Source: Oikopleura dioica (lineage: Eukaryota > Animalia > Chordata). From it: a stretch of 64,000 nt of DNA. The notes under the pieces were generated by a model, which saw only the letters and a program-made list of their open reading frames with translations, had not been told where the DNA came from and did no database searches. The stretch covers positions 5,704,001 through 5,768,000 of the forward strand of contig OU015567.1 in the NCBI GenBank assembly GCA_907165135.1, given 5' to 3'. Every line of letters begins with the position of its first letter. Position 1 is the first letter of the stretch. Position numbers and translations under genes: made by a program. Below are positions 1 through 64,000 of the stretch, piece by piece.

Positions 1-2949
1 GCTAGGGTTATCATTAAGTTGAGAGGAGGCGTCAAGTGGTAAGAATTTTACGAAGGGGTTCTCATTAAGTTGAGAGTAAAACCGGTTTCTGCCGGTTTGT
101 GATTAGGGTAAGGAATTTGGATAAGGTTCAAGATAGTTTGAGAGTATTTTAGGCGTCAAGTGGTAAGAATTTTACGAGGTTAGGGTTATCATTAAGTTGA
201 AGCTTAGGTTATGCTTTCAGAGGGTCCAAGTTAGTTTAAAAGCGTGGGCGCGTGGCTAGGGTTATCATTAAGTTGAGAGGAGGCGTCAAGTGGTAAGAAT
301 TTTACGAAGGGGTTCTCATTAAGTTGAGAGTAAAACCGGTTTCTGCCGGTTTGTGATTAGGGTAAGGAATTTGGATAAGGTTCAAGATAGTTTGAGAGTA
401 TTTTAGGCGTCAAGTGGTAAGAATTTTACGAGGTTAGGGTTATCATTAAGTTGAAGCTTAGGTTATGCTTTCAGAGGGTCCAAGTTAGTTTAAAAGCGTG
501 GGCGCGTGGCTAGGGTTATCATTAAGTTGAGAGGAGGCGTCAAGTGGTAAGAATTTTACGAAGGGGTTCTCATTAAGTTGAGAGTAAAACCGGTTTCTGC
601 CGGTTTGTGATTAGGGTAAGGAATTTGGATAAGGTTCAAGATAGTTTGAGAGTATTTTAGGCGTCAAGTGGTAAGAATTTTACGAGGTTAGGGTTATCAT
701 TAAGTTGAAGCTTAGGTTATGCTTTCAGAGGGTCCAAGTTAGTTTAAAAGCGTGGGCGCGTGGCTAGGGTTATCATTAAGTTGAGAGGAGGCGTCAAGTG
801 GTAAGAATTTTACGAAGGGGTTCTCATTAAGTTGAGAGTAAAACCGGTTTCTGCCGGTTTGTGATTAGGGTAAGGAATTTGGATAAGGTTCAAGATAGTT
901 TGAGAGTATTTTAGGCGTCAAGTGGTAAGAATTTTACGAGGTTAGGGTTATCATTAAGTTGAAGCTTAGGTTATGCTTTCAGAGGGTCCAAGTTAGTTTA
1001 AAAGCGTGGGCGCGTGGCTAGGGTTATCATTAAGTTGAGAGGAGGCGTCAAGTGGTAAGAATTTTACGAAGGGGTTCTCATTAAGTTGAGAGTAAAACCG
1101 GTTTCTGCCGGTTTGTGATTAGGGTAAGGAATTTGGATAAGGTTCAAGATAGTTTGAGAGTATTTTAGGCGTCAAGTGGTAAGAATTTTACGAGGTTAGG
1201 GTTATCATTAAGTTGAAGCTTAGGTTATGCTTTCAGAGGGTCCAAGTTAGTTTAAAAGCGTGGGCGCGTGGCTAGGGTTATCATTAAGTTGAGAGGAGGC
1301 GTCAAGTGGTAAGAATTTTACGAAGGGGTTCTCATTAAGTTGAGAGTAAAACCGGTTTCTGCCGGTTTGTGATTAGGGTAAGGAATTTGGATAAGGTTCA
1401 AGATAGTTTGAGAGTATTTTAGGCGTCAAGTGGTAAGAATTTTACGAGGTTAGGGTTATCATTAAGTTGAAGCTTAGGTTATGCTTTCAGAGGGTCCAAG
1501 TTAGTTTAAAAGCGTGGGCGCGTGGCTAGGGTTATCATTAAGTTGAGAGGAGGCGTCAAGTGGTAAGAATTTTACGAAGGGGTTCTCATTAAGTTGAGAG
1601 TAAAACCGGTTTCTGCCGGTTTGTGATTAGGGTAAGGAATTTGGATAAGGTTCAAGATAGTTTGAGAGTATTTTAGGCGTCAAGTGGTAAGAATTTTACG
1701 AGGTTAGGGTTATCATTAAGTTGAAGCTTAGGTTATGCTTTCAGAGGGTCCAAGTTAGTTTAAAAGCGTGGGCGCGTGGCTAGGGTTATCATTAAGTTGA
1801 GAGGAGGCGTCAAGTGGTAAGAATTTTACGAAGGGGGTTCTCATTAAGTTGAGAGTAAAACCGGTTTCTGCCGGTTTGTGATTAGGGTAAGGAATTTGGA
1901 TAAGGTTCAAGATAGTTTGAGAGTATTTTAGGCGTCAAGTGGTAAGAATTTTACGAGGTTAGGGTTATCATTAAGTTGAAGCTTAGGTTATGCTTTCAGA
2001 GGGTCCAAGTTAGTTTAAAAGCGTGGGCGCGTGGCTAGGGTTATCATTAAGTTGAGAGGAGGCGTCAAGTGGTAAGAATTTTACGAAGGGGTTCTCATTA
2101 AGTTGAGAGTAAAACCGGTTTCTGCCGGTTTGTGATTAGGGTAAGGAATTTGGATAAGGTTCAAGATAGTTTGAGAGTATTTTAGGCGTCAAGTGGTAAG
2201 AATTTTACGAGGTTAGGGTTATCATTAAGTTGAAGCTTAGGTTATGCTTTCAGAGGGTCCAAGTTAGTTTAAAAGCGTGGGCGCGTGGCTAGGGTTATCA
2301 TTAAGTTGAGAGGAGGCGTCAAGTGGTAAGAATTTTACGAAGGGGTTCTCATTAAGTTGAGAGTAAAACCGGTTTCTGCCGGTTTGTGATTAGGGTAAGG
2401 AATTTGGATAAGGTTCAAGATAGTTTGAGAGTATTTTAGGCGTCAAGTGGTAAGAATTTTACGAGGTTAGGGTTATCATTAAGTTGAAGCTTAGGTTATG
2501 CTTTCAGAGGGTCCAAGTTAGTTTAAAAGCGTGGGCGCGTGGCTAGGGTTATCATTAAGTTGAGAGGAGGCGTCAAGTGGTAAGAATTTTACGAAGGGGG
2601 TTCTCATTAAGTTGAGAGTAAAACCGGTTTCTGCCGGTTTGTGATTAGGGTAAGGAATTTGGATAAGGTTCAAGATAGTTTGAGAGTATTTTAGGCGTCA
2701 AGTGGTAAGAATTTTACGAGGTTAGGGTTATCATTAAGTTGAAGCTTAGGTTATGCTTTCAGAGGGTCCAAGTTAGTTTAAAAGCGTGGGCGCGTGGCTA
2801 GGGTTATCATTAAGTTGAGAGGAGGCGTCAAGTGGTAAGAATTTTACGAAGGGGTTCTCATTAAGTTGAGAGTAAAACCGGTTTCTGCCGGTTTGTGATT
2901 AGGGTAAGGAATTTGGATAAGGTTCAAGATAGTTTGAGAGTATTTTAGG
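1..2949. repeat. Subtelomeric tandem satellite, 254-bp unit, ~11.6 copies (array starts before the window)
   Basis: GCTAGGGTTATCATTAAG recurs at 1, 255, 509, 763 ... 2797; two units carry one extra G; each unit holds three GGGTT(A/C)TCATTAAGTTGA sub-repeats. Confidence 0.98.
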
Positions 2950-3008
2950 GTTAGGGTTAGGGTTAGGGTTAGGGTTAGGGTTAGGGTTAGGGGGTAGGGT
3001 TAGGGTTA
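2945..3008 (+). repeat. Telomeric repeat (TTAGGG)n, end of left contig
   Basis: Tandem TTAGGG hexamers (one variant) running into the N gap. Confidence 0.97.
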
Positions 3009-3508
3009 NNNNNNNNNNNNNNNNNNNNNNNNNNNNNNNNNNNNNNNNNNNNNNNNNNNNNNNNNNNNNNNNNNNNNNNNNNNNNNNNNNNNNNNNNNNN
3101 NNNNNNNNNNNNNNNNNNNNNNNNNNNNNNNNNNNNNNNNNNNNNNNNNNNNNNNNNNNNNNNNNNNNNNNNNNNNNNNNNNNNNNNNNNNNNNNNNNNN
3201 NNNNNNNNNNNNNNNNNNNNNNNNNNNNNNNNNNNNNNNNNNNNNNNNNNNNNNNNNNNNNNNNNNNNNNNNNNNNNNNNNNNNNNNNNNNNNNNNNNNN
3301 NNNNNNNNNNNNNNNNNNNNNNNNNNNNNNNNNNNNNNNNNNNNNNNNNNNNNNNNNNNNNNNNNNNNNNNNNNNNNNNNNNNNNNNNNNNNNNNNNNNN
3401 NNNNNNNNNNNNNNNNNNNNNNNNNNNNNNNNNNNNNNNNNNNNNNNNNNNNNNNNNNNNNNNNNNNNNNNNNNNNNNNNNNNNNNNNNNNNNNNNNNNN
3501 NNNNNNNN
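3009..3508. other. Assembly gap (500 N)
   Basis: Exactly 500 consecutive N. Confidence 1.
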
Positions 3509-4148
3509 CCTAACCCTAACCAAACCCTAACCCTAACCTAACCTAACCTAACCCTAACCCTAACCTAACCCTAACCCTAACCCTAACCTAACCCTAACCC
3601 TAACCCTAACCCTAACCCTAACCTAACCCTAACCTAACCCTAACCTAACCCTAACTAACCCTAACCCTAACCTAACCCTAACCCTAACCCTACCTAACCC
3701 TAACCTAACCTAACCTAACCCTAACCCTAACCCTAACCCTAACCCTAACCCTAACCCTAACCCTAACCTAACCCTAACCCTAACCCTAACCCTAACCTAA
3801 CCCTAACCTAACCTAACCTAACCCTAACCCTAACCTAACCCTAACCCTAACCCTAACCCTAACCCTAACCCTAACCCTAACCTAACCCTAACCCTAACCC
3901 TAACCTAACCTAACCTAACCCTAACCCTAACCCTAACCCTAACCCTAACCCTAACCTAACCCTAACCCTAACCCTAACCTAACCCTAACCCTAACCCTAA
4001 CCCTAACCTAACCCTAACCCTAACCCTAACCCTAACCTAACCTAACCCTAACCTAACCCTAACCCTAACCCTAACCCTAACCCTAACCCTAACCCTAACC
4101 CTAACCCTAACCCTAACCCTAACCCTAACCCTAACCCTAACCCTAACC

Positions 4149-4189
<41 letters not shown>

Positions 4190-4747
4190 CCCTAACCCTA
4201 ACCCTAACCCTAACCCTAACCCTAACCCTAACCCTAACCCTAACCCTAACCCTAACCCTAACCCTAACCCTAACCCTAACCCTAACCCTAACCCTAACCC
4301 TAACCCTAACCCTAACCCTAACCCTAACCCTAACCCTAACCCTAACCCTAACCCTAACCCTAACCCTAACCCTAACCCTAACCCTAACCCTAACCCTAAC
4401 CCTAACCCTAACCCTAACCCTAACCCTAACCCTAACCCTAACCCTAACCCTAACCCTAACCCTAACCCTAACCCTAACCCTAACCCTAACCCTAACCCTA
4501 ACCCTAACCCTAACCCTAACCCTAACCCTAACCCTAACCCTAACCCCTAACCCTAACCCAACCCTAACCCTAACCCTAACCCTAACCCTAACCCTAACCC
4601 TAACCCTAACCCTAACCCTAACCCTAACCCTAACCCTAACCCTAACCCTAACCCTAACCCTAACCCTAACCCTAACCCTAACCCTAACCCTAACCCTAAC
4701 CCTAACCCTAACCCTAACCCTAACCCTAACCCTAACCCTAACCCTAA
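3509..4747 (-). repeat. Telomeric repeat (CCCTAA)n, start of right contig
   Basis: ~1.24 kb of CCCTAA; CCTAA variants in the distal ~550 bp, near-perfect array proximally. Confidence 0.98.
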
Positions 4748-7700
4748 CACTCTCACCTTAACAAGAACCCTTATTAAACCTAGCGACAACACAGGGAGAA
4801 CACTCTCACCTTAACAAGAACCCTTATTAAACCTAGCGACAACACAGGGAGAACACTCTCACCTTAACAAGAACCCTTATTAAACCTAGCGACAACACAG
4901 GGAGAACACTCTCACCTTAACAAGAACCCTTATTAAACCTAGCGACAACACAGGGAGAACACTCTCACCTTAACAAGAACCCTTATTAAACCTAGCGACA
5001 ACACAGGGAGAACACTCTCACCTTAACAAGAACCCTTATTAAACCTAGCGACAACACAGGGAGAACACTCTCACCTTAACAAGAACCCTTATTAAACCTA
5101 GCGACAACACAGGAGAACACTCTCACCTTAACAAGAACCCTTATTAAACCTAGCGACAACACAGGGAGAACACTCTCACCTTAACAAGAACCCTTATTAA
5201 ACCTAGCGACAACACAGGGAGAACACTCTCACCTTAACAAGAACCCTTATTAAACCTAGCGACAACACAGGGAGAACACTCTCACCTTAACAAGAACCCT
5301 TATTAAACCTAGCGACAACACAGGGAGAACACTCTCACCTTAACAAGAACCCTTATTAAACCTAGCGACAACACAGGGAGAACACTCTCACCTTAACAAG
5401 AACCCTTATTAAACCTAGCGACAACACAGGAGAACACTCTCACCTTAACAAGAACCCTTATTAAACCTAGCGACAACACAGGGAGAACACTCTCACCTTA
5501 ACAAGAACCCTTATTAAACCTAGCGACAACACAGGGAGAACACTCTCACCTTAACAAGAACCCTTATTAAACCTAGCGACAACACAGGGAGAACACTCTC
5601 ACCTTAACAAGAACCCTTATTAAACCTAGCGACAACACAGGGAGAACACTCTCACCTTAACAAGAACCCTTATTAAACCTAGCGACAACACAGGAGAACA
5701 CTCTCACCTTAACAAGAACCCTTATTAAACCTAGCGACAACACAGGGAGAACACTCTCACCTTAACAAGAACCCTTATTAAACCTAGCGACAACACAGGA
5801 GAACACTCTCACCTTAACAAGAACCCTTATTAAACCTAGCGACAACACAGGGAGAACACTCTCACCTTAACAAGAACCCTTATTAAACCTAGCGACAACA
5901 CAGGGAGAACACTCTCACCTTAACAAGAACCCTTATTAAACCTAGCGACAACACAGGGAGAACACTCTCACCTTAACAAGAACCCTTATTAAACCTAGCG
6001 ACAACACAGGGAGAACACTCTCACCTTAACAAGAACCCTTATTAAACCTAGCGACAACACAGGGAGAACACTCTCACCTTAACAAGAACCCTTATTAAAC
6101 CTAGCGACAACACAGGAGAACACTCTCACCTTAACAAGAACCCTTATTAAACCTAGCGACAACACAGGGAGAACACTCTCACCTTAACAAGAACCCTTAT
6201 TAAACCTAGCGACAACACAGGGAGAACACTCTCACCTTAACAAGAACCCTTATTAAACCTAGCGACAACACAGGGAGAACACTCTCACCTTAACAAGAAC
6301 CCTTATTAAACCTAGCGACAACACAGGGAGAACACTCTCACCTTAACAAGAACCCTTATTAAACCTAGCGACAACACAGGGAGAACACTCTCACCTTAAC
6401 AAGAACCCTTATTAAACCTAGCGACAACACAGGGAGAACACTCTCACCTTAACAAGAACCCTTATTAAACCTAGCGACAACACAGGGAGAACACTCTCAC
6501 CTTAACAAGAACCCTTATTAAACCTAGCGACAACACAGGAGAACACTCTCACCTTAACAAGAACCCTTATTAAACCTAGCGACAACACAGGGAGAACACT
6601 CTCACCTTAACAAGAACCCTTATTAAACCTAGCGACAACACAGGGAGAACACTCTCACCTTAACAAGAACCCTTATTAAACCTAGCGACAACACAGGGAG
6701 AACACTCTCACCTTAACAAGAACCCTTATTAAACCTAGCGACAACACAGGGAGAACACTCTCACCTTAACAAGAACCCTTATTAAACCTAGCGACAACAC
6801 AGGAGAACACTCTCACCTTAACAAGAACCCTTATTAAACCTAGCGACAACACAGGGAGAACACTCTCACCTTAACAAGAACCCTTATTAAACCTAGCGAC
6901 AACACAGGGAGAACACTCTCACCTTAACAAGAACCCTTATTAAACCTAGCGACAACACAGGGAGAACACTCTCACCTTAACAAGAACCCTTATTAAACCT
7001 AGCGACAACACAGGAGAACACTCTCACCTTAACAAGAACCCTTATTAAACCTAGCGACAACACAGGGAGAACACTCTCACCTTAACAAGAACCCTTATTA
7101 AACCTAGCGACAACACAGGAGAACACTCTCACCTTAACAAGAACCCTTATTAAACCTAGCGACAACACAGGGAGAACACTCTCACCTTAACAAGAACCCT
7201 TATTAAACCTAGCGACAACACAGGGAGAACACTCTCACCTTAACAAGAACCCTTATTAAACCTAGCGACAACACAGGAGAACACTCTCACCTTAACAAGA
7301 ACCCTTATTAAACCTAGCGACAACACAGGGAGAACACTCTCACCTTAACAAGAACCCTTATTAAACCTAGCGACAACACAGGAGAACACTCTCACCTTAA
7401 CAAGAACCCTTATTAAACCTAGCGACAACACAGGGAGAACACTCTCACCTTAACAAGAACCCTTATTAAACCTAGCGACAACACAGGAGAACACTCTCAC
7501 CTTAACAAGAACCCTTATTAAACCTAGCGACAACACAGGAGAACACTCTCACCTTAACAAGAACCCTTATTAAACCTAGCGACAACACAGGAGAACACTC
7601 TCACCTTAACAAGAACCCTTATTAAACCTAGCGACAACACAGGGAGAACACTCTCACCTTAACAAGAACCCTTATTAAACCTAGCGACAACACAGGGAGA

Positions 7701-10700
7701 ACACTCTCACCTTAACAAGAACCCTTATTAAACCTAGCGACAACACAGGGAGAACACTCTCACCTTAACAAGAACCCTTATTAAACCTAGCGACAACACA
7801 GGGAGAACACTCTCACCTTAACAAGAACCCTTATTAAACCTAGCGACAACACAGGGAGAACACTCTCACCTTAACAAGAACCCTTATTAAACCTAGCGAC
7901 AACACAGGGAGAACACTCTCACCTTAACAAGAACCCTTATTAAACCTAGCGACAACACAGGAGAACACTCTCACCTTAACAAGAACCCTTATTAAACCTA
8001 GCGACAACACAGGAGAACACTCTCACCTTAACAAGAACCCTTATTAAACCTAGCGACAACACAGGGAGAACACTCTCACCTTAACAAGAACCCTTATTAA
8101 ACCTAGCGACAACACAGGGAGAACACTCTCACCTTAACAAGAACCCTTATTAAACCTAGCGACAACACAGGGAGAACACTCTCACCTTAACAAGAACCCT
8201 TATTAAACCTAGCGACAACACAGGGAGAACACTCTCACCTTAACAAGAACCCTTATTAAACCTAGCGACAACACAGGAGAACACTCTCACCTTAACAAGA
8301 ACCCTTATTAAACCTAGCGACAACACAGGGAGAACACTCTCACCTTAACAAGAACCCTTATTAAACCTAGCGACAACACAGGGAGAACACTCTCACCTTA
8401 ACAAGAACCCTTATTAAACCTAGCGACAACACAGGGAGAACACTCTCACCTTAACAAGAACCCTTATTAAACCTAGCGACAACACAGGGAGAACACTCTC
8501 ACCTTAACAAGAACCCTTATTAAACCTAGCGACAACACAGGGAGAACACTCTCACCTTAACAAGAACCCTTATTAAACCTAGCGACAACACAGGGAGAAC
8601 ACTCTCACCTTAACAAGAACCCTTATTAAACCTAGCGACAACACAGGAGAACACTCTCACCTTAACAAGAACCCTTATTAAACCTAGCGACAACACAGGA
8701 GAACACTCTCACCTTAACAAGAACCCTTATTAAACCTAGCGACAACACAGGGAGAACACTCTCACCTTAACAAGAACCCTTATTAAACCTAGCGACAACA
8801 CAGGGAGAACACTCTCACCTTAACAAGAACCCTTATTAAACCTAGCGACAACACAGGAGAACACTCTCACCTTAACAAGAACCCTTATTAAACCTAGCGA
8901 CAACACAGGGAGAACACTCTCACCTTAACAAGAACCCTTATTAAACCTAGCGACAACACAGGGAGAACACTCTCACCTTAACAAGAACCCTTATTAAACC
9001 TAGCGACAACACAGGGAGAACACTCTCACCTTAACAAGAACCCTTATTAAACCTAGCGACAACACAGGAGAACACTCTCACCTTAACAAGAACCCTTATT
9101 AAACCTAGCGACAACACAGGAGAACACTCTCACCTTAACAAGAACCCTTATTAAACCTAGCGACAACACAGGAGAACACTCTCACCTTAACAAGAACCCT
9201 TATTAAACCTAGCGACAACACAGGGAGAACACTCTCACCTTAACAAGAACCCTTATTAAACCTAGCGACAACACAGGAGAACACTCTCACCTTAACAAGA
9301 ACCCTTATTAAACCTAGCGACAACACAGGGAGAACACTCTCACCTTAACAAGAACCCTTATTAAACCTAGCGACAACACAGGGAGAACACTCTCACCTTA
9401 ACAAGAACCCTTATTAAACCTAGCGACAACACAGGGAGAACACTCTCACCTTAACAAGAACCCTTATTAAACCTAGCGACAACACAGGGAGAACACTCTC
9501 ACCTTAACAAGAACCCTTATTAAACCTAGCGACAACACAGGGAGAACACTCTCACCTTAACAAGAACCCTTATTAAACCTAGCGACAACACAGGGAGAAC
9601 ACTCTCACCTTAACAAGAACCCTTATTAAACCTAGCGACAACACAGGGAGAACACTCTCACCTTAACAAGAACCCTTATTAAACCTAGCGACAACACAGG
9701 AGAACACTCTCACCTTAACAAGAACCCTTATTAAACCTAGCGACAACACAGGGAGAACACTCTCACCTTAACAAGAACCCTTATTAAACCTAGCGACAAC
9801 ACAGGGAGAACACTCTCACCTTAACAAGAACCCTTATTAAACCTAGCGACAACACAGGGAGAACACTCTCACCTTAACAAGAACCCTTATTAAACCTAGC
9901 GACAACACAGGAGAACACTCTCACCTTAACAAGAACCCTTATTAAACCTAGCGACAACACAGGGAGAACACTCTCACCTTAACAAGAACCCTTATTAAAC
10001 CTAGCGACAACACAGGGAGAACACTCTCACCTTAACAAGAACCCTTATTAAACCTAGCGACAACACAGGGAGAACACTCTCACCTTAACAAGAACCCTTA
10101 TTAAACCTAGCGACAACACAGGGAGAACACTCTCACCTTAACAAGAACCCTTATTAAACCTAGCGACAACACAGGGAGAACACTCTCACCTTAACAAGAA
10201 CCCTTATTAAACCTAGCGACAACACAGGGAGAACACTCTCACCTTAACAAGAACCCTTATTAAACCTAGCGACAACACAGGGAGAACACTCTCACCTTAA
10301 CAAGAACCCTTATTAAACCTAGCGACAACACAGGGAGAACACTCTCACCTTAACAAGAACCCTTATTAAACCTAGCGACAACACAGGGAGAACACTCTCA
10401 CCTTAACAAGAACCCTTATTAAACCTAGCGACAACACAGGGAGAACACTCTCACCTTAACAAGAACCCTTATTAAACCTAGCGACAACACAGGGAGAACA
10501 CTCTCACCTTAACAAGAACCCTTATTAAACCTAGCGACAACACAGGGAGAACACTCTCACCTTAACAAGAACCCTTATTAAACCTAGCGACAACACAGGG
10601 AGAACACTCTCACCTTAACAAGAACCCTTATTAAACCTAGCGACAACACAGGAGAACACTCTCACCTTAACAAGAACCCTTATTAAACCTAGCGACAACA

Positions 10701-13700
10701 CAGGGAGAACACTCTCACCTTAACAAGAACCCTTATTAAACCTAGCGACAACACAGGGAGAACACTCTCACCTTAACAAGAACCCTTATTAAACCTAGCG
10801 ACAACACAGGGAGAACACTCTCACCTTAACAAGAACCCTTATTAAACCTAGCGACAACACAGGGAGAACACTCTCACCTTAACAAGAACCCTTATTAAAC
10901 CTAGCGACAACACAGGAGAACACTCTCACCTTAACAAGAACCCTTATTAAACCTAGCGACAACACAGGGAGAACACTCTCACCTTAACAAGAACCCTTAT
11001 TAAACCTAGCGACAACACAGGGAGAACACTCTCACCTTAACAAGAACCCTTATTAAACCTAGCGACAACACAGGAGAACACTCTCACCTTAACAAGAACC
11101 CTTATTAAACCTAGCGACAACACAGGGAGAACACTCTCACCTTAACAAGAACCCTTATTAAACCTAGCGACAACACAGGGAGAACACTCTCACCTTAACA
11201 AGAACCCTTATTAAACCTAGCGACAACACAGGGAGAACACTCTCACCTTAACAAGAACCCTTATTAAACCTAGCGACAACACAGGGAGAACACTCTCACC
11301 TTAACAAGAACCCTTATTAAACCTAGCGACAACACAGGGAGAACACTCTCACCTTAACAAGAACCCTTATTAAACCTAGCGACAACACAGGGAGAACACT
11401 CTCACCTTAACAAGAACCCTTATTAAACCTAGCGACAACACAGGGAGAACACTCTCACCTTAACAAGAACCCTTATTAAACCTAGCGACAACACAGGGAG
11501 AACACTCTCACCTTAACAAGAACCCTTATTAAACCTAGCGACAACACAGGGAGAACACTCTCACCTTAACAAGAACCCTTATTAAACCTAGCGACAACAC
11601 AGGAGAACACTCTCACCTTAACAAGAACCCTTATTAAACCTAGCGACAACACAGGGAGAACACTCTCACCTTAACAAGAACCCTTATTAAACCTAGCGAC
11701 AACACAGGGAGAACACTCTCACCTTAACAAGAACCCTTATTAAACCTAGCGACAACACAGGGAGAACACTCTCACCTTAACAAGAACCCTTATTAAACCT
11801 AGCGACAACACAGGGAGAACACTCTCACCTTAACAAGAACCCTTATTAAACCTAGCGACAACACAGGGAGAACACTCTCACCTTAACAAGAACCCTTATT
11901 AAACCTAGCGACAACACAGGGAGAACACTCTCACCTTAACAAGAACCCTTATTAAACCTAGCGACAACACAGGGAGAACACTCTCACCTTAACAAGAACC
12001 CTTATTAAACCTAGCGACAACACAGGAGAACACTCTCACCTTAACAAGAACCCTTATTAAACCTAGCGACAACACAGGGAGAACACTCTCACCTTAACAA
12101 GAACCCTTATTAAACCTAGCGACAACACAGGGAGAACACTCTCACCTTAACAAGAACCCTTATTAAACCTAGCGACAACACAGGAGAACACTCTCACCTT
12201 AACAAGAACCCTTATTAAACCTAGCGACAACACAGGAGAACACTCTCACCTTAACAAGAACCCTTATTAAACCTAGCGACAACACAGGAGAACACTCTCA
12301 CCTTAACAAGAACCCTTATTAAACCTAGCGACAACACAGGGAGAACACTCTCACCTTAACAAGAACCCTTATTAAACCTAGCGACAACACAGGGAGAACA
12401 CTCTCACCTTAACAAGAACCCTTATTAAACCTAGCGACAACACAGGGAGAACACTCTCACCTTAACAAGAACCCTTATTAAACCTAGCGACAACACAGGG
12501 AGAACACTCTCACCTTAACAAGAACCCTTATTAAACCTAGCGACAACACAGGGAGAACACTCTCACCTTAACAAGAACCCTTATTAAACCTAGCGACAAC
12601 ACAGGAGAACACTCTCACCTTAACAAGAACCCTTATTAAACCTAGCGACAACACAGGGAGAACACTCTCACCTTAACAAGAACCCTTATTAAACCTAGCG
12701 ACAACACAGGGAGAACACTCTCACCTTAACAAGAACCCTTATTAAACCTAGCGACAACACAGGAGAACACTCTCACCTTAACAAGAACCCTTATTAAACC
12801 TAGCGACAACACAGGGAGAACACTCTCACCTTAACAAGAACCCTTATTAAACCTAGCGACAACACAGGGAGAACACTCTCACCTTAACAAGAACCCTTAT
12901 TAAACCTAGCGACAACACAGGGAGAACACTCTCACCTTAACAAGAACCCTTATTAAACCTAGCGACAACACAGGAGAACACTCTCACCTTAACAAGAACC
13001 CTTATTAAACCTAGCGACAACACAGGGAGAACACTCTCACCTTAACAAGAACCCTTATTAAACCTAGCGACAACACAGGAGAACACTCTCACCTTAACAA
13101 GAACCCTTATTAAACCTAGCGACAACACAGGGAGAACACTCTCACCTTAACAAGAACCCTTATTAAACCTAGCGACAACACAGGGAGAACACTCTCACCT
13201 TAACAAGAACCCTTATTAAACCTAGCGACAACACAGGGAGAACACTCTCACCTTAACAAGAACCCTTATTAAACCTAGCGACAACACAGGGAGAACACTC
13301 TCACCTTAACAAGAACCCTTATTAAACCTAGCGACAACACAGGAGAACACTCTCACCTTAACAAGAACCCTTATTAAACCTAGCGACAACACAGGGAGAA
13401 CACTCTCACCTTAACAAGAACCCTTATTAAACCTAGCGACAACACAGGAGAACACTCTCACCTTAACAAGAACCCTTATTAAACCTAGCGACAACACAGG
13501 GAGAACACTCTCACCTTAACAAGAACCCTTATTAAACCTAGCGACAACACAGGGAGAACACTCTCACCTTAACAAGAACCCTTATTAAACCTAGCGACAA
13601 CACAGGGAGAACACTCTCACCTTAACAAGAACCCTTATTAAACCTAGCGACAACACAGGGAGAACACTCTCACCTTAACAAGAACCCTTATTAAACCTAG

Positions 13701-16700
13701 CGACAACACAGGGAGAACACTCTCACCTTAACAAGAACCCTTATTAAACCTAGCGACAACACAGGGAGAACACTCTCACCTTAACAAGAACCCTTATTAA
13801 ACCTAGCGACAACACAGGGAGAACACTCTCACCTTAACAAGAACCCTTATTAAACCTAGCGACAACACAGGAGAACACTCTCACCTTAACAAGAACCCTT
13901 ATTAAACCTAGCGACAACACAGGGAGAACACTCTCACCTTAACAAGAACCCTTATTAAACCTAGCGACAACACAGGGAGAACACTCTCACCTTAACAAGA
14001 ACCCTTATTAAACCTAGCGACAACACAGGGAGAACACTCTCACCTTAACAAGAACCCTTATTAAACCTAGCGACAACACAGGGAGAACACTCTCACCTTA
14101 ACAAGAACCCTTATTAAACCTAGCGACAACACAGGGAGAACACTCTCACCTTAACAAGAACCCTTATTAAACCTAGCGACAACACAGGGAGAACACTCTC
14201 ACCTTAACAAGAACCCTTATTAAACCTAGCGACAACACAGGGAGAACACTCTCACCTTAACAAGAACCCTTATTAAACCTAGCGACAACACAGGGAGAAC
14301 ACTCTCACCTTAACAAGAACCCTTATTAAACCTAGCGACAACACAGGGAGAACACTCTCACCTTAACAAGAACCCTTATTAAACCTAGCGACAACACAGG
14401 AGAACACTCTCACCTTAACAAGAACCCTTATTAAACCTAGCGACAACACAGGAGAACACTCTCACCTTAACAAGAACCCTTATTAAACCTAGCGACAACA
14501 CAGGGAGAACACTCTCACCTTAACAAGAACCCTTATTAAACCTAGCGACAACACAGGAGAACACTCTCACCTTAACAAGAACCCTTATTAAACCTAGCGA
14601 CAACACAGGAGAACACTCTCACCTTAACAAGAACCCTTATTAAACCTAGCGACAACACAGGGAGAACACTCTCACCTTAACAAGAACCCTTATTAAACCT
14701 AGCGACAACACAGGGAGAACACTCTCACCTTAACAAGAACCCTTATTAAACCTAGCGACAACACAGGGAGAACACTCTCACCTTAACAAGAACCCTTATT
14801 AAACCTAGCGACAACACAGGGAGAACACTCTCACCTTAACAAGAACCCTTATTAAACCTAGCGACAACACAGGAGAACACTCTCACCTTAACAAGAACCC
14901 TTATTAAACCTAGCGACAACACAGGGAGAACACTCTCACCTTAACAAGAACCCTTATTAAACCTAGCGACAACACAGGGAGAACACTCTCACCTTAACAA
15001 GAACCCTTATTAAACCTAGCGACAACACAGGGAGAACACTCTCACCTTAACAAGAACCCTTATTAAACCTAGCGACAACACAGGGAGAACACTCTCACCT
15101 TAACAAGAACCCTTATTAAACCTAGCGACAACACAGGGAGAACACTCTCACCTTAACAAGAACCCTTATTAAACCTAGCGACAACACAGGGAGAACACTC
15201 TCACCTTAACAAGAACCCTTATTAAACCTAGCGACAACACAGGAGAACACTCTCACCTTAACAAGAACCCTTATTAAACCTAGCGACAACACAGGGAGAA
15301 CACTCTCACCTTAACAAGAACCCTTATTAAACCTAGCGACAACACAGGGAGAACACTCTCACCTTAACAAGAACCCTTATTAAACCTAGCGACAACACAG
15401 GGAGAACACTCTCACCTTAACAAGAACCCTTATTAAACCTAGCGACAACACAGGAGAACACTCTCACCTTAACAAGAACCCTTATTAAACCTAGCGACAA
15501 CACAGGGAGAACACTCTCACCTTAACAAGAACCCTTATTAAACCTAGCGACAACACAGGAGAACACTCTCACCTTAACAAGAACCCTTATTAAACCTAGC
15601 GACAACACAGGGAGAACACTCTCACCTTAACAAGAACCCTTATTAAACCTAGCGACAACACAGGGAGAACACTCTCACCTTAACAAGAACCCTTATTAAA
15701 CCTAGCGACAACACAGGGAGAACACTCTCACCTTAACAAGAACCCTTATTAAACCTAGCGACAACACAGGGAGAACACTCTCACCTTAACAAGAACCCTT
15801 ATTAAACCTAGCGACAACACAGGGAGAACACTCTCACCTTAACAAGAACCCTTATTAAACCTAGCGACAACACAGGGAGAACACTCTCACCTTAACAAGA
15901 ACCCTTATTAAACCTAGCGACAACACAGGGAGAACACTCTCACCTTAACAAGAACCCTTATTAAACCTAGCGACAACACAGGAGAACACTCTCACCTTAA
16001 CAAGAACCCTTATTAAACCTAGCGACAACACAGGGAGAACACTCTCACCTTAACAAGAACCCTTATTAAACCTAGCGACAACACAGGGAGAACACTCTCA
16101 CCTTAACAAGAACCCTTATTAAACCTAGCGACAACACAGGGAGAACACTCTCACCTTAACAAGAACCCTTATTAAACCTAGCGACAACACAGGGAGAACA
16201 CTCTCACCTTAACAAGAACCCTTATTAAACCTAGCGACAACACAGGGAGAACACTCTCACCTTAACAAGAACCCTTATTAAACCTAGCGACAACACAGGG
16301 AGAACACTCTCACCTTAACAAGAACCCTTATTAAACCTAGCGACAACACAGGGAGAACACTCTCACCTTAACAAGAACCCTTATTAAACCTAGCGACAAC
16401 ACAGGAGAACACTCTCACCTTAACAAGAACCCTTATTAAACCTAGCGACAACACAGGGAGAACACTCTCACCTTAACAAGAACCCTTATTAAACCTAGCG
16501 ACAACACAGGGAGAACACTCTCACCTTAACAAGAACCCTTATTAAACCTAGCGACAACACAGGGAGAACACTCTCACCTTAACAAGAACCCTTATTAAAC
16601 CTAGCGACAACACAGGGAGAACACTCTCACCTTAACAAGAACCCTTATTAAACCTAGCGACAACACAGGAGAACACTCTCACCTTAACAAGAACCCTTAT

Positions 16701-19700
16701 TAAACCTAGCGACAACACAGGGAGAACACTCTCACCTTAACAAGAACCCTTATTAAACCTAGCGACAACACAGGGAGAACACTCTCACCTTAACAAGAAC
16801 CCTTATTAAACCTAGCGACAACACAGGGAGAACACTCTCACCTTAACAAGAACCCTTATTAAACCTAGCGACAACACAGGGAGAACACTCTCACCTTAAC
16901 AAGAACCCTTATTAAACCTAGCGACAACACAGGGAGAACACTCTCACCTTAACAAGAACCCTTATTAAACCTAGCGACAACACAGGGAGAACACTCTCAC
17001 CTTAACAAGAACCCTTATTAAACCTAGCGACAACACAGGGAGAACACTCTCACCTTAACAAGAACCCTTATTAAACCTAGCGACAACACAGGGAGAACAC
17101 TCTCACCTTAACAAGAACCCTTATTAAACCTAGCGACAACACAGGAGAACACTCTCACCTTAACAAGAACCCTTATTAAACCTAGCGACAACACAGGAGA
17201 ACACTCTCACCTTAACAAGAACCCTTATTAAACCTAGCGACAACACAGGGAGAACACTCTCACCTTAACAAGAACCCTTATTAAACCTAGCGACAACACA
17301 GGGAGAACACTCTCACCTTAACAAGAACCCTTATTAAACCTAGCGACAACACAGGGAGAACACTCTCACCTTAACAAGAACCCTTATTAAACCTAGCGAC
17401 AACACAGGGAGAACACTCTCACCTTAACAAGAACCCTTATTAAACCTAGCGACAACACAGGAGAACACTCTCACCTTAACAAGAACCCTTATTAAACCTA
17501 GCGACAACACAGGGAGAACACTCTCACCTTAACAAGAACCCTTATTAAACCTAGCGACAACACAGGAGAACACTCTCACCTTAACAAGAACCCTTATTAA
17601 ACCTAGCGACAACACAGGGAGAACACTCTCACCTTAACAAGAACCCTTATTAAACCTAGCGACAACACAGGGAGAACACTCTCACCTTAACAAGAACCCT
17701 TATTAAACCTAGCGACAACACAGGGAGAACACTCTCACCTTAACAAGAACCCTTATTAAACCTAGCGACAACACAGGAGAACACTCTCACCTTAACAAGA
17801 ACCCTTATTAAACCTAGCGACAACACAGGAGAACACTCTCACCTTAACAAGAACCCTTATTAAACCTAGCGACAACACAGGGAGAACACTCTCACCTTAA
17901 CAAGAACCCTTATTAAACCTAGCGACAACACAGGGAGAACACTCTCACCTTAACAAGAACCCTTATTAAACCTAGCGACAACACAGGGAGAACACTCTCA
18001 CCTTAACAAGAACCCTTATTAAACCTAGCGACAACACAGGGAGAACACTCTCACCTTAACAAGAACCCTTATTAAACCTAGCGACAACACAGGAGAACAC
18101 TCTCACCTTAACAAGAACCCTTATTAAACCTAGCGACAACACAGGAGAACACTCTCACCTTAACAAGAACCCTTATTAAACCTAGCGACAACACAGGGAG
18201 AACACTCTCACCTTAACAAGAACCCTTATTAAACCTAGCGACAACACAGGAGAACACTCTCACCTTAACAAGAACCCTTATTAAACCTAGCGACAACACA
18301 GGAGAACACTCTCACCTTAACAAGAACCCTTATTAAACCTAGCGACAACACAGGGAGAACACTCTCACCTTAACAAGAACCCTTATTAAACCTAGCGACA
18401 ACACAGGGAGAACACTCTCACCTTAACAAGAACCCTTATTAAACCTAGCGACAACACAGGGAGAACACTCTCACCTTAACAAGAACCCTTATTAAACCTA
18501 GCGACAACACAGGAGAACACTCTCACCTTAACAAGAACCCTTATTAAACCTAGCGACAACACAGGAGAACACTCTCACCTTAACAAGAACCCTTATTAAA
18601 CCTAGCGACAACACAGGAGAACACTCTCACCTTAACAAGAACCCTTATTAAACCTAGCGACAACACAGGAGAACACTCTCACCTTAACAAGAACCCTTAT
18701 TAAACCTAGCGACAACACAGGGAGAACACTCTCACCTTAACAAGAACCCTTATTAAACCTAGCGACAACACAGGGAGAACACTCTCACCTTAACAAGAAC
18801 CCTTATTAAACCTAGCGACAACACAGGAGAACACTCTCACCTTAACAAGAACCCTTATTAAACCTAGCGACAACACAGGGAGAACACTCTCACCTTAACA
18901 AGAACCCTTATTAAACCTAGCGACAACACAGGGAGAACACTCTCACCTTAACAAGAACCCTTATTAAACCTAGCGACAACACAGGAGAACACTCTCACCT
19001 TAACAAGAACCCTTATTAAACCTAGCGACAACACAGGGAGAACACTCTCACCTTAACAAGAACCCTTATTAAACCTAGCGACAACACAGGGAGAACACTC
19101 TCACCTTAACAAGAACCCTTATTAAACCTAGCGACAACACAGGGAGAACACTCTCACCTTAACAAGAACCCTTATTAAACCTAGCGACAACACAGGAGAA
19201 CACTCTCACCTTAACAAGAACCCTTATTAAACCTAGCGACAACACAGGAGAACACTCTCACCTTAACAAGAACCCTTATTAAACCTAGCGACAACACAGG
19301 GAGAACACTCTCACCTTAACAAGAACCCTTATTAAACCTAGCGACAACACAGGGAGAACACTCTCACCTTAACAAGAACCCTTATTAAACCTAGCGACAA
19401 CACAGGGAGAACACTCTCACCTTAACAAGAACCCTTATTAAACCTAGCGACAACACAGGGAGAACACTCTCACCTTAACAAGAACCCTTATTAAACCTAG
19501 CGACAACACAGGGAGAACACTCTCACCTTAACAAGAACCCTTATTAAACCTAGCGACAACACAGGGAGAACACTCTCACCTTAACAAGAACCCTTATTAA
19601 ACCTAGCGACAACACAGGGAGAACACTCTCACCTTAACAAGAACCCTTATTAAACCTAGCGACAACACAGGAGAACACTCTCACCTTAACAAGAACCCTT

Positions 19701-20022
19701 ATTAAACCTAGCGACAACACAGGGAGAACACTCTCACCTTAACAAGAACCCTTATTAAACCTAGCGACAACACAGGGAGAACACTCTCACCTTAACAAGA
19801 ACCCTTATTAAACCTAGCGACAACACAGGAGAACACTCTCACCTTAACAAGAACCCTTATTAAACCTAGCGACAACACAGGGAGAACACTCTCACCTTAA
19901 CAAGAACCCTTATTAAACCTAGCGACAACACAGGGAGAACACTCTCACCTTAACAAGAACCCTTATTAAACCTAGCGACAACACAGGGAGAACACTCTCA
20001 CCTTAACATATTAAACCTAGCG
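4747..20022. repeat. Subtelomeric tandem satellite, 53-bp unit (52-bp GG variant), ~290 copies
   Basis: Unit ACACTCTCACCTTAACAAGAACCCTTATTAAACCTAGCGACAACACAGG(G)AGA repeated head-to-tail; last unit has an 8-bp deletion. Confidence 0.99.
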
Positions 20023-20259
20023 TCCAAGGGAGCCTGTCCGATCGCAGACAGACAGAGTCTCCCGTCAAATAATGAGACATTATGACTTTGCCTGTCCCCA
20101 TCCCCGCCCACACCCGTTTTCAGAAAAACTCCCGTAGACCAAGCCGGAAACACTGTTATGGTGTTTACAATTTAGTCATTCTGGAAATCTTACTTTTGAA
20201 AGCCCCGATTTTTTCAGCATTTTATTTCAGCGATGTGTTTCTTCATCTTTTTTCGTCTC

Positions 20260-22410
20260 TCATTTGTCAACTTCCAAGGAACAAGTGTTTTCTTCCTTTA
20301 TTTCTTTGACTACCGATTCCGGCTGCTTCGAATTTGTAGGGTTCATTCGAACGTCGATCGCCTTCAACACGTCCGGATGATCGTGCTGCGCGTTCGTCAA
20401 GCGTTCTTCATGATAGCTGTCTCGACGTGTTCCGCGAGGAAGAACTTCTGCTGGTTTTCCAAGCTCTTGCTGCAGACTCTCGAGCAAGTGCAGAACGAAG
20501 TCGCCCTAACCTAGGAGCATGTAGTTTCGAGTCGCTTGGAAGTGAAGCGGTAAGTTGTAGACTTCGTTCAAAACCGACAAAAGACGAATAGATGTGGACT
20601 CGTATGTATCTAAATTCAATAGTCCATTTGATGTCTGGTAAAGGCTTAAGATGGTAGAATTCCAAACCCTAACCCTCTCGTAATCAATTGATTGTCCCAA
20701 TCATCCCAAAGCCTTCCTGCTTCTCGTGCTGCGCGATAAAGGCACTGATTTCGCGAACGTAAAAGCCAAACGCGCCCAGCGACTCCGCATCTGATCGATC
20801 GCGACTGTCAACTCTGTATTTCTCCTTGAGTCGGTATCTGTAAAGTGAATTGACGTTGTCGTCGTAGCAAATGAAAGTGCCGGGGATGTCTTCCATCGCG
20901 AAAAGAGTGTCTCGAATGAGATCCGCTTGAGAGACGTTCAAGTAGTCGCCAGCAGTGTTTGAAAACCCGCAATATTTTCCGCGGGCGCGGGGGCCGATTC
21001 CAAAATTTTGCGCGGTTGCGGGCGGGCGCGGGGGCCGATTCAAGAATTTTGCGCGGGTGCGGGCGGGCGCGGGCGGAGGCCCCGCAAAAAATCGCGCCCG
21101 CGGGCGCCCGGGGGCAGGGGGCGCCCGTGACCCTCGCGCCCGCAGGCCCCGCGGGTTCGAGGGCTATGAATCTGCGAATTATAGAAGAATAACTCTCAAA
21201 AAAACCATAATTAAGCTAAAAACTAAGATAATTTGACTTTTTAAATCAATGGGTGTGGGTGGGGTTGGGGACAAAACTGAGATTGATCAACTAAATGTTC
21301 CAAGCCTATGTCAAGCCCCTTAAATCAAAAAATCAAGGAACGGGGCTGAGACGGCCCAAAAATTAACAAACAAGGGGTCTATCGAATCGATAGTATCGAT
21401 AGCTTAGAATGCAATGAGAAAGGTAGATTTCTCTGTTATGAAGAAGTTCTATTGACAATAATGTTCGTCTGGATTCATAATTCAAATCGGCTGATTTTCC
21501 AGTCAAAGATTGCCAAAACGGCCTTTATTTAAAAAAACTGGCCCTTTATTCTTAAATCAAGGAACGGGGCCCATTCATTTTACGCAAAGTTTTTTAGATG
21601 AAAACCCAACATTCTTAACTAGCTTAATTCAATTTATGGTGAGCCCCGGGCGCCCGCGGGCGCGAAAAATTTCCGCGGGCGCGGGAGGGCGCGGGGGCCA
21701 GATCAAAAATTTTCTACGGGCGCGGGCGGGCGCGGGGCCAAATCCGAGATTTCTTGCGGGTACGGGGGCGCGGGCGCCCGTGGCCCCCGCCCGCGGCCCC
21801 CGCGGGGTTCGCGGGCGGGTTTTTCAAACACTGGTCGCCAGAGCCTGTTGCTTTTGCAGGTGTTCTGAAAATTAGTTGGGAGCATTCTTTGTGCAGAGAC
21901 AACATAGATAGAGTATTTCTTTTTGAAGTATTTCTTTTGAAGTTGACAATGAAGCCTGCGTTTTTCTCTCGGCGTCGATTGATAGATCGGCCGCGATCTA
22001 CTCGACGAGATAGAAGTAACCGTGACACTGTTTTGCGAGAGGTTCTCTTTGTTCCGCTCGTTTCGGCTGAACGCTGACTTGTCCATCGACATGACAGAAC
22101 GGAAGGCCGAGTCTTCGTCTTCCTTTGCGCTGGCCATGTCTTTCAGGAACTCAAGGACGGCCGCGTGCCGAGTCAGTTTCGGCTGCACACGACTCCACAT
22201 ATTTTCGAAGACGGCGTAGTTTCTTTGCGGAATGCGCCTCGCTAGATCTTCCTTCAGAAGAGTTGTCGAGCATTGTTCCGATGCGACGAACACTAAAATT
22301 GAGGAATTGTTTGAATTCCTGCTTGTAAGATTTGTACCTGATTTTGTCGTTTCAATCGCCTTGCTCCTGTCGGGGTTTTTGATGTGCAGGCAATGTAGAA
22401 GCTCCTTGCA
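20260..22410 (-). pseudogene. TUBGCP3: Gamma-tubulin complex component 3 pseudogene, internally deleted and interrupted by a hAT MITE
   Basis: KEDLARR...AVFENMW (N-term), SQADLIRDTLFAMEDIPG, FGMIGQS and LLSVLNEVYNLPLHFQATRNYMLLG*GDFVLHLLESLQQEL match recalled GCP3 motifs; in-frame TAG, frameshifts, large internal deletion. Confidence 0.8.
20953..21833. mobile_element. Non-autonomous hAT-type MITE, 881 bp
   Basis: TIRs CAGTGTTTGAAAA(A)CCCGC; perfect 8-bp TSD GTCGCCAG (20945-20952, 21834-21841); GC-rich GCGGGC subterminal repeats; no transposase ORF. Confidence 0.93.
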
Positions 22411-22454
22411 GCTAAAACAAGGCCTTCTAAAAATGAATCGCGCTTTCGAATTCA

Positions 22455-22659
22455 CCTACGCCAAGATTCTATAAGCTTGTGATCGAAGCAGTGAGCTGTT
22501 TGAGGCCGTTGTGCGCGAGAATGAGCTCGGAGAGGTGCTGCAGTTGGCTGAAGTCGGAAGAAATCTGCGTCAGTTGGTTGATGCTCTTGTCGCTGAGAGA
22601 AAGACTGTTGTGTCTGCTTTTCTTGTTTTCTTCAACAAGTTTGCGACCTTGCTCGACAT
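22455..22659 (-). pseudogene. RSU1: RSU1-like LRR protein, 5' fragment
   Basis: MSSKVANLLKKTRK...LSELILAHNGLKQLTASITSL*NL resembles the RSU1 N-terminus; in-frame TAG, then truncated. Confidence 0.6.
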
Positions 22660-22801
22660 TCTGAAATTAAGACGAATGACAACAGCTTCAAAGCTTGTAA
22701 AAATCAACCATCAACGCATTCAAATCATCTAGTAATTTTACAAGCTTGGGCCTTGAGTACTTGGATAGTTATCTTTTTGAAGAATGAAGTTAGGCCAGAG
22801 C

Positions 22802-23440
22802 TTAGAGCATGCCCTGATGAGTGTCGACCGCGTGCTAGACTGAGTAGTACCACTGCATCAGCTCGGGACTCTGTTCGTACTGCTCCCAAGCGCTCGTTCC
22901 TTTCGTCAAGTTGATAACTGCAAAAGCTTCGATATCCGCCGATATATGGAGGGCCGCTCTCCGCCGAGGAAACGCTCTTCGCCCTTTCGCTCCAGAAATT
23001 TAGCAATTTGGCTTTGGCAGTATTGCTCGCGCGTTTGCTCTGGAAACTCTTTCCAAACGTGGAAGATACAAAACCAAGCGATAAACATCAGTCCAAGGCC
23101 ACCAGCAACAGCGCATACTTTGCCAGTCACCGTGTCTCTAAACAAACAGTCAGAATCATCATGCATCCGCCACTGTAGCAACCTGTAATTGTCGGATTTT
23201 TCCAAAAACTTGAGCTGATTTTGAATGGCTCTCGAATCAGCGGGGTACAAATTTGGCGCCACCGTGTGAAGAATTCCGTCTTGAACGAATTTCCTGTCTG
23301 GATCTGTCCATCTTTCGTCTAGATCGGTGTGCGCCTTGCAGCCGAAATACCCAAATAAACGCACTTTCTTGTTCGAGTTCCAATATTCAATCGTTCCAAA
23401 GGAATCTTCGATTATGTAGCTTCTATCTTTGGCCAACACA
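22802..23440 (-). pseudogene. PTGES2: Prostaglandin E synthase 2-like (GST fold) 3' fragment
   Basis: RKFVQDGILHTVAPNLY, FLGGERPS, then ADIEAFAVINL...LMQWYYSV in a shifted frame (AT duplication); premature TAG. Confidence 0.65.
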
Positions 23441-23903
23441 TTTCTCGATTCCTTCTCGTTCCAGAAGAGCTTTCAATCGCTTTAAAATCACCTCGAATCC
23501 AATCGTTCCCAGGCAACTTCCCAGGCGACATCCTAAAAAAGCTTTTTAGGACTTGTTAAAACTCAACTGTAGTTACATTAAATGTGGCTTGGCATTTGTC
23601 GTTCGTCTTTAATCCTGGGGCAACTTGTTCGAACACGGAGACTGCTTTTTTACTCGTTGGCATAATCAGTTCGTCGGGTTCGCCTGAATTAAACGTTTCT
23701 CAACTCGAAATCAAGGAAGACACTCACCTTCGAAGCCTGGCACTTTGACAAGATCGCCCGGAACTGCTCCAGCTGGCGGGGCCAAGATCTCGACTTTCTC
23801 TGGTGTAGAAGCGCACATGATCATTGCTTCGGTAACGATTCCTCTCATTTTCGCCGGCTTGAAGTTGCACAGAAGGACGACCATTCTGTTCTTCATCTAT
23901 TGC

Positions 23904-25526
23904 GGGGTAAAAGCATAATGCTCCGAACTCCATCCGCCAGAGGGCGCTCGGAAAAAGAGGTGGAAGAGCGGAAATGACCTTGAAGAGCGCTCTTTGCAGG
24001 GAGCCGGAGGAGAGTACGCTGAGGAGCGCCGAGGGAGAACCTCCGGAGAGTACACACCGGGTGAGCAAGTACGGAAGGGAGCGCGAAGCCACCTCAACCC
24101 AGCGTGAAGTGTGTCAATCTCTGTTCAAACACCGCTATCATTTCTGATCACGTAGTACCCCCTGAATGAGCTTAATTTCGCTTAACTGATTTTTCACGCT
24201 CTTTTTTTTAATTATTTATATACTTAAACATCTTTTTAGAGTGAAATTTTGCGCTGAATCTAAATAAAGGGTCAAAAACACTAAATTTTGATGATAAATT
24301 TAAAAAACATAACTCTCAGGCTCAGGGTGGCACAACTTGTCGAATTTAAGTTTGATAATTAACGTTTAATTATTAAACTTTGATTTGAAATTTATTGAAT
24401 AGGAGCATGAGATTTTGGGTCTTATTTTTAAGGGGTTCACCAATCTAGGAACACTTATCATCGATCACAAAATGAGGGAAATAGAATTATGTTCGGTTAA
24501 ATCCATTTTCTGCTCAAAAAGAGCTTTCTTCTGATATATATATGCCCAAAGAAACAACGCCATCACTCTGGAAGGGTTCCTCTCGTGGCCATTTCGAGAA
24601 ATGTACCTCTCGTGGTCATGCACCTCTCGTGGCCATATACCTCTCGTGGTCGTCACGTACACTTTCGTCAGAATCTTATCAAATGACCACCAGAGGAACA
24701 TGGCCACCAGAGGTACATGACCACGAGAGGTATTTTCACAAAAGCTCATTATCGGGTTCTCTCTTCCTATTTAATCAATTCTCTGGCGAATTTCAGACAA
24801 ATCTTCTTCTGCAATAAATTTAATTTAATAATATCCAGAGCTTTTGCTGCACTTCTATACTTCTCCCAACAAAAATATCAATGACTTGCTCGAACATTCC
24901 CTCCTTTGATGCTTTAAAATCGTTTGATAAAGCCTAAAAATTTTATAAAATGTTGAATAAATGGATATTCTTTCCATTTGATTTTTGTCAATAAAATAGA
25001 GTTATAAAATATAACAGAGTTGTTAACAGAGTTCCATGCTATGGTGAAAATTGATTGAATAAATTTGCCAGACAATTGATTAAATAGGAAGAGAGAACCC
25101 GATAATGAGCTTTTGTGAAAATACCTCTCGTGGTCATGTACCTCTGGTGGCCATGTTCCTCTGGTGGTCATTTGATAAGATTCTGACGAAAGTGTACGTG
25201 ACGACCACGAGAGGTATATGGCCACGAGAGGTGCATGACCACGAGAGGTACATTTCTCGAAATGGCCACGAGAGGAACCCTTCCCATCACTCTTACTCGC
25301 CTCTAGAATTGATAATAAAGTTGATACTGGCATGGGTAGAACAAAAATATCCCCTCCGCCCCTGCTGTGCTCACTCACTCCCAGGTGTTACGTTCGAGTA
25401 GCGTATTGAGGGCTTATCGCCAACTCATCAGTTCTCCCTGGGCTCGCAAAGTTCGGAGGACTCAGAGTCCTCCGCGCATCTTGCGCCCTCATGCGAGAAG
25501 AGTTCGGAGCATTGTGCTCGACATCC
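23904..25526. mobile_element. Non-autonomous TIR element with GG termini and 8-bp TSD (superfamily uncertain, Merlin-like)
   Basis: TSD TCTATTGC at 23896-23903 and 25527-25534; imperfect 27-bp TIRs GG......AGCA(T/C)AATGCTCCGAACTC. Confidence 0.75.
24570..25284. mobile_element. Mutator/foldback-like MITE, 715 bp, nested in the element above
   Basis: ~220-bp near-perfect TIRs starting GGAAGGGTTCC and built of CCTCT(C/G)GTGG(T/C)CA modules; 9-bp TSD CATCACTCT (24561-24569, 25285-25293). Confidence 0.9.
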
Positions 25527-26589
25527 TCTATTGCAAGGGAACATGCTTGACAAGTCCGGAAATGACGGTTCGTGGTTTATCCTCTCCGCATTCAATTAGT
25601 TCGAGGTATAAAGCGTCCGCATCTGAAAAAAAGAGAGTCATTTGAGCGATTTATTGTCCTGGAGGAGTTGTTCTTGGATATTTGAGAAGGCTAAATTTTG
25701 AAAAGAATTAACGCCTTTAGAGATAAGTTTAACTTCCTTTCTTAATACAAAGATAAAAAGTTCTGAACTCGAATCTCCCGAAAACAAAATAATACAATTT
25801 TCCAAATACCTGGGTGTTTTCTTGCAGTCGATGATCTTTCCCACCTTCATCAACAACCTCGAAACATCGACTGGCTTCTCTGGTTCGGCCGCTTTCGCTG
25901 GCTGAGGCTTCTTTTCCTTCTTTTCTTTCTTGGGCTTGTCCTTTTTCTGGTTTTCGTTCTTTGGCTTCTCCTGCTGTTCGGCCTTCTTTGGCTCCTCTTT
26001 CTTTGAGGCTTCATTTTTAGCTGCTCCTTTCTTTTGTGGCTTTGGAAGAGCGACTTGAGTCTTTCCGTTTCGAAGCTCAAGAGTTGTCAATTCCGTTTTC
26101 AACGCTTCGACTTGTTTTCTGAAACGGCGTTGAGCGATAAAGGATCTCCTGCTTCAAGATCGTCTCCTGAATGTTAGCAGGAAGCGTGCCCATCGCCTTG
26201 ATCGCGGCGATCTTTTCCGTCAGTGTTTGAATGATCTTGTCGGCTTCGACGGATCGCGCCTCAAGCTCGGCCGCGCTGAGAGCCATGGTTCGAGAGAGAC
26301 TTCTAAAAAGGCACACTCTGGTCAGCATTTACTCGGTTTTTTCTGAAGTCGGAAATTTTTTCTTTTGATTTTAGAATTTTATTTTTAGGAAAGCAGTTTT
26401 TAAGCATTTGAAATTGTTTGGCAGTATCGAATATTCAGAAATATACGGAAGCGGAAAGGCGGAAATAGAATGGCTGAAATATGTACAAGAGAAGAAAGGG
26501 AGGGTGTTAGGAAAATATTGGAAAATTGCGTTTGTAAGGACTTGAAACTTTAAAGAAACTCCTGGCTCAGAGAAGATTGAAGGAATGGC

Positions 26590-27630
26590 TTTTTCACGGG
26601 GCTGGAGCTGATGTTCGTCCACAGGCCGCCGCACATCGAGCGCTTGAGGAATCGGTGGTCCCAGCCCGAAATCAGCGATTCCTGACGATCTGCAAGCAGT
26701 TACGTTAGCGACAGAGAGACTGCAAGCGAACTTACTGTAGGTGTACGCTCCGGAGCGCGAGCAGTGCCTTAGATCTCGAGTTTCTTCGCGTCCGACAATT
26801 GTGCGGCGCACGAAATCGGTGTCCACAACCATCAAGGCGGCCCGTTTCGTCTCCGACTTGCCCACTTGAAAGGTCCGTCCCTTCAGACTCGTAACGTGCG
26901 GCTTCTTCATGCTCACTTCTCCGTCGAGACGCGACACTTTAACAGCTCGCACGAATCGTACAGCTCCCTGAAACAAATCCTAAACCCAGAATCTTTGAAA
27001 AAGCAAAGTAACCTTCATTGGAATGTTTTCGCCGAGTTGCTGGGCCGCAGCCGCTTTTGAAAGAATAGCGTACGATTCAGAGAGCGGGTCGCACTTGACG
27101 TCTTTGATCGTGTAAAGGGGACTGCAGTTGTTGTGCAGAGTAGGAGATGATGTGCGTGGCCATCCACTGGATCAGGTGGCCAACAGATTGGAGGATGCGC
27201 ATGTTCGTTTCGAAGGTATTCATCATTACGTTCAGCAAATCGTCGAGGTTCTCGTTCGAGTCTACAATCTGCGAGAGCCGTTCGCGAAGGTCAAAGTTTT
27301 CTTCATTCAAACTAGCTCCCGTTGGACGGAGGAAACTTATGAACAGCTCCAGAACAGCTGTGGTCAAAAGCTGAAGCAAGAAGTTAACTTTTATTAGCAA
27401 GAACGCTTGACTAACCGTGGATATCCTCGACGAGCGTGGTCAGCGGCGATTGAGCTCTTGAGCTTGGTGATCAAGGCGTTTGCCATCGAGTGATTTTGAA
27501 CCAACAGTCGTGCGTCCCAACAGTCAGTGTCCGAGAGAAGACTGTACTCCAGGAACAGTTGGATAGCTTCTTCTTTCATTTGCACGGGCAGTTCTGCTTC
27601 TAGCCACGGATTCACTGAAATAGTGAGCTT
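26590..27630 (-). pseudogene. MED16: Mediator subunit 16 3' fragment, internally deleted
   Basis: QLFLEYSLLSDTDCWD, FISFLRP...LQSVGHLIQWMATHII and WDHRFLKRSMCGGLW match recalled MED16 motifs; frame disruptions. Confidence 0.75.
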
Positions 27631-27729
27631 TTTGCAAATTTTAAAAAGAGGTCACCTTGCGAAACGTAAGGATTGCTGTTGTTGTCGAGTCATAACAAGG
27701 CGCATTCCGCTATAAATTATATAGCCTTT

Positions 27730-27940
27730 CATAGTGGTATAAGAAAATTATTTTGTTTGGTTTGTACCTGAAGCGTGGTCTGGTCTCTGGAGATCAGGAG
27801 CACGTGATAGGCGGTGAGGGCGCCGAGAGCCAGCGTGATCCAGCGAAGATAGGAATAGCCGACCAGCGAGAAGTAGCCGCAGCCGAACGTCGTCCAGAGG
27901 CAGAAGTTGAAGAAGTAGCGCCGGTTGAAATGGCCGACGC
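27730..27940 (-). pseudogene. ZDHHC16: ZDHHC16 fragment, diverged copy of ~53700-53972 with a 63-bp in-frame deletion
   Basis: Direct nucleotide similarity to the intact locus in this window; source bases 53810-53872 missing; intron retained. Confidence 0.92.
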
Positions 27941-28056
27941 CAAAAGAAAGAAGAACTAACCTTCTGGGAAAAAAGGAAGACTGGGATACGGCCCAGTTTT
28001 GAAAAAGCATTTTCGTCCGGCAAAGCCGCCTTTGAATTGGATTCTCAGCTGGAATT
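27941..28056 (-). pseudogene. NR2C2AP: NR2C2AP exon fragment, diverged copy of ~50511-50630
   Basis: FQLRIQFKGGFAGRKCFFKTGP versus KIQFQGGFAGQKCFFKTGP of the intact gene; nucleotide similarity visible. Confidence 0.9.
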
Positions 28057-28329
28057 TAACGACATTCTTTTCGTTCATAAGCGCCAAAAATTTCGCATTG
28101 TTTTTCAAGCCACAGTTGCATCAATGGCTAAATTTGAGATAATACATTTCATTACGATTCAGCGGAATCTTACACCCAATAATTGGGTCCCAATTTTCAG
28201 GCTGAAGTCTACCTGAAAAGCATTTTCCGAGTCCAAGAAGTTCACCAATCCCGTCGTCTCAACCGAAGCCAATCGCGCAAAAACGAGAAGAAAAGCTTGT
28301 TGAACAGTAAGAGTAGTAGAAGTTCTAGT

Positions 28330-28948
28330 AGTACTAGAATATTGCCACCGGCGACGGAATACGACAAGTCTCGCACGTGATAGCCTCCTTGCGGCTCCAT
28401 GTAGCGGAAAGGCTCGAAAGTGTTGGTCATTCCCGAAGAACCCAGAATTTCATGTTGAAGTAGTCTGCTCCTGTCGCCCGCCTGGAGGATCGAGGTAAAG
28501 TGCTTGCACTGGCTTACTTCCGTGGTTGAGCGCAATGCGGCTCGTTATCGGAAGCGTTATTCTTCGCCCATTGTCTTGCTAAAGTAAGAGTTAGTAAGCA
28601 AGAGTAGGTAAGATTGATTCGATCGACGAAAAATACCTCATCATCTGACTCTGAGTCACTGTCAGAGACTTCCTCTTCTTCTTTCTTCGCATTTTTCTTC
28701 GACTTTTTCGCGAGTTCTTGCATGTTAGGAATGACGAAGCCGGGAGGTAGAGCAGGACCGACATCTTCTCCGTCAGATTCTGGCGCCGGCTCGGCAGGTT
28801 TGGATGGCTTTGATTCAACTTTGCTTACAGTCCGTTTTTTCCGACTTTTGACGATTTTTCTCCTCCTCTTCTCGCCGGGCTAAAGTTTCATGGCTTCTTT
28901 CTTGAGCATCGCTTGGAGATCAAATGTACGCGCTTTTTTCTGACTCAT
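28330..28948 (-). pseudogene. WDR70: WDR70 5' fragment
   Basis: VGPALPPG, IALNHGSKPVQALYLDP, GMTNTFEPFRYMEP...YSVAGGNILV; in-frame TAG, frameshifts, intron retained; truncated. Confidence 0.8.
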
Positions 28949-29194
28949 CCTTTCGAATTCAACCAAAATCGATTTCTAGGATCTCTATTTGACAAGTCCG
29001 AAAATGCGAAATGAAGAGTTAGAACAAAATGTACCGTCGGTTATTGTTTTAAAAAGTTTCCAATTTATTTGGGAATGTGAACAGTAGATGTTAGCAGGGG
29101 ATAAATTGGGTGCGGGAATGTGAAAAGTGAACGTTAGCGACTATTCGTGAGTATATACATTTTATGTGAAGGTGGTGAAAATGGGAAGAAGGAA

Positions 29195-30930
29195 TCATTC
29201 AAGGACGGTGTCGAGGTTGAGATTTGGATTCTCCGAAAAGCCGATTTCGGTGTTGTTGTGGAGTTCTTGCCAGTCGCTCCAGTGGGCGTCTTCGAGCTCA
29301 TCCTTCTTTGGCTTCTCTGCAGATTCTTCGACTGTAGGAGTGGGTTTCTTCTTTTTCTTCGGCTTTTGTCTCTTTCTCTTCGATGGGTTTTCGCTAATTC
29401 CCGCTGGATCTGAAACTTCCGCTTTAGACCAGTCCCACTTGTCCGGATTCGATCCTCTGAAATTCCAAAAACTTGCTCTTGCTTCTATGCGGAGAACTAT
29501 TTCAGCTGACCATCTCATTCTTGAGAGGCAAGTTGATGATTTCTTCTGGAGAGTTGATCTTTTTGAACGTCTCAACTTCTCACGCCGGTAAAGAGCAAGT
29601 CGAGTCTTGCCCTTACTTCTTCGTCAATCGTTTCCGAGCATTCTGAGCTGTCCAATCTCGCTTTTCTTTGCTTTCTTTGGCGAAAGTTTGACTTTTGCCA
29701 TTTCTTTCTCCACTTTATCATCTTCGTCGTCCGAAATGACATCCAAATGAGGGTTTGCGGTAATTTTTGGTTTTGCTTTCGGTTCAAGTATTTCGGTATT
29801 TTTCCTCGGGCTTCGTTGTTTTTTGAACTGTTCCACTTGCGCCTCGGCATGAATTCTCAACGAAAAGATCTTCTGAAATACTCGCTGTGTTTCCTCGAAG
29901 CGGGGCTTACGCATTGGCACCATCAGTGGTCTTATCAGTACAATGTTTAGTTTTATTCTCAGCGACGCGATGAAGAGGCTGGAGAATCACGGATTTCTGA
30001 TGCTTCGGCGCACGGCAGAAGATCGTCGCGCATTTGGATAAAGTTGCTCCCCACTCGGTAATTTGCTCTTCGATTTTTCTACACAGTTCTTTTTCATTTT
30101 CTCGTCGTTATTGAGCACCCATGGACTTTGGTTTCATTCCTACACGAATGTTATCAGTCGCTTTGTAACTTTTTACTACCTTGATTGTCTCGAGTCGACT
30201 GCGCAGTGCCTCGCTTCGCCCTGAGTCAGGGCCCCTGACAACGTATTTCTTTATGCATTTGTGGAGCAAGGGCTTTCCATTTTCGAATATTCAACCGGCA
30301 AAAGCGCCAGCAGAGAATAGTAAAATTGCATCGTGTCGTTTTCCTTCAACCATTTTATTTTTTAAGATTCTTGGATCATACCTTCAGGAGCAATTTTCTC
30401 GGTGAAGGACCGTCGGGTCATAACCAGGCGTTTGAGAATTTCCAATTCCGACAAGCACTCGTTTCGATGAGCGACAAGACCTCGATTAGCTGTTATTCGT
30501 TCTTTGTCTTCGTTGAAAAAAATACATTTCCTAATGCACCATGAAGGGATATTATCAATCAGCAAAGAATACCTGCTGAGCACGCCCTCTAAATCGCATT
30601 TCAGGAGCATCCAGATTCGCAGAAGTTGCAATTTCCTCGTCTCCAGACCAATCCGACTCCTAGAAGCGTTCTTTTTTTTATTTCAGATGCACTTTTTTAC
30701 CTCCTCAGAGCTATCCGAGTCACCATCGCTCTCATTTTCTCCGCTTCCCGTTTTTGCTTTGAGCTTCGATTTTAGCAGATTTCTGTGCTCAGCTGACTTG
30801 TAATGCTGGACTTGATCTTCCCGAGTGACAAGCTCAATGTTCTACAGCAGAATTCGGATTCAGTCGGGATTGACACTTGACTTGCTGCGGCTTCTCCATC
30901 TGGAATCTCTTTTCCGATAACGAGGTTCTC
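29195..30930 (-). pseudogene. ANKZF1: ANKZF1/Vms1 pseudogene with ankyrin region deleted
   Basis: REDQVQHYKSAEHR zinc finger, KYVVR/AKRGTAQSTRD VLRF1 motif, MRKPRFEETQRVF, FWNFRGSNPDKWDWSKAEV; stops and frameshifts. Confidence 0.8.
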
Positions 30931-31140
30931 CTCCCCCGATTTCAACTGCTAGACCGGGCTTTTCTTTGGAAATAATCAACAAGCGCTACAAAACATGCTT
31001 CTGTATCTGACTTCCTTGCCTAAACATTGATCCTGAAGTTCCTTTTCAATGCAATCAAGAAAGACAAACGAATCCTCAGAAGGCTCATACACAGAATTGG
31101 TATAATCATACCATGCTGAATAATCTGGCGTTGGAGGCAT
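30930..31140 (-). pseudogene. N6AMT1: N6AMT1/HEMK2 methyltransferase 5' fragment fused to ANKZF1
   Basis: MPPTPDY...SVYEPSEDSFVFLDCIE...AVEIGGG; similarity ends in the SAM-binding motif. Confidence 0.75.
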
Positions 31141-31232
31141 TCTTAATTTTACGATGTCAGTTTTATTGAAATTTATAATTTGGCAGTATTTTAATTAAAA
31201 TTTATTTTTTTATAATTTATTATTTATTTTTA

Positions 31233-32586
31233 TTAAAGCGGTGCGTCTTCTGATGCTGCATGAGCGACCATCTGTCGTGGAAGACCTCTTCGCAGTAGCG
31301 ACATTGCATGGGAATCTAAACGAAACGGCGATAAACAACAACAACGTGAACCGGTGTTACCTCTTGATAAGAATGTTGGTTGCGCATGTGAACATCCAAG
31401 TTGGACTTTCGGCCAAACATCGTGTGGCAAATTTCGCCTTAAAACGCGGAATTGAAATCAACAACGAAAATCTGTTGCTTACATTCGAACTTTGGCGCGG
31501 TCTTCGTGTGCTGCTGCATGACGTGCCTTTTGAGCTTGCTGTTCTGCGTAAATCGCGCCTTGCAGTGCGGACACTCGTAGGGCTTTTCGCCCGTGTGCGA
31601 GAACTCGTGCCGCTTGAGATTGGAGCTGGATCCAAACGCTTTGCCGCAGATGTCGCAGCTGAACGGCTGCTCGCCCGTGTGAGTTCTGAAAAACTTTTAT
31701 CCAGAGTTGGACTTCCCGAATAGAAAATAAATTTTCTATTTTGAACTGACCTCATATGGCGACAAAAATTTGATTTATCGGCGGAAGCGTATTCGCACAA
31801 AGTGCATTTGAACGGTTTTTCGTCGGTGTGTTTGGACCGCCTGTGTTTCGTCAATCCACCAGATGTTACAAAGGCCATCTCGCAGTTCGCCTCTGGGCAC
31901 TAAGAAATTATTCAATGAGCGCTAGAAGTTGAAGTGTGTTTACCTTGTAAGGCTTGAAGCTGGAAGCTGGTTGGACTGACACTTCACTGGCTGACTCGTC
32001 AGACTAAGGTAAAGTTAGAGTTCTTTTTCATGATTTCAAATCGTTACCTCCTCTCGTTGATTGGAAGCAATAGATTCTGGCCTCGGAACATCTGAAGAAG
32101 AGCCAGAGAACGCAGGCTCAGGCTGTTCGGAGGTACCAGCGGTGACATTTGAAGATCGGTCAAATGTCTCGTAGTCAGGATTTGTCGTATCAGCAGCGTT
32201 TCTCTCGGAAGGAAGATTGGTCACGTTAGCAGTGTTGTCGAATGTGCCATACTCTGGATTCGTATCAACAGGAGTCTCTACTCTGCTCTCGTTGCCATCT
32301 GTGGTAATGATTTAAAAGAATTAATAGATTATCACTATGAATTATAGTCTATGATGGTCTCATGAAAGATACCATATTTGTGAATTTACAGATTTAAATC
32401 ATTTCCTGAATCAATGTTTTGTACTCGGTCATCAGACTCTGCATCTGATATGTCTGAAACTCCTGATGTGTCAACGTCTTCTTCCTCCGAATACTGGTCT
32501 GATACATCGCGAATAACAGTGAATTTGAAGTCTTCTGTTTCCAATTCGGCAATGACTATTAGCAGTGTAGACAGGTTGATTTTGCT
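31233..32586 (-). CDS. 3' part of PDZ + CTCF-like gene: PDZ end, acidic linker, six C2H2 fingers matching CTCF ZF3-ZF8
   Basis: Spliced reading [27 protein letters not shown]...CKARFTQ...[23 protein letters not shown]...[21 protein letters not shown]; open frames, plausible short introns. Confidence 0.8.
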
Positions 32587-32591
32587 CATGA

Positions 32592-33793
32592 TGATACGGA
32601 AGCGGCTGTCCTGCAAGAATTTTGCTCGATCTCTAACTCTAGAATGCCAAGCCAAAATAACGAGAATCAAATTTTAAATTTGCGTGGTTTTATTTGTGAT
32701 TTGAATGACGGAAAAAGGCGCGACGCGGGGTTAAATAGCAGCGAGATTCGATCAGTGTTTTTGAGCAAGCGGTTGTTTTTGAAAAACAATTTTTCTATCG
32801 AAAACAAGGAAGAGAGCCCGCGGCTTCTTTTAGCGGTTTTTCTTGCGGGAAATCCTTTCGGATCGATTTCTTTTCGGAAGAGGAGCTGGTCGAACTTGCC
32901 AAGCAAGTTATTTTCAAAGGTTTCGGGAGCCGGCGCCGCGCGTGACGAGATAAAACGCAAATTAATTATTATTTTTTTTTTTATAATAAAAGCAGAAAAT
33001 AATAACAGCCACTTAAACTTCTCACTATGTGACCGTAGAAGTGACTGTTAATTATGATTGAAATAAATAAAGGATGAGAAAAGTAAAAGAATATATACAA
33101 AATTTTAACAAATAAATTGAATAAAATTTGGTCAGGATTTTATAAAATAAATTTATCAAAATTGAAATCATAGAAGAAGCAAATTCCAAGGAACATACCC
33201 GGGGGAAGTTACTGTCGCGGTTCGCACCGTATCTTCTCTTACGGATGAGCTAGTTTGCGACAAGCGGACGCACTGACAGAGAGTTTGTCCGACCCCACGG
33301 CACCGAGATGATACGACGGTTTATCTGCTCGTTGGAGTTGTTGTTGTTGAAGAAGGTGTTGACGGCTATTCTGTTGTAGACTTTGAATCGTATGTACTGT
33401 CAATAATCGAACTTTAAAATCGCAAAGCAATGATAAGAAATATCAATAAATAGATTAAACATGCGGTTTTGCGAATTGCATATTTTTGATGAATTGACGT
33501 CAGATCGCATTATGATGAGAGCATATGAGCATTCCAATGATAGAACGTATAGATCGTAAGGAGATGACATGATGATAAGACAATTTTGGGTCAATCTGGC
33601 TCGTTAAAACTGACCATCTTTTCATTTTAAGTAGAATATCGTGAAATGATTTTTGCAAATATGTCTGATCAATTTGGTGATACCAAGCTGACAAGACAAA
33701 TTTAAACTAGCGTAGAACCGAATTGGCGTAAATATTTGGCCGTGAAATAAAAATTTTTTATTTGGCTTGAGGCGTTGTTCCCTAAGGATATCA
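32592..33793 (-). repeat. 3' LTR (1202 bp)
   Basis: Direct repeat of 39407-40603; the only difference I could see is a T-run length (11 vs 6). Confidence 0.96.
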
Positions 33794-33842
33794 CTGTGAC
33801 CTTCCATGGGTCCCAAACGAGCATCTTTATCGCCCATCTTTT

Positions 33843-36800
33843 TCATATTTCAGTTTCAAAGTCCGGAAGAAAAACAAGAACATTTTTACGCATTGGATGA
33901 TTTGGAAATTTTTTAAGCAGTTCTGTTTCGATAGATGCCTGTAAAATTGTTTTTGAGCAGTTTCGAAATTTACAGGGTAAATCATAAAATGCGCATACAG
34001 TTTTTAGCTCGGGGACAGTTAGTTCGTACAACGTTCGCTCTTTTTGCACTCTAAAGACCGCAAAAAAAAGGAGTTGTCCGTTTCTCGATTTGCGCCAATT
34101 CGGATATTCTCTACGAATAGTTTCCTTCACTTTTATCTGAAGTTTTGCCCTTGATTCCTCAAGATCAAATTCCTGATTCATTTTAAAAAGAATGAATAAA
34201 AGAGAGTCTCTTGTTAATTCGTTCAGTTTGATAAATATACCATTTCCAACATAGGTCTCCTCTATGTCGTCTGTATTTTTCCATTTATCATTAAGATATT
34301 CGAAAAACTCAAGATCATGATTTTCCATTTTAATTAAAATTGACATGTTTTCCAAATTATTTTCAACTGTAAATTTAGCAATTTTACGCTCGACAACGGA
34401 ATCATCAGATCTTTCCCTTCTACGTTTTATAGCAACTAGCGGATCAATTTCGGGCAATTTATCGTACGATGTCAAATTAACAGAGAGCTCAGAATCAGAA
34501 CTTGATTTCTCGGAATCAAGCACAATGTCTGATCCATTTCCTACTTGATTCAAATCACGTTCTTGATTACCATTTATATTCGGTACTGGCATTTCTATCA
34601 AAAGAGTCGATGAGGATGAAAAATTTTCTGGTTCTGAAGAAGAACTAGACCGCTCCCGATAAGGTTCCGATTGTAAAGACTGATCTGACCTTCCGGAGGA
34701 GAAAGGTTCATGCGCTTTTTCCGATTCTTTTTCTGTGGGGGAATTTTCAGCAAACCGGCCGAGGGAATCCTTCGAAAAAAGACAGTTTTCGGAAAAAAAT
34801 TCAAAAAACTCGAGATCGTTCTCTTGTGGCTTTGTCACAATCTTGGAGTATTTTTCAACATCATTATTCGTCTCTAAAATTGAATTTCGCTGAGAATAAC
34901 TTTTCATATGTTCCGCATGTCGCCTAAATTCGTCCTTATCATTTTTAACAGCGTACCACAGACCACTCGGGGATTTAAACGTCACTTCATAAGGACCTAA
35001 AAACGGAGGAAATTTTTCGCGGAAATTTTTAATAAGAACTTTATCGCCTAAATTGTATTCTTTGAAACGGGGATTTTCAAATTTGGTCATTCTTTTTTGC
35101 TTTTCTTGTTCAATTTTCGCACGAATTTTCCCAAAGTCTACGTCGATTTTATCTCCGTATGTTCGCCAATAAGGGTCTTGAAAATGATGACTGCTTTTTA
35201 TACCAGTTTCTACACAAAATGGGGTTGTTCCGAGTACTGTGTGTAAACTACTGTTTATTTCGTGAACAATTTCAAACAGAAAAATATCCCAATTCACCCA
35301 ATTTGAACGAGCCCTGAGCCTGGCTTTTATGGTTCTATTGACGTTTTCAACTTGCCCGTTAGACTGGGGATGACGCGGGGGAATATAATGTACACCAATT
35401 TTATTTTCTTTCAAAAATTTTTCAATCAGAACGTGTTCCTTCGCGTTATCTAAAACCATATATTTTGGAAATTTTGGATTTCTAAATAATACGCTCCGGA
35501 ATTTTTGCAGTAAATAATCCGATTTTTTGCACGATAGGGGCTCCGCGTAAACTTTTTTGCTAAAACCGTCAATAACCACCATTATATATTTATGACCAAA
35601 ATCAGTTTCTTGAAGTGGGCCAATTAAATCAAAGTACAAAATTTCAAAAGGGCCGCTTGGTGTTTCAGATTTGCCTAAAGGAGGTTTGTTAGGCTGTAGA
35701 TTTGGTTTTGAAATTTGACATTTGTGACATGATTTTATAAAGCTCGCGACTGTATTTTTTAATCCCGGCCAAAAATACTTTCTAGAAATTTTTTCGGTTG
35801 TAATATCGACTCCGAAATGAGAGTGATCATGATATTCGCTGCAAATTGTCTCTGTCAATGCCTCGGGGACGCAAAATCTTTTTTGATAGGCTGGAGAATT
35901 TATAGCTAGCTCACCAGACCCAAGGATTTCAAGGTCAGGTCTACGTAAAAAGAATGGGTAAAGCTCGCTTGGTGGGTTATTTGGCCATCTATCAATACTA
36001 ACGAAACGTCTAACTTGTGATAATACTGGGTCAGATTTTTGAAACTCTACGAATGATTCAGGGGTAAATTTTATTTGATTGATCGAACAATTTAATGTAT
36101 TACGACTAAGGCAATCACTTATTTTCATTTGATGAGTTTTCCTCTGTTCAATTCGAAATGAAAAGCCCTGAAGCTCCGTAAACCATCTTTGAATTTTTAA
36201 ATTATTCGTCTTGAAGGATTGAGCGTATTTAACACAAGAGTTATCAGTAATCCAAAGAAAATCGACATAAGCAAGATAAGCCCTCCATCGTTCCATACAT
36301 GTCTTCCCACTATAAAGTTCTTTTTCCAATGTCCCGTATTTCTGTTGTGCCGGCGTAAAATTAAGCGAGTGGTAAGCTATCGGTTGTAGGCAATTATGAG
36401 AATGATGGTGATTTTTATTTCGCTCCGCGCAAAGATAAAGAACTCCACCAAAACTATGATTAGATGCGTCTGTCTCGAGTACGAAAACACCGTCATTTAG
36501 TGGGGGGATTTTGAGCTCAAGAGCGTTATGGCAGATGATACTTTTGAGCTTTTCGAGTGAAATCGTCGCCTCTTTTGTCCAACAAAATGACCCTCTGTAC
36601 GTTTTTGAAATTTCTACTCCCAGGGGTGCAAAATTTTTAATAAATTTTCTGTGCTGCGAAAGAAGTCCGAAAAGTGATTGTGCCTCCTCACGGTTTCTCG
36701 GAATAGACAGATTTTTAACCGCTTCGATCTTGTCCTGTGATGGCCGTATTCTCCCTTCAAAAATTTCAAAACCCAAAATGCATGCTTTTCGCTCAAAAAA

Positions 36801-38310
36801 ACTCGCTTTGTCGATGTTAATCCGTAAATTATTTTGGTCTAAAATTTGAAATAATTTACGTAAATTGGCTAAATGTTCTTCTTCCGTTCTTGAATGGACC
36901 ACTAAATCGTCAAGATAAGCGCAAATTTGAGTTTTCGGCGTGTCTCGTAAAATAACATCCATGCATTTTGCGAAATGAATAGGGGCATTTTTGAGACCCA
37001 TTGGAAGCCTTTTCCAAGTAAATTGTCCGTCTTCAGTCGAAAAAGCTAGTTTTTCTCGCGATTTCTCATCTACGAGGCACTGATGAAATCCTTTTCGCAA
37101 ATCAACACAAGAAAAAATAATGCTATTTTCTAAATACCCTAAAACGTCTTCAATTTGTTGCAACGGATGATGCTGCTGGAGCGTAAACGAATTTAATTTC
37201 CTGTAATCAATACATAATCTGAATGTACCATTCTTTTTCCTTACGAGTAACGCGGGGCTATTATAGGGTGAATTAATTCGCATTATCATGTCTTGCCCAA
37301 GGTAGGAGGTAGTAGTACCGGTCATTATTCCCCGCAAGGCATATGGCGTTCTGTACATATTGCTACAAATCGGGCGATCAGTCTCTAGTTCAATCGAAAA
37401 TTTTTCAAGGTTCGAAACAGGCAAATTGTCGTCCTCGTCTTGAAATAAATGGGTGTATATAGCAAGAAGACCAAAAAGTACCGGCTTATTCTTTTTCGAT
37501 ATATTCCCTATTTTTAACCGCGAAAGAAGAAAATTAAGATCTTTTTTTGAGGGCTTGATTTGGGCGATCTCAGCTATTTCCGCTAGTTTCGCAAAGGCCG
37601 TGCCAGCAGGAATTTTAACTGTAGAATTCAGGGGATTTATAACAAGAATACGAAAGAATGGATTCTCGGGATCAACTCTCTGGAATGATTCTATTAACTC
37701 TAGCTTCGAATTTTTAAGCTGGCTTTCTTCTAAAAAAAAGATTCATTGATCTGTTCAAATGAGGAATTTTCAAATCGATAATTTGCTCACTTTTGCCTCG
37801 AAATGTGTAAGTTTGCTCAGAAACGGCATAAAAACTGTCTTGCTCAATGTTATTAACTGTTGGGCTTTTTGATGCATTATTACATAAATTCGCCATTCGC
37901 TCTATAGGACCAGATTTAACTAGACGATTTCGATGAAGATTGATCATAATTTCATTAGATTTAAGTGCTTCCGAACCGAGAATTGCCTGACAATTGTCAT
38001 TTACAATATAAAATCGCGATTTACCCCATTTTTCCGTTTTAACATGAAAATCACATTCGACAAAACCAAGAATTTCAATACTTCCTCCACCGTAATTTTT
38101 AGCAAAAATATCAGGGGCTTGAATTTTAACATTATCGGGAATAAATGATTTGGGCAAAAGGTTAAGTTGGGAGCCAGAATCGACGAGCATTTTTATTTTT
38201 TTTGAAAAAACTGTCATTTCTACAAAATATTGTAATCCAATGCGAAAAATTGAACAAGTCCTTGGAACTGGTGCCTGACCAGGGCTTTCAGTTCCATTTA
38301 CTCGTTTTTT
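33843..38310 (-). CDS. pol: Pol polyprotein (PR, RT, RNase H, integrase with long C-terminal extension); one apparent frameshift at ~37735
   Basis: LVDSGS protease, YLDD RT, ETDAS RNase H, HHCC and D-D-E integrase (FDLIG, LDNAK, NGQVE), GPY motif. Confidence 0.95.
38263..38310 (-). promoter_or_regulatory. gag-pol -1 ribosomal frameshift signal
   Basis: A AAA AAC heptamer in the gag frame, 7-nt spacer, TGGAACTG/CAGTTCCA 8-bp stem; the -1 frame is open into protease. Confidence 0.8.
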
Positions 38311-39407
38311 GAAGTTTCTTCTCCCTCGACCCGAGCAGCTCTGTAAATTCTATCGGGATTATCGGGGCAAGCTGTTTTCATGTGGCCTTTTTTCTGACAA
38401 AAATGACAGGTAATAAAGGGGCAATGCGATCTAAAATGAGTGTCTGTGTTACAAAATCCACAAAATCGTCGAGGCCTTGGCCGATCCGGGTTTGGCGCGC
38501 CCAAATTTCGACTTTGAAAATTCCGTTGCTGGTTATTTTGACGCGTCAAACTCTGATCGTTGCGGCGATCAACTTCTAATTTTGCAATTGTTGCCGTTAG
38601 TTTTTCAATTTGATCATGAAGCGCACTCGCCCGCTTTTCCGCCGCCTCTTCTGATTTTTTCTGTTCAATTTTCAATTGAGAAATTTGATCCTCAAAGGAC
38701 ATTGTCGATTTTGAAATTAAGTCGGAAGTCGACTGGAAAAACGAGCCAAGTTTCGCGTCAATTTCGATTTGGGCAATTTTGGGGATAGTCTCATTTCGTT
38801 TTCTTTTGTCAAGAAATTTGGATATTTCCTCGGGTGTTTTTTCAAGCATACACTGATCGCGAAGAAAATTCTGCAGTTCAGGCGTGAGCGATTTTCTAAA
38901 TTGCGCGTCGATAATGTATTCTCTCGCGTCCGGTTTCTGCGTAATTTTCTCCGCGACAGTTTTAACACGTGACAAAAATATCTCGAATTTTTCATTGTTC
39001 TCGCTCTTTCGGGTGAGATTTTCCATTTTTTCTTTGTTTCGAAGGATCTTTTCCTCGGGCGATTCGTCGCCAAAAACAGACGTCAAAAAAGACAATTTTT
39101 CCTCAGCTGATTCAAATCCATAAAGATCTTCCCCGTATTCCCTAAGAAATTCCGGCTCGCATGAATTATAAACAAAAGAGCTTGAAAGGCGCGAAAATTG
39201 AGCCTCGAGGTCCTCTTTGTTTTCGGGTTTATTTTCCGCCAGAGATTTTTCAAAAATCCATTTTGCACGCTGTAATTTGTCTTTAATTGTAGAATTAATC
39301 AAATTGAATTCGAAATTTCTCATTCCTAATCTAATCATCTGATTTGGGGAAACCGAAAAAAGCGCATGACTCTTGTACAGTACCTCTTCAGGAGTTGGGG
39401 TCACCAT
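38298..39407 (-). CDS. gag: Gag with two CCHC zinc knuckles
   Basis: CGFCNTDTHFRSHC and CHFCQKKGHMKTAC; 369-aa ORF from the ATG at the LTR edge. Confidence 0.93.
   Translation of the reverse strand: MVTPTPEEVLYKSHALFSVSPNQMIRLGMRNFEFNLINSTIKDKLQRAKWIFEKSLAENKPENKEDLEAQFSRLSSSFVYNSCEPEFLREYGEDLYGFESAEEKLSFLTSVFGDESPEEKILRNKEKMENLTRKSENNEKFEIFLSRVKTVAEKITQKPDAREYIIDAQFRKSLTPELQNFLRDQCMLEKTPEEISKFLDKRKRNETIPKIAQIEIDAKLGSFFQSTSDLISKSTMSFEDQISQLKIEQKKSEEAAEKRASALHDQIEKLTATIAKLEVDRRNDQSLTRQNNQQRNFQSRNLGAPNPDRPRPRRFCGFCNTDTHFRSHCPFITCHFCQKKGHMKTACPDNPDRIYRAARVEGEETSKNE
39397..39406 (-). promoter_or_regulatory. Primer-binding site, probably tRNA-Trp
   Basis: TGGTGACCCC directly after the 5' LTR; matches the recalled 3' end of eukaryotic tRNA-Trp. 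Confidence 0.75.
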
Positions 39408-40603
39408 GATACGGAAGCGGCTGTCCTGCAAGAATTTTGCTCGATCTCTAACTCTAGAATGCCAAGCCAAAATAACGAGAATCAAATTTTAAATTTGCGT
39501 GGTTTTATTTGTGATTTGAATGACGGAAAAAGGCGCGACGCGGGGTTAAATAGCAGCGAGATTCGATCAGTGTTTTTGAGCAAGCGGTTGTTTTTGAAAA
39601 ACAATTTTTCTATCGAAAACAAGGAAGAGAGCCCGCGGCTTCTTTTAGCGGTTTTTCTTGCGGGAAATCCTTTCGGATCGATTTCTTTTCGGAAGAGGAG
39701 CTGGTCGAACTTGCCAAGCAAGTTATTTTCAAAGGTTTCGGGAGCCGGCGCCGCGCGTGACGAGATAAAACGCAAATTAATTATTATTTTTTATAATAAA
39801 AGCAGAAAATAATAACAGCCACTTAAACTTCTCACTATGTGACCGTAGAAGTGACTGTTAATTATGATTGAAATAAATAAAGGATGAGAAAAGTAAAAGA
39901 ATATATACAAAATTTTAACAAATAAATTGAATAAAATTTGGTCAGGATTTTATAAAATAAATTTATCAAAATTGAAATCATAGAAGAAGCAAATTCCAAG
40001 GAACATACCCGGGGGAAGTTACTGTCGCGGTTCGCACCGTATCTTCTCTTACGGATGAGCTAGTTTGCGACAAGCGGACGCACTGACAGAGAGTTTGTCC
40101 GACCCCACGGCACCGAGATGATACGACGGTTTATCTGCTCGTTGGAGTTGTTGTTGTTGAAGAAGGTGTTGACGGCTATTCTGTTGTAGACTTTGAATCG
40201 TATGTACTGTCAATAATCGAACTTTAAAATCGCAAAGCAATGATAAGAAATATCAATAAATAGATTAAACATGCGGTTTTGCGAATTGCATATTTTTGAT
40301 GAATTGACGTCAGATCGCATTATGATGAGAGCATATGAGCATTCCAATGATAGAACGTATAGATCGTAAGGAGATGACATGATGATAAGACAATTTTGGG
40401 TCAATCTGGCTCGTTAAAACTGACCATCTTTTCATTTTAAGTAGAATATCGTGAAATGATTTTTGCAAATATGTCTGATCAATTTGGTGATACCAAGCTG
40501 ACAAGACAAATTTAAACTAGCGTAGAACCGAATTGGCGTAAATATTTGGCCGTGAAATAAAAATTTTTTATTTGGCTTGAGGCGTTGTTCCCTAAGGATA
40601 TCA
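39407..40603 (-). repeat. 5' LTR (1197 bp)
   Basis: Direct repeat of 32592-33793. Confidence 0.96.
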
Positions 40604-43579
40604 CATGATGGAGCATCTCACACCGTTGAAGCAAATGAGAATATCTCCAGCACGAAGACCAGCTTTATCTGCTAACGACCCCGGGACAACCTCGCTGATG
40701 TGGATTCCTGCTTCGCTATTTTCGCTGAGCCTGAATCCAATTCTACCCTTAATGTTCTTCACATCTTTGATGAAGATTGTTTTCTCGTCATATTCTTCTC
40801 GCGTATCCCTTGTCTCCACGGACGAAGTGATGCTTCTCGGAGGCTTTCGAGCTGCAGAAGGAATAATTTTTGGATGTTTTTTCTTCATCGAAATCGGCTT
40901 CTTTTTTGATTTAGATGGCGATGGTGACTTCTCTGGTGATCGTAATTTGGTGAGCTTCGACATGCTAGCTGTTGGCGATCTATTTCTTCTCCGAGGAGGA
41001 CTTTGCGGTCGACGAACTTCCTCATCCTCGCTCGAGTTCAAGAAGCTCATGCTAGCTGTTGGCGATCTATTTCTTCTCCGAGGACGACTTTGCGGTCGAC
41101 GAACTTCCTCATCCTCGCTCGAGTTCAAGAAGCTAGAAAGATCAGCATCTGGTGGCATCGCTGGAGGTGTTAGATTCTTGCTGCACGTTGGTTCGTCATG
41201 CCTCAATTTCGCACTCTTTTCTTTCATTGCTTTCTTTTCACTTTGCTTCATCTTTCCGACGCCTCTTATTGGACTGTCATTATCAAATGCAGAAGACAAG
41301 TCCGAAATCTCGCTCAGGGCATCTCTTCCTGGACGACGAGGAATGGTGTTATCCACAGCTGGCTTAAGAATCGTCGGCTTTGACGCGCTTTTCTTAGGCG
41401 TTATATTTTCCTTCTCGTGCTTGCTCCTTTTCGCTGCGTGATCTTTCGTGCTTGCTTCGCCCTGCGCGTCCTTTTCAGGAGTCTGAAGCTTTCTCTTGTT
41501 TGAGGTGGGAAACATAAATTCGCGAACGTCCTCTCTGTCAATTGGCGCGGGTGGGAATTGATCATGTTCAGGCGATAGTGCTTGACGATCCTCCGCAGAT
41601 TCATCGAACAAAGCTTGCTGCGACCAGTTATTAGCTGACTCCTGCTCTTCTCGTGGCTGCGAGCGTTCATGACTTTGCGATTTTGAAGCTTTAGATTTCG
41701 AAGGTCCCGGATTTTCTTTTGCAGGCTTTTCCGCTACTGGAAGAAGCTTTTTGAAACGGCTTGATGATCCTGGAACGGGCTTCGAAAAATCCACCTTCGG
41801 TACTTTTGGCTCCCAAGAAGTCGCATTTTCAAGTTCTCGATGCAAGGGATCGCTCGAATCTCGTGCTCGGTATGTTCTTGAACTAAAAGCCCTCGCGAAT
41901 TCCAGACGTCTACTAATACCGCTAGCTTGTAATTTTCGAAGGGCTCTAGCCAAAGATTTATTCAACTCGTCGCGCGTTGGTTTTGCTCTCGATCTCGGCA
42001 TTTTTCTGTTAACTCTTTTTGAGAAAAATTCGCATTCGGTACTTTTGGCTCCCAAGAAGTCGCATTTTCGAGTTCTCGATTCAAGGGATCGCTCGAATCT
42101 CGTGCTCGGTTTCTTCTTGAAATAAAAGCCCTCGCCAATTCCAGACGTCCACTAATACCGCCAGCTTGTAATTTTCGACAGGCTTTAGCCACCGATTCTT
42201 TGACCTCATCACGCGTTGGTTTTGCTCTCGATCTCGGCATTTTTCTGTTAACTCTTTTTTGCTGTTTAGCCTGATCTATTTCAGCATTCCTCGTCGGCGA
42301 TTTGAGCTTCGCAAAGTAATCGTCATCTAAATCCTCGTCGAAAGTCTTCTGCGTGGCTGAGGCTTGCTCCAAGGTTGGAGAAGTGGGAGGCGTAAAATAT
42401 TTTTCATTAGTCCCTTGTGACTCTTCTTGAGGTTGAAGTTGAATTGCTGATGTTGACTCTTGTCGATTTTGAGTTGCTTGGGTTGACTGTTGTGAGTCGA
42501 GAGCAAGCGCTGTGTGGTTTAAAAGATCGCCCACTCGCTGGGTCTGGTTTATCCCTTCTTGTGACTTCTTCTTTCTTTCTTCTTGAGACTCTTCGGCGCA
42601 TAAGTTCAGCGCATCGTGAGTTCTCCTTTTTCTCCCTTCAGTCTCTCGTAGCGTCTCTCCAGAAGTCTGTGACCAGAAATCTTTCATTTCGACCTTTTTC
42701 GATCTCCCTGTCGTATCTCCCGAGGACGCCATGAATATTTCCGGGGTATCCATCGATTCTTCCTGATTTTCATTGAAGAGGCGTCGACGAAGCTTTCTCG
42801 GGGGCTGTGGAGGTGAAGCGGGTGCTGATTGATCAGTATTACTGGGCGATTTCGGTCGACTCTTTTCAGGCGTTTTGTAGACGGAGGAGCCTTGAGAAGA
42901 GTTGGCTTCTTCTTCGTCTTGCTGGGAAATCTGCGCAGTGTCCATTGGCTGCAGCTCATCATCGAAAAGTTCTCCGCTGACGGAGAGGGAGATCTCTGGA
43001 TCCGAAGGCACCTCATTATCGAAAAGTTCTCCGCTGACTGAGAGGGAGATCTCTGGATCCGAAGGCACGTCATCATTGAGTAGTTCTTCTTGACTAGTTC
43101 TTTGAGAAAACTCAGCAGCTCGCTCCATCATCTCATATCGGCTCAGTTGAGAAGGTTGAGTTTCCTGAGTTTCCCGGCCATCGGTGCTCTTCTGAGATTG
43201 GAGAAGCTCCGCTAACGGTATTCGAGGGGGGAATCTCAGTTGATTCCTTTGGAGAACTTGTCTTTCGTTGGGGAATCGGCGCTATAATTCGAGTTTATTT
43301 TCAATATTTATTTGATCGCTTACTTGGCTCGGGATCAAGATTTGGGGCCACCTTTGAGTTGGATGATTTGTTAGAAGTCTTCTCCGGCGATTTGAAGTGG
43401 GGTGAAGGCTGCGAAAACTCAGCAGCTCGTTCCAGCGGGGGGATATCTACGCGGAATTGCATGAAAATACGTCAGCTGGCTTTAATTTTACCTATTTCTG
43501 AAGATTCACCCTGGTCAATGAGACGCTCTCCCGAATTATCATCCGACGAAGGGGATTCGTCACTCTCTTTTCGTTTCAT
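40604..43579 (-). CDS. 5' part of PDZ + CTCF-like gene: SQ/TQ-rich disordered region and most of a PDZ domain
   Basis: ORFs 41962-43131 and 40601-42055; GRIGFRL...IHISEVVPGSLADKAGLRAGDILICFNG PDZ motif continues in frame across the TSD; 1-nt shift at an A-run near 42016-42020. Confidence 0.75.
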
Positions 43580-43792
43580 TCTCAATCCGATAGCGCACTG
43601 TCTGAACAAAAAATATGGGATCCTTTCTCTACTCGATTCTCGAAAAATGAGTATTTTCAAATGATGCTCCGACTCGCCTTGATCGCAGTCTCTCGATCAG
43701 ATAAAAAATGATCGTTTAGACATGGACGAATCAAAGAGTAGAAAGAAAGAAAGATGTTTTTGGACATTCAAATTGGCAGTAATCGGTTTTTT

Positions 43793-44420
43793 TTAAAAAG
43801 AAGGACTCGTTGCTTGAAACTCCTTGAGGCTCTTTCCCATTTGCTCCGCGCGAAATATCACTTCCGCTTCTTCATCCAACGCCGGTTTTCGCCATTTTCG
43901 ATGATCTATGTCCGCCAGTCCGCCGAGAATCTCTCGCATAAAATAAGGAGGGAAGCGTTCGCTATTCTCGACGATGTGAGCGAATCCTCCGCCACCGCCA
44001 AATTCGACGGCAATATGACCTAAAATCAATTCACCTTTGTTTCTCATCATTTTCTCACCTTATTGATGGGGAACTTTTTTGAAGAGATCTTTGAGGCCTC
44101 CTCTTTTGATGATGTTCATTGATGCCGCCTTCATCAGCGCCATATCCGAAGCTAAAAAAATACCTTGAAGACATGGAAGACTATCATGAAACTAACCCAT
44201 TCCTCCATCGTCATTCTTTTCATCACGAAGAAGAGCAGAAAAAACAGACTCGCGTTTCTGGTTACTTGGACGGATTGGACCACGGGCATCGTATTATTGA
44301 ACGACGATTGTGTTTTCATCTGGTAATTCGTCGATTTCTTTTTGAATTTTCGCAGCGTTTTCTTTGTTGCCTTTGAGATCGGCACGCATCAGCATTCCAG
44401 TGAGTTTGTTTCTGATTTCT
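43793..44420 (-). pseudogene. CWF19L2: CWF19L2 fragments with large internal deletion
   Basis: RNKLTGMLMRADLKGN and HIAVEFGGGGGFAHIVENSERFPPYFMREILGGLADIDHRKWRK; stops and frameshifts. Confidence 0.75.
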
Positions 44421-44574
44421 TTGATTTCAGCAGCAGCTAAATATTAGATAGATTATACAGTATAAATTATATAGTATAATTTATACAGTATAATTATACT
44501 CCAATAAGAGTGACTTACATTTGCCCTCATGCTTGAATCTTTTCTTAGGCCTACTTTCAGGCTCAACTTCTGCC

Positions 44575-45745
44575 TCTCACTCCGCCGGTTGACGTAAAGA
44601 ATAGCGAGCTCGGTAAAGATGCCCATGTAAGCGCGATCGAGGCCAAGGGCGCCTTCAATCATAGTGATGAGTTCCTCAAAGAATCCACGATCCTGATAAT
44701 AGCTCATAAGATCGTCGAGTTCGTCAGTGAGGAGAGTAGAAGCAAGAAGGATTATCAGCCTTGATGAAGGAATCGATCGATCGAGATTCTTGACATTGTT
44801 GATCAAGACTTCCATAGCAGAAGTCGTGGCGTCGAACTTCTTGAAGATGGCGAATGCTTCTTCGTAGAGCTCATAGTTGATGCAGATTTCGGCGATGTTT
44901 GGAGCATCGTAGTTGTCAAGTCGAGAGATTTAGTTCATGACGCGGGTAGTATCAGCCTTGACAGCAGTGAGGATGAGCAAGTTCTGCAAGTTTCGATGAT
45001 CGGAGAAGACGGAGTTCTCGAGAACGACCTTTTCCAAAAGCTCGATCAACTCGTTTGGTAAGTCAGCTTCCATGAAAATCTTTTTAGCCACAGAGATTCC
45101 ATCAGGATCCTGAGCCTCACCGAGAGTGGTCTGGACAACCTGATCGATGACAGATCGTCTGTGTGGGTTATCGTCAACAAGAACCTTAGCCCATAGCTCA
45201 GAGTCTTTTCTTTGGACAAGGTTTCGCGCTTCGTTCTTGAATAATGAGTTTTCGTTGCAGACCTTGATGAGTTCGTCGTCGCACATTCCACGCTCGTACG
45301 GAATACATGCGAGATGAGGATCTTGCTTTTCGCAGTATTTACCGACAACAGCGGGTTCTCCCGAAGGAATCGCTCAGGGTTGTTGGCATCAATGTAGATC
45401 TTGGCCAAAGCATTGTGGGTGGCGGGTTCTTGGCAGTCTTCAGCTATTCGCGACTCTAGCCACGGGAGAAGGAGCTAGGACAACCATGATGAGGCTCTTG
45501 ATCACATCTGGCTCGCAGTCGACATCCAAAAGCCCACCAATGACCTTCAGTCGAGATGGGTTAACTTTCTGGACGTAGATCTCGATGTATTTCTGGAGAT
45601 TATTTCTGTAAAGATGGAGAGCCTACTCGTGGACGAAGTCTAATCGATCGCAGACGATTATCAAAGGAATTGGTCCCACATTTTCTGCTCTTTCAAGAAG
45701 TTCTTGACTTTTTCTGGCTCGTAGCAGTTCGATTCTCGGCAGATT
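44575..45745 (-). pseudogene. CLTC: Clathrin heavy chain internal fragment with several deletions
   Basis: [76 protein letters not shown]; TAG/TAA stops, frameshifts. Confidence 0.93.
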
Positions 45746-46073
45746 CGCTCGACTTCCCGTGTCCTCAAACTCTTTAAAAATCGCCTTGAAGTTGTTCCAT
45801 AAGTTGAAAGTCGATTAGATTGTCTGCTGGATTTTCTGGCTCCACTTCGTTCGAGCGATCCAGGATTTCTGAGTACTCGATTTCGCTCATTTCATCATGA
45901 GTCGGATTTGTCGAAGCCATCAACAATTCTAACAAGAGCAGTTTTTTTAGTTGAATTCGCTTTAATTTTGGTTACGGAAAAATCATCTTGAAGAAGTTTT
46001 ACAAGAGGTATTTACAGCAGTAGAGTTAGTTCGGAATTGATTACAAGTTTTTTGGAAAGAAGAAGTACAGATT

Positions 46074-46667
46074 CTAAATTTGATTAAATTGTTCTGAGCG
46101 GCGGGGAGGAGGCCTATTCGGCATTTTCACTTGACTCTGCTGCGTTTTTCGCGTCTTTGCGCTGGGCTGGAGGATCGGCCGCCAGAACTCGCCACGGTAC
46201 GCGGCGACAAAGTATGTTAGTGAGCCTAGAAAGGTTTAAACCTCGCGTTTACTGTGTTTTAAGTTGTATTTGTACCTAAAGCCAAGCAAACAGCCGGCAG
46301 TAGAGTGGGCAGAGATGGACTAGAAACACCAGCAATGAGCAAATAGATCGCGAATCGAAAGTAATAGGACGTGGCGACTGGACCCAGCTTGGAAACAATT
46401 TGAGTGACGTTTTTGTGCAAAGGGCGTTCTTGAACCCGGCCTCTTTTTCTCGCTGGACGGGACCATTCGACGAAGCTGACCAAAAGGCACAAAATGCCGC
46501 CGACAAGCGCGAAAGGCCATCGAGGGAAAAGCCCTAGAAGTGTTTTATAAAAATTCTTCTTAGCAAGCTCAATCACCTGCAACAGCGATTATGGCACCAA
46601 CAATCATGAAAATAGAAGCAAAGAGGGTTTGTTCATTCGCCCAAAGTCCGAATTCGATCTCGCGCAT
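46074..46667 (-). CDS. CYBA: Cytochrome b-245 light chain (p22phox), 3 exons
   Basis: MREIEFGLWANEQ...LGPVATSYYFRFAIY...AAYRGEFWRP...PNRPPPRR. Confidence 0.88.
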
Positions 46668-46750
46668 TTTAAATTAATCTAAATTTGAAAATCGTCATGA
46701 TTTAGAAAAAATAATTTCTTGAAAGAATGAAAATCTTAAAAAAATAAGTG

Positions 46751-48316
46751 CTAGTTGAGGAAGGCGGCTTGAAGGTTTGCAGGCGCGGTTTCGAGCAAAT
46801 CGAAGAGTTCCTTGATGATGGCTTTTTCCGCGTCGAGGAGGAAGAAGAGGGCAGTATTGAATCTTGGCACGCGGGCAACGGCGGAGAGGAAATCTATCGC
46901 GAAGGAGATCGGCTCTCTTCCGGACCCACTCTGAAGATAGTAGTTGAAGCCAAAAAGCTCATAAGAAAAGCGAACCTTGACAAGATGGAGCAAGGTGGTG
47001 CAAATCTCGACGAGAAATTTCGGCAGCTGCGGGGCGAAGAAAGCAGCTAGCATTTGAGACTCGCCGATTTTCAAGTACTTGGCTTTGTTTTTGAACGTTT
47101 TGATGCTTCTCCAGTCTCGCTCGAGTTCGAACGAGTTTTTCGGCGCTTGGTAGTTGAATGCTTCCTCTGAACATTTTTTGCTTAAATTCATCACTTTTAT
47201 CGGCGCTGTTTATTACCTGTTTCTTCTGCTTCATTTTCATCGAGTAGATCAACAGGTTCTTTTGTCGATTCTTGAGATTTGCTTCGATTAGTTTCCTCAT
47301 CTTTTTTCGCCTCTGGTTTCTCAACTTCCTCGTTTTCTTCCTTAATTTTTTCCGCGACCTCTTCATTAGCTTCTGGCTCTTCCGCTAGTTTTGGCGAGTT
47401 TTTCTCGGCGATTTCGACTGCTTCAAATTTGATCTTTGAGGCGTTTTTCGGCCGCTCCAGTGTCCAAGCTACTTTCGTTTTCAGCCTGTTGTTGATCTTT
47501 TCCAGCGTTTTCTTGGCTTCTCCGTTCTTCGGGTTCATTCTCAGCACTGCTTTGAAGTCTTGAACTGCTCCTTCCAGCTTGCCCAGCTCGTTGCGGCATT
47601 GAGCTCTGAATCAGTTGATTTGCGAGATTCATGAAGACTTCTAGCTACCGTCTAAATAGCGCCTTTTCATAGGAAGCGTCGTGCTTGAGCGCTCTGGTGC
47701 AGTCTTCTTCTGCTTCTCGGTACTTCTTGACTTTCATGTAAGCCATCGCCCGATTGGCTAGAATTTCAATAGAAAGAAGCCAGCAAAGAAGCCTACCAGC
47801 AAAAATGGCGTTCGAGACGTCCAACGAGAGCGACATAGTATAAGACTCGATGGCCTTTTCGAACTCGCCAGCTTTGAAGTGCGCGTTTCCCTCGTTTTTG
47901 TACTCTTCAGCCAGTTGTAGGCGCTCTTCCTCTTCGTCATCTTCCTAGAAATAGAGCTTTCAAAAGTACGAAAAAGAGTGAATTTACGTTTTCTTCCCCC
48001 GCTGATTCGATTTCGGAGCCGTCTGAGTCCACCCTGACGACGTGTTTCTTTCTCTGGCGCTTGTTTCTCAACTGCTGGACGACTTTGGCGCCCTTCTGAG
48101 ACTGTCTCTTGAGCTTTTCGTCGGTCTTCTGGATGTCGCCCGTCCAATTGGCTCAAGCTGGCTGCCTAAAACGGAAACTCGCAGTTGCAAATTGACAAAG
48201 CAATAAATTGAGCAACCAAAATCGAGTAATTCGAGAGCCAGGCCTAGATCGGCAAATAGATCCTGCGTGTCCTTCGCGTTTCGCTGCATTTGAAGAGGCA
48301 GCATCGCTGGATTCAT
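46751..48316 (-). CDS. RPAP3: RNA polymerase II-associated protein 3 (TPR + RPAP3_C)
   Basis: LQMQRNAKDTQDLFADL, TPR (YKNEGNAHFKAG, NRAMAYMK), PKNSFELERDWR C-terminal domain. Confidence 0.85.
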
Positions 48317-48460
48317 TTTCAAATATCCGATTTCTTAAAATTCATACATTTTTAAGCGAAATCACAGAAGGTAGTTTTTTTATCAGTTTTGAATGAAGAA
48401 AGTACGGTTGTTTTTTCAATTAGTTGACGCATTTTTAAGGAAATTTTTAACCTTATATTT

Positions 48461-50307
48461 TTAAAGGAAAGCTCCGGAATCTTTGTTTTTCAATTTTATC
48501 TGGACGTGTTGATAGTCTTCCACGTTTTTGGGAAGCTCGCAGGAAAGAACCACCTTCATGTTTTTCGACAGTTTTCCAGTCTCGTAAGCTAAAAGCAAAA
48601 TAAGATACAAATAAGTGATTTCTCTGTGTACCTTCAGCGAGGGCAGAGACGACCTTTCGCTCGCTTTCATGTTTGACCGAGCGGGCGCCGTAAGAAACCT
48701 CGTATCCGTCCGCCAAAACGCTGATGACAGACTCTTCCCAGGAGAGCTCGATGTCGTGTTTATCTTTCGCGATTCGTTTCCACAAACCCAATTCGAATTC
48801 AACAAGTTCTCTCAGCTCAGAGTCCTGAAATTTTAATTTTAAATCGGCCCTGTCTTGATTTGCTTACCGAAAAAGGGAGGAAATAGACGAATTCGTTGAT
48901 TCTCCCGAGAAACTCGTCTCGTTTGAAGTGAAATTTCAAAATCGGCTTGACTACGTTTTGGCGGAACTCTTTGTCCACCGTCGTTTTTTCGTCCCCTTTC
49001 GATCTCAAAGCGACGCCGTATTCTGCAATTTGTCCAGACGCCAGATTCGAAGTCATGATGAAAATCGCATCTAGCAATTTTTTTTTATCTTTGCAATCAA
49101 GGAAGAGTACCTTTGCATTCGACAGTCTTGCCCTGTCCATCCGTCATTCTTCCTTCGTCGAAGAGCTGCAGTAAAATCGGCAATGAATCTGGGTGCGCTT
49201 TCTCGATCTCGTCGAAGAGCACGACCGCGTTGGGACATTTGGTGAGAGCCTCGGTCAGCTGGCCTCCTTTGTCGTGGCCGACGTAGCCCGGCGGCGCCCC
49301 GATCAGCCGCGCCACTTCGTGCTGCGAACTGTACTCGCTCATGTCGATCCGGACGAAGCCCTCTTTCATGTTTCCGTGGATGTACTTGGCCACCTGCTTG
49401 GCCAACTCTGTTTTCCCGATTCCCGAGCTGCCCAAAAAGATCATCACAACAGGATGGTCAGAATCGACCCAGCCATTTTCTTTCCTTCGGATCGCAGCCG
49501 CCACTTGCTTGATCGCCGCTTTCTGGCCGATTATATTTTCTGAAAGACGCGATTCCAGGGGGTATTTCTTTCGCTTTTCTTTCAGAACTGCGTCGCGGTT
49601 TTTGATCGCTTTGATCAGCAGACCCTAGAAAAAAAACAGTTTTAGACTTGTCATCTAGATATTCACTTGCCTTGATTAACAGGCCATTTTTCGAGTTTAA
49701 ATCCACAACTTCGATTGGTGAAACGCCTTGATGCAGTTTCACCAGTGGATCAGCTCCAGCGTCGATCAACAATTTCGCCATTTCGTAGTTGTCGTTCAAA
49801 ACAGCGTAGAATAAAGCGGTGGCTCCTCGATAGTCGATTTTCGCCGAAAGATGCGTTGGAAATTGCTCCTTTCGAACTTTCAATTTCTCCTCGTCTTCTG
49901 CGCTAGAAATATGAATAAAATATCCAATCTGAGCGCCTTTGTGTGTACTACCTAAACATAGCTTGCGTGTAATGCTGTCCGAACTGCTTGGCAACAGGTT
50001 TGACGTATTTCTCTTGAAGATCTGGATCCGCTCCCGATTCAAGCAGCAGTTTCACCGTTTTCTCGTCATTCCAAGCTGCAGCGAGGTGAAGCGGCGTCCA
50101 CCCATATTTGTGATACTGATTCGTTTTCTGGCCCGTTTTGATGCATTTGTAGACGGAGCCGTAGTCGTCCGAAACGATCGCTTTGTAGATATTTAGCTCT
50201 TCTTTTGGCTTGTCGAAAAGGAAACCGCCAAGAGCGACTGTTGAAGTTGTAGGAAGGAGCAGCCGTGCTCGTTGTCGAAACGCTTGCTGGAAAAAGCGAC
50301 GAGACAT
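48461..50307 (-). CDS. CLPB: Mitochondrial CLPB/Skd3 (ankyrin repeats + AAA+)
   Basis: GWTPLHLAA ankyrin, [12 protein letters not shown] Walker [19 protein letters not shown] Walker B, FIMTSN, GARS. Confidence 0.95.
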
Positions 50308-50348
50308 TCTAAGAAACCTTGAGTTCAGTCAATCAGTTGTAGTAGCGA

Positions 50349-50863
50349 TCAGCTTGGCAGGGCAAGTATGCTCAGTTGGTAAACAATCACGCGACCGTAG
50401 AAGTCCGTCGAAGATTCGAACTCGACTTCGAGCTGTTCGAAGTCTTCTTTTGCTTCAAATTCGAATTCTTGAAGGTCGTTTGAGTCTAAAATAATCACTC
50501 AAAAGCTTGAAAAAGAATGAAGAACGAACCTTCTGGGAAAAAGGGGAGACTTGAATTCGGCCCAGTTTTGAAAAAGCATTTTTGTCCTGCAAAGCCGCCT
50601 TGGAATTGGATTTTCAGCTTGAATTTTTCGATATTCTTTTCTTCCACAATCTGTTTTTCTGCAAACTTCAGTTTTATGTACTGCGGATTTCCCTAAAGAC
50701 AACTTCTTCTTTATTATTCGACTGTAGTTTTCGGCACCTGATCTGAGTACCAACAAGTGTCCTCGTTCCCGTCGTTCAAAAACTGCTTGCCATACTCTTT
50801 TCCGTTCTGATCGAGCACCGAAGACACGGATATCTTGCAAAGCGCTTTATTTACTAACTCCAT
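50349..50863 (-). CDS. NR2C2AP: Nuclear receptor 2C2-associated protein
   Basis: VSSVLDQNGKEYGKQFLNDGNEDTCWYSDQ, IQFQGGF, STDFYGRVIVYQL. Confidence 0.88.
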
Positions 50864-50924
50864 TCTGAAACTCAAATCTGTTTTCAAAGACCAATGGTTC
50901 AAGCTCCGCGTTGATTTTCTTTTT

Positions 50925-51797
50925 CTATGTCAGAGTAACGGACGCATCCTTTTCGGGCGAAATTCTTGAGCCGATTCGAGCGGCGATTGTAGCGGTCTTG
51001 AGCTTTCGCCTTTCCGAAAAGCGTTTGTAAGAGTTTCTTGCGCGTGGTGAGTTGTTCGGCGCCGCGGAATTGGAAAATTTTTTCGAAAGAGTTCTTCGAG
51101 GTTTTGTACTTGAGGTATCTTGAAGAAAGGTTTTAGCGATAACGAAGATTTGAAGCAGATCTACTGACCTGTCAACGAGTTTGTATTTGCGAATCACCCG
51201 TCGAATGCGATGCCTCTCTGCAAATTTGGTGTGAAAGATCTTCCCGGCGATGTCCCTCATTTCTTGCGGCAGAGATTCGGGAAGATTGACGAGCGCGTCT
51301 TCCGCGTCGTCGTGCACTTCTGGCACGAAGTCGTCGCGTTTTGCGTAAAGCCCGAGTTTGACTTGGTCTTCGAAGGCAACCTTCAGCGGTCTTTTGAGAG
51401 TGGTGTCTTCTACGTCTTCGGTGTGGTCGACGATTACGGATTTGTTTTCTGGGACAGTGAGGTCGCTGATCGGGCCGCGCAGGTAAAAGTCCGTGTATTC
51501 GCTCGAAATCGACCAGGGACAGTTCTCCACCGCCTGAAATGTCGGTTTAGTTTGTTTGTAAATAGAAATCAAGCGAAGAATTACCTTTAAAATCTCCTTC
51601 TCCTGTTCATAGGTGTATCCTTTGCGCAAAAAGCTCTTGTCGTTCTGGTCAACTGTATATTTGTGCGCAGGCACGTGGTTTCTCACTGTCGGGCATTTTC
51701 TGTAGCAGTTCGTGCAGAATCTCTCCTCGCACTCGACGCAGTTGATGATCGCCGTTTCGATTTTTCGCTTGCAAGTCGAACAACACACAGAGCTCAT
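50925..51797 (-). CDS. B-box-type zinc finger protein of unknown function
   Basis: CxxC...CVECEERFCTNC...H...H N-terminus in a 290-aa ORF with in-frame intron-like stretches. Confidence 0.6.
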   Translation of the reverse strand: MSSVCCSTCKRKIETAIINCVECEERFCTNCYRKCPTVRNHVPAHKYTVDQNDKSFLRKGYTYEQEKEILKVILRLISIYKQTKPTFQAVENCPWSISSEYTDFYLRGPISDLTVPENKSVIVDHTEDVEDTTLKRPLKVAFEDQVKLGLYAKRDDFVPEVHDDAEDALVNLPESLPQEMRDIAGKIFHTKFAERHRIRRVIRKYKLVDRSVDLLQIFVIAKTFLQDTSSTKPRRTLSKKFSNSAAPNNSPRARNSYKRFSERRKLKTATIAARIGSRISPEKDASVTLT

Positions 51798-51932
51798 TTT
51801 CCTGAATAAAGAATTCGTTAAAAATAGTGTTCTTTTGAAAAGTGAAGGATGATTGTGTCTTGGCAGGTGGTATTTGAAGCAGAAGTGAACTTTTTTATGT
51901 GTCAGGAAGTAAGTTCAGTTTTCAAGGGAATG

Positions 51933-53318
51933 TCAGTTGTAGTGTCTATCCGCACAGCGAGTCACGTGATCTTGAAACTGGCTTTTCCGAAACTCGAAGG
52001 TGCAGATGTAGCACTTTTCCGTCGGCTCATCTGGCTTGTCGAAACAGGGATATTGGCGCCGCACAGGCTGCAAAACTATCACCAGCTGACATCAAGGAAG
52101 ACTAACCTGGGGCGACTTGTTTAGATCTTTCTCGAAACGCTCAAGCCGGCAGCGCTCGATTTCTGCCTCATCGTGGCGAAAGGGTCCATTGCTCGTGAAA
52201 CGGTCGTTGACTGCGGTCTCCCGTCCGTTGGCGTCGATTCTCGTGCGGCTTCGGAACCATCGGTTTCGCAAGTCCTCTGCTCGACGGTGCTTTTTTCGGA
52301 AGGCGAGAGCAAGTTGTTCTGCATGTCTAGGCAGTCGGCGGTGTGCTCCTCAATGTAGTTTTCTGAAATGCAATTATCGATTCTGCCATCCTCTCAAGAT
52401 TGGTTCAATCGAGATACAGAAATAAAGACTTACTGTAGAAAACTTTGGAACACAGAGGACACTCGGCGCTTTCATCAATCGTCCTGCTCAATGCGTTCTG
52501 ATTAATCAGACCTGATCTCGGAGGGGAATTGATCCGCTTCTTCTTCATCGGCGAAGCTGAGTTTTGGAAGTATTCCTGGGATAAATTCGGGCGTTTTTTC
52601 GACGAACTCGCGGCTTCTTCTCTCTTGGTCTTTTTGCCATTGCACTCTGCCGCGTGCACTTGGAGAACTCCCAGCTCGAATAGTTCGTCGCAGAGTGGAC
52701 AAGCCATCGCGTCTGAAACGAAGGAGATAAGTCAAGGTTTGCTCTTTTTTTCCACTAACCATCTTTCGGACGAGCTGAATTCCCAGAAACTTCCTGAACT
52801 TCTTCCTCCACCAAAATCGGCTCATTTTTAGGCCTTCTTTCTTCGATGCTATTTTCGTTGACAAGAATAACGTCCTCCGAGTCGCTGTCTTCAAGCAGAT
52901 TGACTACTTCTTCATTCTTCTTTTTCGCTTTTGGTTTGTTCAGCTGGTTCAGTTCTTGAACTTGCTCTTGCGTCGATTTCTGACTCTCTTCAGGAGTGTC
53001 ACTGTCGGGCCCATCTGAAATGTACCCATATTCGACCGGCTGTTCGTTTGCCTTCATTCGCGCTTTGTCTTTTTCCTTGGTCGACTGAATCGTAGCGAAA
53101 TTGATGAGAACCCTGTCTGCCATGCATCCTAAGTCGTCTGGGGAGAGAGATCGCCCGAGCAGTTGTTCCAGCGCATCTGCAAATAAAGAGCCTTGGCCGC
53201 AGTCCGGAGCTTGCGTGTATTCCGCCAATTCGAGTGTCTTGCAGATTTCGTCGACACGGCACTTCATGTGACGCCAATACGCTTTCGACTTCTTTTTGTC
53301 GCTTTTGCTACTTTCCAT
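51933..53318 (-). CDS. Protein with three UBZ (Rad18-type) zinc fingers
   Basis: CPLCDELF...QVHAAEC, CPLCSKVF...EEHTADC, CYICTFEF...QDHVTRC; last splice inferred. Confidence 0.65.
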
Positions 53319-53505
53319 TTTTCATCCACTCTTTAAAAGAAAAGCATAATTACAAACCGATTTCGAAAGAAAGAAGGAAGAAGGTAAAGTAATAACTTAT
53401 ATTTTGAATATTTATTGAATAAATGATAAATGCATAATGACATTTTTTGTTCGTCGAAGAAATTTGGCAACAAAAACATAAAAAAAAAAACTTTAGCTTC
53501 AAAGT

Positions 53506-54620
53506 TCAGACAATTTCAAGTAAGGCTGCATGGCTCGAATTCTCCGGGACACCGCTGTCGATTGGCAAATGAGTTGAAGGAATCAGAAATCGGGTGAAAA
53601 AATGGGCATAGGTACGGATGTTGTAGAACTTGAGCCAGTTCTCGAAGCAGCGGCTGCGCGGAGAAGGAGCCTTTGTCGGACGCATTCGCTTTAATAGTGG
53701 TAATGGTATAAGGAGGTAATTTTGTTTGGTTTGTACCTGAAGCGTGGTCTGGTCTTTGGAGATGAGGAGCATGTGATAGGCGGTGAGGGCGCCGAGAGCC
53801 AGCGTGATCAACAAACACAAGTAGAAGGCGGAGTCGAAGCGTCGGTAGATTTTGCGCGAGGGCCATTCCGACCAGCGAAGGTAGGGATAGCCGACCAGCG
53901 AGAAGTAGCCGCAGCCGATCGTCGTCCAGAGGCAGAAGTTGAAGAAGTAGCGCCGGTTGAAATGGCCGACGCAGTTGTTGATCCAGGGACAGTGGTGGTC
54001 TAAAGAGAAGAGGTTCAAAAGGGATGAATGGAGAGAGAATGGGTACCCATCTGAATGACGCATTTGGCGCAGACAGAGCAGTGGTGCGAGCCAGTCGGCT
54101 TCGGGAAGAGACATTTCGAGCAGTTGCGGCTGGAGAAGTAGGAGCGGGAAGAAGTGTAGCCGGGATCGCGGAAGGAAGCGTTGAAATAGTTGAACAACAT
54201 GTGCAGGTTGACGAAGAGGCCGAAGAAGAAGTCGAAATCGGTGATGATTCGCCGCATGTAAACGAAGTAGCTAAAAGAAAACGATAGATGAGGGGAAAAG
54301 AAAATTTTGTTGTACTTACACGTAGTTAACGAAAGAAACCATTCCAACAACAAGGAAAATGAACAAAAAGCCGAATCGTTTGCAGTTCTTTTCTTTTAAT
54401 AAATCATTATTCTCTTCTTGATTTCAAGAAGTGTCTCACCTGCGAATCTGCCAATAGGAACCATCACATTCTCGAGTATCGCTTCTCCGACATCGCTGTA
54501 AGCAGCGTTGGTGGTGAGCGAAGCTAGGACGAATTTCAAATAGCGAGAATTCTGCAGCGCGGAGCGGTAGAGACTGGAAAGGCGCTCCGATCCCCTCCAT
54601 TTCAGCCCTGAAGGAGTCAT
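53506..54620 (-). CDS. ZDHHC16: DHHC palmitoyltransferase, ZDHHC16-like
   Basis: CSKCLFPKPTGSHHCSVCAKCVIQM/DHHCPWINNCVGHFN; N-terminal YLKFVLASLTTN resembles ZDHHC16. Confidence 0.85.
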
Positions 54621-55169
54621 TCACTAGATTAGCCACGCTCATCTTCGCTGCTCATCAGACAAATGGCCGATCGGGCCTCATTCTAGAGATCGCTACAGTA
54701 AGCTTTCTACATAAATTTTCAATTCAAACGAGTGCATTTTTTGATGAAAAAAAAATCAGTTAGGAAACGAGTCAGGGGAAATGGCAATATTTTCAAAAAT
54801 TTCGCACAAGTCGTTGGAAACCAACGGCCGGAGACGGTCCATTCTTTCGGCCACTTCTTCTTCCATCCCAGCATCGATCGCTAATTTCAAATTGTCGATT
54901 GCGATTTTCTTCAAAAGCAGATCGGCGCCAACTTCACTTCGCGAAATGCACTTTTTGTAGTTTTCGAAATCTCGCTTGGCGCAAAGTTCCAGCTTCTTTG
55001 GAGGAATTGTTTTGCCGTAGAATTCCTCGACGGAGATTTTGGGGAGAAAAAGGGTTGAAAAAACGGCTCGGTTCTCGGCACTCGTCGATTTGGAAGAGTC
55101 GTCTTCGATTCGGATTACGTCGTTTTCCAGCAGTTTCTTTAGCTCGGTTTAAATCTAATCGTTTTTAGT

Positions 55170-55531
55170 AAATATATATTAGGGCGGCTGTTCTTTTAAA
55201 TAAAGAGTTTTAATACTAAAATTAGTAGTCTAAATAAATACGCATAACAATTATTTTAATCAACAATTCATTTTATAATAAAATTTGAGATAAATTAAAG
55301 TTTTCTGAATTGAAACCTTTTCCGAAAAGCCATAAGAAGATTCGGATCGACTTTCCATTGACTCACTCATCTGTTTCTTTATTTCTTATTCTCTTTTTCT
55401 CTGTTTTCTTTCTTTTTCATCCCTTTCGCATCGCCTTTTCTCTTTTTCTCGCTTTTGAAATCTCCTCGCGCGCTGATTGGTCCGCGCGCGGAGCGAAAGA
55501 TTTGAATCACCGAGATTTTGGAAATTCTTGA
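55170..55531. promoter_or_regulatory. AT-rich intergenic region between divergent gene clusters (candidate bidirectional promoter)
   Basis: Genes point away on both sides; position-based inference only. Confidence 0.4.
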
Positions 55532-56265
55532 ATGGAGGTCGATTCTAGCGCTGGAAATGCAGAATTAGAAAAGAGAGAAGCAGAAAAAAGAGAATACAGA
55601 AGACAGAACTATTTCGAGGAGCATTCGAACCAGCCAAAATCGCGAAAACAAATGCCGGATTTGGAAGAATTCGGCGAAGATGAGGATGAAGATGACGAGT
55701 GGGAAGTTGTTCAAGAAACGCACTGCCATTTGGAACTTCCCGACTGCCCTGTCAAGGTACAGTACTGTACTGATCCTTCTCGCCGTCTATTATTTATAAA
55801 TTTTAGCTTTCGGAAGCTGAGAAAATCCGCGTGGTCGGGCTGGACTCGGAAGAGCCCTTCATCCAAGTCAACAACATTTTCTTCAAAGGAAACTACGAAA
55901 AGACGCTCGGGACGACGATCTTCTTCGACGGCAATAGCAAGGCGCAGAGCATGGTCGGCCAGGAAATCGGAAAAACTGAAAGGAAACTGCTGATGAAGGA
56001 AGTTCATTTGATCAAGAGACGCGACTCCTTCCACGAAGCAGGTTTGAGTCATTTTGAAATTTTCGATAAATAATTCTCAGAAGAGCGCGAAAAGCGAGGC
56101 CGATTCCGAAATAACGACAGTCCGCCGCCCTTCCTCGAAAAAGAGTCTTCTTCGCGAGCGATAATTCCAAACTCAGACTCGGAGTCGGAGCAAGACTCGG
56201 ACGAAGACTCCCTTATCGAGATTTCTGACGGTTCTGAAGAAGAAGCGGAAATGAACGAAGAATGA
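55532..56265 (+). CDS. GTF3C6: TFIIIC subunit 6
   Basis: Acidic N-terminus, IRVVGLDSEEPFIQVNNIFFKGNYEKTLGTTIFF. Confidence 0.8.
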
Positions 56266-56301
56266 ACTTTCGAGAAAGTTTTCGAAAATGTCGTTTTTAG
56301 A

Positions 56302-57679
56302 ATGCATAATGTGGAATTGAGAGTCGTCGAGGAGCACTCGGAATGTCTGTACTTCATCCAGCGACTGCTCGCGCGCGGCAAACTGCCTATTGAAGGCTTC
56401 AAAATGGTCCACTACGACTCGCATCCTGATCTCTGGAACGTGGTTGACTCTTCTCTAGGAGCTACTTCAGAAGCTGAAACAACCAACGAAAAGCGCGCCG
56501 ATTGGCTTCACAATGGAGCACCTTTCAAACTCAGAAAAGATGCGGGAGATGACCTCGATTGAGTCCTGGATCCTCCCGCTCGTCTGCGCCGGCCATTTGA
56601 AGGAAATAAACTGGGTGCGTCCTCCCTGGGCCGATCAGCTTGCAGATGGCAGAAGAGAGCTTTCGGTCGGCTTTGCGGAAGGAATCATCGAAAAGGGAAA
56701 AACCAGGCTTGCTGTGAGCTGGGCGACGGATTACTACACTTCTGACGCGACCTACTGCGCTGAGGAGAAAATGACGGATGCGAAGAAATTGACGCTGACT
56801 GTTTCGACGGAGCCGTCCTACTCGAAGAAAGAAGATATGGAACCTTGGTTTCTTGATGTCGATTTAGGTTGGTCGATATTATTTCTCAATTTATGAATCA
56901 TTTTCAGATTACTTTTCTTGCGACGATCCTTTCACGCAAGATATTCAGGGCGACGATTTGGTCAGGATTGGAAAGCTCTTTTCTGCGGGTAAATACAGTT
57001 TGAAGAAAGAAAGAAAATCGGTTGTTCAGGGAAACAGTTGTCAGACGAAGAGCCAGTAGAACTGCACGAAGAGTTTCAAAAGCGACGAGCGGAAAAACTT
57101 CGCAAATTCGAGTCCTTCCTGCTTGGGCTCGACAAAGCATGCGAAAAGTACGATCAAATGGAGGAAGAAGATTTCGCGGAAAGTGACGATCCGCATTTGA
57201 AGGAGGCATTCAAGATCTGGAAGAGCCAGCGGAAGCTTACCCAAAGCGCCGTCGAACTCAGCGGGGAAAACTGCTCTGAAGTGAACGATGGCTGGCTGAT
57301 TTACAACGCCGGCTGCACCAGTCAAGACGACGGACCCGCGCTGCCCGTGCACATTTCCACGGAACTGGAAATCGAGCAGATGATCAAGCAATTTGGTACA
57401 AAAATGCGATGCGTGTTAGCTGATTTAGGCCTTCCAGCGGGAATTTGCCTCGCCAGGAGCACAAAAGATGGATATTGCCCAGAAGCACAAGGCCAGTTCG
57501 CAAACTTTCTCAGCAATCTACATTTTCAAACTTCATTATCTCAGAAAATTTATCTTTCATTTTTGCGAACTCAAATAGTGGAGTCTATTCAAAGTTCTGT
57601 GATAGCAGTTCTGAAGGAAATATTCAAAGAGTTCTCTCCTGCCTCAAAATTACTCATAAACGAAGCTTACAAATCTTAG
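56302..57679 (+). CDS. C5orf22: UPF0489 family protein
   Basis: VVEEH, HYDSHPDL, SIESWILP, LDVDLDYFS, LPVHISTE, LARSTKDGYCP. Confidence 0.88.
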
Positions 57680-57720
57680 ACTAAATTCATGTTTCTGCAA
57701 ATAAAGGAATTCAATTCTCG

Positions 57721-59128
57721 TTATGCCGGCGGCTTGCACTTCGGAAACTCGCTGTATCGGCCGGTCCAGGGGCAGCTTGCTTTCCCATTCGCGTATTCGT
57801 CTAGCATTGCTCGCATCACGTCGAACATGAAGTTGCAGAAGTCCTCGTCGACGCCGATTGAGCGGTAGAACACGGACTGCTCCATGAAAAGATATGGCCA
57901 GACGCAGGTCATTTCTTGCTCAAGCTCTAGGAGGAATTTGAAACCGTGCACTGCTTGGTTTCAGTACCTTTGATTGAAAATTGGCGGACTCCGCTGATTC
58001 TGTTGTACTCCCGCAAGTACATGTTCAAGAAGTCTTCGTAAATGTCCTTGTTGAATCTCTCGTAGAAGCGAATGATGTAGTAGGCGAGGTCGAAAGCTCG
58101 AGTGCCGAATTCTGAGTTATCGTAGTCAATCAGCATCAGTCTTTCCTCCATCGATGTTCCTTCTGGAGCGTCGCGGATGAACACGTTTCCGTCGTGGGCG
58201 TCGTTGTGGCACCAAACGGTCGGCGAAATGGTGCCCCACTGGACATCGTACATGAAGTCGATCAGGCCCTCGGCTGAACTGATGTTGAGGAACTCGCCCT
58301 GAACTGGAAACTGCCCGATTCGCTCCTCGACCCATTCCTGTTTGAAATCATAGAAGAGAATTAATTTTTATCAAACCTTTGCGGGATCAGTAGCTGTTTC
58401 GTAGTGAGATCTGATCGCTCTTGTGTTCCAGGGCCAGGCGTGGTAGCAGTTTGTGATCGGCCTTGGACACTCTTCTTCGCTGATGATGTGCATTGAAGCG
58501 AAGCGCTTTGCTGCAGCGCGGTAGACGTCGATGTCGCTAGGTCGGAGTTCGTCTATTTTGTCGATTGAGTCTCCGTAAAGAAGCTCGTAGAAGTTCACGT
58601 AGGCGGGAGGGACGGTCTCTTCGATGGAGCCAAAGAAGATCGGCCCGTTGCCCGAGTCTGACATCGCTTTGTCCACGATTCGCATCCGTTCCTTGTCCAG
58701 CGTTGTCGGCTACAATCGATTAGCCTCCAAGAAGTGTTGATTGAGTACATACATATCTGTAGAGCTTCTCCGCTGCTTCGAAGTTGAGGGAAGCAGACGA
58801 GCAGTTGTAGACGACGCCCTGGCCTCCTTCGCCGAGAAGAGAGACCGTAGCGTCACTCGCACCCGTGTGCTCCTGGCAAAACTGGAGAGCCTTTTCTGGG
58901 GAAGTGTTTGCTTTGACAGTTCCTTTCGCATGTTGAAAGTTTCTTTCGGCACTTCGGGAAGGGAGATCGCCGGTGATTCCGTGGTCATTTTTTACCTTTT
59001 GGAAGATTTCTACCGCGCTTAAAATTAGTTGAGGTTTAATTTGCTTCGAAAAAGGACTGCTACTTGAAGGAATTGGAAGGAATCTTCGATGCCTCCCCAA
59101 GGGCAAGAAAAGCAGAAAGAAGCTTCAT
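57721..59128 (-). CDS. Choline/ethanolamine kinase-like phosphotransferase with predicted signal peptide
   Basis: LGEGGQGVVY loop, CHNDAHDGN, LIDYDNSEFGTRAFDLA; first exon MKLLSAFLALGEAS. Confidence 0.8.
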
Positions 59129-59457
59129 TCTCTGCAGTTTGAAGCAAGTCGATTTTCATGGAGAAAGAAAGCGTCGATATTTGCAAAGCCATTAGAGTGT
59201 CATCGCTCAGTTATTGGAATCCACTCTTTGTTATTTCGAAACGTTTTTATTTTTATCAATGAATTTTGGTTGAAATCTTTGGCGGAGACCGGATCTGGAA
59301 AGATAGCTGCCTTCACCATTCCCGTTCTTCAGGTTGACCTTCTTTTTCGACCTTTTCGAGTTCTTGTCTGAAAGAATGCTGAATTTAATGGCGATTCTTA
59401 TTGAAAAAGAACTTTGAAAAGAAGACAATCATAAAATCAAGATTATTGTCTTGGTTT

Positions 59458-61110
59458 ATGGGGCGCTTGTTGTGATTACCAAGCAGAGAAAAGATCAAGA
59501 AAATTTTCTGAAAATTGTTGCAGAGGATAGAGCGACAGAAAGTCTTCCAGTTGACATGCCCAATAATTGTATGCTTATTTGATTTTATTTTCTATTTTTA
59601 TATAATCTCAGTCACCCGGACTCAAATCAAATCGCTGCGAAGAAAGTTCAACGAAATCGCCAACCAAGGCCGAAAAGTTAAAAAGCCCGGTTTCATGATC
59701 AAAGAGCTCACTAAGAAGCAGTTCATCTTGTTTTACGACGACTTGTTCAGTGTGACCCACAGTGGAAAGGAAGGCCTCTCCTTCAGAAAGTAAGAAGAAC
59801 CCACTGGATTATTTTAAAAGGCGGTTTTTAGGCTAGGCGAGCGCGTATTTCTTACCATCAATAAGGACAGTACCATCGACTTCAAAGAGTTCCAGTACTT
59901 GATGTTCTTTCACAGCGAGGCCTCGGAAGAAGTCAAAAAGACCTGTAAGAGATAATTGATTTATTTCTTTCTTCGATCAGTTTTTTCGTCCAGTTATTTA
60001 CAAATTGCACGACTTGGATGACGGCGGCGATGTGGACTGGAAGGAGTTCAGAACCGTGGCAAGACTGATGCGGGGAAAAGACGACAAGAAGCAGTCGAAA
60101 GAACTAGAGGAGCAAATCAAGAGCGAGTTCAAAGAAAAGGCGGTTGGAAAATAAAAAAATCGCATTTTTTTTAATTTTTCAGGGCTCCGATCGAAAAATC
60201 TCGAAAGCGGAGTTTCTCGCAAGCAGCTACTCGACCAGCTGCGAAATGTACAAACTTCTGATCCACGCGAAAGTCAGGAGAAAGATGGGATTCACGACGA
60301 AGCCGCACGGGACCGACGAAATTATGCAGCGCACTGGATTCACCAAAGCGCAAGTTCAAATTCTTCAGAGGAAATTCAACAGGATCGCTTTCCGAAGTAA
60401 AGTTTCTTGCTTGAAGATTTGAATTTGACTTTTTCCAGGCAAATTGGGGAGAATAACCGGCGAAGCGCCCTACATTTCCAGAGAGCGATTCATCGACTAC
60501 TACGTCGACTTTTTCCACACTCACCACAAATCGGGCAATCCAACTCCCTTCGCCAGGTAAAGACGCTCTCAGAAACCAAGCCCACTGGTTCAGTCTAGTC
60601 TTCGACAGCATCGACGACGGCGAGGACGAAATCGCCAAGATCGAGTTTCACGAGTTCGCCAATCTCATCAGACTCCATGTCAACGCTTCGGACGAAGAGA
60701 GGAAACTCTGTTCGTGATATCTTCTTCTATAATCTATCTGATCGTTTGCATTAGGGATCTACAATCTTCACGATTTGGACGAAAGTGGAATCATAGAGGA
60801 GAAAGAGTTCGTCGACGTTGCGAGGTTTAAAAAAAAACAGAAAATATTCAACAGTTTCGATTTTTAGATGCATGAAAGGAACGATAGGCTATTTCACTGA
60901 AGAAGACAAAAAGAAAACCATCGACGAGTTCCGAAAAATCGCGGTACTCAGCGAGAAACTCGAAGTCTTAAATCACCAATGACGTTCTTTAGGGCGAAAA
61001 CAACTCGATCGAGAAGGACGAGTTTCTTCAGAGCGATTACGTCACCAACTGCGCGATCTTCAAGTCTCTAACTTCTAACCCCCTTTTTCAGCCGCTGGCT
61101 TGAAAGGAGT
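59458..61110 (+). CDS. EF-hand protein made of two neuronal-calcium-sensor-like units (ends approximate)
   Basis: TIDFKEF, DLDDGGDVDWKEF, GFTKAQVQILQRKF, KIEFHEF, DLDESGIIEEKEF. Confidence 0.7.
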
Positions 61111-61631
61111 CGAATTCAAGTTGAAGGCTTCCTGCTTTTATTAAGATGCAATAAACCAATTGGAATATTAATTTAAAGCCATCATTCCCGCAATCGGATG
61201 AAAATGATCTTTCTCCAAAAAAGTCAAAATGTAATCAATCAAGGTCTAGTTCTCCAACAACAAAGAACCCTTTGTTTCTCGAGCGTAATGCATCTCCTTG
61301 GAAATCAGGAACATCGCTCCTCTTCAGTTTTCTTTCCCAAGCCAAAAAATAAAACAGAGTCCTCAAGACTGGGCTTCTTCAGTGGAAAGAATAAACAGAG
61401 ATCTTATTTTTGCGATTCGGATCGTTTTTTGATAGTTGCTTTTTATCACTGTTGACTTGGAAACGGAAATTTGGCGTTTTATTTTTTGACAAATTTGCAT
61501 CAGAATTTGACAAGATCGAGAAGCTTTCTTGAAATTTATTTTATTGCCACAGGTGAAACCCTTTCTAGACCAAATAGAAGCAGAGAATTCCTCAAATACG
61601 ATCCAAACGGCGGAAAATTAAAAATTCAAAT

Positions 61632-62347
61632 ATGAAATTTACGGATGAAGACAAAATTCTAGAGTAAGATCGACTTCTGCTTACCTTAGAGGTTATTATT
61701 TTTCAGAGAAGCGAGAGAAGAAATCTCGGTGGATCAAGAACTGACAGAACTTCGAAATGAAGCCTCTTTTCTTCGCAAAGAAAACTTCGAATTGAAGGAG
61801 AAAACGAGAGAGCTGGAGGAGACGATCAGAGATCTTCGTAGAAACATGGCGATGATGCAAGGTAAAAGAGCGTGAAAAACGTTTGTTCACCAATTCTAGT
61901 GACGGACGAGGAAATCGAAGAAATCCGCGAAGAAATGAACGAGGAAATCAAGGAAGACTTCTCCGTCCAAGAATCCATGCCGAAAAGATGGGTTGCTTTT
62001 GGGCCAACTAGCTACTCTCAAAGTACGCTTTTTCAGTCATTCTTCTTTCTATCGAGTTCTAGTGCGAAACGGGGCAAAGATCAAGTTCACCCGAGGAAAA
62101 GACATCCTCACTGGTTTCGTCTGCTGGGTCGGGGAAACGCCAAAAGGCTCGAAAATCATGCGAATCGGGGCTGAAACTGAAGAGCCTCTTGCTAACCCAG
62201 GTTGGTAAGAGATTGGGAATCAGCGATTCTTACTGTTCAGACGACTGTGGAGACTTGTGGGAAGGAGACAAGACGAAGCAGGTGCTTCTTGCTCTGGACA
62301 AAATCATCGTCGCCTGGGACTGGGAAACCATCTTGCCCAAGTTGTAG
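61632..62347 (+). CDS. Hypothetical coiled-coil protein with a CAP-Gly-like C-terminal segment
   Basis: ELTELRNEASFLRKENFELKEK heptads; GFVCWVGETPKG...GAETEEP; short introns. Confidence 0.5.
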
Positions 62348-63419
62348 TTTTTGTGTTAAACCCTTCTAGTTGCATATAAACACGCGATAATAAACACAGC
62401 ATTTTTGCATTTATTCTCCGCTCTTATCACAAATGCGAAGGGCCGGCTTCATTTGACGAGTCCAACTGGCCGACCTGCTCGTTTTCAAAAGCTTCGTTGT
62501 TGTTATTTTTTGCAGGTGCGGGCGGCTCCTGGTACAACTCTTCCCGCTCTGAATTTTTCTCATTAAAAATCGCTTCGGTACTTTGTGAAGAAAAGGGTTG
62601 ATTTCCGCTGGGCTGTGTTCCAAATACAATTTCACTTTTTGATAAATTTTTCGGAAAATCCGATGCGGCGGCGGATCAATGCAGCGAATTTGGAATTCCA
62701 CTTTCCGCGGCGCGCTACTTCCGATTCAAACCGCCGCTCTTGGCATCGTCGAATCCGCCAAGAAGGGAGTTTTTGATGTTTTACCTTTGCTCCTGATCTT
62801 GTACTTTCTGTTCATGTAAGCAACCCAGGCGACGCCGAGGACCCAGACAATCGCTCCTTTTGAAACAAAATTGCATTATTTTTGTTGAGTTTTCAAACCG
62901 ATTATGGTCAGCGAGAGGTTGAGTTTCATGAACGGCTCGTAGCCCGGCGAGTTTCTCTTCAAATCTTGAGTTCTGGTTACTCAACTTTTCATTTTAATGA
63001 TTTTCTGCTTAAAAATGCAACCGGGCCCATGAGCTTTTCTTGAGAATTGCGAAAACGTAAAAGGTTGTCGACAAAGTTGTTTTTGGCGAGAATGAGCTTG
63101 TCGTTTCCAAATCTAACCATCTTTTCTCTTTTTCGAAAAATGAATGATTTCTATTCTGGATTCCGGATTTCTGTCAGTTTAAAAAGCGACTGTGCAAACT
63201 CGTAAAATTGAAAAAGCAGCTCTTGCAATTTCAGGAAAAAAGAAAATCGTCAATTTGAAATTGAGCTTTTTCTCCGAAAAAGAGAAATATTTATTAATTT
63301 AAACCGTCGTTTTTAAAAATAAACAAACAGAAATAAAATAGCAATTTAACGAGGTAGAGTGAGTTTTCGGTGGTGGCGTTTCAAAGTGTTTGTACAAAGG
63401 TTTTTCGAGTTTAAAAATA

Positions 63420-64000
63420 TACAGCGTTGTTGTCTTCGGAATGAACTCGGGAATTGAGGGGCGCGCGGACGGGCGAGGCTGCCGCGGAACTCAGGTCGGC
63501 TTGAAAACCGGTTGCGCCGGAGAAGGGACGGCTGGCCCTTCTTGTGGACGTGTGGCGCAGCGGAATGGAGTTCTGAAAAGGAGCATTTAGAAATTGATTG
63601 AGGACTGAATGATTATTGAAGGTTCAGTAAACTGAATCAGTGCTGTACCTGAGAGTGATCAGAAACATTGGTGGAGTGGGTGACTTCAGTCCTGTTCGAA
63701 TTGGCAGGTGCGGCTTCTACTTTATCGGAGCCGAGCGAGCTGGCAGACGTCGTCTTCAAATCGGAATGGCCGAACAGCAGTGGAATTTGCTCTCTCGCCA
63801 CTTTTTCGGATTCAAAGATTTCTCGTGGGTACTCTGCCATCGCTGAAATTCAATTTTAGAAAATAGTCTTTTTCGGAAAATAAAGTTTTTTGGTTGATTT
63901 TAGTTGAAAAACGTACCTTCGTGTTTTCCCTCGGATTTCATCAGTCTCAGTTGTTGTTGAGCGATTTCGAAGGCGGCTGCGTTTGGCTTGATTTTCTGCG
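63420..64000 (-). CDS. Partial hypothetical gene running off the window
   Basis: Low-complexity S/T/P-rich open frames separated by intron-like AT tracts; no recognisable motif. Confidence 0.3.

What the first reader, a model, noticed from the sequence alone, without database searches (positions are those of the whole stretch)
20260..45760. Telomere-facing concatemer of at least 12 scrambled housekeeping-gene fragments
Seen: TUBGCP3, RSU1, PTGES2, AIMP1, MED16, ZDHHC16, NR2C2AP, WDR70, N6AMT1, ANKZF1, CWF19L2 and CLTC pieces are packed end to end, all on the minus strand. They retain introns (so the copying was DNA-level), and several retain their ATG and upstream acceptor. Many have serial internal deletions and direct gene-to-gene fusions (N6AMT1>ANKZF1, NR2C2AP>ZDHHC16, AIMP1>PTGES2). 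Established: O. dioica is reported to lack canonical NHEJ and to rely on microhomology-mediated joining. Inference: a subtelomeric capture-and-compaction zone in which transposon-induced breaks repaired by alt-EJ/template switching stitch dispersed genes together. It could be a source of chimeric genes or small RNAs and a local model of genome scrambling.
Basis: partly seen in the sequence, partly recalled or inferred. Interest (0 to 1): 0.82.

Follow-up and report, generated by a model that had tools for sequence, protein, structure and literature searches.

The report
Decaying duplicate of housekeeping gene cluster
Next to the central (presumed centromere) gap of Oikopleura dioica chromosome 2 lies a dead, heavily deleted copy of a row of housekeeping genes; at least four were already neighbours before the decay, so this part is an ordinary pseudogene graveyard rather than a zone that stitches scattered genes together.

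Summary
The gene pieces are real. Ten of the twelve names are backed by tools (CLTC, CWF19L2, ANKZF1, MED16, ZDHHC, AIMP1, PTGES2, RSU1, GCP3, plus NR2C2AP through an in-window parent). WDR70 and N6AMT1 have only weak support. All pieces lie on the minus strand, keep introns and carry internal deletions.

Metagenome contigs with intact genes show MED16-AIMP1-PTGES2-RSU1 in the same order and orientation as the window. The "AIMP1>PTGES2 fusion" is a ~210-nt deletion across the spacer between two genes that were already adjacent. The PTGES2 copy has a 324-nt deletion, a frameshift, a stop codon and relaxed constraint.

This part is therefore a decaying, DNA-level copy of a co-oriented, operon-like cluster. 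It also carries three transposon insertions.

One patch (27.73-28.26 kb) is truly non-collinear. It was copied from two intact genes 22-26 kb away, in permuted order.

Three measurable junctions show only 0-1 nt of microhomology.

The window is OKI2018_I69 chromosome 2, 5,704,001-5,768,000. The "telomere" array borders the published central gap, not a chromosome end.

The junctions among the other seven pieces could not be tested.

The parts
3509..4748 (.). CCTAAC array, 212 copies. It lies directly right of the 500-N gap (3009-3508), which is the chromosome 2 central gap. TTAGGG x10 lies left of the gap, so the two arrays are head to head.
4746..20008 (.). 53-bp satellite, 289 copies, 99% homogeneous
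20263..22406 (-). GCP3 (TUBGCP3) pseudogene. It lacks the first ~10 codons and everything after about residue 626 of 907, and has internal losses. It is 97-99% identical to the intact 5' end on Tara contig L007.
20953..21833 (.). 881-bp hAT-like MITE inserted in the GCP3 copy. It has an 8-bp target-site duplication and terminal inverted repeats. The site is empty in L007.
22472..22659 (-). RSU1 fragment: the start codon and about 62 codons of exon 1 only. The ATG is out of frame with the rest.
22803..23503 (-). PTGES2 pseudogene. Exon 1 is lost. A 324-nt in-frame deletion removes the glutaredoxin CPYC region. There is a 5-nt insertion (frameshift near 22945) and a CAG>TAG stop near 22838. The introns are kept.
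23504..26286 (-). AIMP1 pseudogene. The ATG is kept. There is an in-frame TAG at 25528-25530. The last ~22 codons and the stop codon were lost in the ~210-nt deletion that abuts PTGES2.
23904..25526 (.). 1.6-kb hAT-like element with an 8-bp target-site duplication and internal inverted repeats. It is inserted in an AIMP1 exon that is continuous in L010.
26589..27651 (-). MED16 3' third (central bridge to C-terminus). The 5' two thirds are absent.
27732..27940 (-). ZDHHC exon piece, 93-97% identical to 53701-53972, with a 63-nt in-frame deletion
27942..28262 (-). NR2C2AP-like piece. 27942-28080 is 87% identical to 50511-50649. It ends inside that gene's intron. Further upstream the match is weaker.
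28245..29986 (-). WDR70-like N-terminal third. Support is weak: a single PDB hit at E 0.15, otherwise reading by eye.
29910..30841 (-). ANKZF1 fragment: N-terminal zinc-finger region (by eye) and part of the VLRF1 domain (Pfam)
30979..31194 (-). Possible N6AMT1 N-terminal ~25 codons (weak)
31319..31899 (-). C2H2 zinc-finger array, CTCF-like by eye.
32592..40603 (-). Ty3/gypsy-type LTR retrotransposon. The LTRs are 99.6% identical, there is a 5-bp target-site duplication, and it encodes RT, RNase H and integrase. It is inserted at the end of the PDZ ORF.
40604..43281 (-). 5' part of a PDZ-family gene: a low-complexity region with internal tandem duplications, then a PDZ domain. It is interrupted by the LTR element.
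43796..44443 (-). CWF19L2 fragment: an N-terminal bit (by eye) plus CwfJ_C_2. CwfJ_C_1 was not found.
44456..45891 (-). CLTC fragment covering roughly residues 730-1368 of 1675, with frame changes and an internal loss of about 180 residues
50352..50929 (-). Intact NR2C2AP-like gene, source of the piece at 27942-28080
53509..54395 (-). Intact ZDHHC gene (Pfam DHHC, E 8e-18), source of the piece at 27732-27940

Best explanation
The region is a non-functional, DNA-level copy of one or more co-oriented, operon-like clusters of housekeeping genes. It may be a segmental duplicate, or the abandoned original. It lies 17-42 kb from the central gap of O. dioica chromosome 2.

After losing function, the copy was eroded in three ways:
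- Many deletions of tens to thousands of bases. Deletions inside a gene give the 'serial internal deletions'. Deletions that span the short spacer between two neighbouring genes give the 'gene-to-gene fusions'.
- Point mutations and small indels, producing stop codons and frameshifts.
- Transposon insertions: one LTR element and two hAT-like elements.

All pieces share one strand and keep their 5'-to-3' internal order because they were inherited as a block. They were not captured one by one.

At least one patch (27.73-28.26 kb) was added from two intact genes 22-26 kb away, by a local duplication or template-switch repair event.

Shown: collinearity and decay of MED16-AIMP1-PTGES2-RSU1, the origin of the patch, and the transposon insertions.

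Inferred: that the other seven pieces (GCP3, WDR70, ANKZF1, N6AMT1, the zinc fingers, CWF19L2, CLTC) have the same history, and that intact copies exist elsewhere in this genome.
For: 1. L001 is a metagenome contig carrying an intact PTGES2. It aligns collinearly with window 23698-22658: AIMP1 last exons, spacer, PTGES2, spacer, RSU1 start. Introns and spacers align at 84-95% identity. The window lacks about 210 nt (the AIMP1 end, the spacer and PTGES2 exon 1), 324 nt and 37 nt. It also carries a 5-nt insertion and a CAG>TAG change.
2. L010, L011 and L012 are 15-40 kb contigs of a distant lineage. They carry MED16, AIMP1, PTGES2 and RSU1 in the same order and on the same strand as window 27621 to 22490.
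3. L005 is an intronless RNA contig carrying PTGES2, a full RSU1 and further genes. That is a polycistronic, operon-type transcript.
4. Constraint is relaxed in the window copy. With P0001 as outgroup, there are 6 window-specific and 0 L001-specific amino-acid changes in 180 codons. Nucleotide changes are 17 against 13.
5. L007 shows the intact GCP3 start and an empty site where the window has the MITE.
6. Every multi-piece gene keeps its N-to-C order, and all ~14 pieces are on one strand. If orientations were independent, all ~14 sharing one strand would have probability about 1e-4.
7. O. dioica operons are head-to-tail clusters enriched in housekeeping genes. Gene density falls and repeat density rises near centromeres and telomeres (PMC11067885).
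8. Six DNA runs from three studies hold 80-87% of the sampled words of 25600-31400. The sequence is therefore not private to this assembly.
Against: - Collinearity was tested for only four of about fourteen pieces.
- In the other lineages the gene after RSU1 is a chromodomain gene, not GCP3, and the gene before MED16 is a TIP49 gene. These adjacencies are either specific to the Okinawa lineage or are true rearrangement joints.
- The NR2C2AP/ZDHHC patch is non-collinear and permuted.
- No intact paralogue was located in the same assembly. The searches returned no Okinawa PTGES2 or RSU1 model.
- The lineage of L001 and L007 is unknown, so 'parent' and 'orthologue of the parent' cannot be told apart.
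- No read-level or RNA evidence could be obtained.
Confidence: 0.7

Rival explanations
1. One reading: breaks near a chromosome end were repaired by alt-EJ or template switching, which copied pieces of dispersed genes one after another and built the concatemer piecemeal.
For: - The patch 27732-28262 joins pieces of two genes that lie 3 kb apart and 22-26 kb away, in permuted order. One piece ends inside an intron.
- The RSU1|GCP3 joint contains about 65 nt of unexplained sequence and lies inside both first exons.
- The adjacencies RSU1-GCP3 and X-MED16 are not seen in other lineages.
- O. dioica lacks c-NHEJ.
Against: - Four consecutive pieces are collinear with intact clusters, spacers and introns included.
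- Uniform strand and preserved internal order of every gene are not expected from independent captures.
- Microhomology at the three measurable junctions is 0-1 nt.
- The transposons are clean insertions with target-site duplications, away from the gene-gene joints.
Confidence: 0.17
2. The pieces are parts of real, expressed chimeric genes, as in the public annotation. The annotated models are 1375 aa (PDZ plus zinc fingers and more), 171 aa, 235 aa and 278 aa.
For: - Gene models are annotated on this stretch of OU015567.1.
- Several deletions are in frame (324 nt, 63 nt, and the CLTC loss), so long ORFs persist.
- An oligo-dT metatranscriptome holds 18% of the sampled words.
Against: - The 235-aa model joins a MED16 tail to AIMP1 exon 2 and ends in an out-of-frame stop.
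- The 1375-aa model spans an 8-kb LTR retrotransposon.
- Catalytic or core parts are missing: the PTGES2 CPYC region, most of CLTC, and the GCP3 C-terminus.
- There are stop codons and frameshifts, and excess amino-acid change in the copy.
- The RNA words may come from the intact parent genes.
Confidence: 0.06
3. Assembly artefact: a chimeric or collapsed Nanopore contig next to satellite DNA.
For: The region borders 15 kb of satellite and a scaffold gap. [quoted passage not shown]
Against: Contigs of six DNA runs from three studies hold 80-87% of the sampled 31-mers of 25600-31400. The lesions include clean transposon insertions with target-site duplications and precise deletions.
Confidence: 0.03

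Closest known systems
Unprocessed pseudogene mosaics in pericentromeric and subtelomeric segmental duplications (for example human pericentromeres and subtelomeres; from my own knowledge)
   Same: These are DNA-level copies of gene blocks that keep their introns and spacers. They lie next to satellites or telomere-like repeats. They are riddled with deletions, stops and transposon insertions, and are sometimes annotated as chimeric genes.
   Different: This one is in a 64-Mb genome known for compaction and few pseudogenes. The source is an operon-like housekeeping cluster. The erosion is unusually dense: about 14 genes are reduced to about 14 kb of remnants.
Oikopleura dioica operons (Ganot et al. 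2004, Denoeud et al. 2010, as described in PMC11067885)
   Same: Head-to-tail genes on one strand, spacers of about 90-300 nt, housekeeping functions, and an acceptor just upstream of the start codon. PTGES2-RSU1 occur on one polycistronic RNA contig (L005).
   Different: The copy in the window is dead. Trans-splicing and transcription of the copy were not tested.
Templated insertions and template switching at repaired breaks (Pol-theta end joining, MMBIR/FoSTeS; from my own knowledge)
   Same: The 27.73-28.26 kb patch is built from two pieces copied from nearby genes on the same strand, with little or no microhomology at the joint.
   Different: The pieces are 140-320 nt long and have diverged 3-13% from their sources. 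An ordinary small duplication followed by deletions explains them equally well. The rest of the region does not need this mechanism.
Head-to-head interstitial telomere arrays at chromosome fusion sites (for example human 2q13; from my own knowledge)
   Same: TTAGGG repeats on the left of the gap face CCTAAC repeats on the right, inside a chromosome-scale scaffold.
   Different: Here the two arrays are separated by an arbitrary 500-N scaffold gap. The join was inferred from synteny, so no read has shown that the arrays are contiguous.

Membership tests
Unprocessed (duplication-derived) pseudogene cluster | Introns and intergenic spacers of the source are retained | tested here: met
   The PTGES2 introns and the PTGES2-RSU1 spacer align to L001. 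The NR2C2AP piece ends in that gene's intron.
Unprocessed (duplication-derived) pseudogene cluster | Gene order and orientation match an intact cluster | tested here: met
   MED16-AIMP1-PTGES2-RSU1 on L010-L012, and AIMP1-PTGES2-RSU1 on L001. Not tested for the other pieces.
Unprocessed (duplication-derived) pseudogene cluster | Disabling lesions and relaxed constraint | tested here: met
   Stop codons, a frameshift, loss of the CPYC region, and transposon insertions. Amino-acid changes are 6 in the window copy against 0 in L001.
Unprocessed (duplication-derived) pseudogene cluster | An intact paralogous cluster exists in the same genome | not testable with these tools
   No tool searches the rest of the assembly. 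Protein searches returned no Okinawa PTGES2 or RSU1 model. The only in-window parents are those of the NR2C2AP and ZDHHC pieces.
Processed (retro-copied) pseudogenes | Introns absent, each gene copied singly from mRNA | tested here: not met
   Introns and spacers are present. The 63 nt missing from the ZDHHC piece is coding sequence in the parent, not an intron.
O. dioica operon | Same-strand genes with spacers of at most 500 bp | tested here: met
   About 90 nt between AIMP1 and PTGES2 and about 180 nt between PTGES2 and RSU1 on L001. About 300 nt between MED16 and AIMP1 in the window and on L010. The 500-bp definition is from PMC11067885.
O. dioica operon | Polycistronic transcript resolved by spliced-leader trans-splicing | tested here: inconclusive
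   L005 is an intronless multi-gene contig. It comes from another lineage, and the spliced leader was not examined.
   Four pieces come from neighbouring genes. The two pieces of the patch come from genes 3 kb apart in the same window.
   1 nt at the 324-nt deletion, 1 nt at the 63-nt deletion, and 0-1 nt at the NR2C2AP|ZDHHC joint. Three junctions are too few to judge.
Subtelomere | Adjacent to the terminal telomere of a chromosome | tested here: inconclusive
   A CCTAAC array of 1.2 kb is present. [quoted passage not shown]

The most novel reading that the evidence does not exclude
Beyond the collinear MED16-RSU1 block, the untested joints may be true non-collinear joins like the NR2C2AP|ZDHHC patch. 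These joints are CLTC|CWF19L2, zinc fingers|N6AMT1|ANKZF1|WDR70, and RSU1|GCP3. Such joins would have been made by template-switch repair that copies 100-300-nt pieces from genes tens of kilobases away. The region would then be a natural archive of break repair in a chordate that lacks c-NHEJ, sitting in a fossil subtelomere at a head-to-head telomere junction.
Probability: 0.17. Interest if true: 0.65.

Novelty: new member of a known kind. Interest (0 to 1): 0.35.

Why it matters
- It corrects a tempting reading. The 'fusions' are deletions between genes that were already neighbours, so this block is not evidence for a gene-stitching mechanism.
- The public annotation of OKI2018_I69 models this stretch as chimeric genes, including a 1375-aa model that runs across an LTR retrotransposon. 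These models should be flagged as pseudogenes.
- A dead operon copy is useful in itself. It records the neutral spectrum of deletions, insertions and substitutions in an animal that lacks c-NHEJ and has an extremely compact, fast-rearranging genome.
- The head-to-head telomere arrays at the chromosome 2 central gap deserve a separate look.

Tried and rejected
There is therefore no read-level check of the assembly, of expression or of small RNAs. After that call, no letters of 31199-31237 were sent to any external search tool. Local scripts on the closed machine held the whole window or 20-46 kb as BLAST subject or query. No result from those places is used.
- Locating the intact genes in the same genome failed. 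Word and sequence look-ups in the scan's notes gave nothing useful. The protein searches returned no Okinawa PTGES2 or RSU1. The representative search returned only the window's own chimeric model, plus relatives from other lineages and species.
- Retro-copy origin of the ZDHHC piece was considered, because 63 nt are missing. It was rejected: the 63 nt are in-frame coding sequence in the parent.
- Frameshifts at AIMP1 introns 1 and 2 were considered and not claimed. Non-canonical GA-AG or GG-AG splicing could keep the frame.
- A Y-linked or balanced degenerate haplotype was considered. It is unlikely, because the piece is autosomal chromosome 2.
- The PDB search with the 100-aa WDR70-like ORF gave only a spurious designed-repeat hit.

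Full report
WHERE THE WINDOW LIES

A gene model found by the representative search (P0005) maps to NCBI record OU015567.1 of assembly GCA_907165135.1. The fetched locus L008 is 100% identical to window 37018-15592. The window is therefore Oikopleura dioica OKI2018_I69 chromosome 2, 5,704,001-5,768,000.

From left to right the window holds:
- a 254-bp satellite;
- ten TTAGGG units;
- 500 N;
- 212 CCTAAC units;
- 15 kb of a 53-bp satellite;
- genes from about 20 kb onward.

The 500-N gap falls at chromosome 2 positions 5,707,009-5,707,508. [quoted passage not shown] It says these gaps of arbitrary 500 bp stand for centromeric regions that were skipped (PMC8008620).

So the finding is 17-42 kb from the presumed centromere gap, not from a chromosome end of the published scaffold. 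The arrays face each other head to head. Whether this is a real interstitial telomere junction or two telomere-ended scaffolds joined by synteny cannot be told here.

CHECK OF THE OBSERVATION

Minus-strand remnants of the named genes are present.

Well supported:
- Clathrin heavy chain.
- CWF19L2, through CwfJ_C_2.
- ANKZF1, through the VLRF1 domain.
- MED16.
- A ZDHHC exon.
- AIMP1, through the tRNA-binding domain.
- PTGES2.
- RSU1.
- GCP3, where GCP3 chains are the only significant PDB hits, at residues 238-321 and 570-626.

The NR2C2AP-like piece is supported by 87% identity to an intact gene in the window.

WDR70 and N6AMT1 have only weak, though specific, hits.

Internal deletions are real. 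One open reading frame jumps from clathrin residue 1096 to 1278. Introns are retained.

- a young Ty3/gypsy-type LTR retrotransposon (32592-40603, LTRs 99.6% identical, 5-bp target duplication);
- the 5' part of a PDZ-family gene, which that element interrupts;
- CTCF-like zinc fingers;
- two hAT-like insertions with 8-bp target duplications.

THE DECISIVE TEST: WERE THE SOURCE GENES NEIGHBOURS?

A search with the PTGES2 remnant found intact 318-aa proteins and led to several contigs.

L001 is a 1.6-kb genomic metagenome contig. It aligns collinearly with window 23698-22658. The aligned stretch runs through the last exons of AIMP1, a ~90-nt spacer, all of PTGES2 with its introns, a ~180-nt spacer, and the start of RSU1.

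Relative to L001 the window shows these differences:
- It lacks about 210 nt. This removes the AIMP1 end, the spacer and PTGES2 exon 1.
- It lacks 324 nt, in frame, which removes the glutaredoxin CPYC region.
- It lacks 37 nt.
- It has a 5-nt insertion that shifts the frame.
- It has a CAG>TAG stop.

L005 is an intronless contig with PTGES2, a complete RSU1 and further genes. It is a polycistronic, operon-type RNA.

Through the AIMP1 search, 15-40-kb contigs of a distant Oikopleura lineage were fetched (L010-L012). They carry MED16, AIMP1, PTGES2 and RSU1 in the same order and on the same strand as window 27621 to 22490. One zinc-finger gene on the opposite strand is inserted in that lineage.

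In L010 the AIMP1 exon is continuous where the window has a 1.6-kb element. The window also has an in-frame TAG at that point.

The window copy of PTGES2 is under relaxed constraint. With P0001 as outgroup it has six private amino-acid changes in 180 codons, and L001 has none. Private nucleotide changes are similar, 17 against 13.

For GCP3, the Tara contig L007 shows the intact start codon and an empty site where the window has an 881-bp MITE. Its exons are 97-99% identical to the window.

WHAT THIS MEANS

At least four consecutive pieces descend from a block of genes that were already adjacent and co-oriented. The spacing and the polycistronic RNA are typical of O. dioica operons. Those operons are enriched in housekeeping genes (PMC11067885).

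Block inheritance explains several features at once:
- the uniform strand of all ~14 pieces;
- the preserved N-to-C order within every gene;
- the retained start codons with upstream acceptors;
- the retained introns;
- the 'fusions'.

These features are what a dead copy of such a cluster looks like after many deletions. Because CLTC, GCP3 and MED16 are indispensable in other organisms, intact copies must exist elsewhere in this genome. That is an inference; I could not search the rest of the assembly.

THE EXCEPTION

Window 27732-27940 (93-97% identity) and 27942-28080 (87%) derive from the intact ZDHHC gene at 53.5-54.4 kb and the NR2C2AP-like gene at 50.4-50.9 kb. Those two genes lie 3 kb apart, in the opposite order.
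- The NR2C2AP piece ends inside its intron.
- The ZDHHC piece starts in mid-exon and has a 63-nt in-frame deletion.
- A weaker match suggests the NR2C2AP copy extends to about 28262.

This is a real non-collinear join. It could come from template-switch repair, or from a small duplication followed by deletions.

Microhomology at the three junctions that can be measured is 1, 1 and 0-1 nt. That does not differ from chance.

WHAT REMAINS OPEN

The joints among CLTC, CWF19L2, the PDZ gene, the zinc fingers, N6AMT1, ANKZF1, WDR70 and RSU1|GCP3 could not be tested. In the other lineages RSU1 is followed by a chromodomain gene and MED16 is preceded by a TIP49 gene. O. dioica lineages are extremely rearranged, so this neither supports nor refutes collinearity in the Okinawa genome.

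The RSU1|GCP3 joint lies inside both first exons and holds about 65 nt of unexplained sequence.

ASSEMBLY AND EXPRESSION

Contigs of six DNA runs from three studies hold 80-87% of the sampled words of 25600-31400. This argues against an artefact private to this assembly.

I worked beside those places afterwards. Expression and small RNAs are therefore untested.

The public annotation models the stretch as four chimeric genes. One joins a MED16 tail to AIMP1 exon 2 and ends out of frame. Another runs across the LTR element.

VERDICT

The region is a decaying DNA-level copy of an operon-like housekeeping cluster in a repeat-rich, centromere-proximal setting. That is a known kind of object. It is less expected in this very compact genome, and it is useful as a neutral record of deletion and repair.

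I put 0.7 on this reading for the whole region and about 0.95 for the MED16-RSU1 block. I put 0.17 on piecemeal capture for the remainder.

Noticed in passing
window 2945-4748: TTAGGG x10 and CCTAAC x212 face each other across the 500-N gap. That gap is the published chromosome 2 short-arm/long-arm boundary (5,707,009-5,707,508). This is either a head-to-head interstitial telomere junction at the presumed centromere, which could be a relic of a fusion, or two telomere-ended scaffolds joined by synteny.
   Followed up: partly
window 15592-37018 (= L008, OU015567.1): The public annotation models the pseudogene stretch as chimeric genes. They are a 1375-aa PDZ plus zinc-finger model that spans the LTR retrotransposon, and models of 171, 235 and 278 aa that join remnants of different genes.
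   Followed up: partly
window 23339/23340, 27840/27841, 44456-44929: Three of the three internal deletions that could be sized keep the reading frame: 324 nt, 63 nt, and the ~180-residue clathrin loss. By chance this would happen about 1 time in 27. It is unexplained and may be coincidence.
   Followed up: no
window 20953-21833 and 23904-25526: Two non-autonomous elements with 8-bp target-site duplications (hAT-like). The first has GC-rich 41-bp internal repeats and terminal inverted repeats beginning CAGTGTTTG. The Tara contig L007 shows its empty site.
   Followed up: partly
window 40604-43281: A PDZ-family gene with 87-bp, 239-bp and 57-bp internal tandem duplications, cut by the LTR element exactly at the end of its open frame.
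   Followed up: no
window 46077-46673: An apparently intact cytochrome b558 alpha (p22phox-like) gene lies immediately upstream of the clathrin remnant. It marks the boundary between the live gene cluster (46-55 kb, all minus strand) and the dead one.
   Followed up: partly
L010 11128-12345: In the distant lineage, a zinc-finger gene on the opposite strand sits between AIMP1 and PTGES2. L001 and the window have only a short spacer there, so this is a lineage-specific insertion into the cluster.
   Followed up: no
window 26117-26146 and 25624-25809: The AIMP1 copy stays in frame only if a 28-nt GA-AG intron and a GG-AG intron are used. With the canonical GT donor of the second intron, which the annotation uses, the frame breaks.
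   Followed up: partly

Follow-up and report, generated by a model that had tools for sequence, protein, structure and literature searches.

The window, which is the whole 64,000-nucleotide stretch of Oikopleura dioica that was analysed (OU015567.1:5704001-5768000), lies on chr2 of OKI2018_I69, a genome of 64.28 Mb in 19 contigs, agreeing with PMC8008620. All elements described in the original prediction are present on its minus strand, and the parts mapped below at 30936-43579 all belong to that strand. Furthest upstream is an N-terminal low-complexity region (42002..43579) containing internal tandem repeats of 57 and 237 nt, and this region is homologous to the N-termini of the annotated genes chr2.g5486 and chr1.g1380. 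The first part of the main coding exon (40604..42001) runs from an ATG, the homologue of the start of the annotated PAR.g10079 (85% amino acid identity over 465 residues), to the N-half of a PDZ domain (strands β1–β5), and ends at the insertion site of a Ty3/gypsy-type LTR retrotransposon (32592..40603) that has the same orientation as the host gene. The second part (32406..32586) encodes the C-half of the PDZ domain (helix α2 and strand β6, ...FKFTVIR) and an acidic linker, and ends at a GA donor in phase 1. A GA-AG intron of 107 nt follows (32299..32405), the donor and acceptor of which are kept in four family copies, then an acidic/Thr-Asn-rich exon ("acid2", 32048..32298) which also occurs in the PDZ-Myb paralogs and in the other chimeras with CTCF fingers, and a chimeric linker exon (31944..32003), whose 5' part is the Ser-rich exon of the PDZ-Myb genes and whose last 14 nt are the end of the CTCF ZF2 exon (..KPYK).

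The six zinc fingers are encoded by an exon for ZF3 and ZF4 (31751..31899, helices TSGGLTK and DKSNFCR), one for ZF5, ZF6 and the first Cys region of ZF7 (31483..31685, SSSNLKR and QNSKLKR), one for the remainder of ZF7 (31361..31437, RKSNLDV) and one for ZF8 (31238..31315), the protein of which is identical to ZF8 of the true O. dioica CTCF. The introns of the ZF exons are all GT-AG, 43–65 nt long and consistent in phase, and by phase arithmetic the phases agree across six of six introns. The frame closes in 31199-31237, which holds its final few codons together with the stop and the A/T-rich 3' end expected from the original prediction. The downstream flank (30936..31196) is common to all family copies, with or without fingers, and holds a truncated gene start (30936-31140), which we take to be N6AMT1/HemK-like; a Pfam search with a 54-aa piece of this stub gave no match. 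At the other end of the block there is a fragment of a CwfJ_C_2 gene (43793-44050).

The exon mapping and the alignments with human CTCF bear out that an acidic linker is followed by six fingers collinear with CTCF ZF3-8. All of the best solved-structure matches of the ZF3+4 exon were to CTCF (E = 3.8e-31), with the alignment on residues 325-370 of the human protein, and the ZF5+6 exon aligned end to end with residues 372-440. The predicted hallmarks MAFVTSG, ARFTQ and CRYC..VFH were found retained. The true CTCF of this animal is a separate locus (G000 C2:11.83 Mb), with ZF1-8 and canonical helices. The window is 88% identical to it at the DNA level, introns included, and this identity is restricted to 31957-31237; it takes in the final 14 nt of the ZF2 exon and stops right after ZF8. 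Exons are 91.4% identical to CTCF and introns 71.6%. ZF1-ZF2 and the CTCF N-terminal region are absent, and the upstream sequence is homologous to the PDZ-Myb family. The PDZ-Myb paralogs are homologous to the window over 32590-31951 and 31196-30936 but not in the finger exons, at the place of which they carry a Ser-rich exon and a Myb exon. The 5' joint between the two sources is a 7-nt microhomology, TCAAGCC, at about 31951-31957, and it is in frame. The anatomy, the source of each segment and the joint are direct observations. Judged from its sequence, the gene is a chimera. The TRF-like Myb exons of a PDZ-acidic-Myb gene from a multi-copy family appear to have given way to a genomic piece of CTCF of about 720 bp, introns included. 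A young in-frame chimera produced by a mosaic process, one of the two origins proposed at the outset, is well supported at the DNA level by the 88% CTCF block, the foreign flanks and the 7-nt joint.

The best protein match of the window is OKI2018_I69 PAR.g10079, a protein carrying a PDZ and a Myb domain. The two agree from the N-terminal ORF through the PDZ, GA-AG intron and acidic exon into the start of the linker exon, but PAR.g10079 has one Myb/telobox-like domain (Pfam PF00249) at its end, in place of the CTCF fingers; the teloboxes of TRF1 and TRF2 were the closest to this domain, among many top solved-structure matches. The Ser-rich exon and the downstream flank of the g10079-like family are also found in the window, which has the CTCF finger cassette instead of the C-terminal Myb domain. 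The proposed search for other genomic copies gave, besides the PDZ-Myb paralogs, two sister chimeras, chr2.g5486 (L013) and chr1.g1380 (L012). These have the microhomology joint, the linker exon, the finger exons and the N-terminal family in common with the window, but a Pro-rich segment where the window has the PDZ. In the annotated model of chr2.g5486, linker exon and finger exons are connected at the junctions mapped for the window. The ZF3/4 exon of L012 is damaged by a 93-nt deletion and a 1-nt frameshift, and the g1380 model stops in the linker exon; L013 is without ZF5 and has breaks in its N-terminal frame. In one sister copy an intron was lost by a deletion that keeps both the frame and a Cys codon. 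PDZ matches and CTCF-like finger matches coincided at the window locus only in the genome search, and in no other copy does the PDZ occur together with six intact fingers. Protein searches returned no annotated protein for the window at candidate lengths of 266–847 and 315–1002 aa, and were also blank for 95–303 aa. Only three runs, all of them metatranscriptomes, contain about 7% of the sampled sequence words.

The retrotransposon is 8.0 kb long and splits the PDZ exon. Its LTRs, at 32592-33793 (1202 nt) and 39407-40603 (1197 nt), have a 5-T homopolymer indel as their sole difference, and a target-site duplication, CATGA (5 bp), is found at 32587-32591 and 40604-40608. The ORFs of the element are open (gag 38298-39485, protease region 37714-38217, pol 33843-37424), and the Pfam domains of pol are in the order RVT_1 (residues 61-221), RT_RNaseH (314-421), Integrase_H2C2 (519-575) and rve (592-686). 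The two LTRs, the target-site duplication and the order RT-RNase H-integrase make it a Ty3/gypsy-type element. Its LTR family has at least 25 genomic copies, among them a second element with LTRs about 100% identical to the query LTR. The insertion is very recent, its youth being a direct observation, and it appears that an active element landed between strand β5 and helix α2 of the PDZ in the assembled haplotype. With its PDZ exon split, the assembled allele has no intact exon from which to make the fusion; it is a gene inactivated only recently or, alternatively, one of the alleles of an insertion polymorphism.

As had been predicted, the frame was restored (...RCSIM followed by SKINLSTLL...) when the element and one copy of the duplication were removed in silico. 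The description of the PDZ as complete has to be qualified, since PF00595 covers about two thirds of its model even in the uninterrupted paralogs (42.4 bits), with PF13180 PDZ_2 reaching position 70 of 80. The N-half alone, which stops at ...FNGVRCSIM at position 40604, scored 40.4 bits against PF00595 (cut-off 23.2) over profile positions 5-56 of 81. An AlphaFold model of the uninterrupted paralog segment, of low confidence (mean pLDDT 58), has the PDZ order of three strands, helix, two strands, helix and strand, and a Foldseek search with it gave nothing at E <= 0.001, most of the weak top rows being PDZ domains. The exons had also been called open, with compatible phases. This holds for the phases of the ZF exons, but the PDZ exon is split, and its junction with the acidic exon needs a non-canonical donor. 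A GT donor is phase-incompatible at this junction and only the phase-1 GA-AG intron at 32299-32405 works; the annotated PAR.g10079 model uses a GA-AG intron at the homologous position (QNIDS-D-SNESRV), and such introns are common in O. dioica (PMC7072748). Further upstream, a 389-aa N-terminal ORF (41962-43131) does not share the frame of the PDZ ORF, owing to a 1-nt homopolymer difference near 42017-42022, A5 here as compared to A6 in four paralogs. For the PDZ part, dN/dS against the paralogs is 0.6–0.8.

The helices DKSNFCR, SSSNLKR and QNSKLKR, said earlier to differ from CTCF, differ from the animal's own CTCF too, which has EISKLRR, DSFHLKR and QHGSLKM; five of seven helix positions differ in ZF4, three of seven in ZF5 and four of seven in ZF6. 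Base-contact residues are altered in ZF3-ZF7; compared with the CTCF of this animal there are 27 differences, of which 16 are in helix positions −1 to +6. The window-specific replacements, 17 in all, show the same pattern, with 11 in the 42 helix positions among 168 codons (p = 6e-4) and none at a zinc ligand; all 24 zinc ligands and all splice sites are intact. This substitution pattern is a direct observation, and the focus of the replacements on the helices supports the view that the array may have been re-specified, as was predicted. Since the helix residues of ZF3-ZF7 were changed and the zinc ligands, linkers and splice sites kept, the array most likely served as a sequence-specific DNA binder, with a predicted specificity unlike that of CTCF. 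Compared with L012, a sister copy, the window has a dN/dS of 3.06 (Sd 2, Nd 25), and among the chimeric copies the ratio ranges from 1.0 to 3.1, an excess over 1 that falls short of significance (Fisher p = 0.08). On the branch of the window copy, exons and introns have changed about equally fast, by 4.8% and 3.9%. Positive selection on the fingers is suggestive only, and the clustering in the helices could partly stem from a few multi-nucleotide mutations and not from many selected point changes.

We consider it probable, at roughly 60%, that the end of a PDZ-Myb gene was swapped for CTCF ZF3-8, that the array was later re-tuned as a sequence-specific binder, and that the current allele has been interrupted by the retrotransposon. 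The gene family would be young and restricted to the Oikopleura dioica (Okinawa) lineage, with the window as one copy. The ancestral gene may have encoded an extended low-complexity N-terminus and a single PDZ, then an acidic/Ser-rich linker and, at the C-terminus, one TRF-like Myb DNA-binding domain. A CTCF segment of about 720 bp, reaching from the final 14 nt of the ZF2 exon to ZF8 and carrying its introns, would then have taken the place of the Myb-encoding end. This replacement probably occurred at the DNA level, mediated by microhomology and in frame, and would have given an ORF of PDZ, acidic linker, CTCF ZF3-8 and stop, i.e. a swap of DNA-binding domains. Later, the base-contacting helix residues of ZF3-ZF7 would have changed under retention of zinc ligands, linkers and splice sites. 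Copies of the chimeric module presumably arose afterwards at two further loci, where the PDZ was lost and the copies decayed. In the protein, the finger array would tether to DNA the partners bound by the PDZ domain and the N-terminus. Transcription, splicing from PDZ to fingers, DNA binding with a new specificity and any partner of the PDZ are inferred.

A possible but clearly less probable explanation is that the locus is a non-functional mosaic, one among numerous rearranged and decaying copies of a segmentally duplicated block, and that the animal never used a PDZ-finger protein; the PDZ-finger frame would then be open only because the rearrangement is young. The dN/dS of about 1–3 among the chimeric copies, the equal exon and intron rates on the window branch and the weak constraint on the PDZ (0.6–0.8) would all fit with this, as would two broken sister copies, the upstream frameshift, the retrotransposon in the exon, the gene fragments at both ends of the block (43793-44050 and 30936-31140) and the lack of an annotated model for the window in the protein searches. 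However, the replacements unique to the window are clustered in the DNA-contact helices (p = 6e-4), with the 24 zinc ligands and the splice sites intact, the exons are conserved far above the introns relative to CTCF, the joint is in frame, and the deletion that removed an intron in a sister copy spared the frame and a Cys codon. The insertion is too young to bear on an earlier function.

It is improbable that the locus holds two separate genes, a PDZ protein ending at the TAA at 32386-32388 and an independent downstream gene made up of the acidic exon and the finger exons, which might belong to an operon or be driven by the 3' LTR, for instance. The open PDZ frame does meet this TAA 18 nt beyond the proposed GA donor, and the stop is kept in paralogs. 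O. dioica is described as gene-dense and with operons (PMC5240408), the 3' LTR (32592-33793) has the same orientation and could in principle promote read-out, and there is an in-frame ATG within the target duplication (32587-32589). On the other hand, the acidic and linker exons are without an in-frame ATG, their frame is open in all paralogs, and the annotated paralog links the PDZ exon via the conserved GA-AG intron through to a C-terminal DNA-binding domain. The collinearity of ZF3-ZF8 and the best solved-structure matches, which are CTCF, could also point to the animal's CTCF orthologue or to a whole-gene CTCF duplicate like the vertebrate CTCFL/BORIS, one sense of the paralog originally proposed. 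This is refuted by the separate ZF1-8 locus with canonical helices, by homology reaching only from 14 nt before the ZF3 intron to just after ZF8, and by an N-terminus from another family; a bona fide paralog of that kind would have ZF1-2 and the CTCF N-terminus.

The proposed swap of a Myb end for re-tuned CTCF fingers can be compared with known systems. Like CTCF itself (the O. dioica orthologue and human structures such as 7W1M and 5T0U), the window has ZF3-ZF8 collinear with the same intron positions and the hallmark strings, but it is without the CTCF C-terminus as well as the N-terminus, and the array is on a PDZ-bearing protein of unrelated origin. BORIS/CTCFL of amniotes is a whole-gene duplicate of CTCF with all 11 fingers and essentially the DNA specificity of CTCF. 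It resembles the window as a CTCF-derived paralog that keeps CTCF fingers between different flanking regions, but in the window only six fingers appear to have been copied, grafted onto another gene and re-tuned. The KRAB-ZFPs and PRDM9 are rapidly re-specified C2H2 arrays, and by analogy the window has replacements concentrated at helix positions −1 to +6 while the finger scaffold is conserved; it differs in having no KRAB or SET domain and fingers that come from CTCF and not from a tandem ZNF cluster. It is conceivable, but rather unlikely, that CTCF ZF3-8 was captured by a fast-evolving, partly subtelomeric PDZ/TRF-like-Myb family, that diversifying selection turned it into a new class of sequence-specific chromatin tethers targeted to lineage-specific repeats or to transposons, in which the PDZ recruits a partner, and that empty-site alleles encode the active protein. 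If true, this would be a tunicate counterpart of the KRAB-ZFP system, with CTCF as the source of its fingers.

The stretch contains a real combination of a PDZ domain with CTCF-type zinc fingers, as the original prediction had claimed, and the PDZ match, the acidic and linker exons and the exons for ZF3-ZF8 are all present. An open frame of 484 aa (40601-42055, minus strand) ends in a PDZ domain match, and in the profile search this N-terminal half scored 40.4 bits against PF00595 (cut-off 23.2, profile positions 5-56 of 81). The frame then runs directly into an LTR retrotransposon at 32592-40603, flanked on both sides by the 5-bp duplication CATGA. When the element and one duplication are taken out the domain reads on in frame, ...FNGVRCSIM joined to SKINLSTLL...FKFTVIR, just as had been predicted. 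In a model of an uninterrupted paralog segment the canonical order of strands and helices is seen, at low confidence (pLDDT 58), and there the insertion site would map between strand beta5 and helix alpha2. A fold search with this model gave no significant match and only weak hits, mostly PDZ, because the model is poor.

The LTRs of the element, 1202 and 1197 nt, differ by a single 5-T homopolymer indel, and it has open frames for gag, the protease region and pol, the last in the order RT, RNase H, integrase. At least 25 copies of the family were counted, most of them no more than about 150 kb from a chromosome end, and the LTRs of another element match the query LTR at about 100% identity. 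Besides the window, places of the family include C5:14796838-14804854, on the same contig, and many subtelomeric sites. A CTCF-like core motif was matched once in the window, as compared to 0.8 times expected by chance, and never in the LTRs, which rules out these LTRs as carriers of CTCF-like motif arrays.

Downstream of the PDZ exon, all on the minus strand, are an acidic exon (32048-32298), a linker exon of 60 nt (31944-32003) and four finger exons (31751-31899, 31483-31685, 31361-31437, and from 31315 downward). The introns in this run are GT-AG with consistent phases, and a stop follows the last finger exon, as predicted; the 3' joint and the poly(A) region, at 31199-31237, are described from direct reading of the sequence. 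Introns of the gene are 43-107 nt, typical for a species with a median of 49 nt (PMC8008620). The splice phases had been called compatible, which holds for these exons but not for the step from the PDZ exon to the acidic exon with a GT donor: the single GT available has the wrong phase, and the open frame reaches a TAA at 32386-32388. A GA-AG intron is needed here. In the paralog g10079 the protein QNIDS-D-SNESRV corresponds to such an intron in phase 1, and its donor and acceptor are kept in four copies, among them the window (32406/32298). O. dioica has unusually many GA-AG introns (PMC7072748), and non-canonical introns make up 11% of the total in this assembly (PMC8008620). The annotated gene chr2.g5486 connects the same linker exon with the same finger exons, and since g10079 has the GA-AG junction, all junctions of the proposed model would be covered by these two annotated paralogs. 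The exons were searched singly, so their continuity rests on the two models and on phase arithmetic, which for the predicted gene gives 466 + 60 codons and then phases 1, 0, 0, 2, 1, 0. A separate gene made up of the finger exons was judged unlikely; no in-frame ATG was found in the acidic and linker exons.

The fingers themselves come from CTCF. For the ZF3+4 exon the best solved-structure matches were all CTCF (E = 3.8e-31, human residues 325-370), and the ZF5+6 exon aligned end to end with human residues 372-440, so the proposed collinearity was confirmed, and the recognition helices had been read correctly. In the protein search with the ZF5+6 exon the best 150 matches were giant poly-zinc-finger proteins, because their many repeats add up. 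The true CTCF of the genome, with ZF1-8 and canonical helices, lies at C2:11.83 Mb, and a regular-expression scan within 10 kb (C2:11824000-11833999) revealed no further C2H2 motif beyond ZF1-ZF8. This excludes the window gene as the CTCF orthologue. Identity to the true locus is 88% at the DNA level, introns included, but is limited to 31957-31237.

The other partner can be traced to a PDZ-Myb gene. The best protein match of the long exon is Oidioi.mRNA.OKI2018_I69.PAR.g10079 of O. dioica, a protein of 623 aa with a PDZ and a Myb_DNA-binding domain, and for the Myb domain the majority of the best solved-structure matches are the teloboxes of TRF1/TRF2. The search of the 64.28-Mb assembly (19 contigs) gave five paralogs of the PDZ exon, at C1:7.93, 7.89 and 6.08 Mb, C2:1-2.4 kb and C4:14.50 Mb. 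The first two of these can be aligned with the window from 32590 to about 31951-31963 and again at 31196-30936. They skip the finger exons, and in the gap have a Myb exon and the remainder of a Ser-rich one. At its 5' end the CTCF piece is joined within 7 nt, TCAAGCC, a sequence present both in the Ser-rich exon and where the CTCF ZF2 exon ends, and the joint keeps the reading frame. Since the paralogs have Myb where the window has fingers, and the joint is in frame, the C-terminal DNA-binding domain has been swapped, Myb for CTCF ZF3-8, by a microhomology-mediated replacement at the DNA level. Between the two origins that had been offered, sequence comparison thus clearly supports the young chimera, a CTCF piece joined to a PDZ-Myb gene; with homology limited to that piece, the gene is neither a CTCF orthologue nor a whole-gene paralog.

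Just upstream of the gene, at 43793-44050 (minus strand), there is a CwfJ_C_2 fragment (PF04676, E = 2.7e-11), and PAR.g10080, the neighbour of g10079, starts with the same fragment, so the duplicated block includes parts of adjacent genes. After the finger gene comes a truncated gene start (30936-31196, minus strand), common to all family copies at 85-98% identity, which we take to be an N6AMT1/HemK-like methyltransferase; Pfam gave no match for its 54-aa piece. In the PDZ-family copies at C2:1-2372 and C4:14.496 Mb, which lie at a scaffold end or no more than 40 kb from one, the PDZ is followed by a second copy of the N-terminal segment, all in a single long open frame. Within the window gene, stretches of 87, 237 and 57 nt are duplicated in tandem (40961-41134, 41784-42259 and 42951-43064). 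Elsewhere in the window, over the long stretch 4001-20000, composition is constant and the strands are strongly skewed (GC skew -0.41, AT skew +0.40), consistent with the satellite array named in the original prediction.

The search for further copies, which had been proposed as a check, also revealed two sister chimeras, L012 and L013, with the same joint and finger exons. In L012 (C4:5.12 Mb, annotated g1380) the ZF3/4 exon contains a 93-nt deletion and a 1-nt frameshift, and the annotated model terminates within the linker exon. Its ZF6/ZF7 intron is lost (about 6600-6610 of the locus, C4:5122.6 kb): a segment as long as the intron, but shifted by 2 nt, has been deleted, with the frame preserved and the Cys still encoded, by TGT rather than TGC. 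L013 (C5:5.669 Mb, annotated g5486), 34 kb before the window, lacks exactly ZF5, and its frame breaks upstream. The intron that follows its ZF3/4 exon contains a short telomere-type (CCCTAA)n run (about 7590-7640 of the locus, C5:5669.6 kb). Both loci have a Pro-rich segment at the position of the PDZ, and in the genome-wide searches PDZ and CTCF-like finger matches occurred together at the window locus only.

The window locus could be a mosaic that the animal never used. Exon and intron changed equally fast on its branch (4.8% and 3.9%), the PDZ part has a dN/dS of 0.6-0.8, and the PDZ exon is broken by the retrotransposon in the assembled allele, but the insertion is too young, judging from its LTRs, to bear on past function. 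An upstream frame of 389 aa is split from the PDZ frame by an A5-versus-A6 difference, bracketed by the 237-nt tandem pair, which may be a homopolymer error of the Nanopore-based assembly; the ATG at 42001, the one used by g10079, is intact. The protein-search matches contained no annotated model of the locus (candidate lengths 266-847 and 315-1002 aa), which also counts against function, and a ZF3+4 word search found no annotated candidate of 95-303 aa, longer proteins being beyond its scope. On the other side, exons are 91.4% and introns 71.6% identical to CTCF, no zinc ligand or splice site of the fingers is lost, and this copy has 17 residue changes of its own, 11 of which lie in the recognition helices (42 positions among 168 codons; p = 6e-4). 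The dN/dS between window and L012 is 3.06, based on 2 synonymous changes (Fisher p = 0.08). Of the words sampled from 31200-32590, about 7% occur in three marine metatranscriptome runs, and these could stem from a paralog. It seems probable, at roughly 60%, that the gene either used to encode a working PDZ-tethered DNA binder of new specificity or does so to this day on empty-site alleles; a mosaic without any use appears less likely.

The steps of the event are legible base by base, from a partial genomic copy of CTCF with exons and introns, through an in-frame microhomology joint replacing Myb, to helix-focused change, after which the module was copied again and decayed. Should the protein be made, it is a natural experiment on the limits of re-specifying CTCF fingers, and on the outcome of joining them to a peptide-binding PDZ where CTCF has its cohesin-binding N-terminus. 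Otherwise the locus is a clean record of the birth and death of a chimeric gene in a very compact, fast-evolving chordate genome. In the literature searched we found no mention of CTCF-derived chimeras in Oikopleura. Few DNA-reading modules of bilaterians are as conserved as the CTCF finger array, and to our knowledge derivatives of it are rare beyond the CTCFL duplication in amniotes. The processes behind the chimera are of known kinds, CTCF paralogy and the formation of new genes by exon shuffling.
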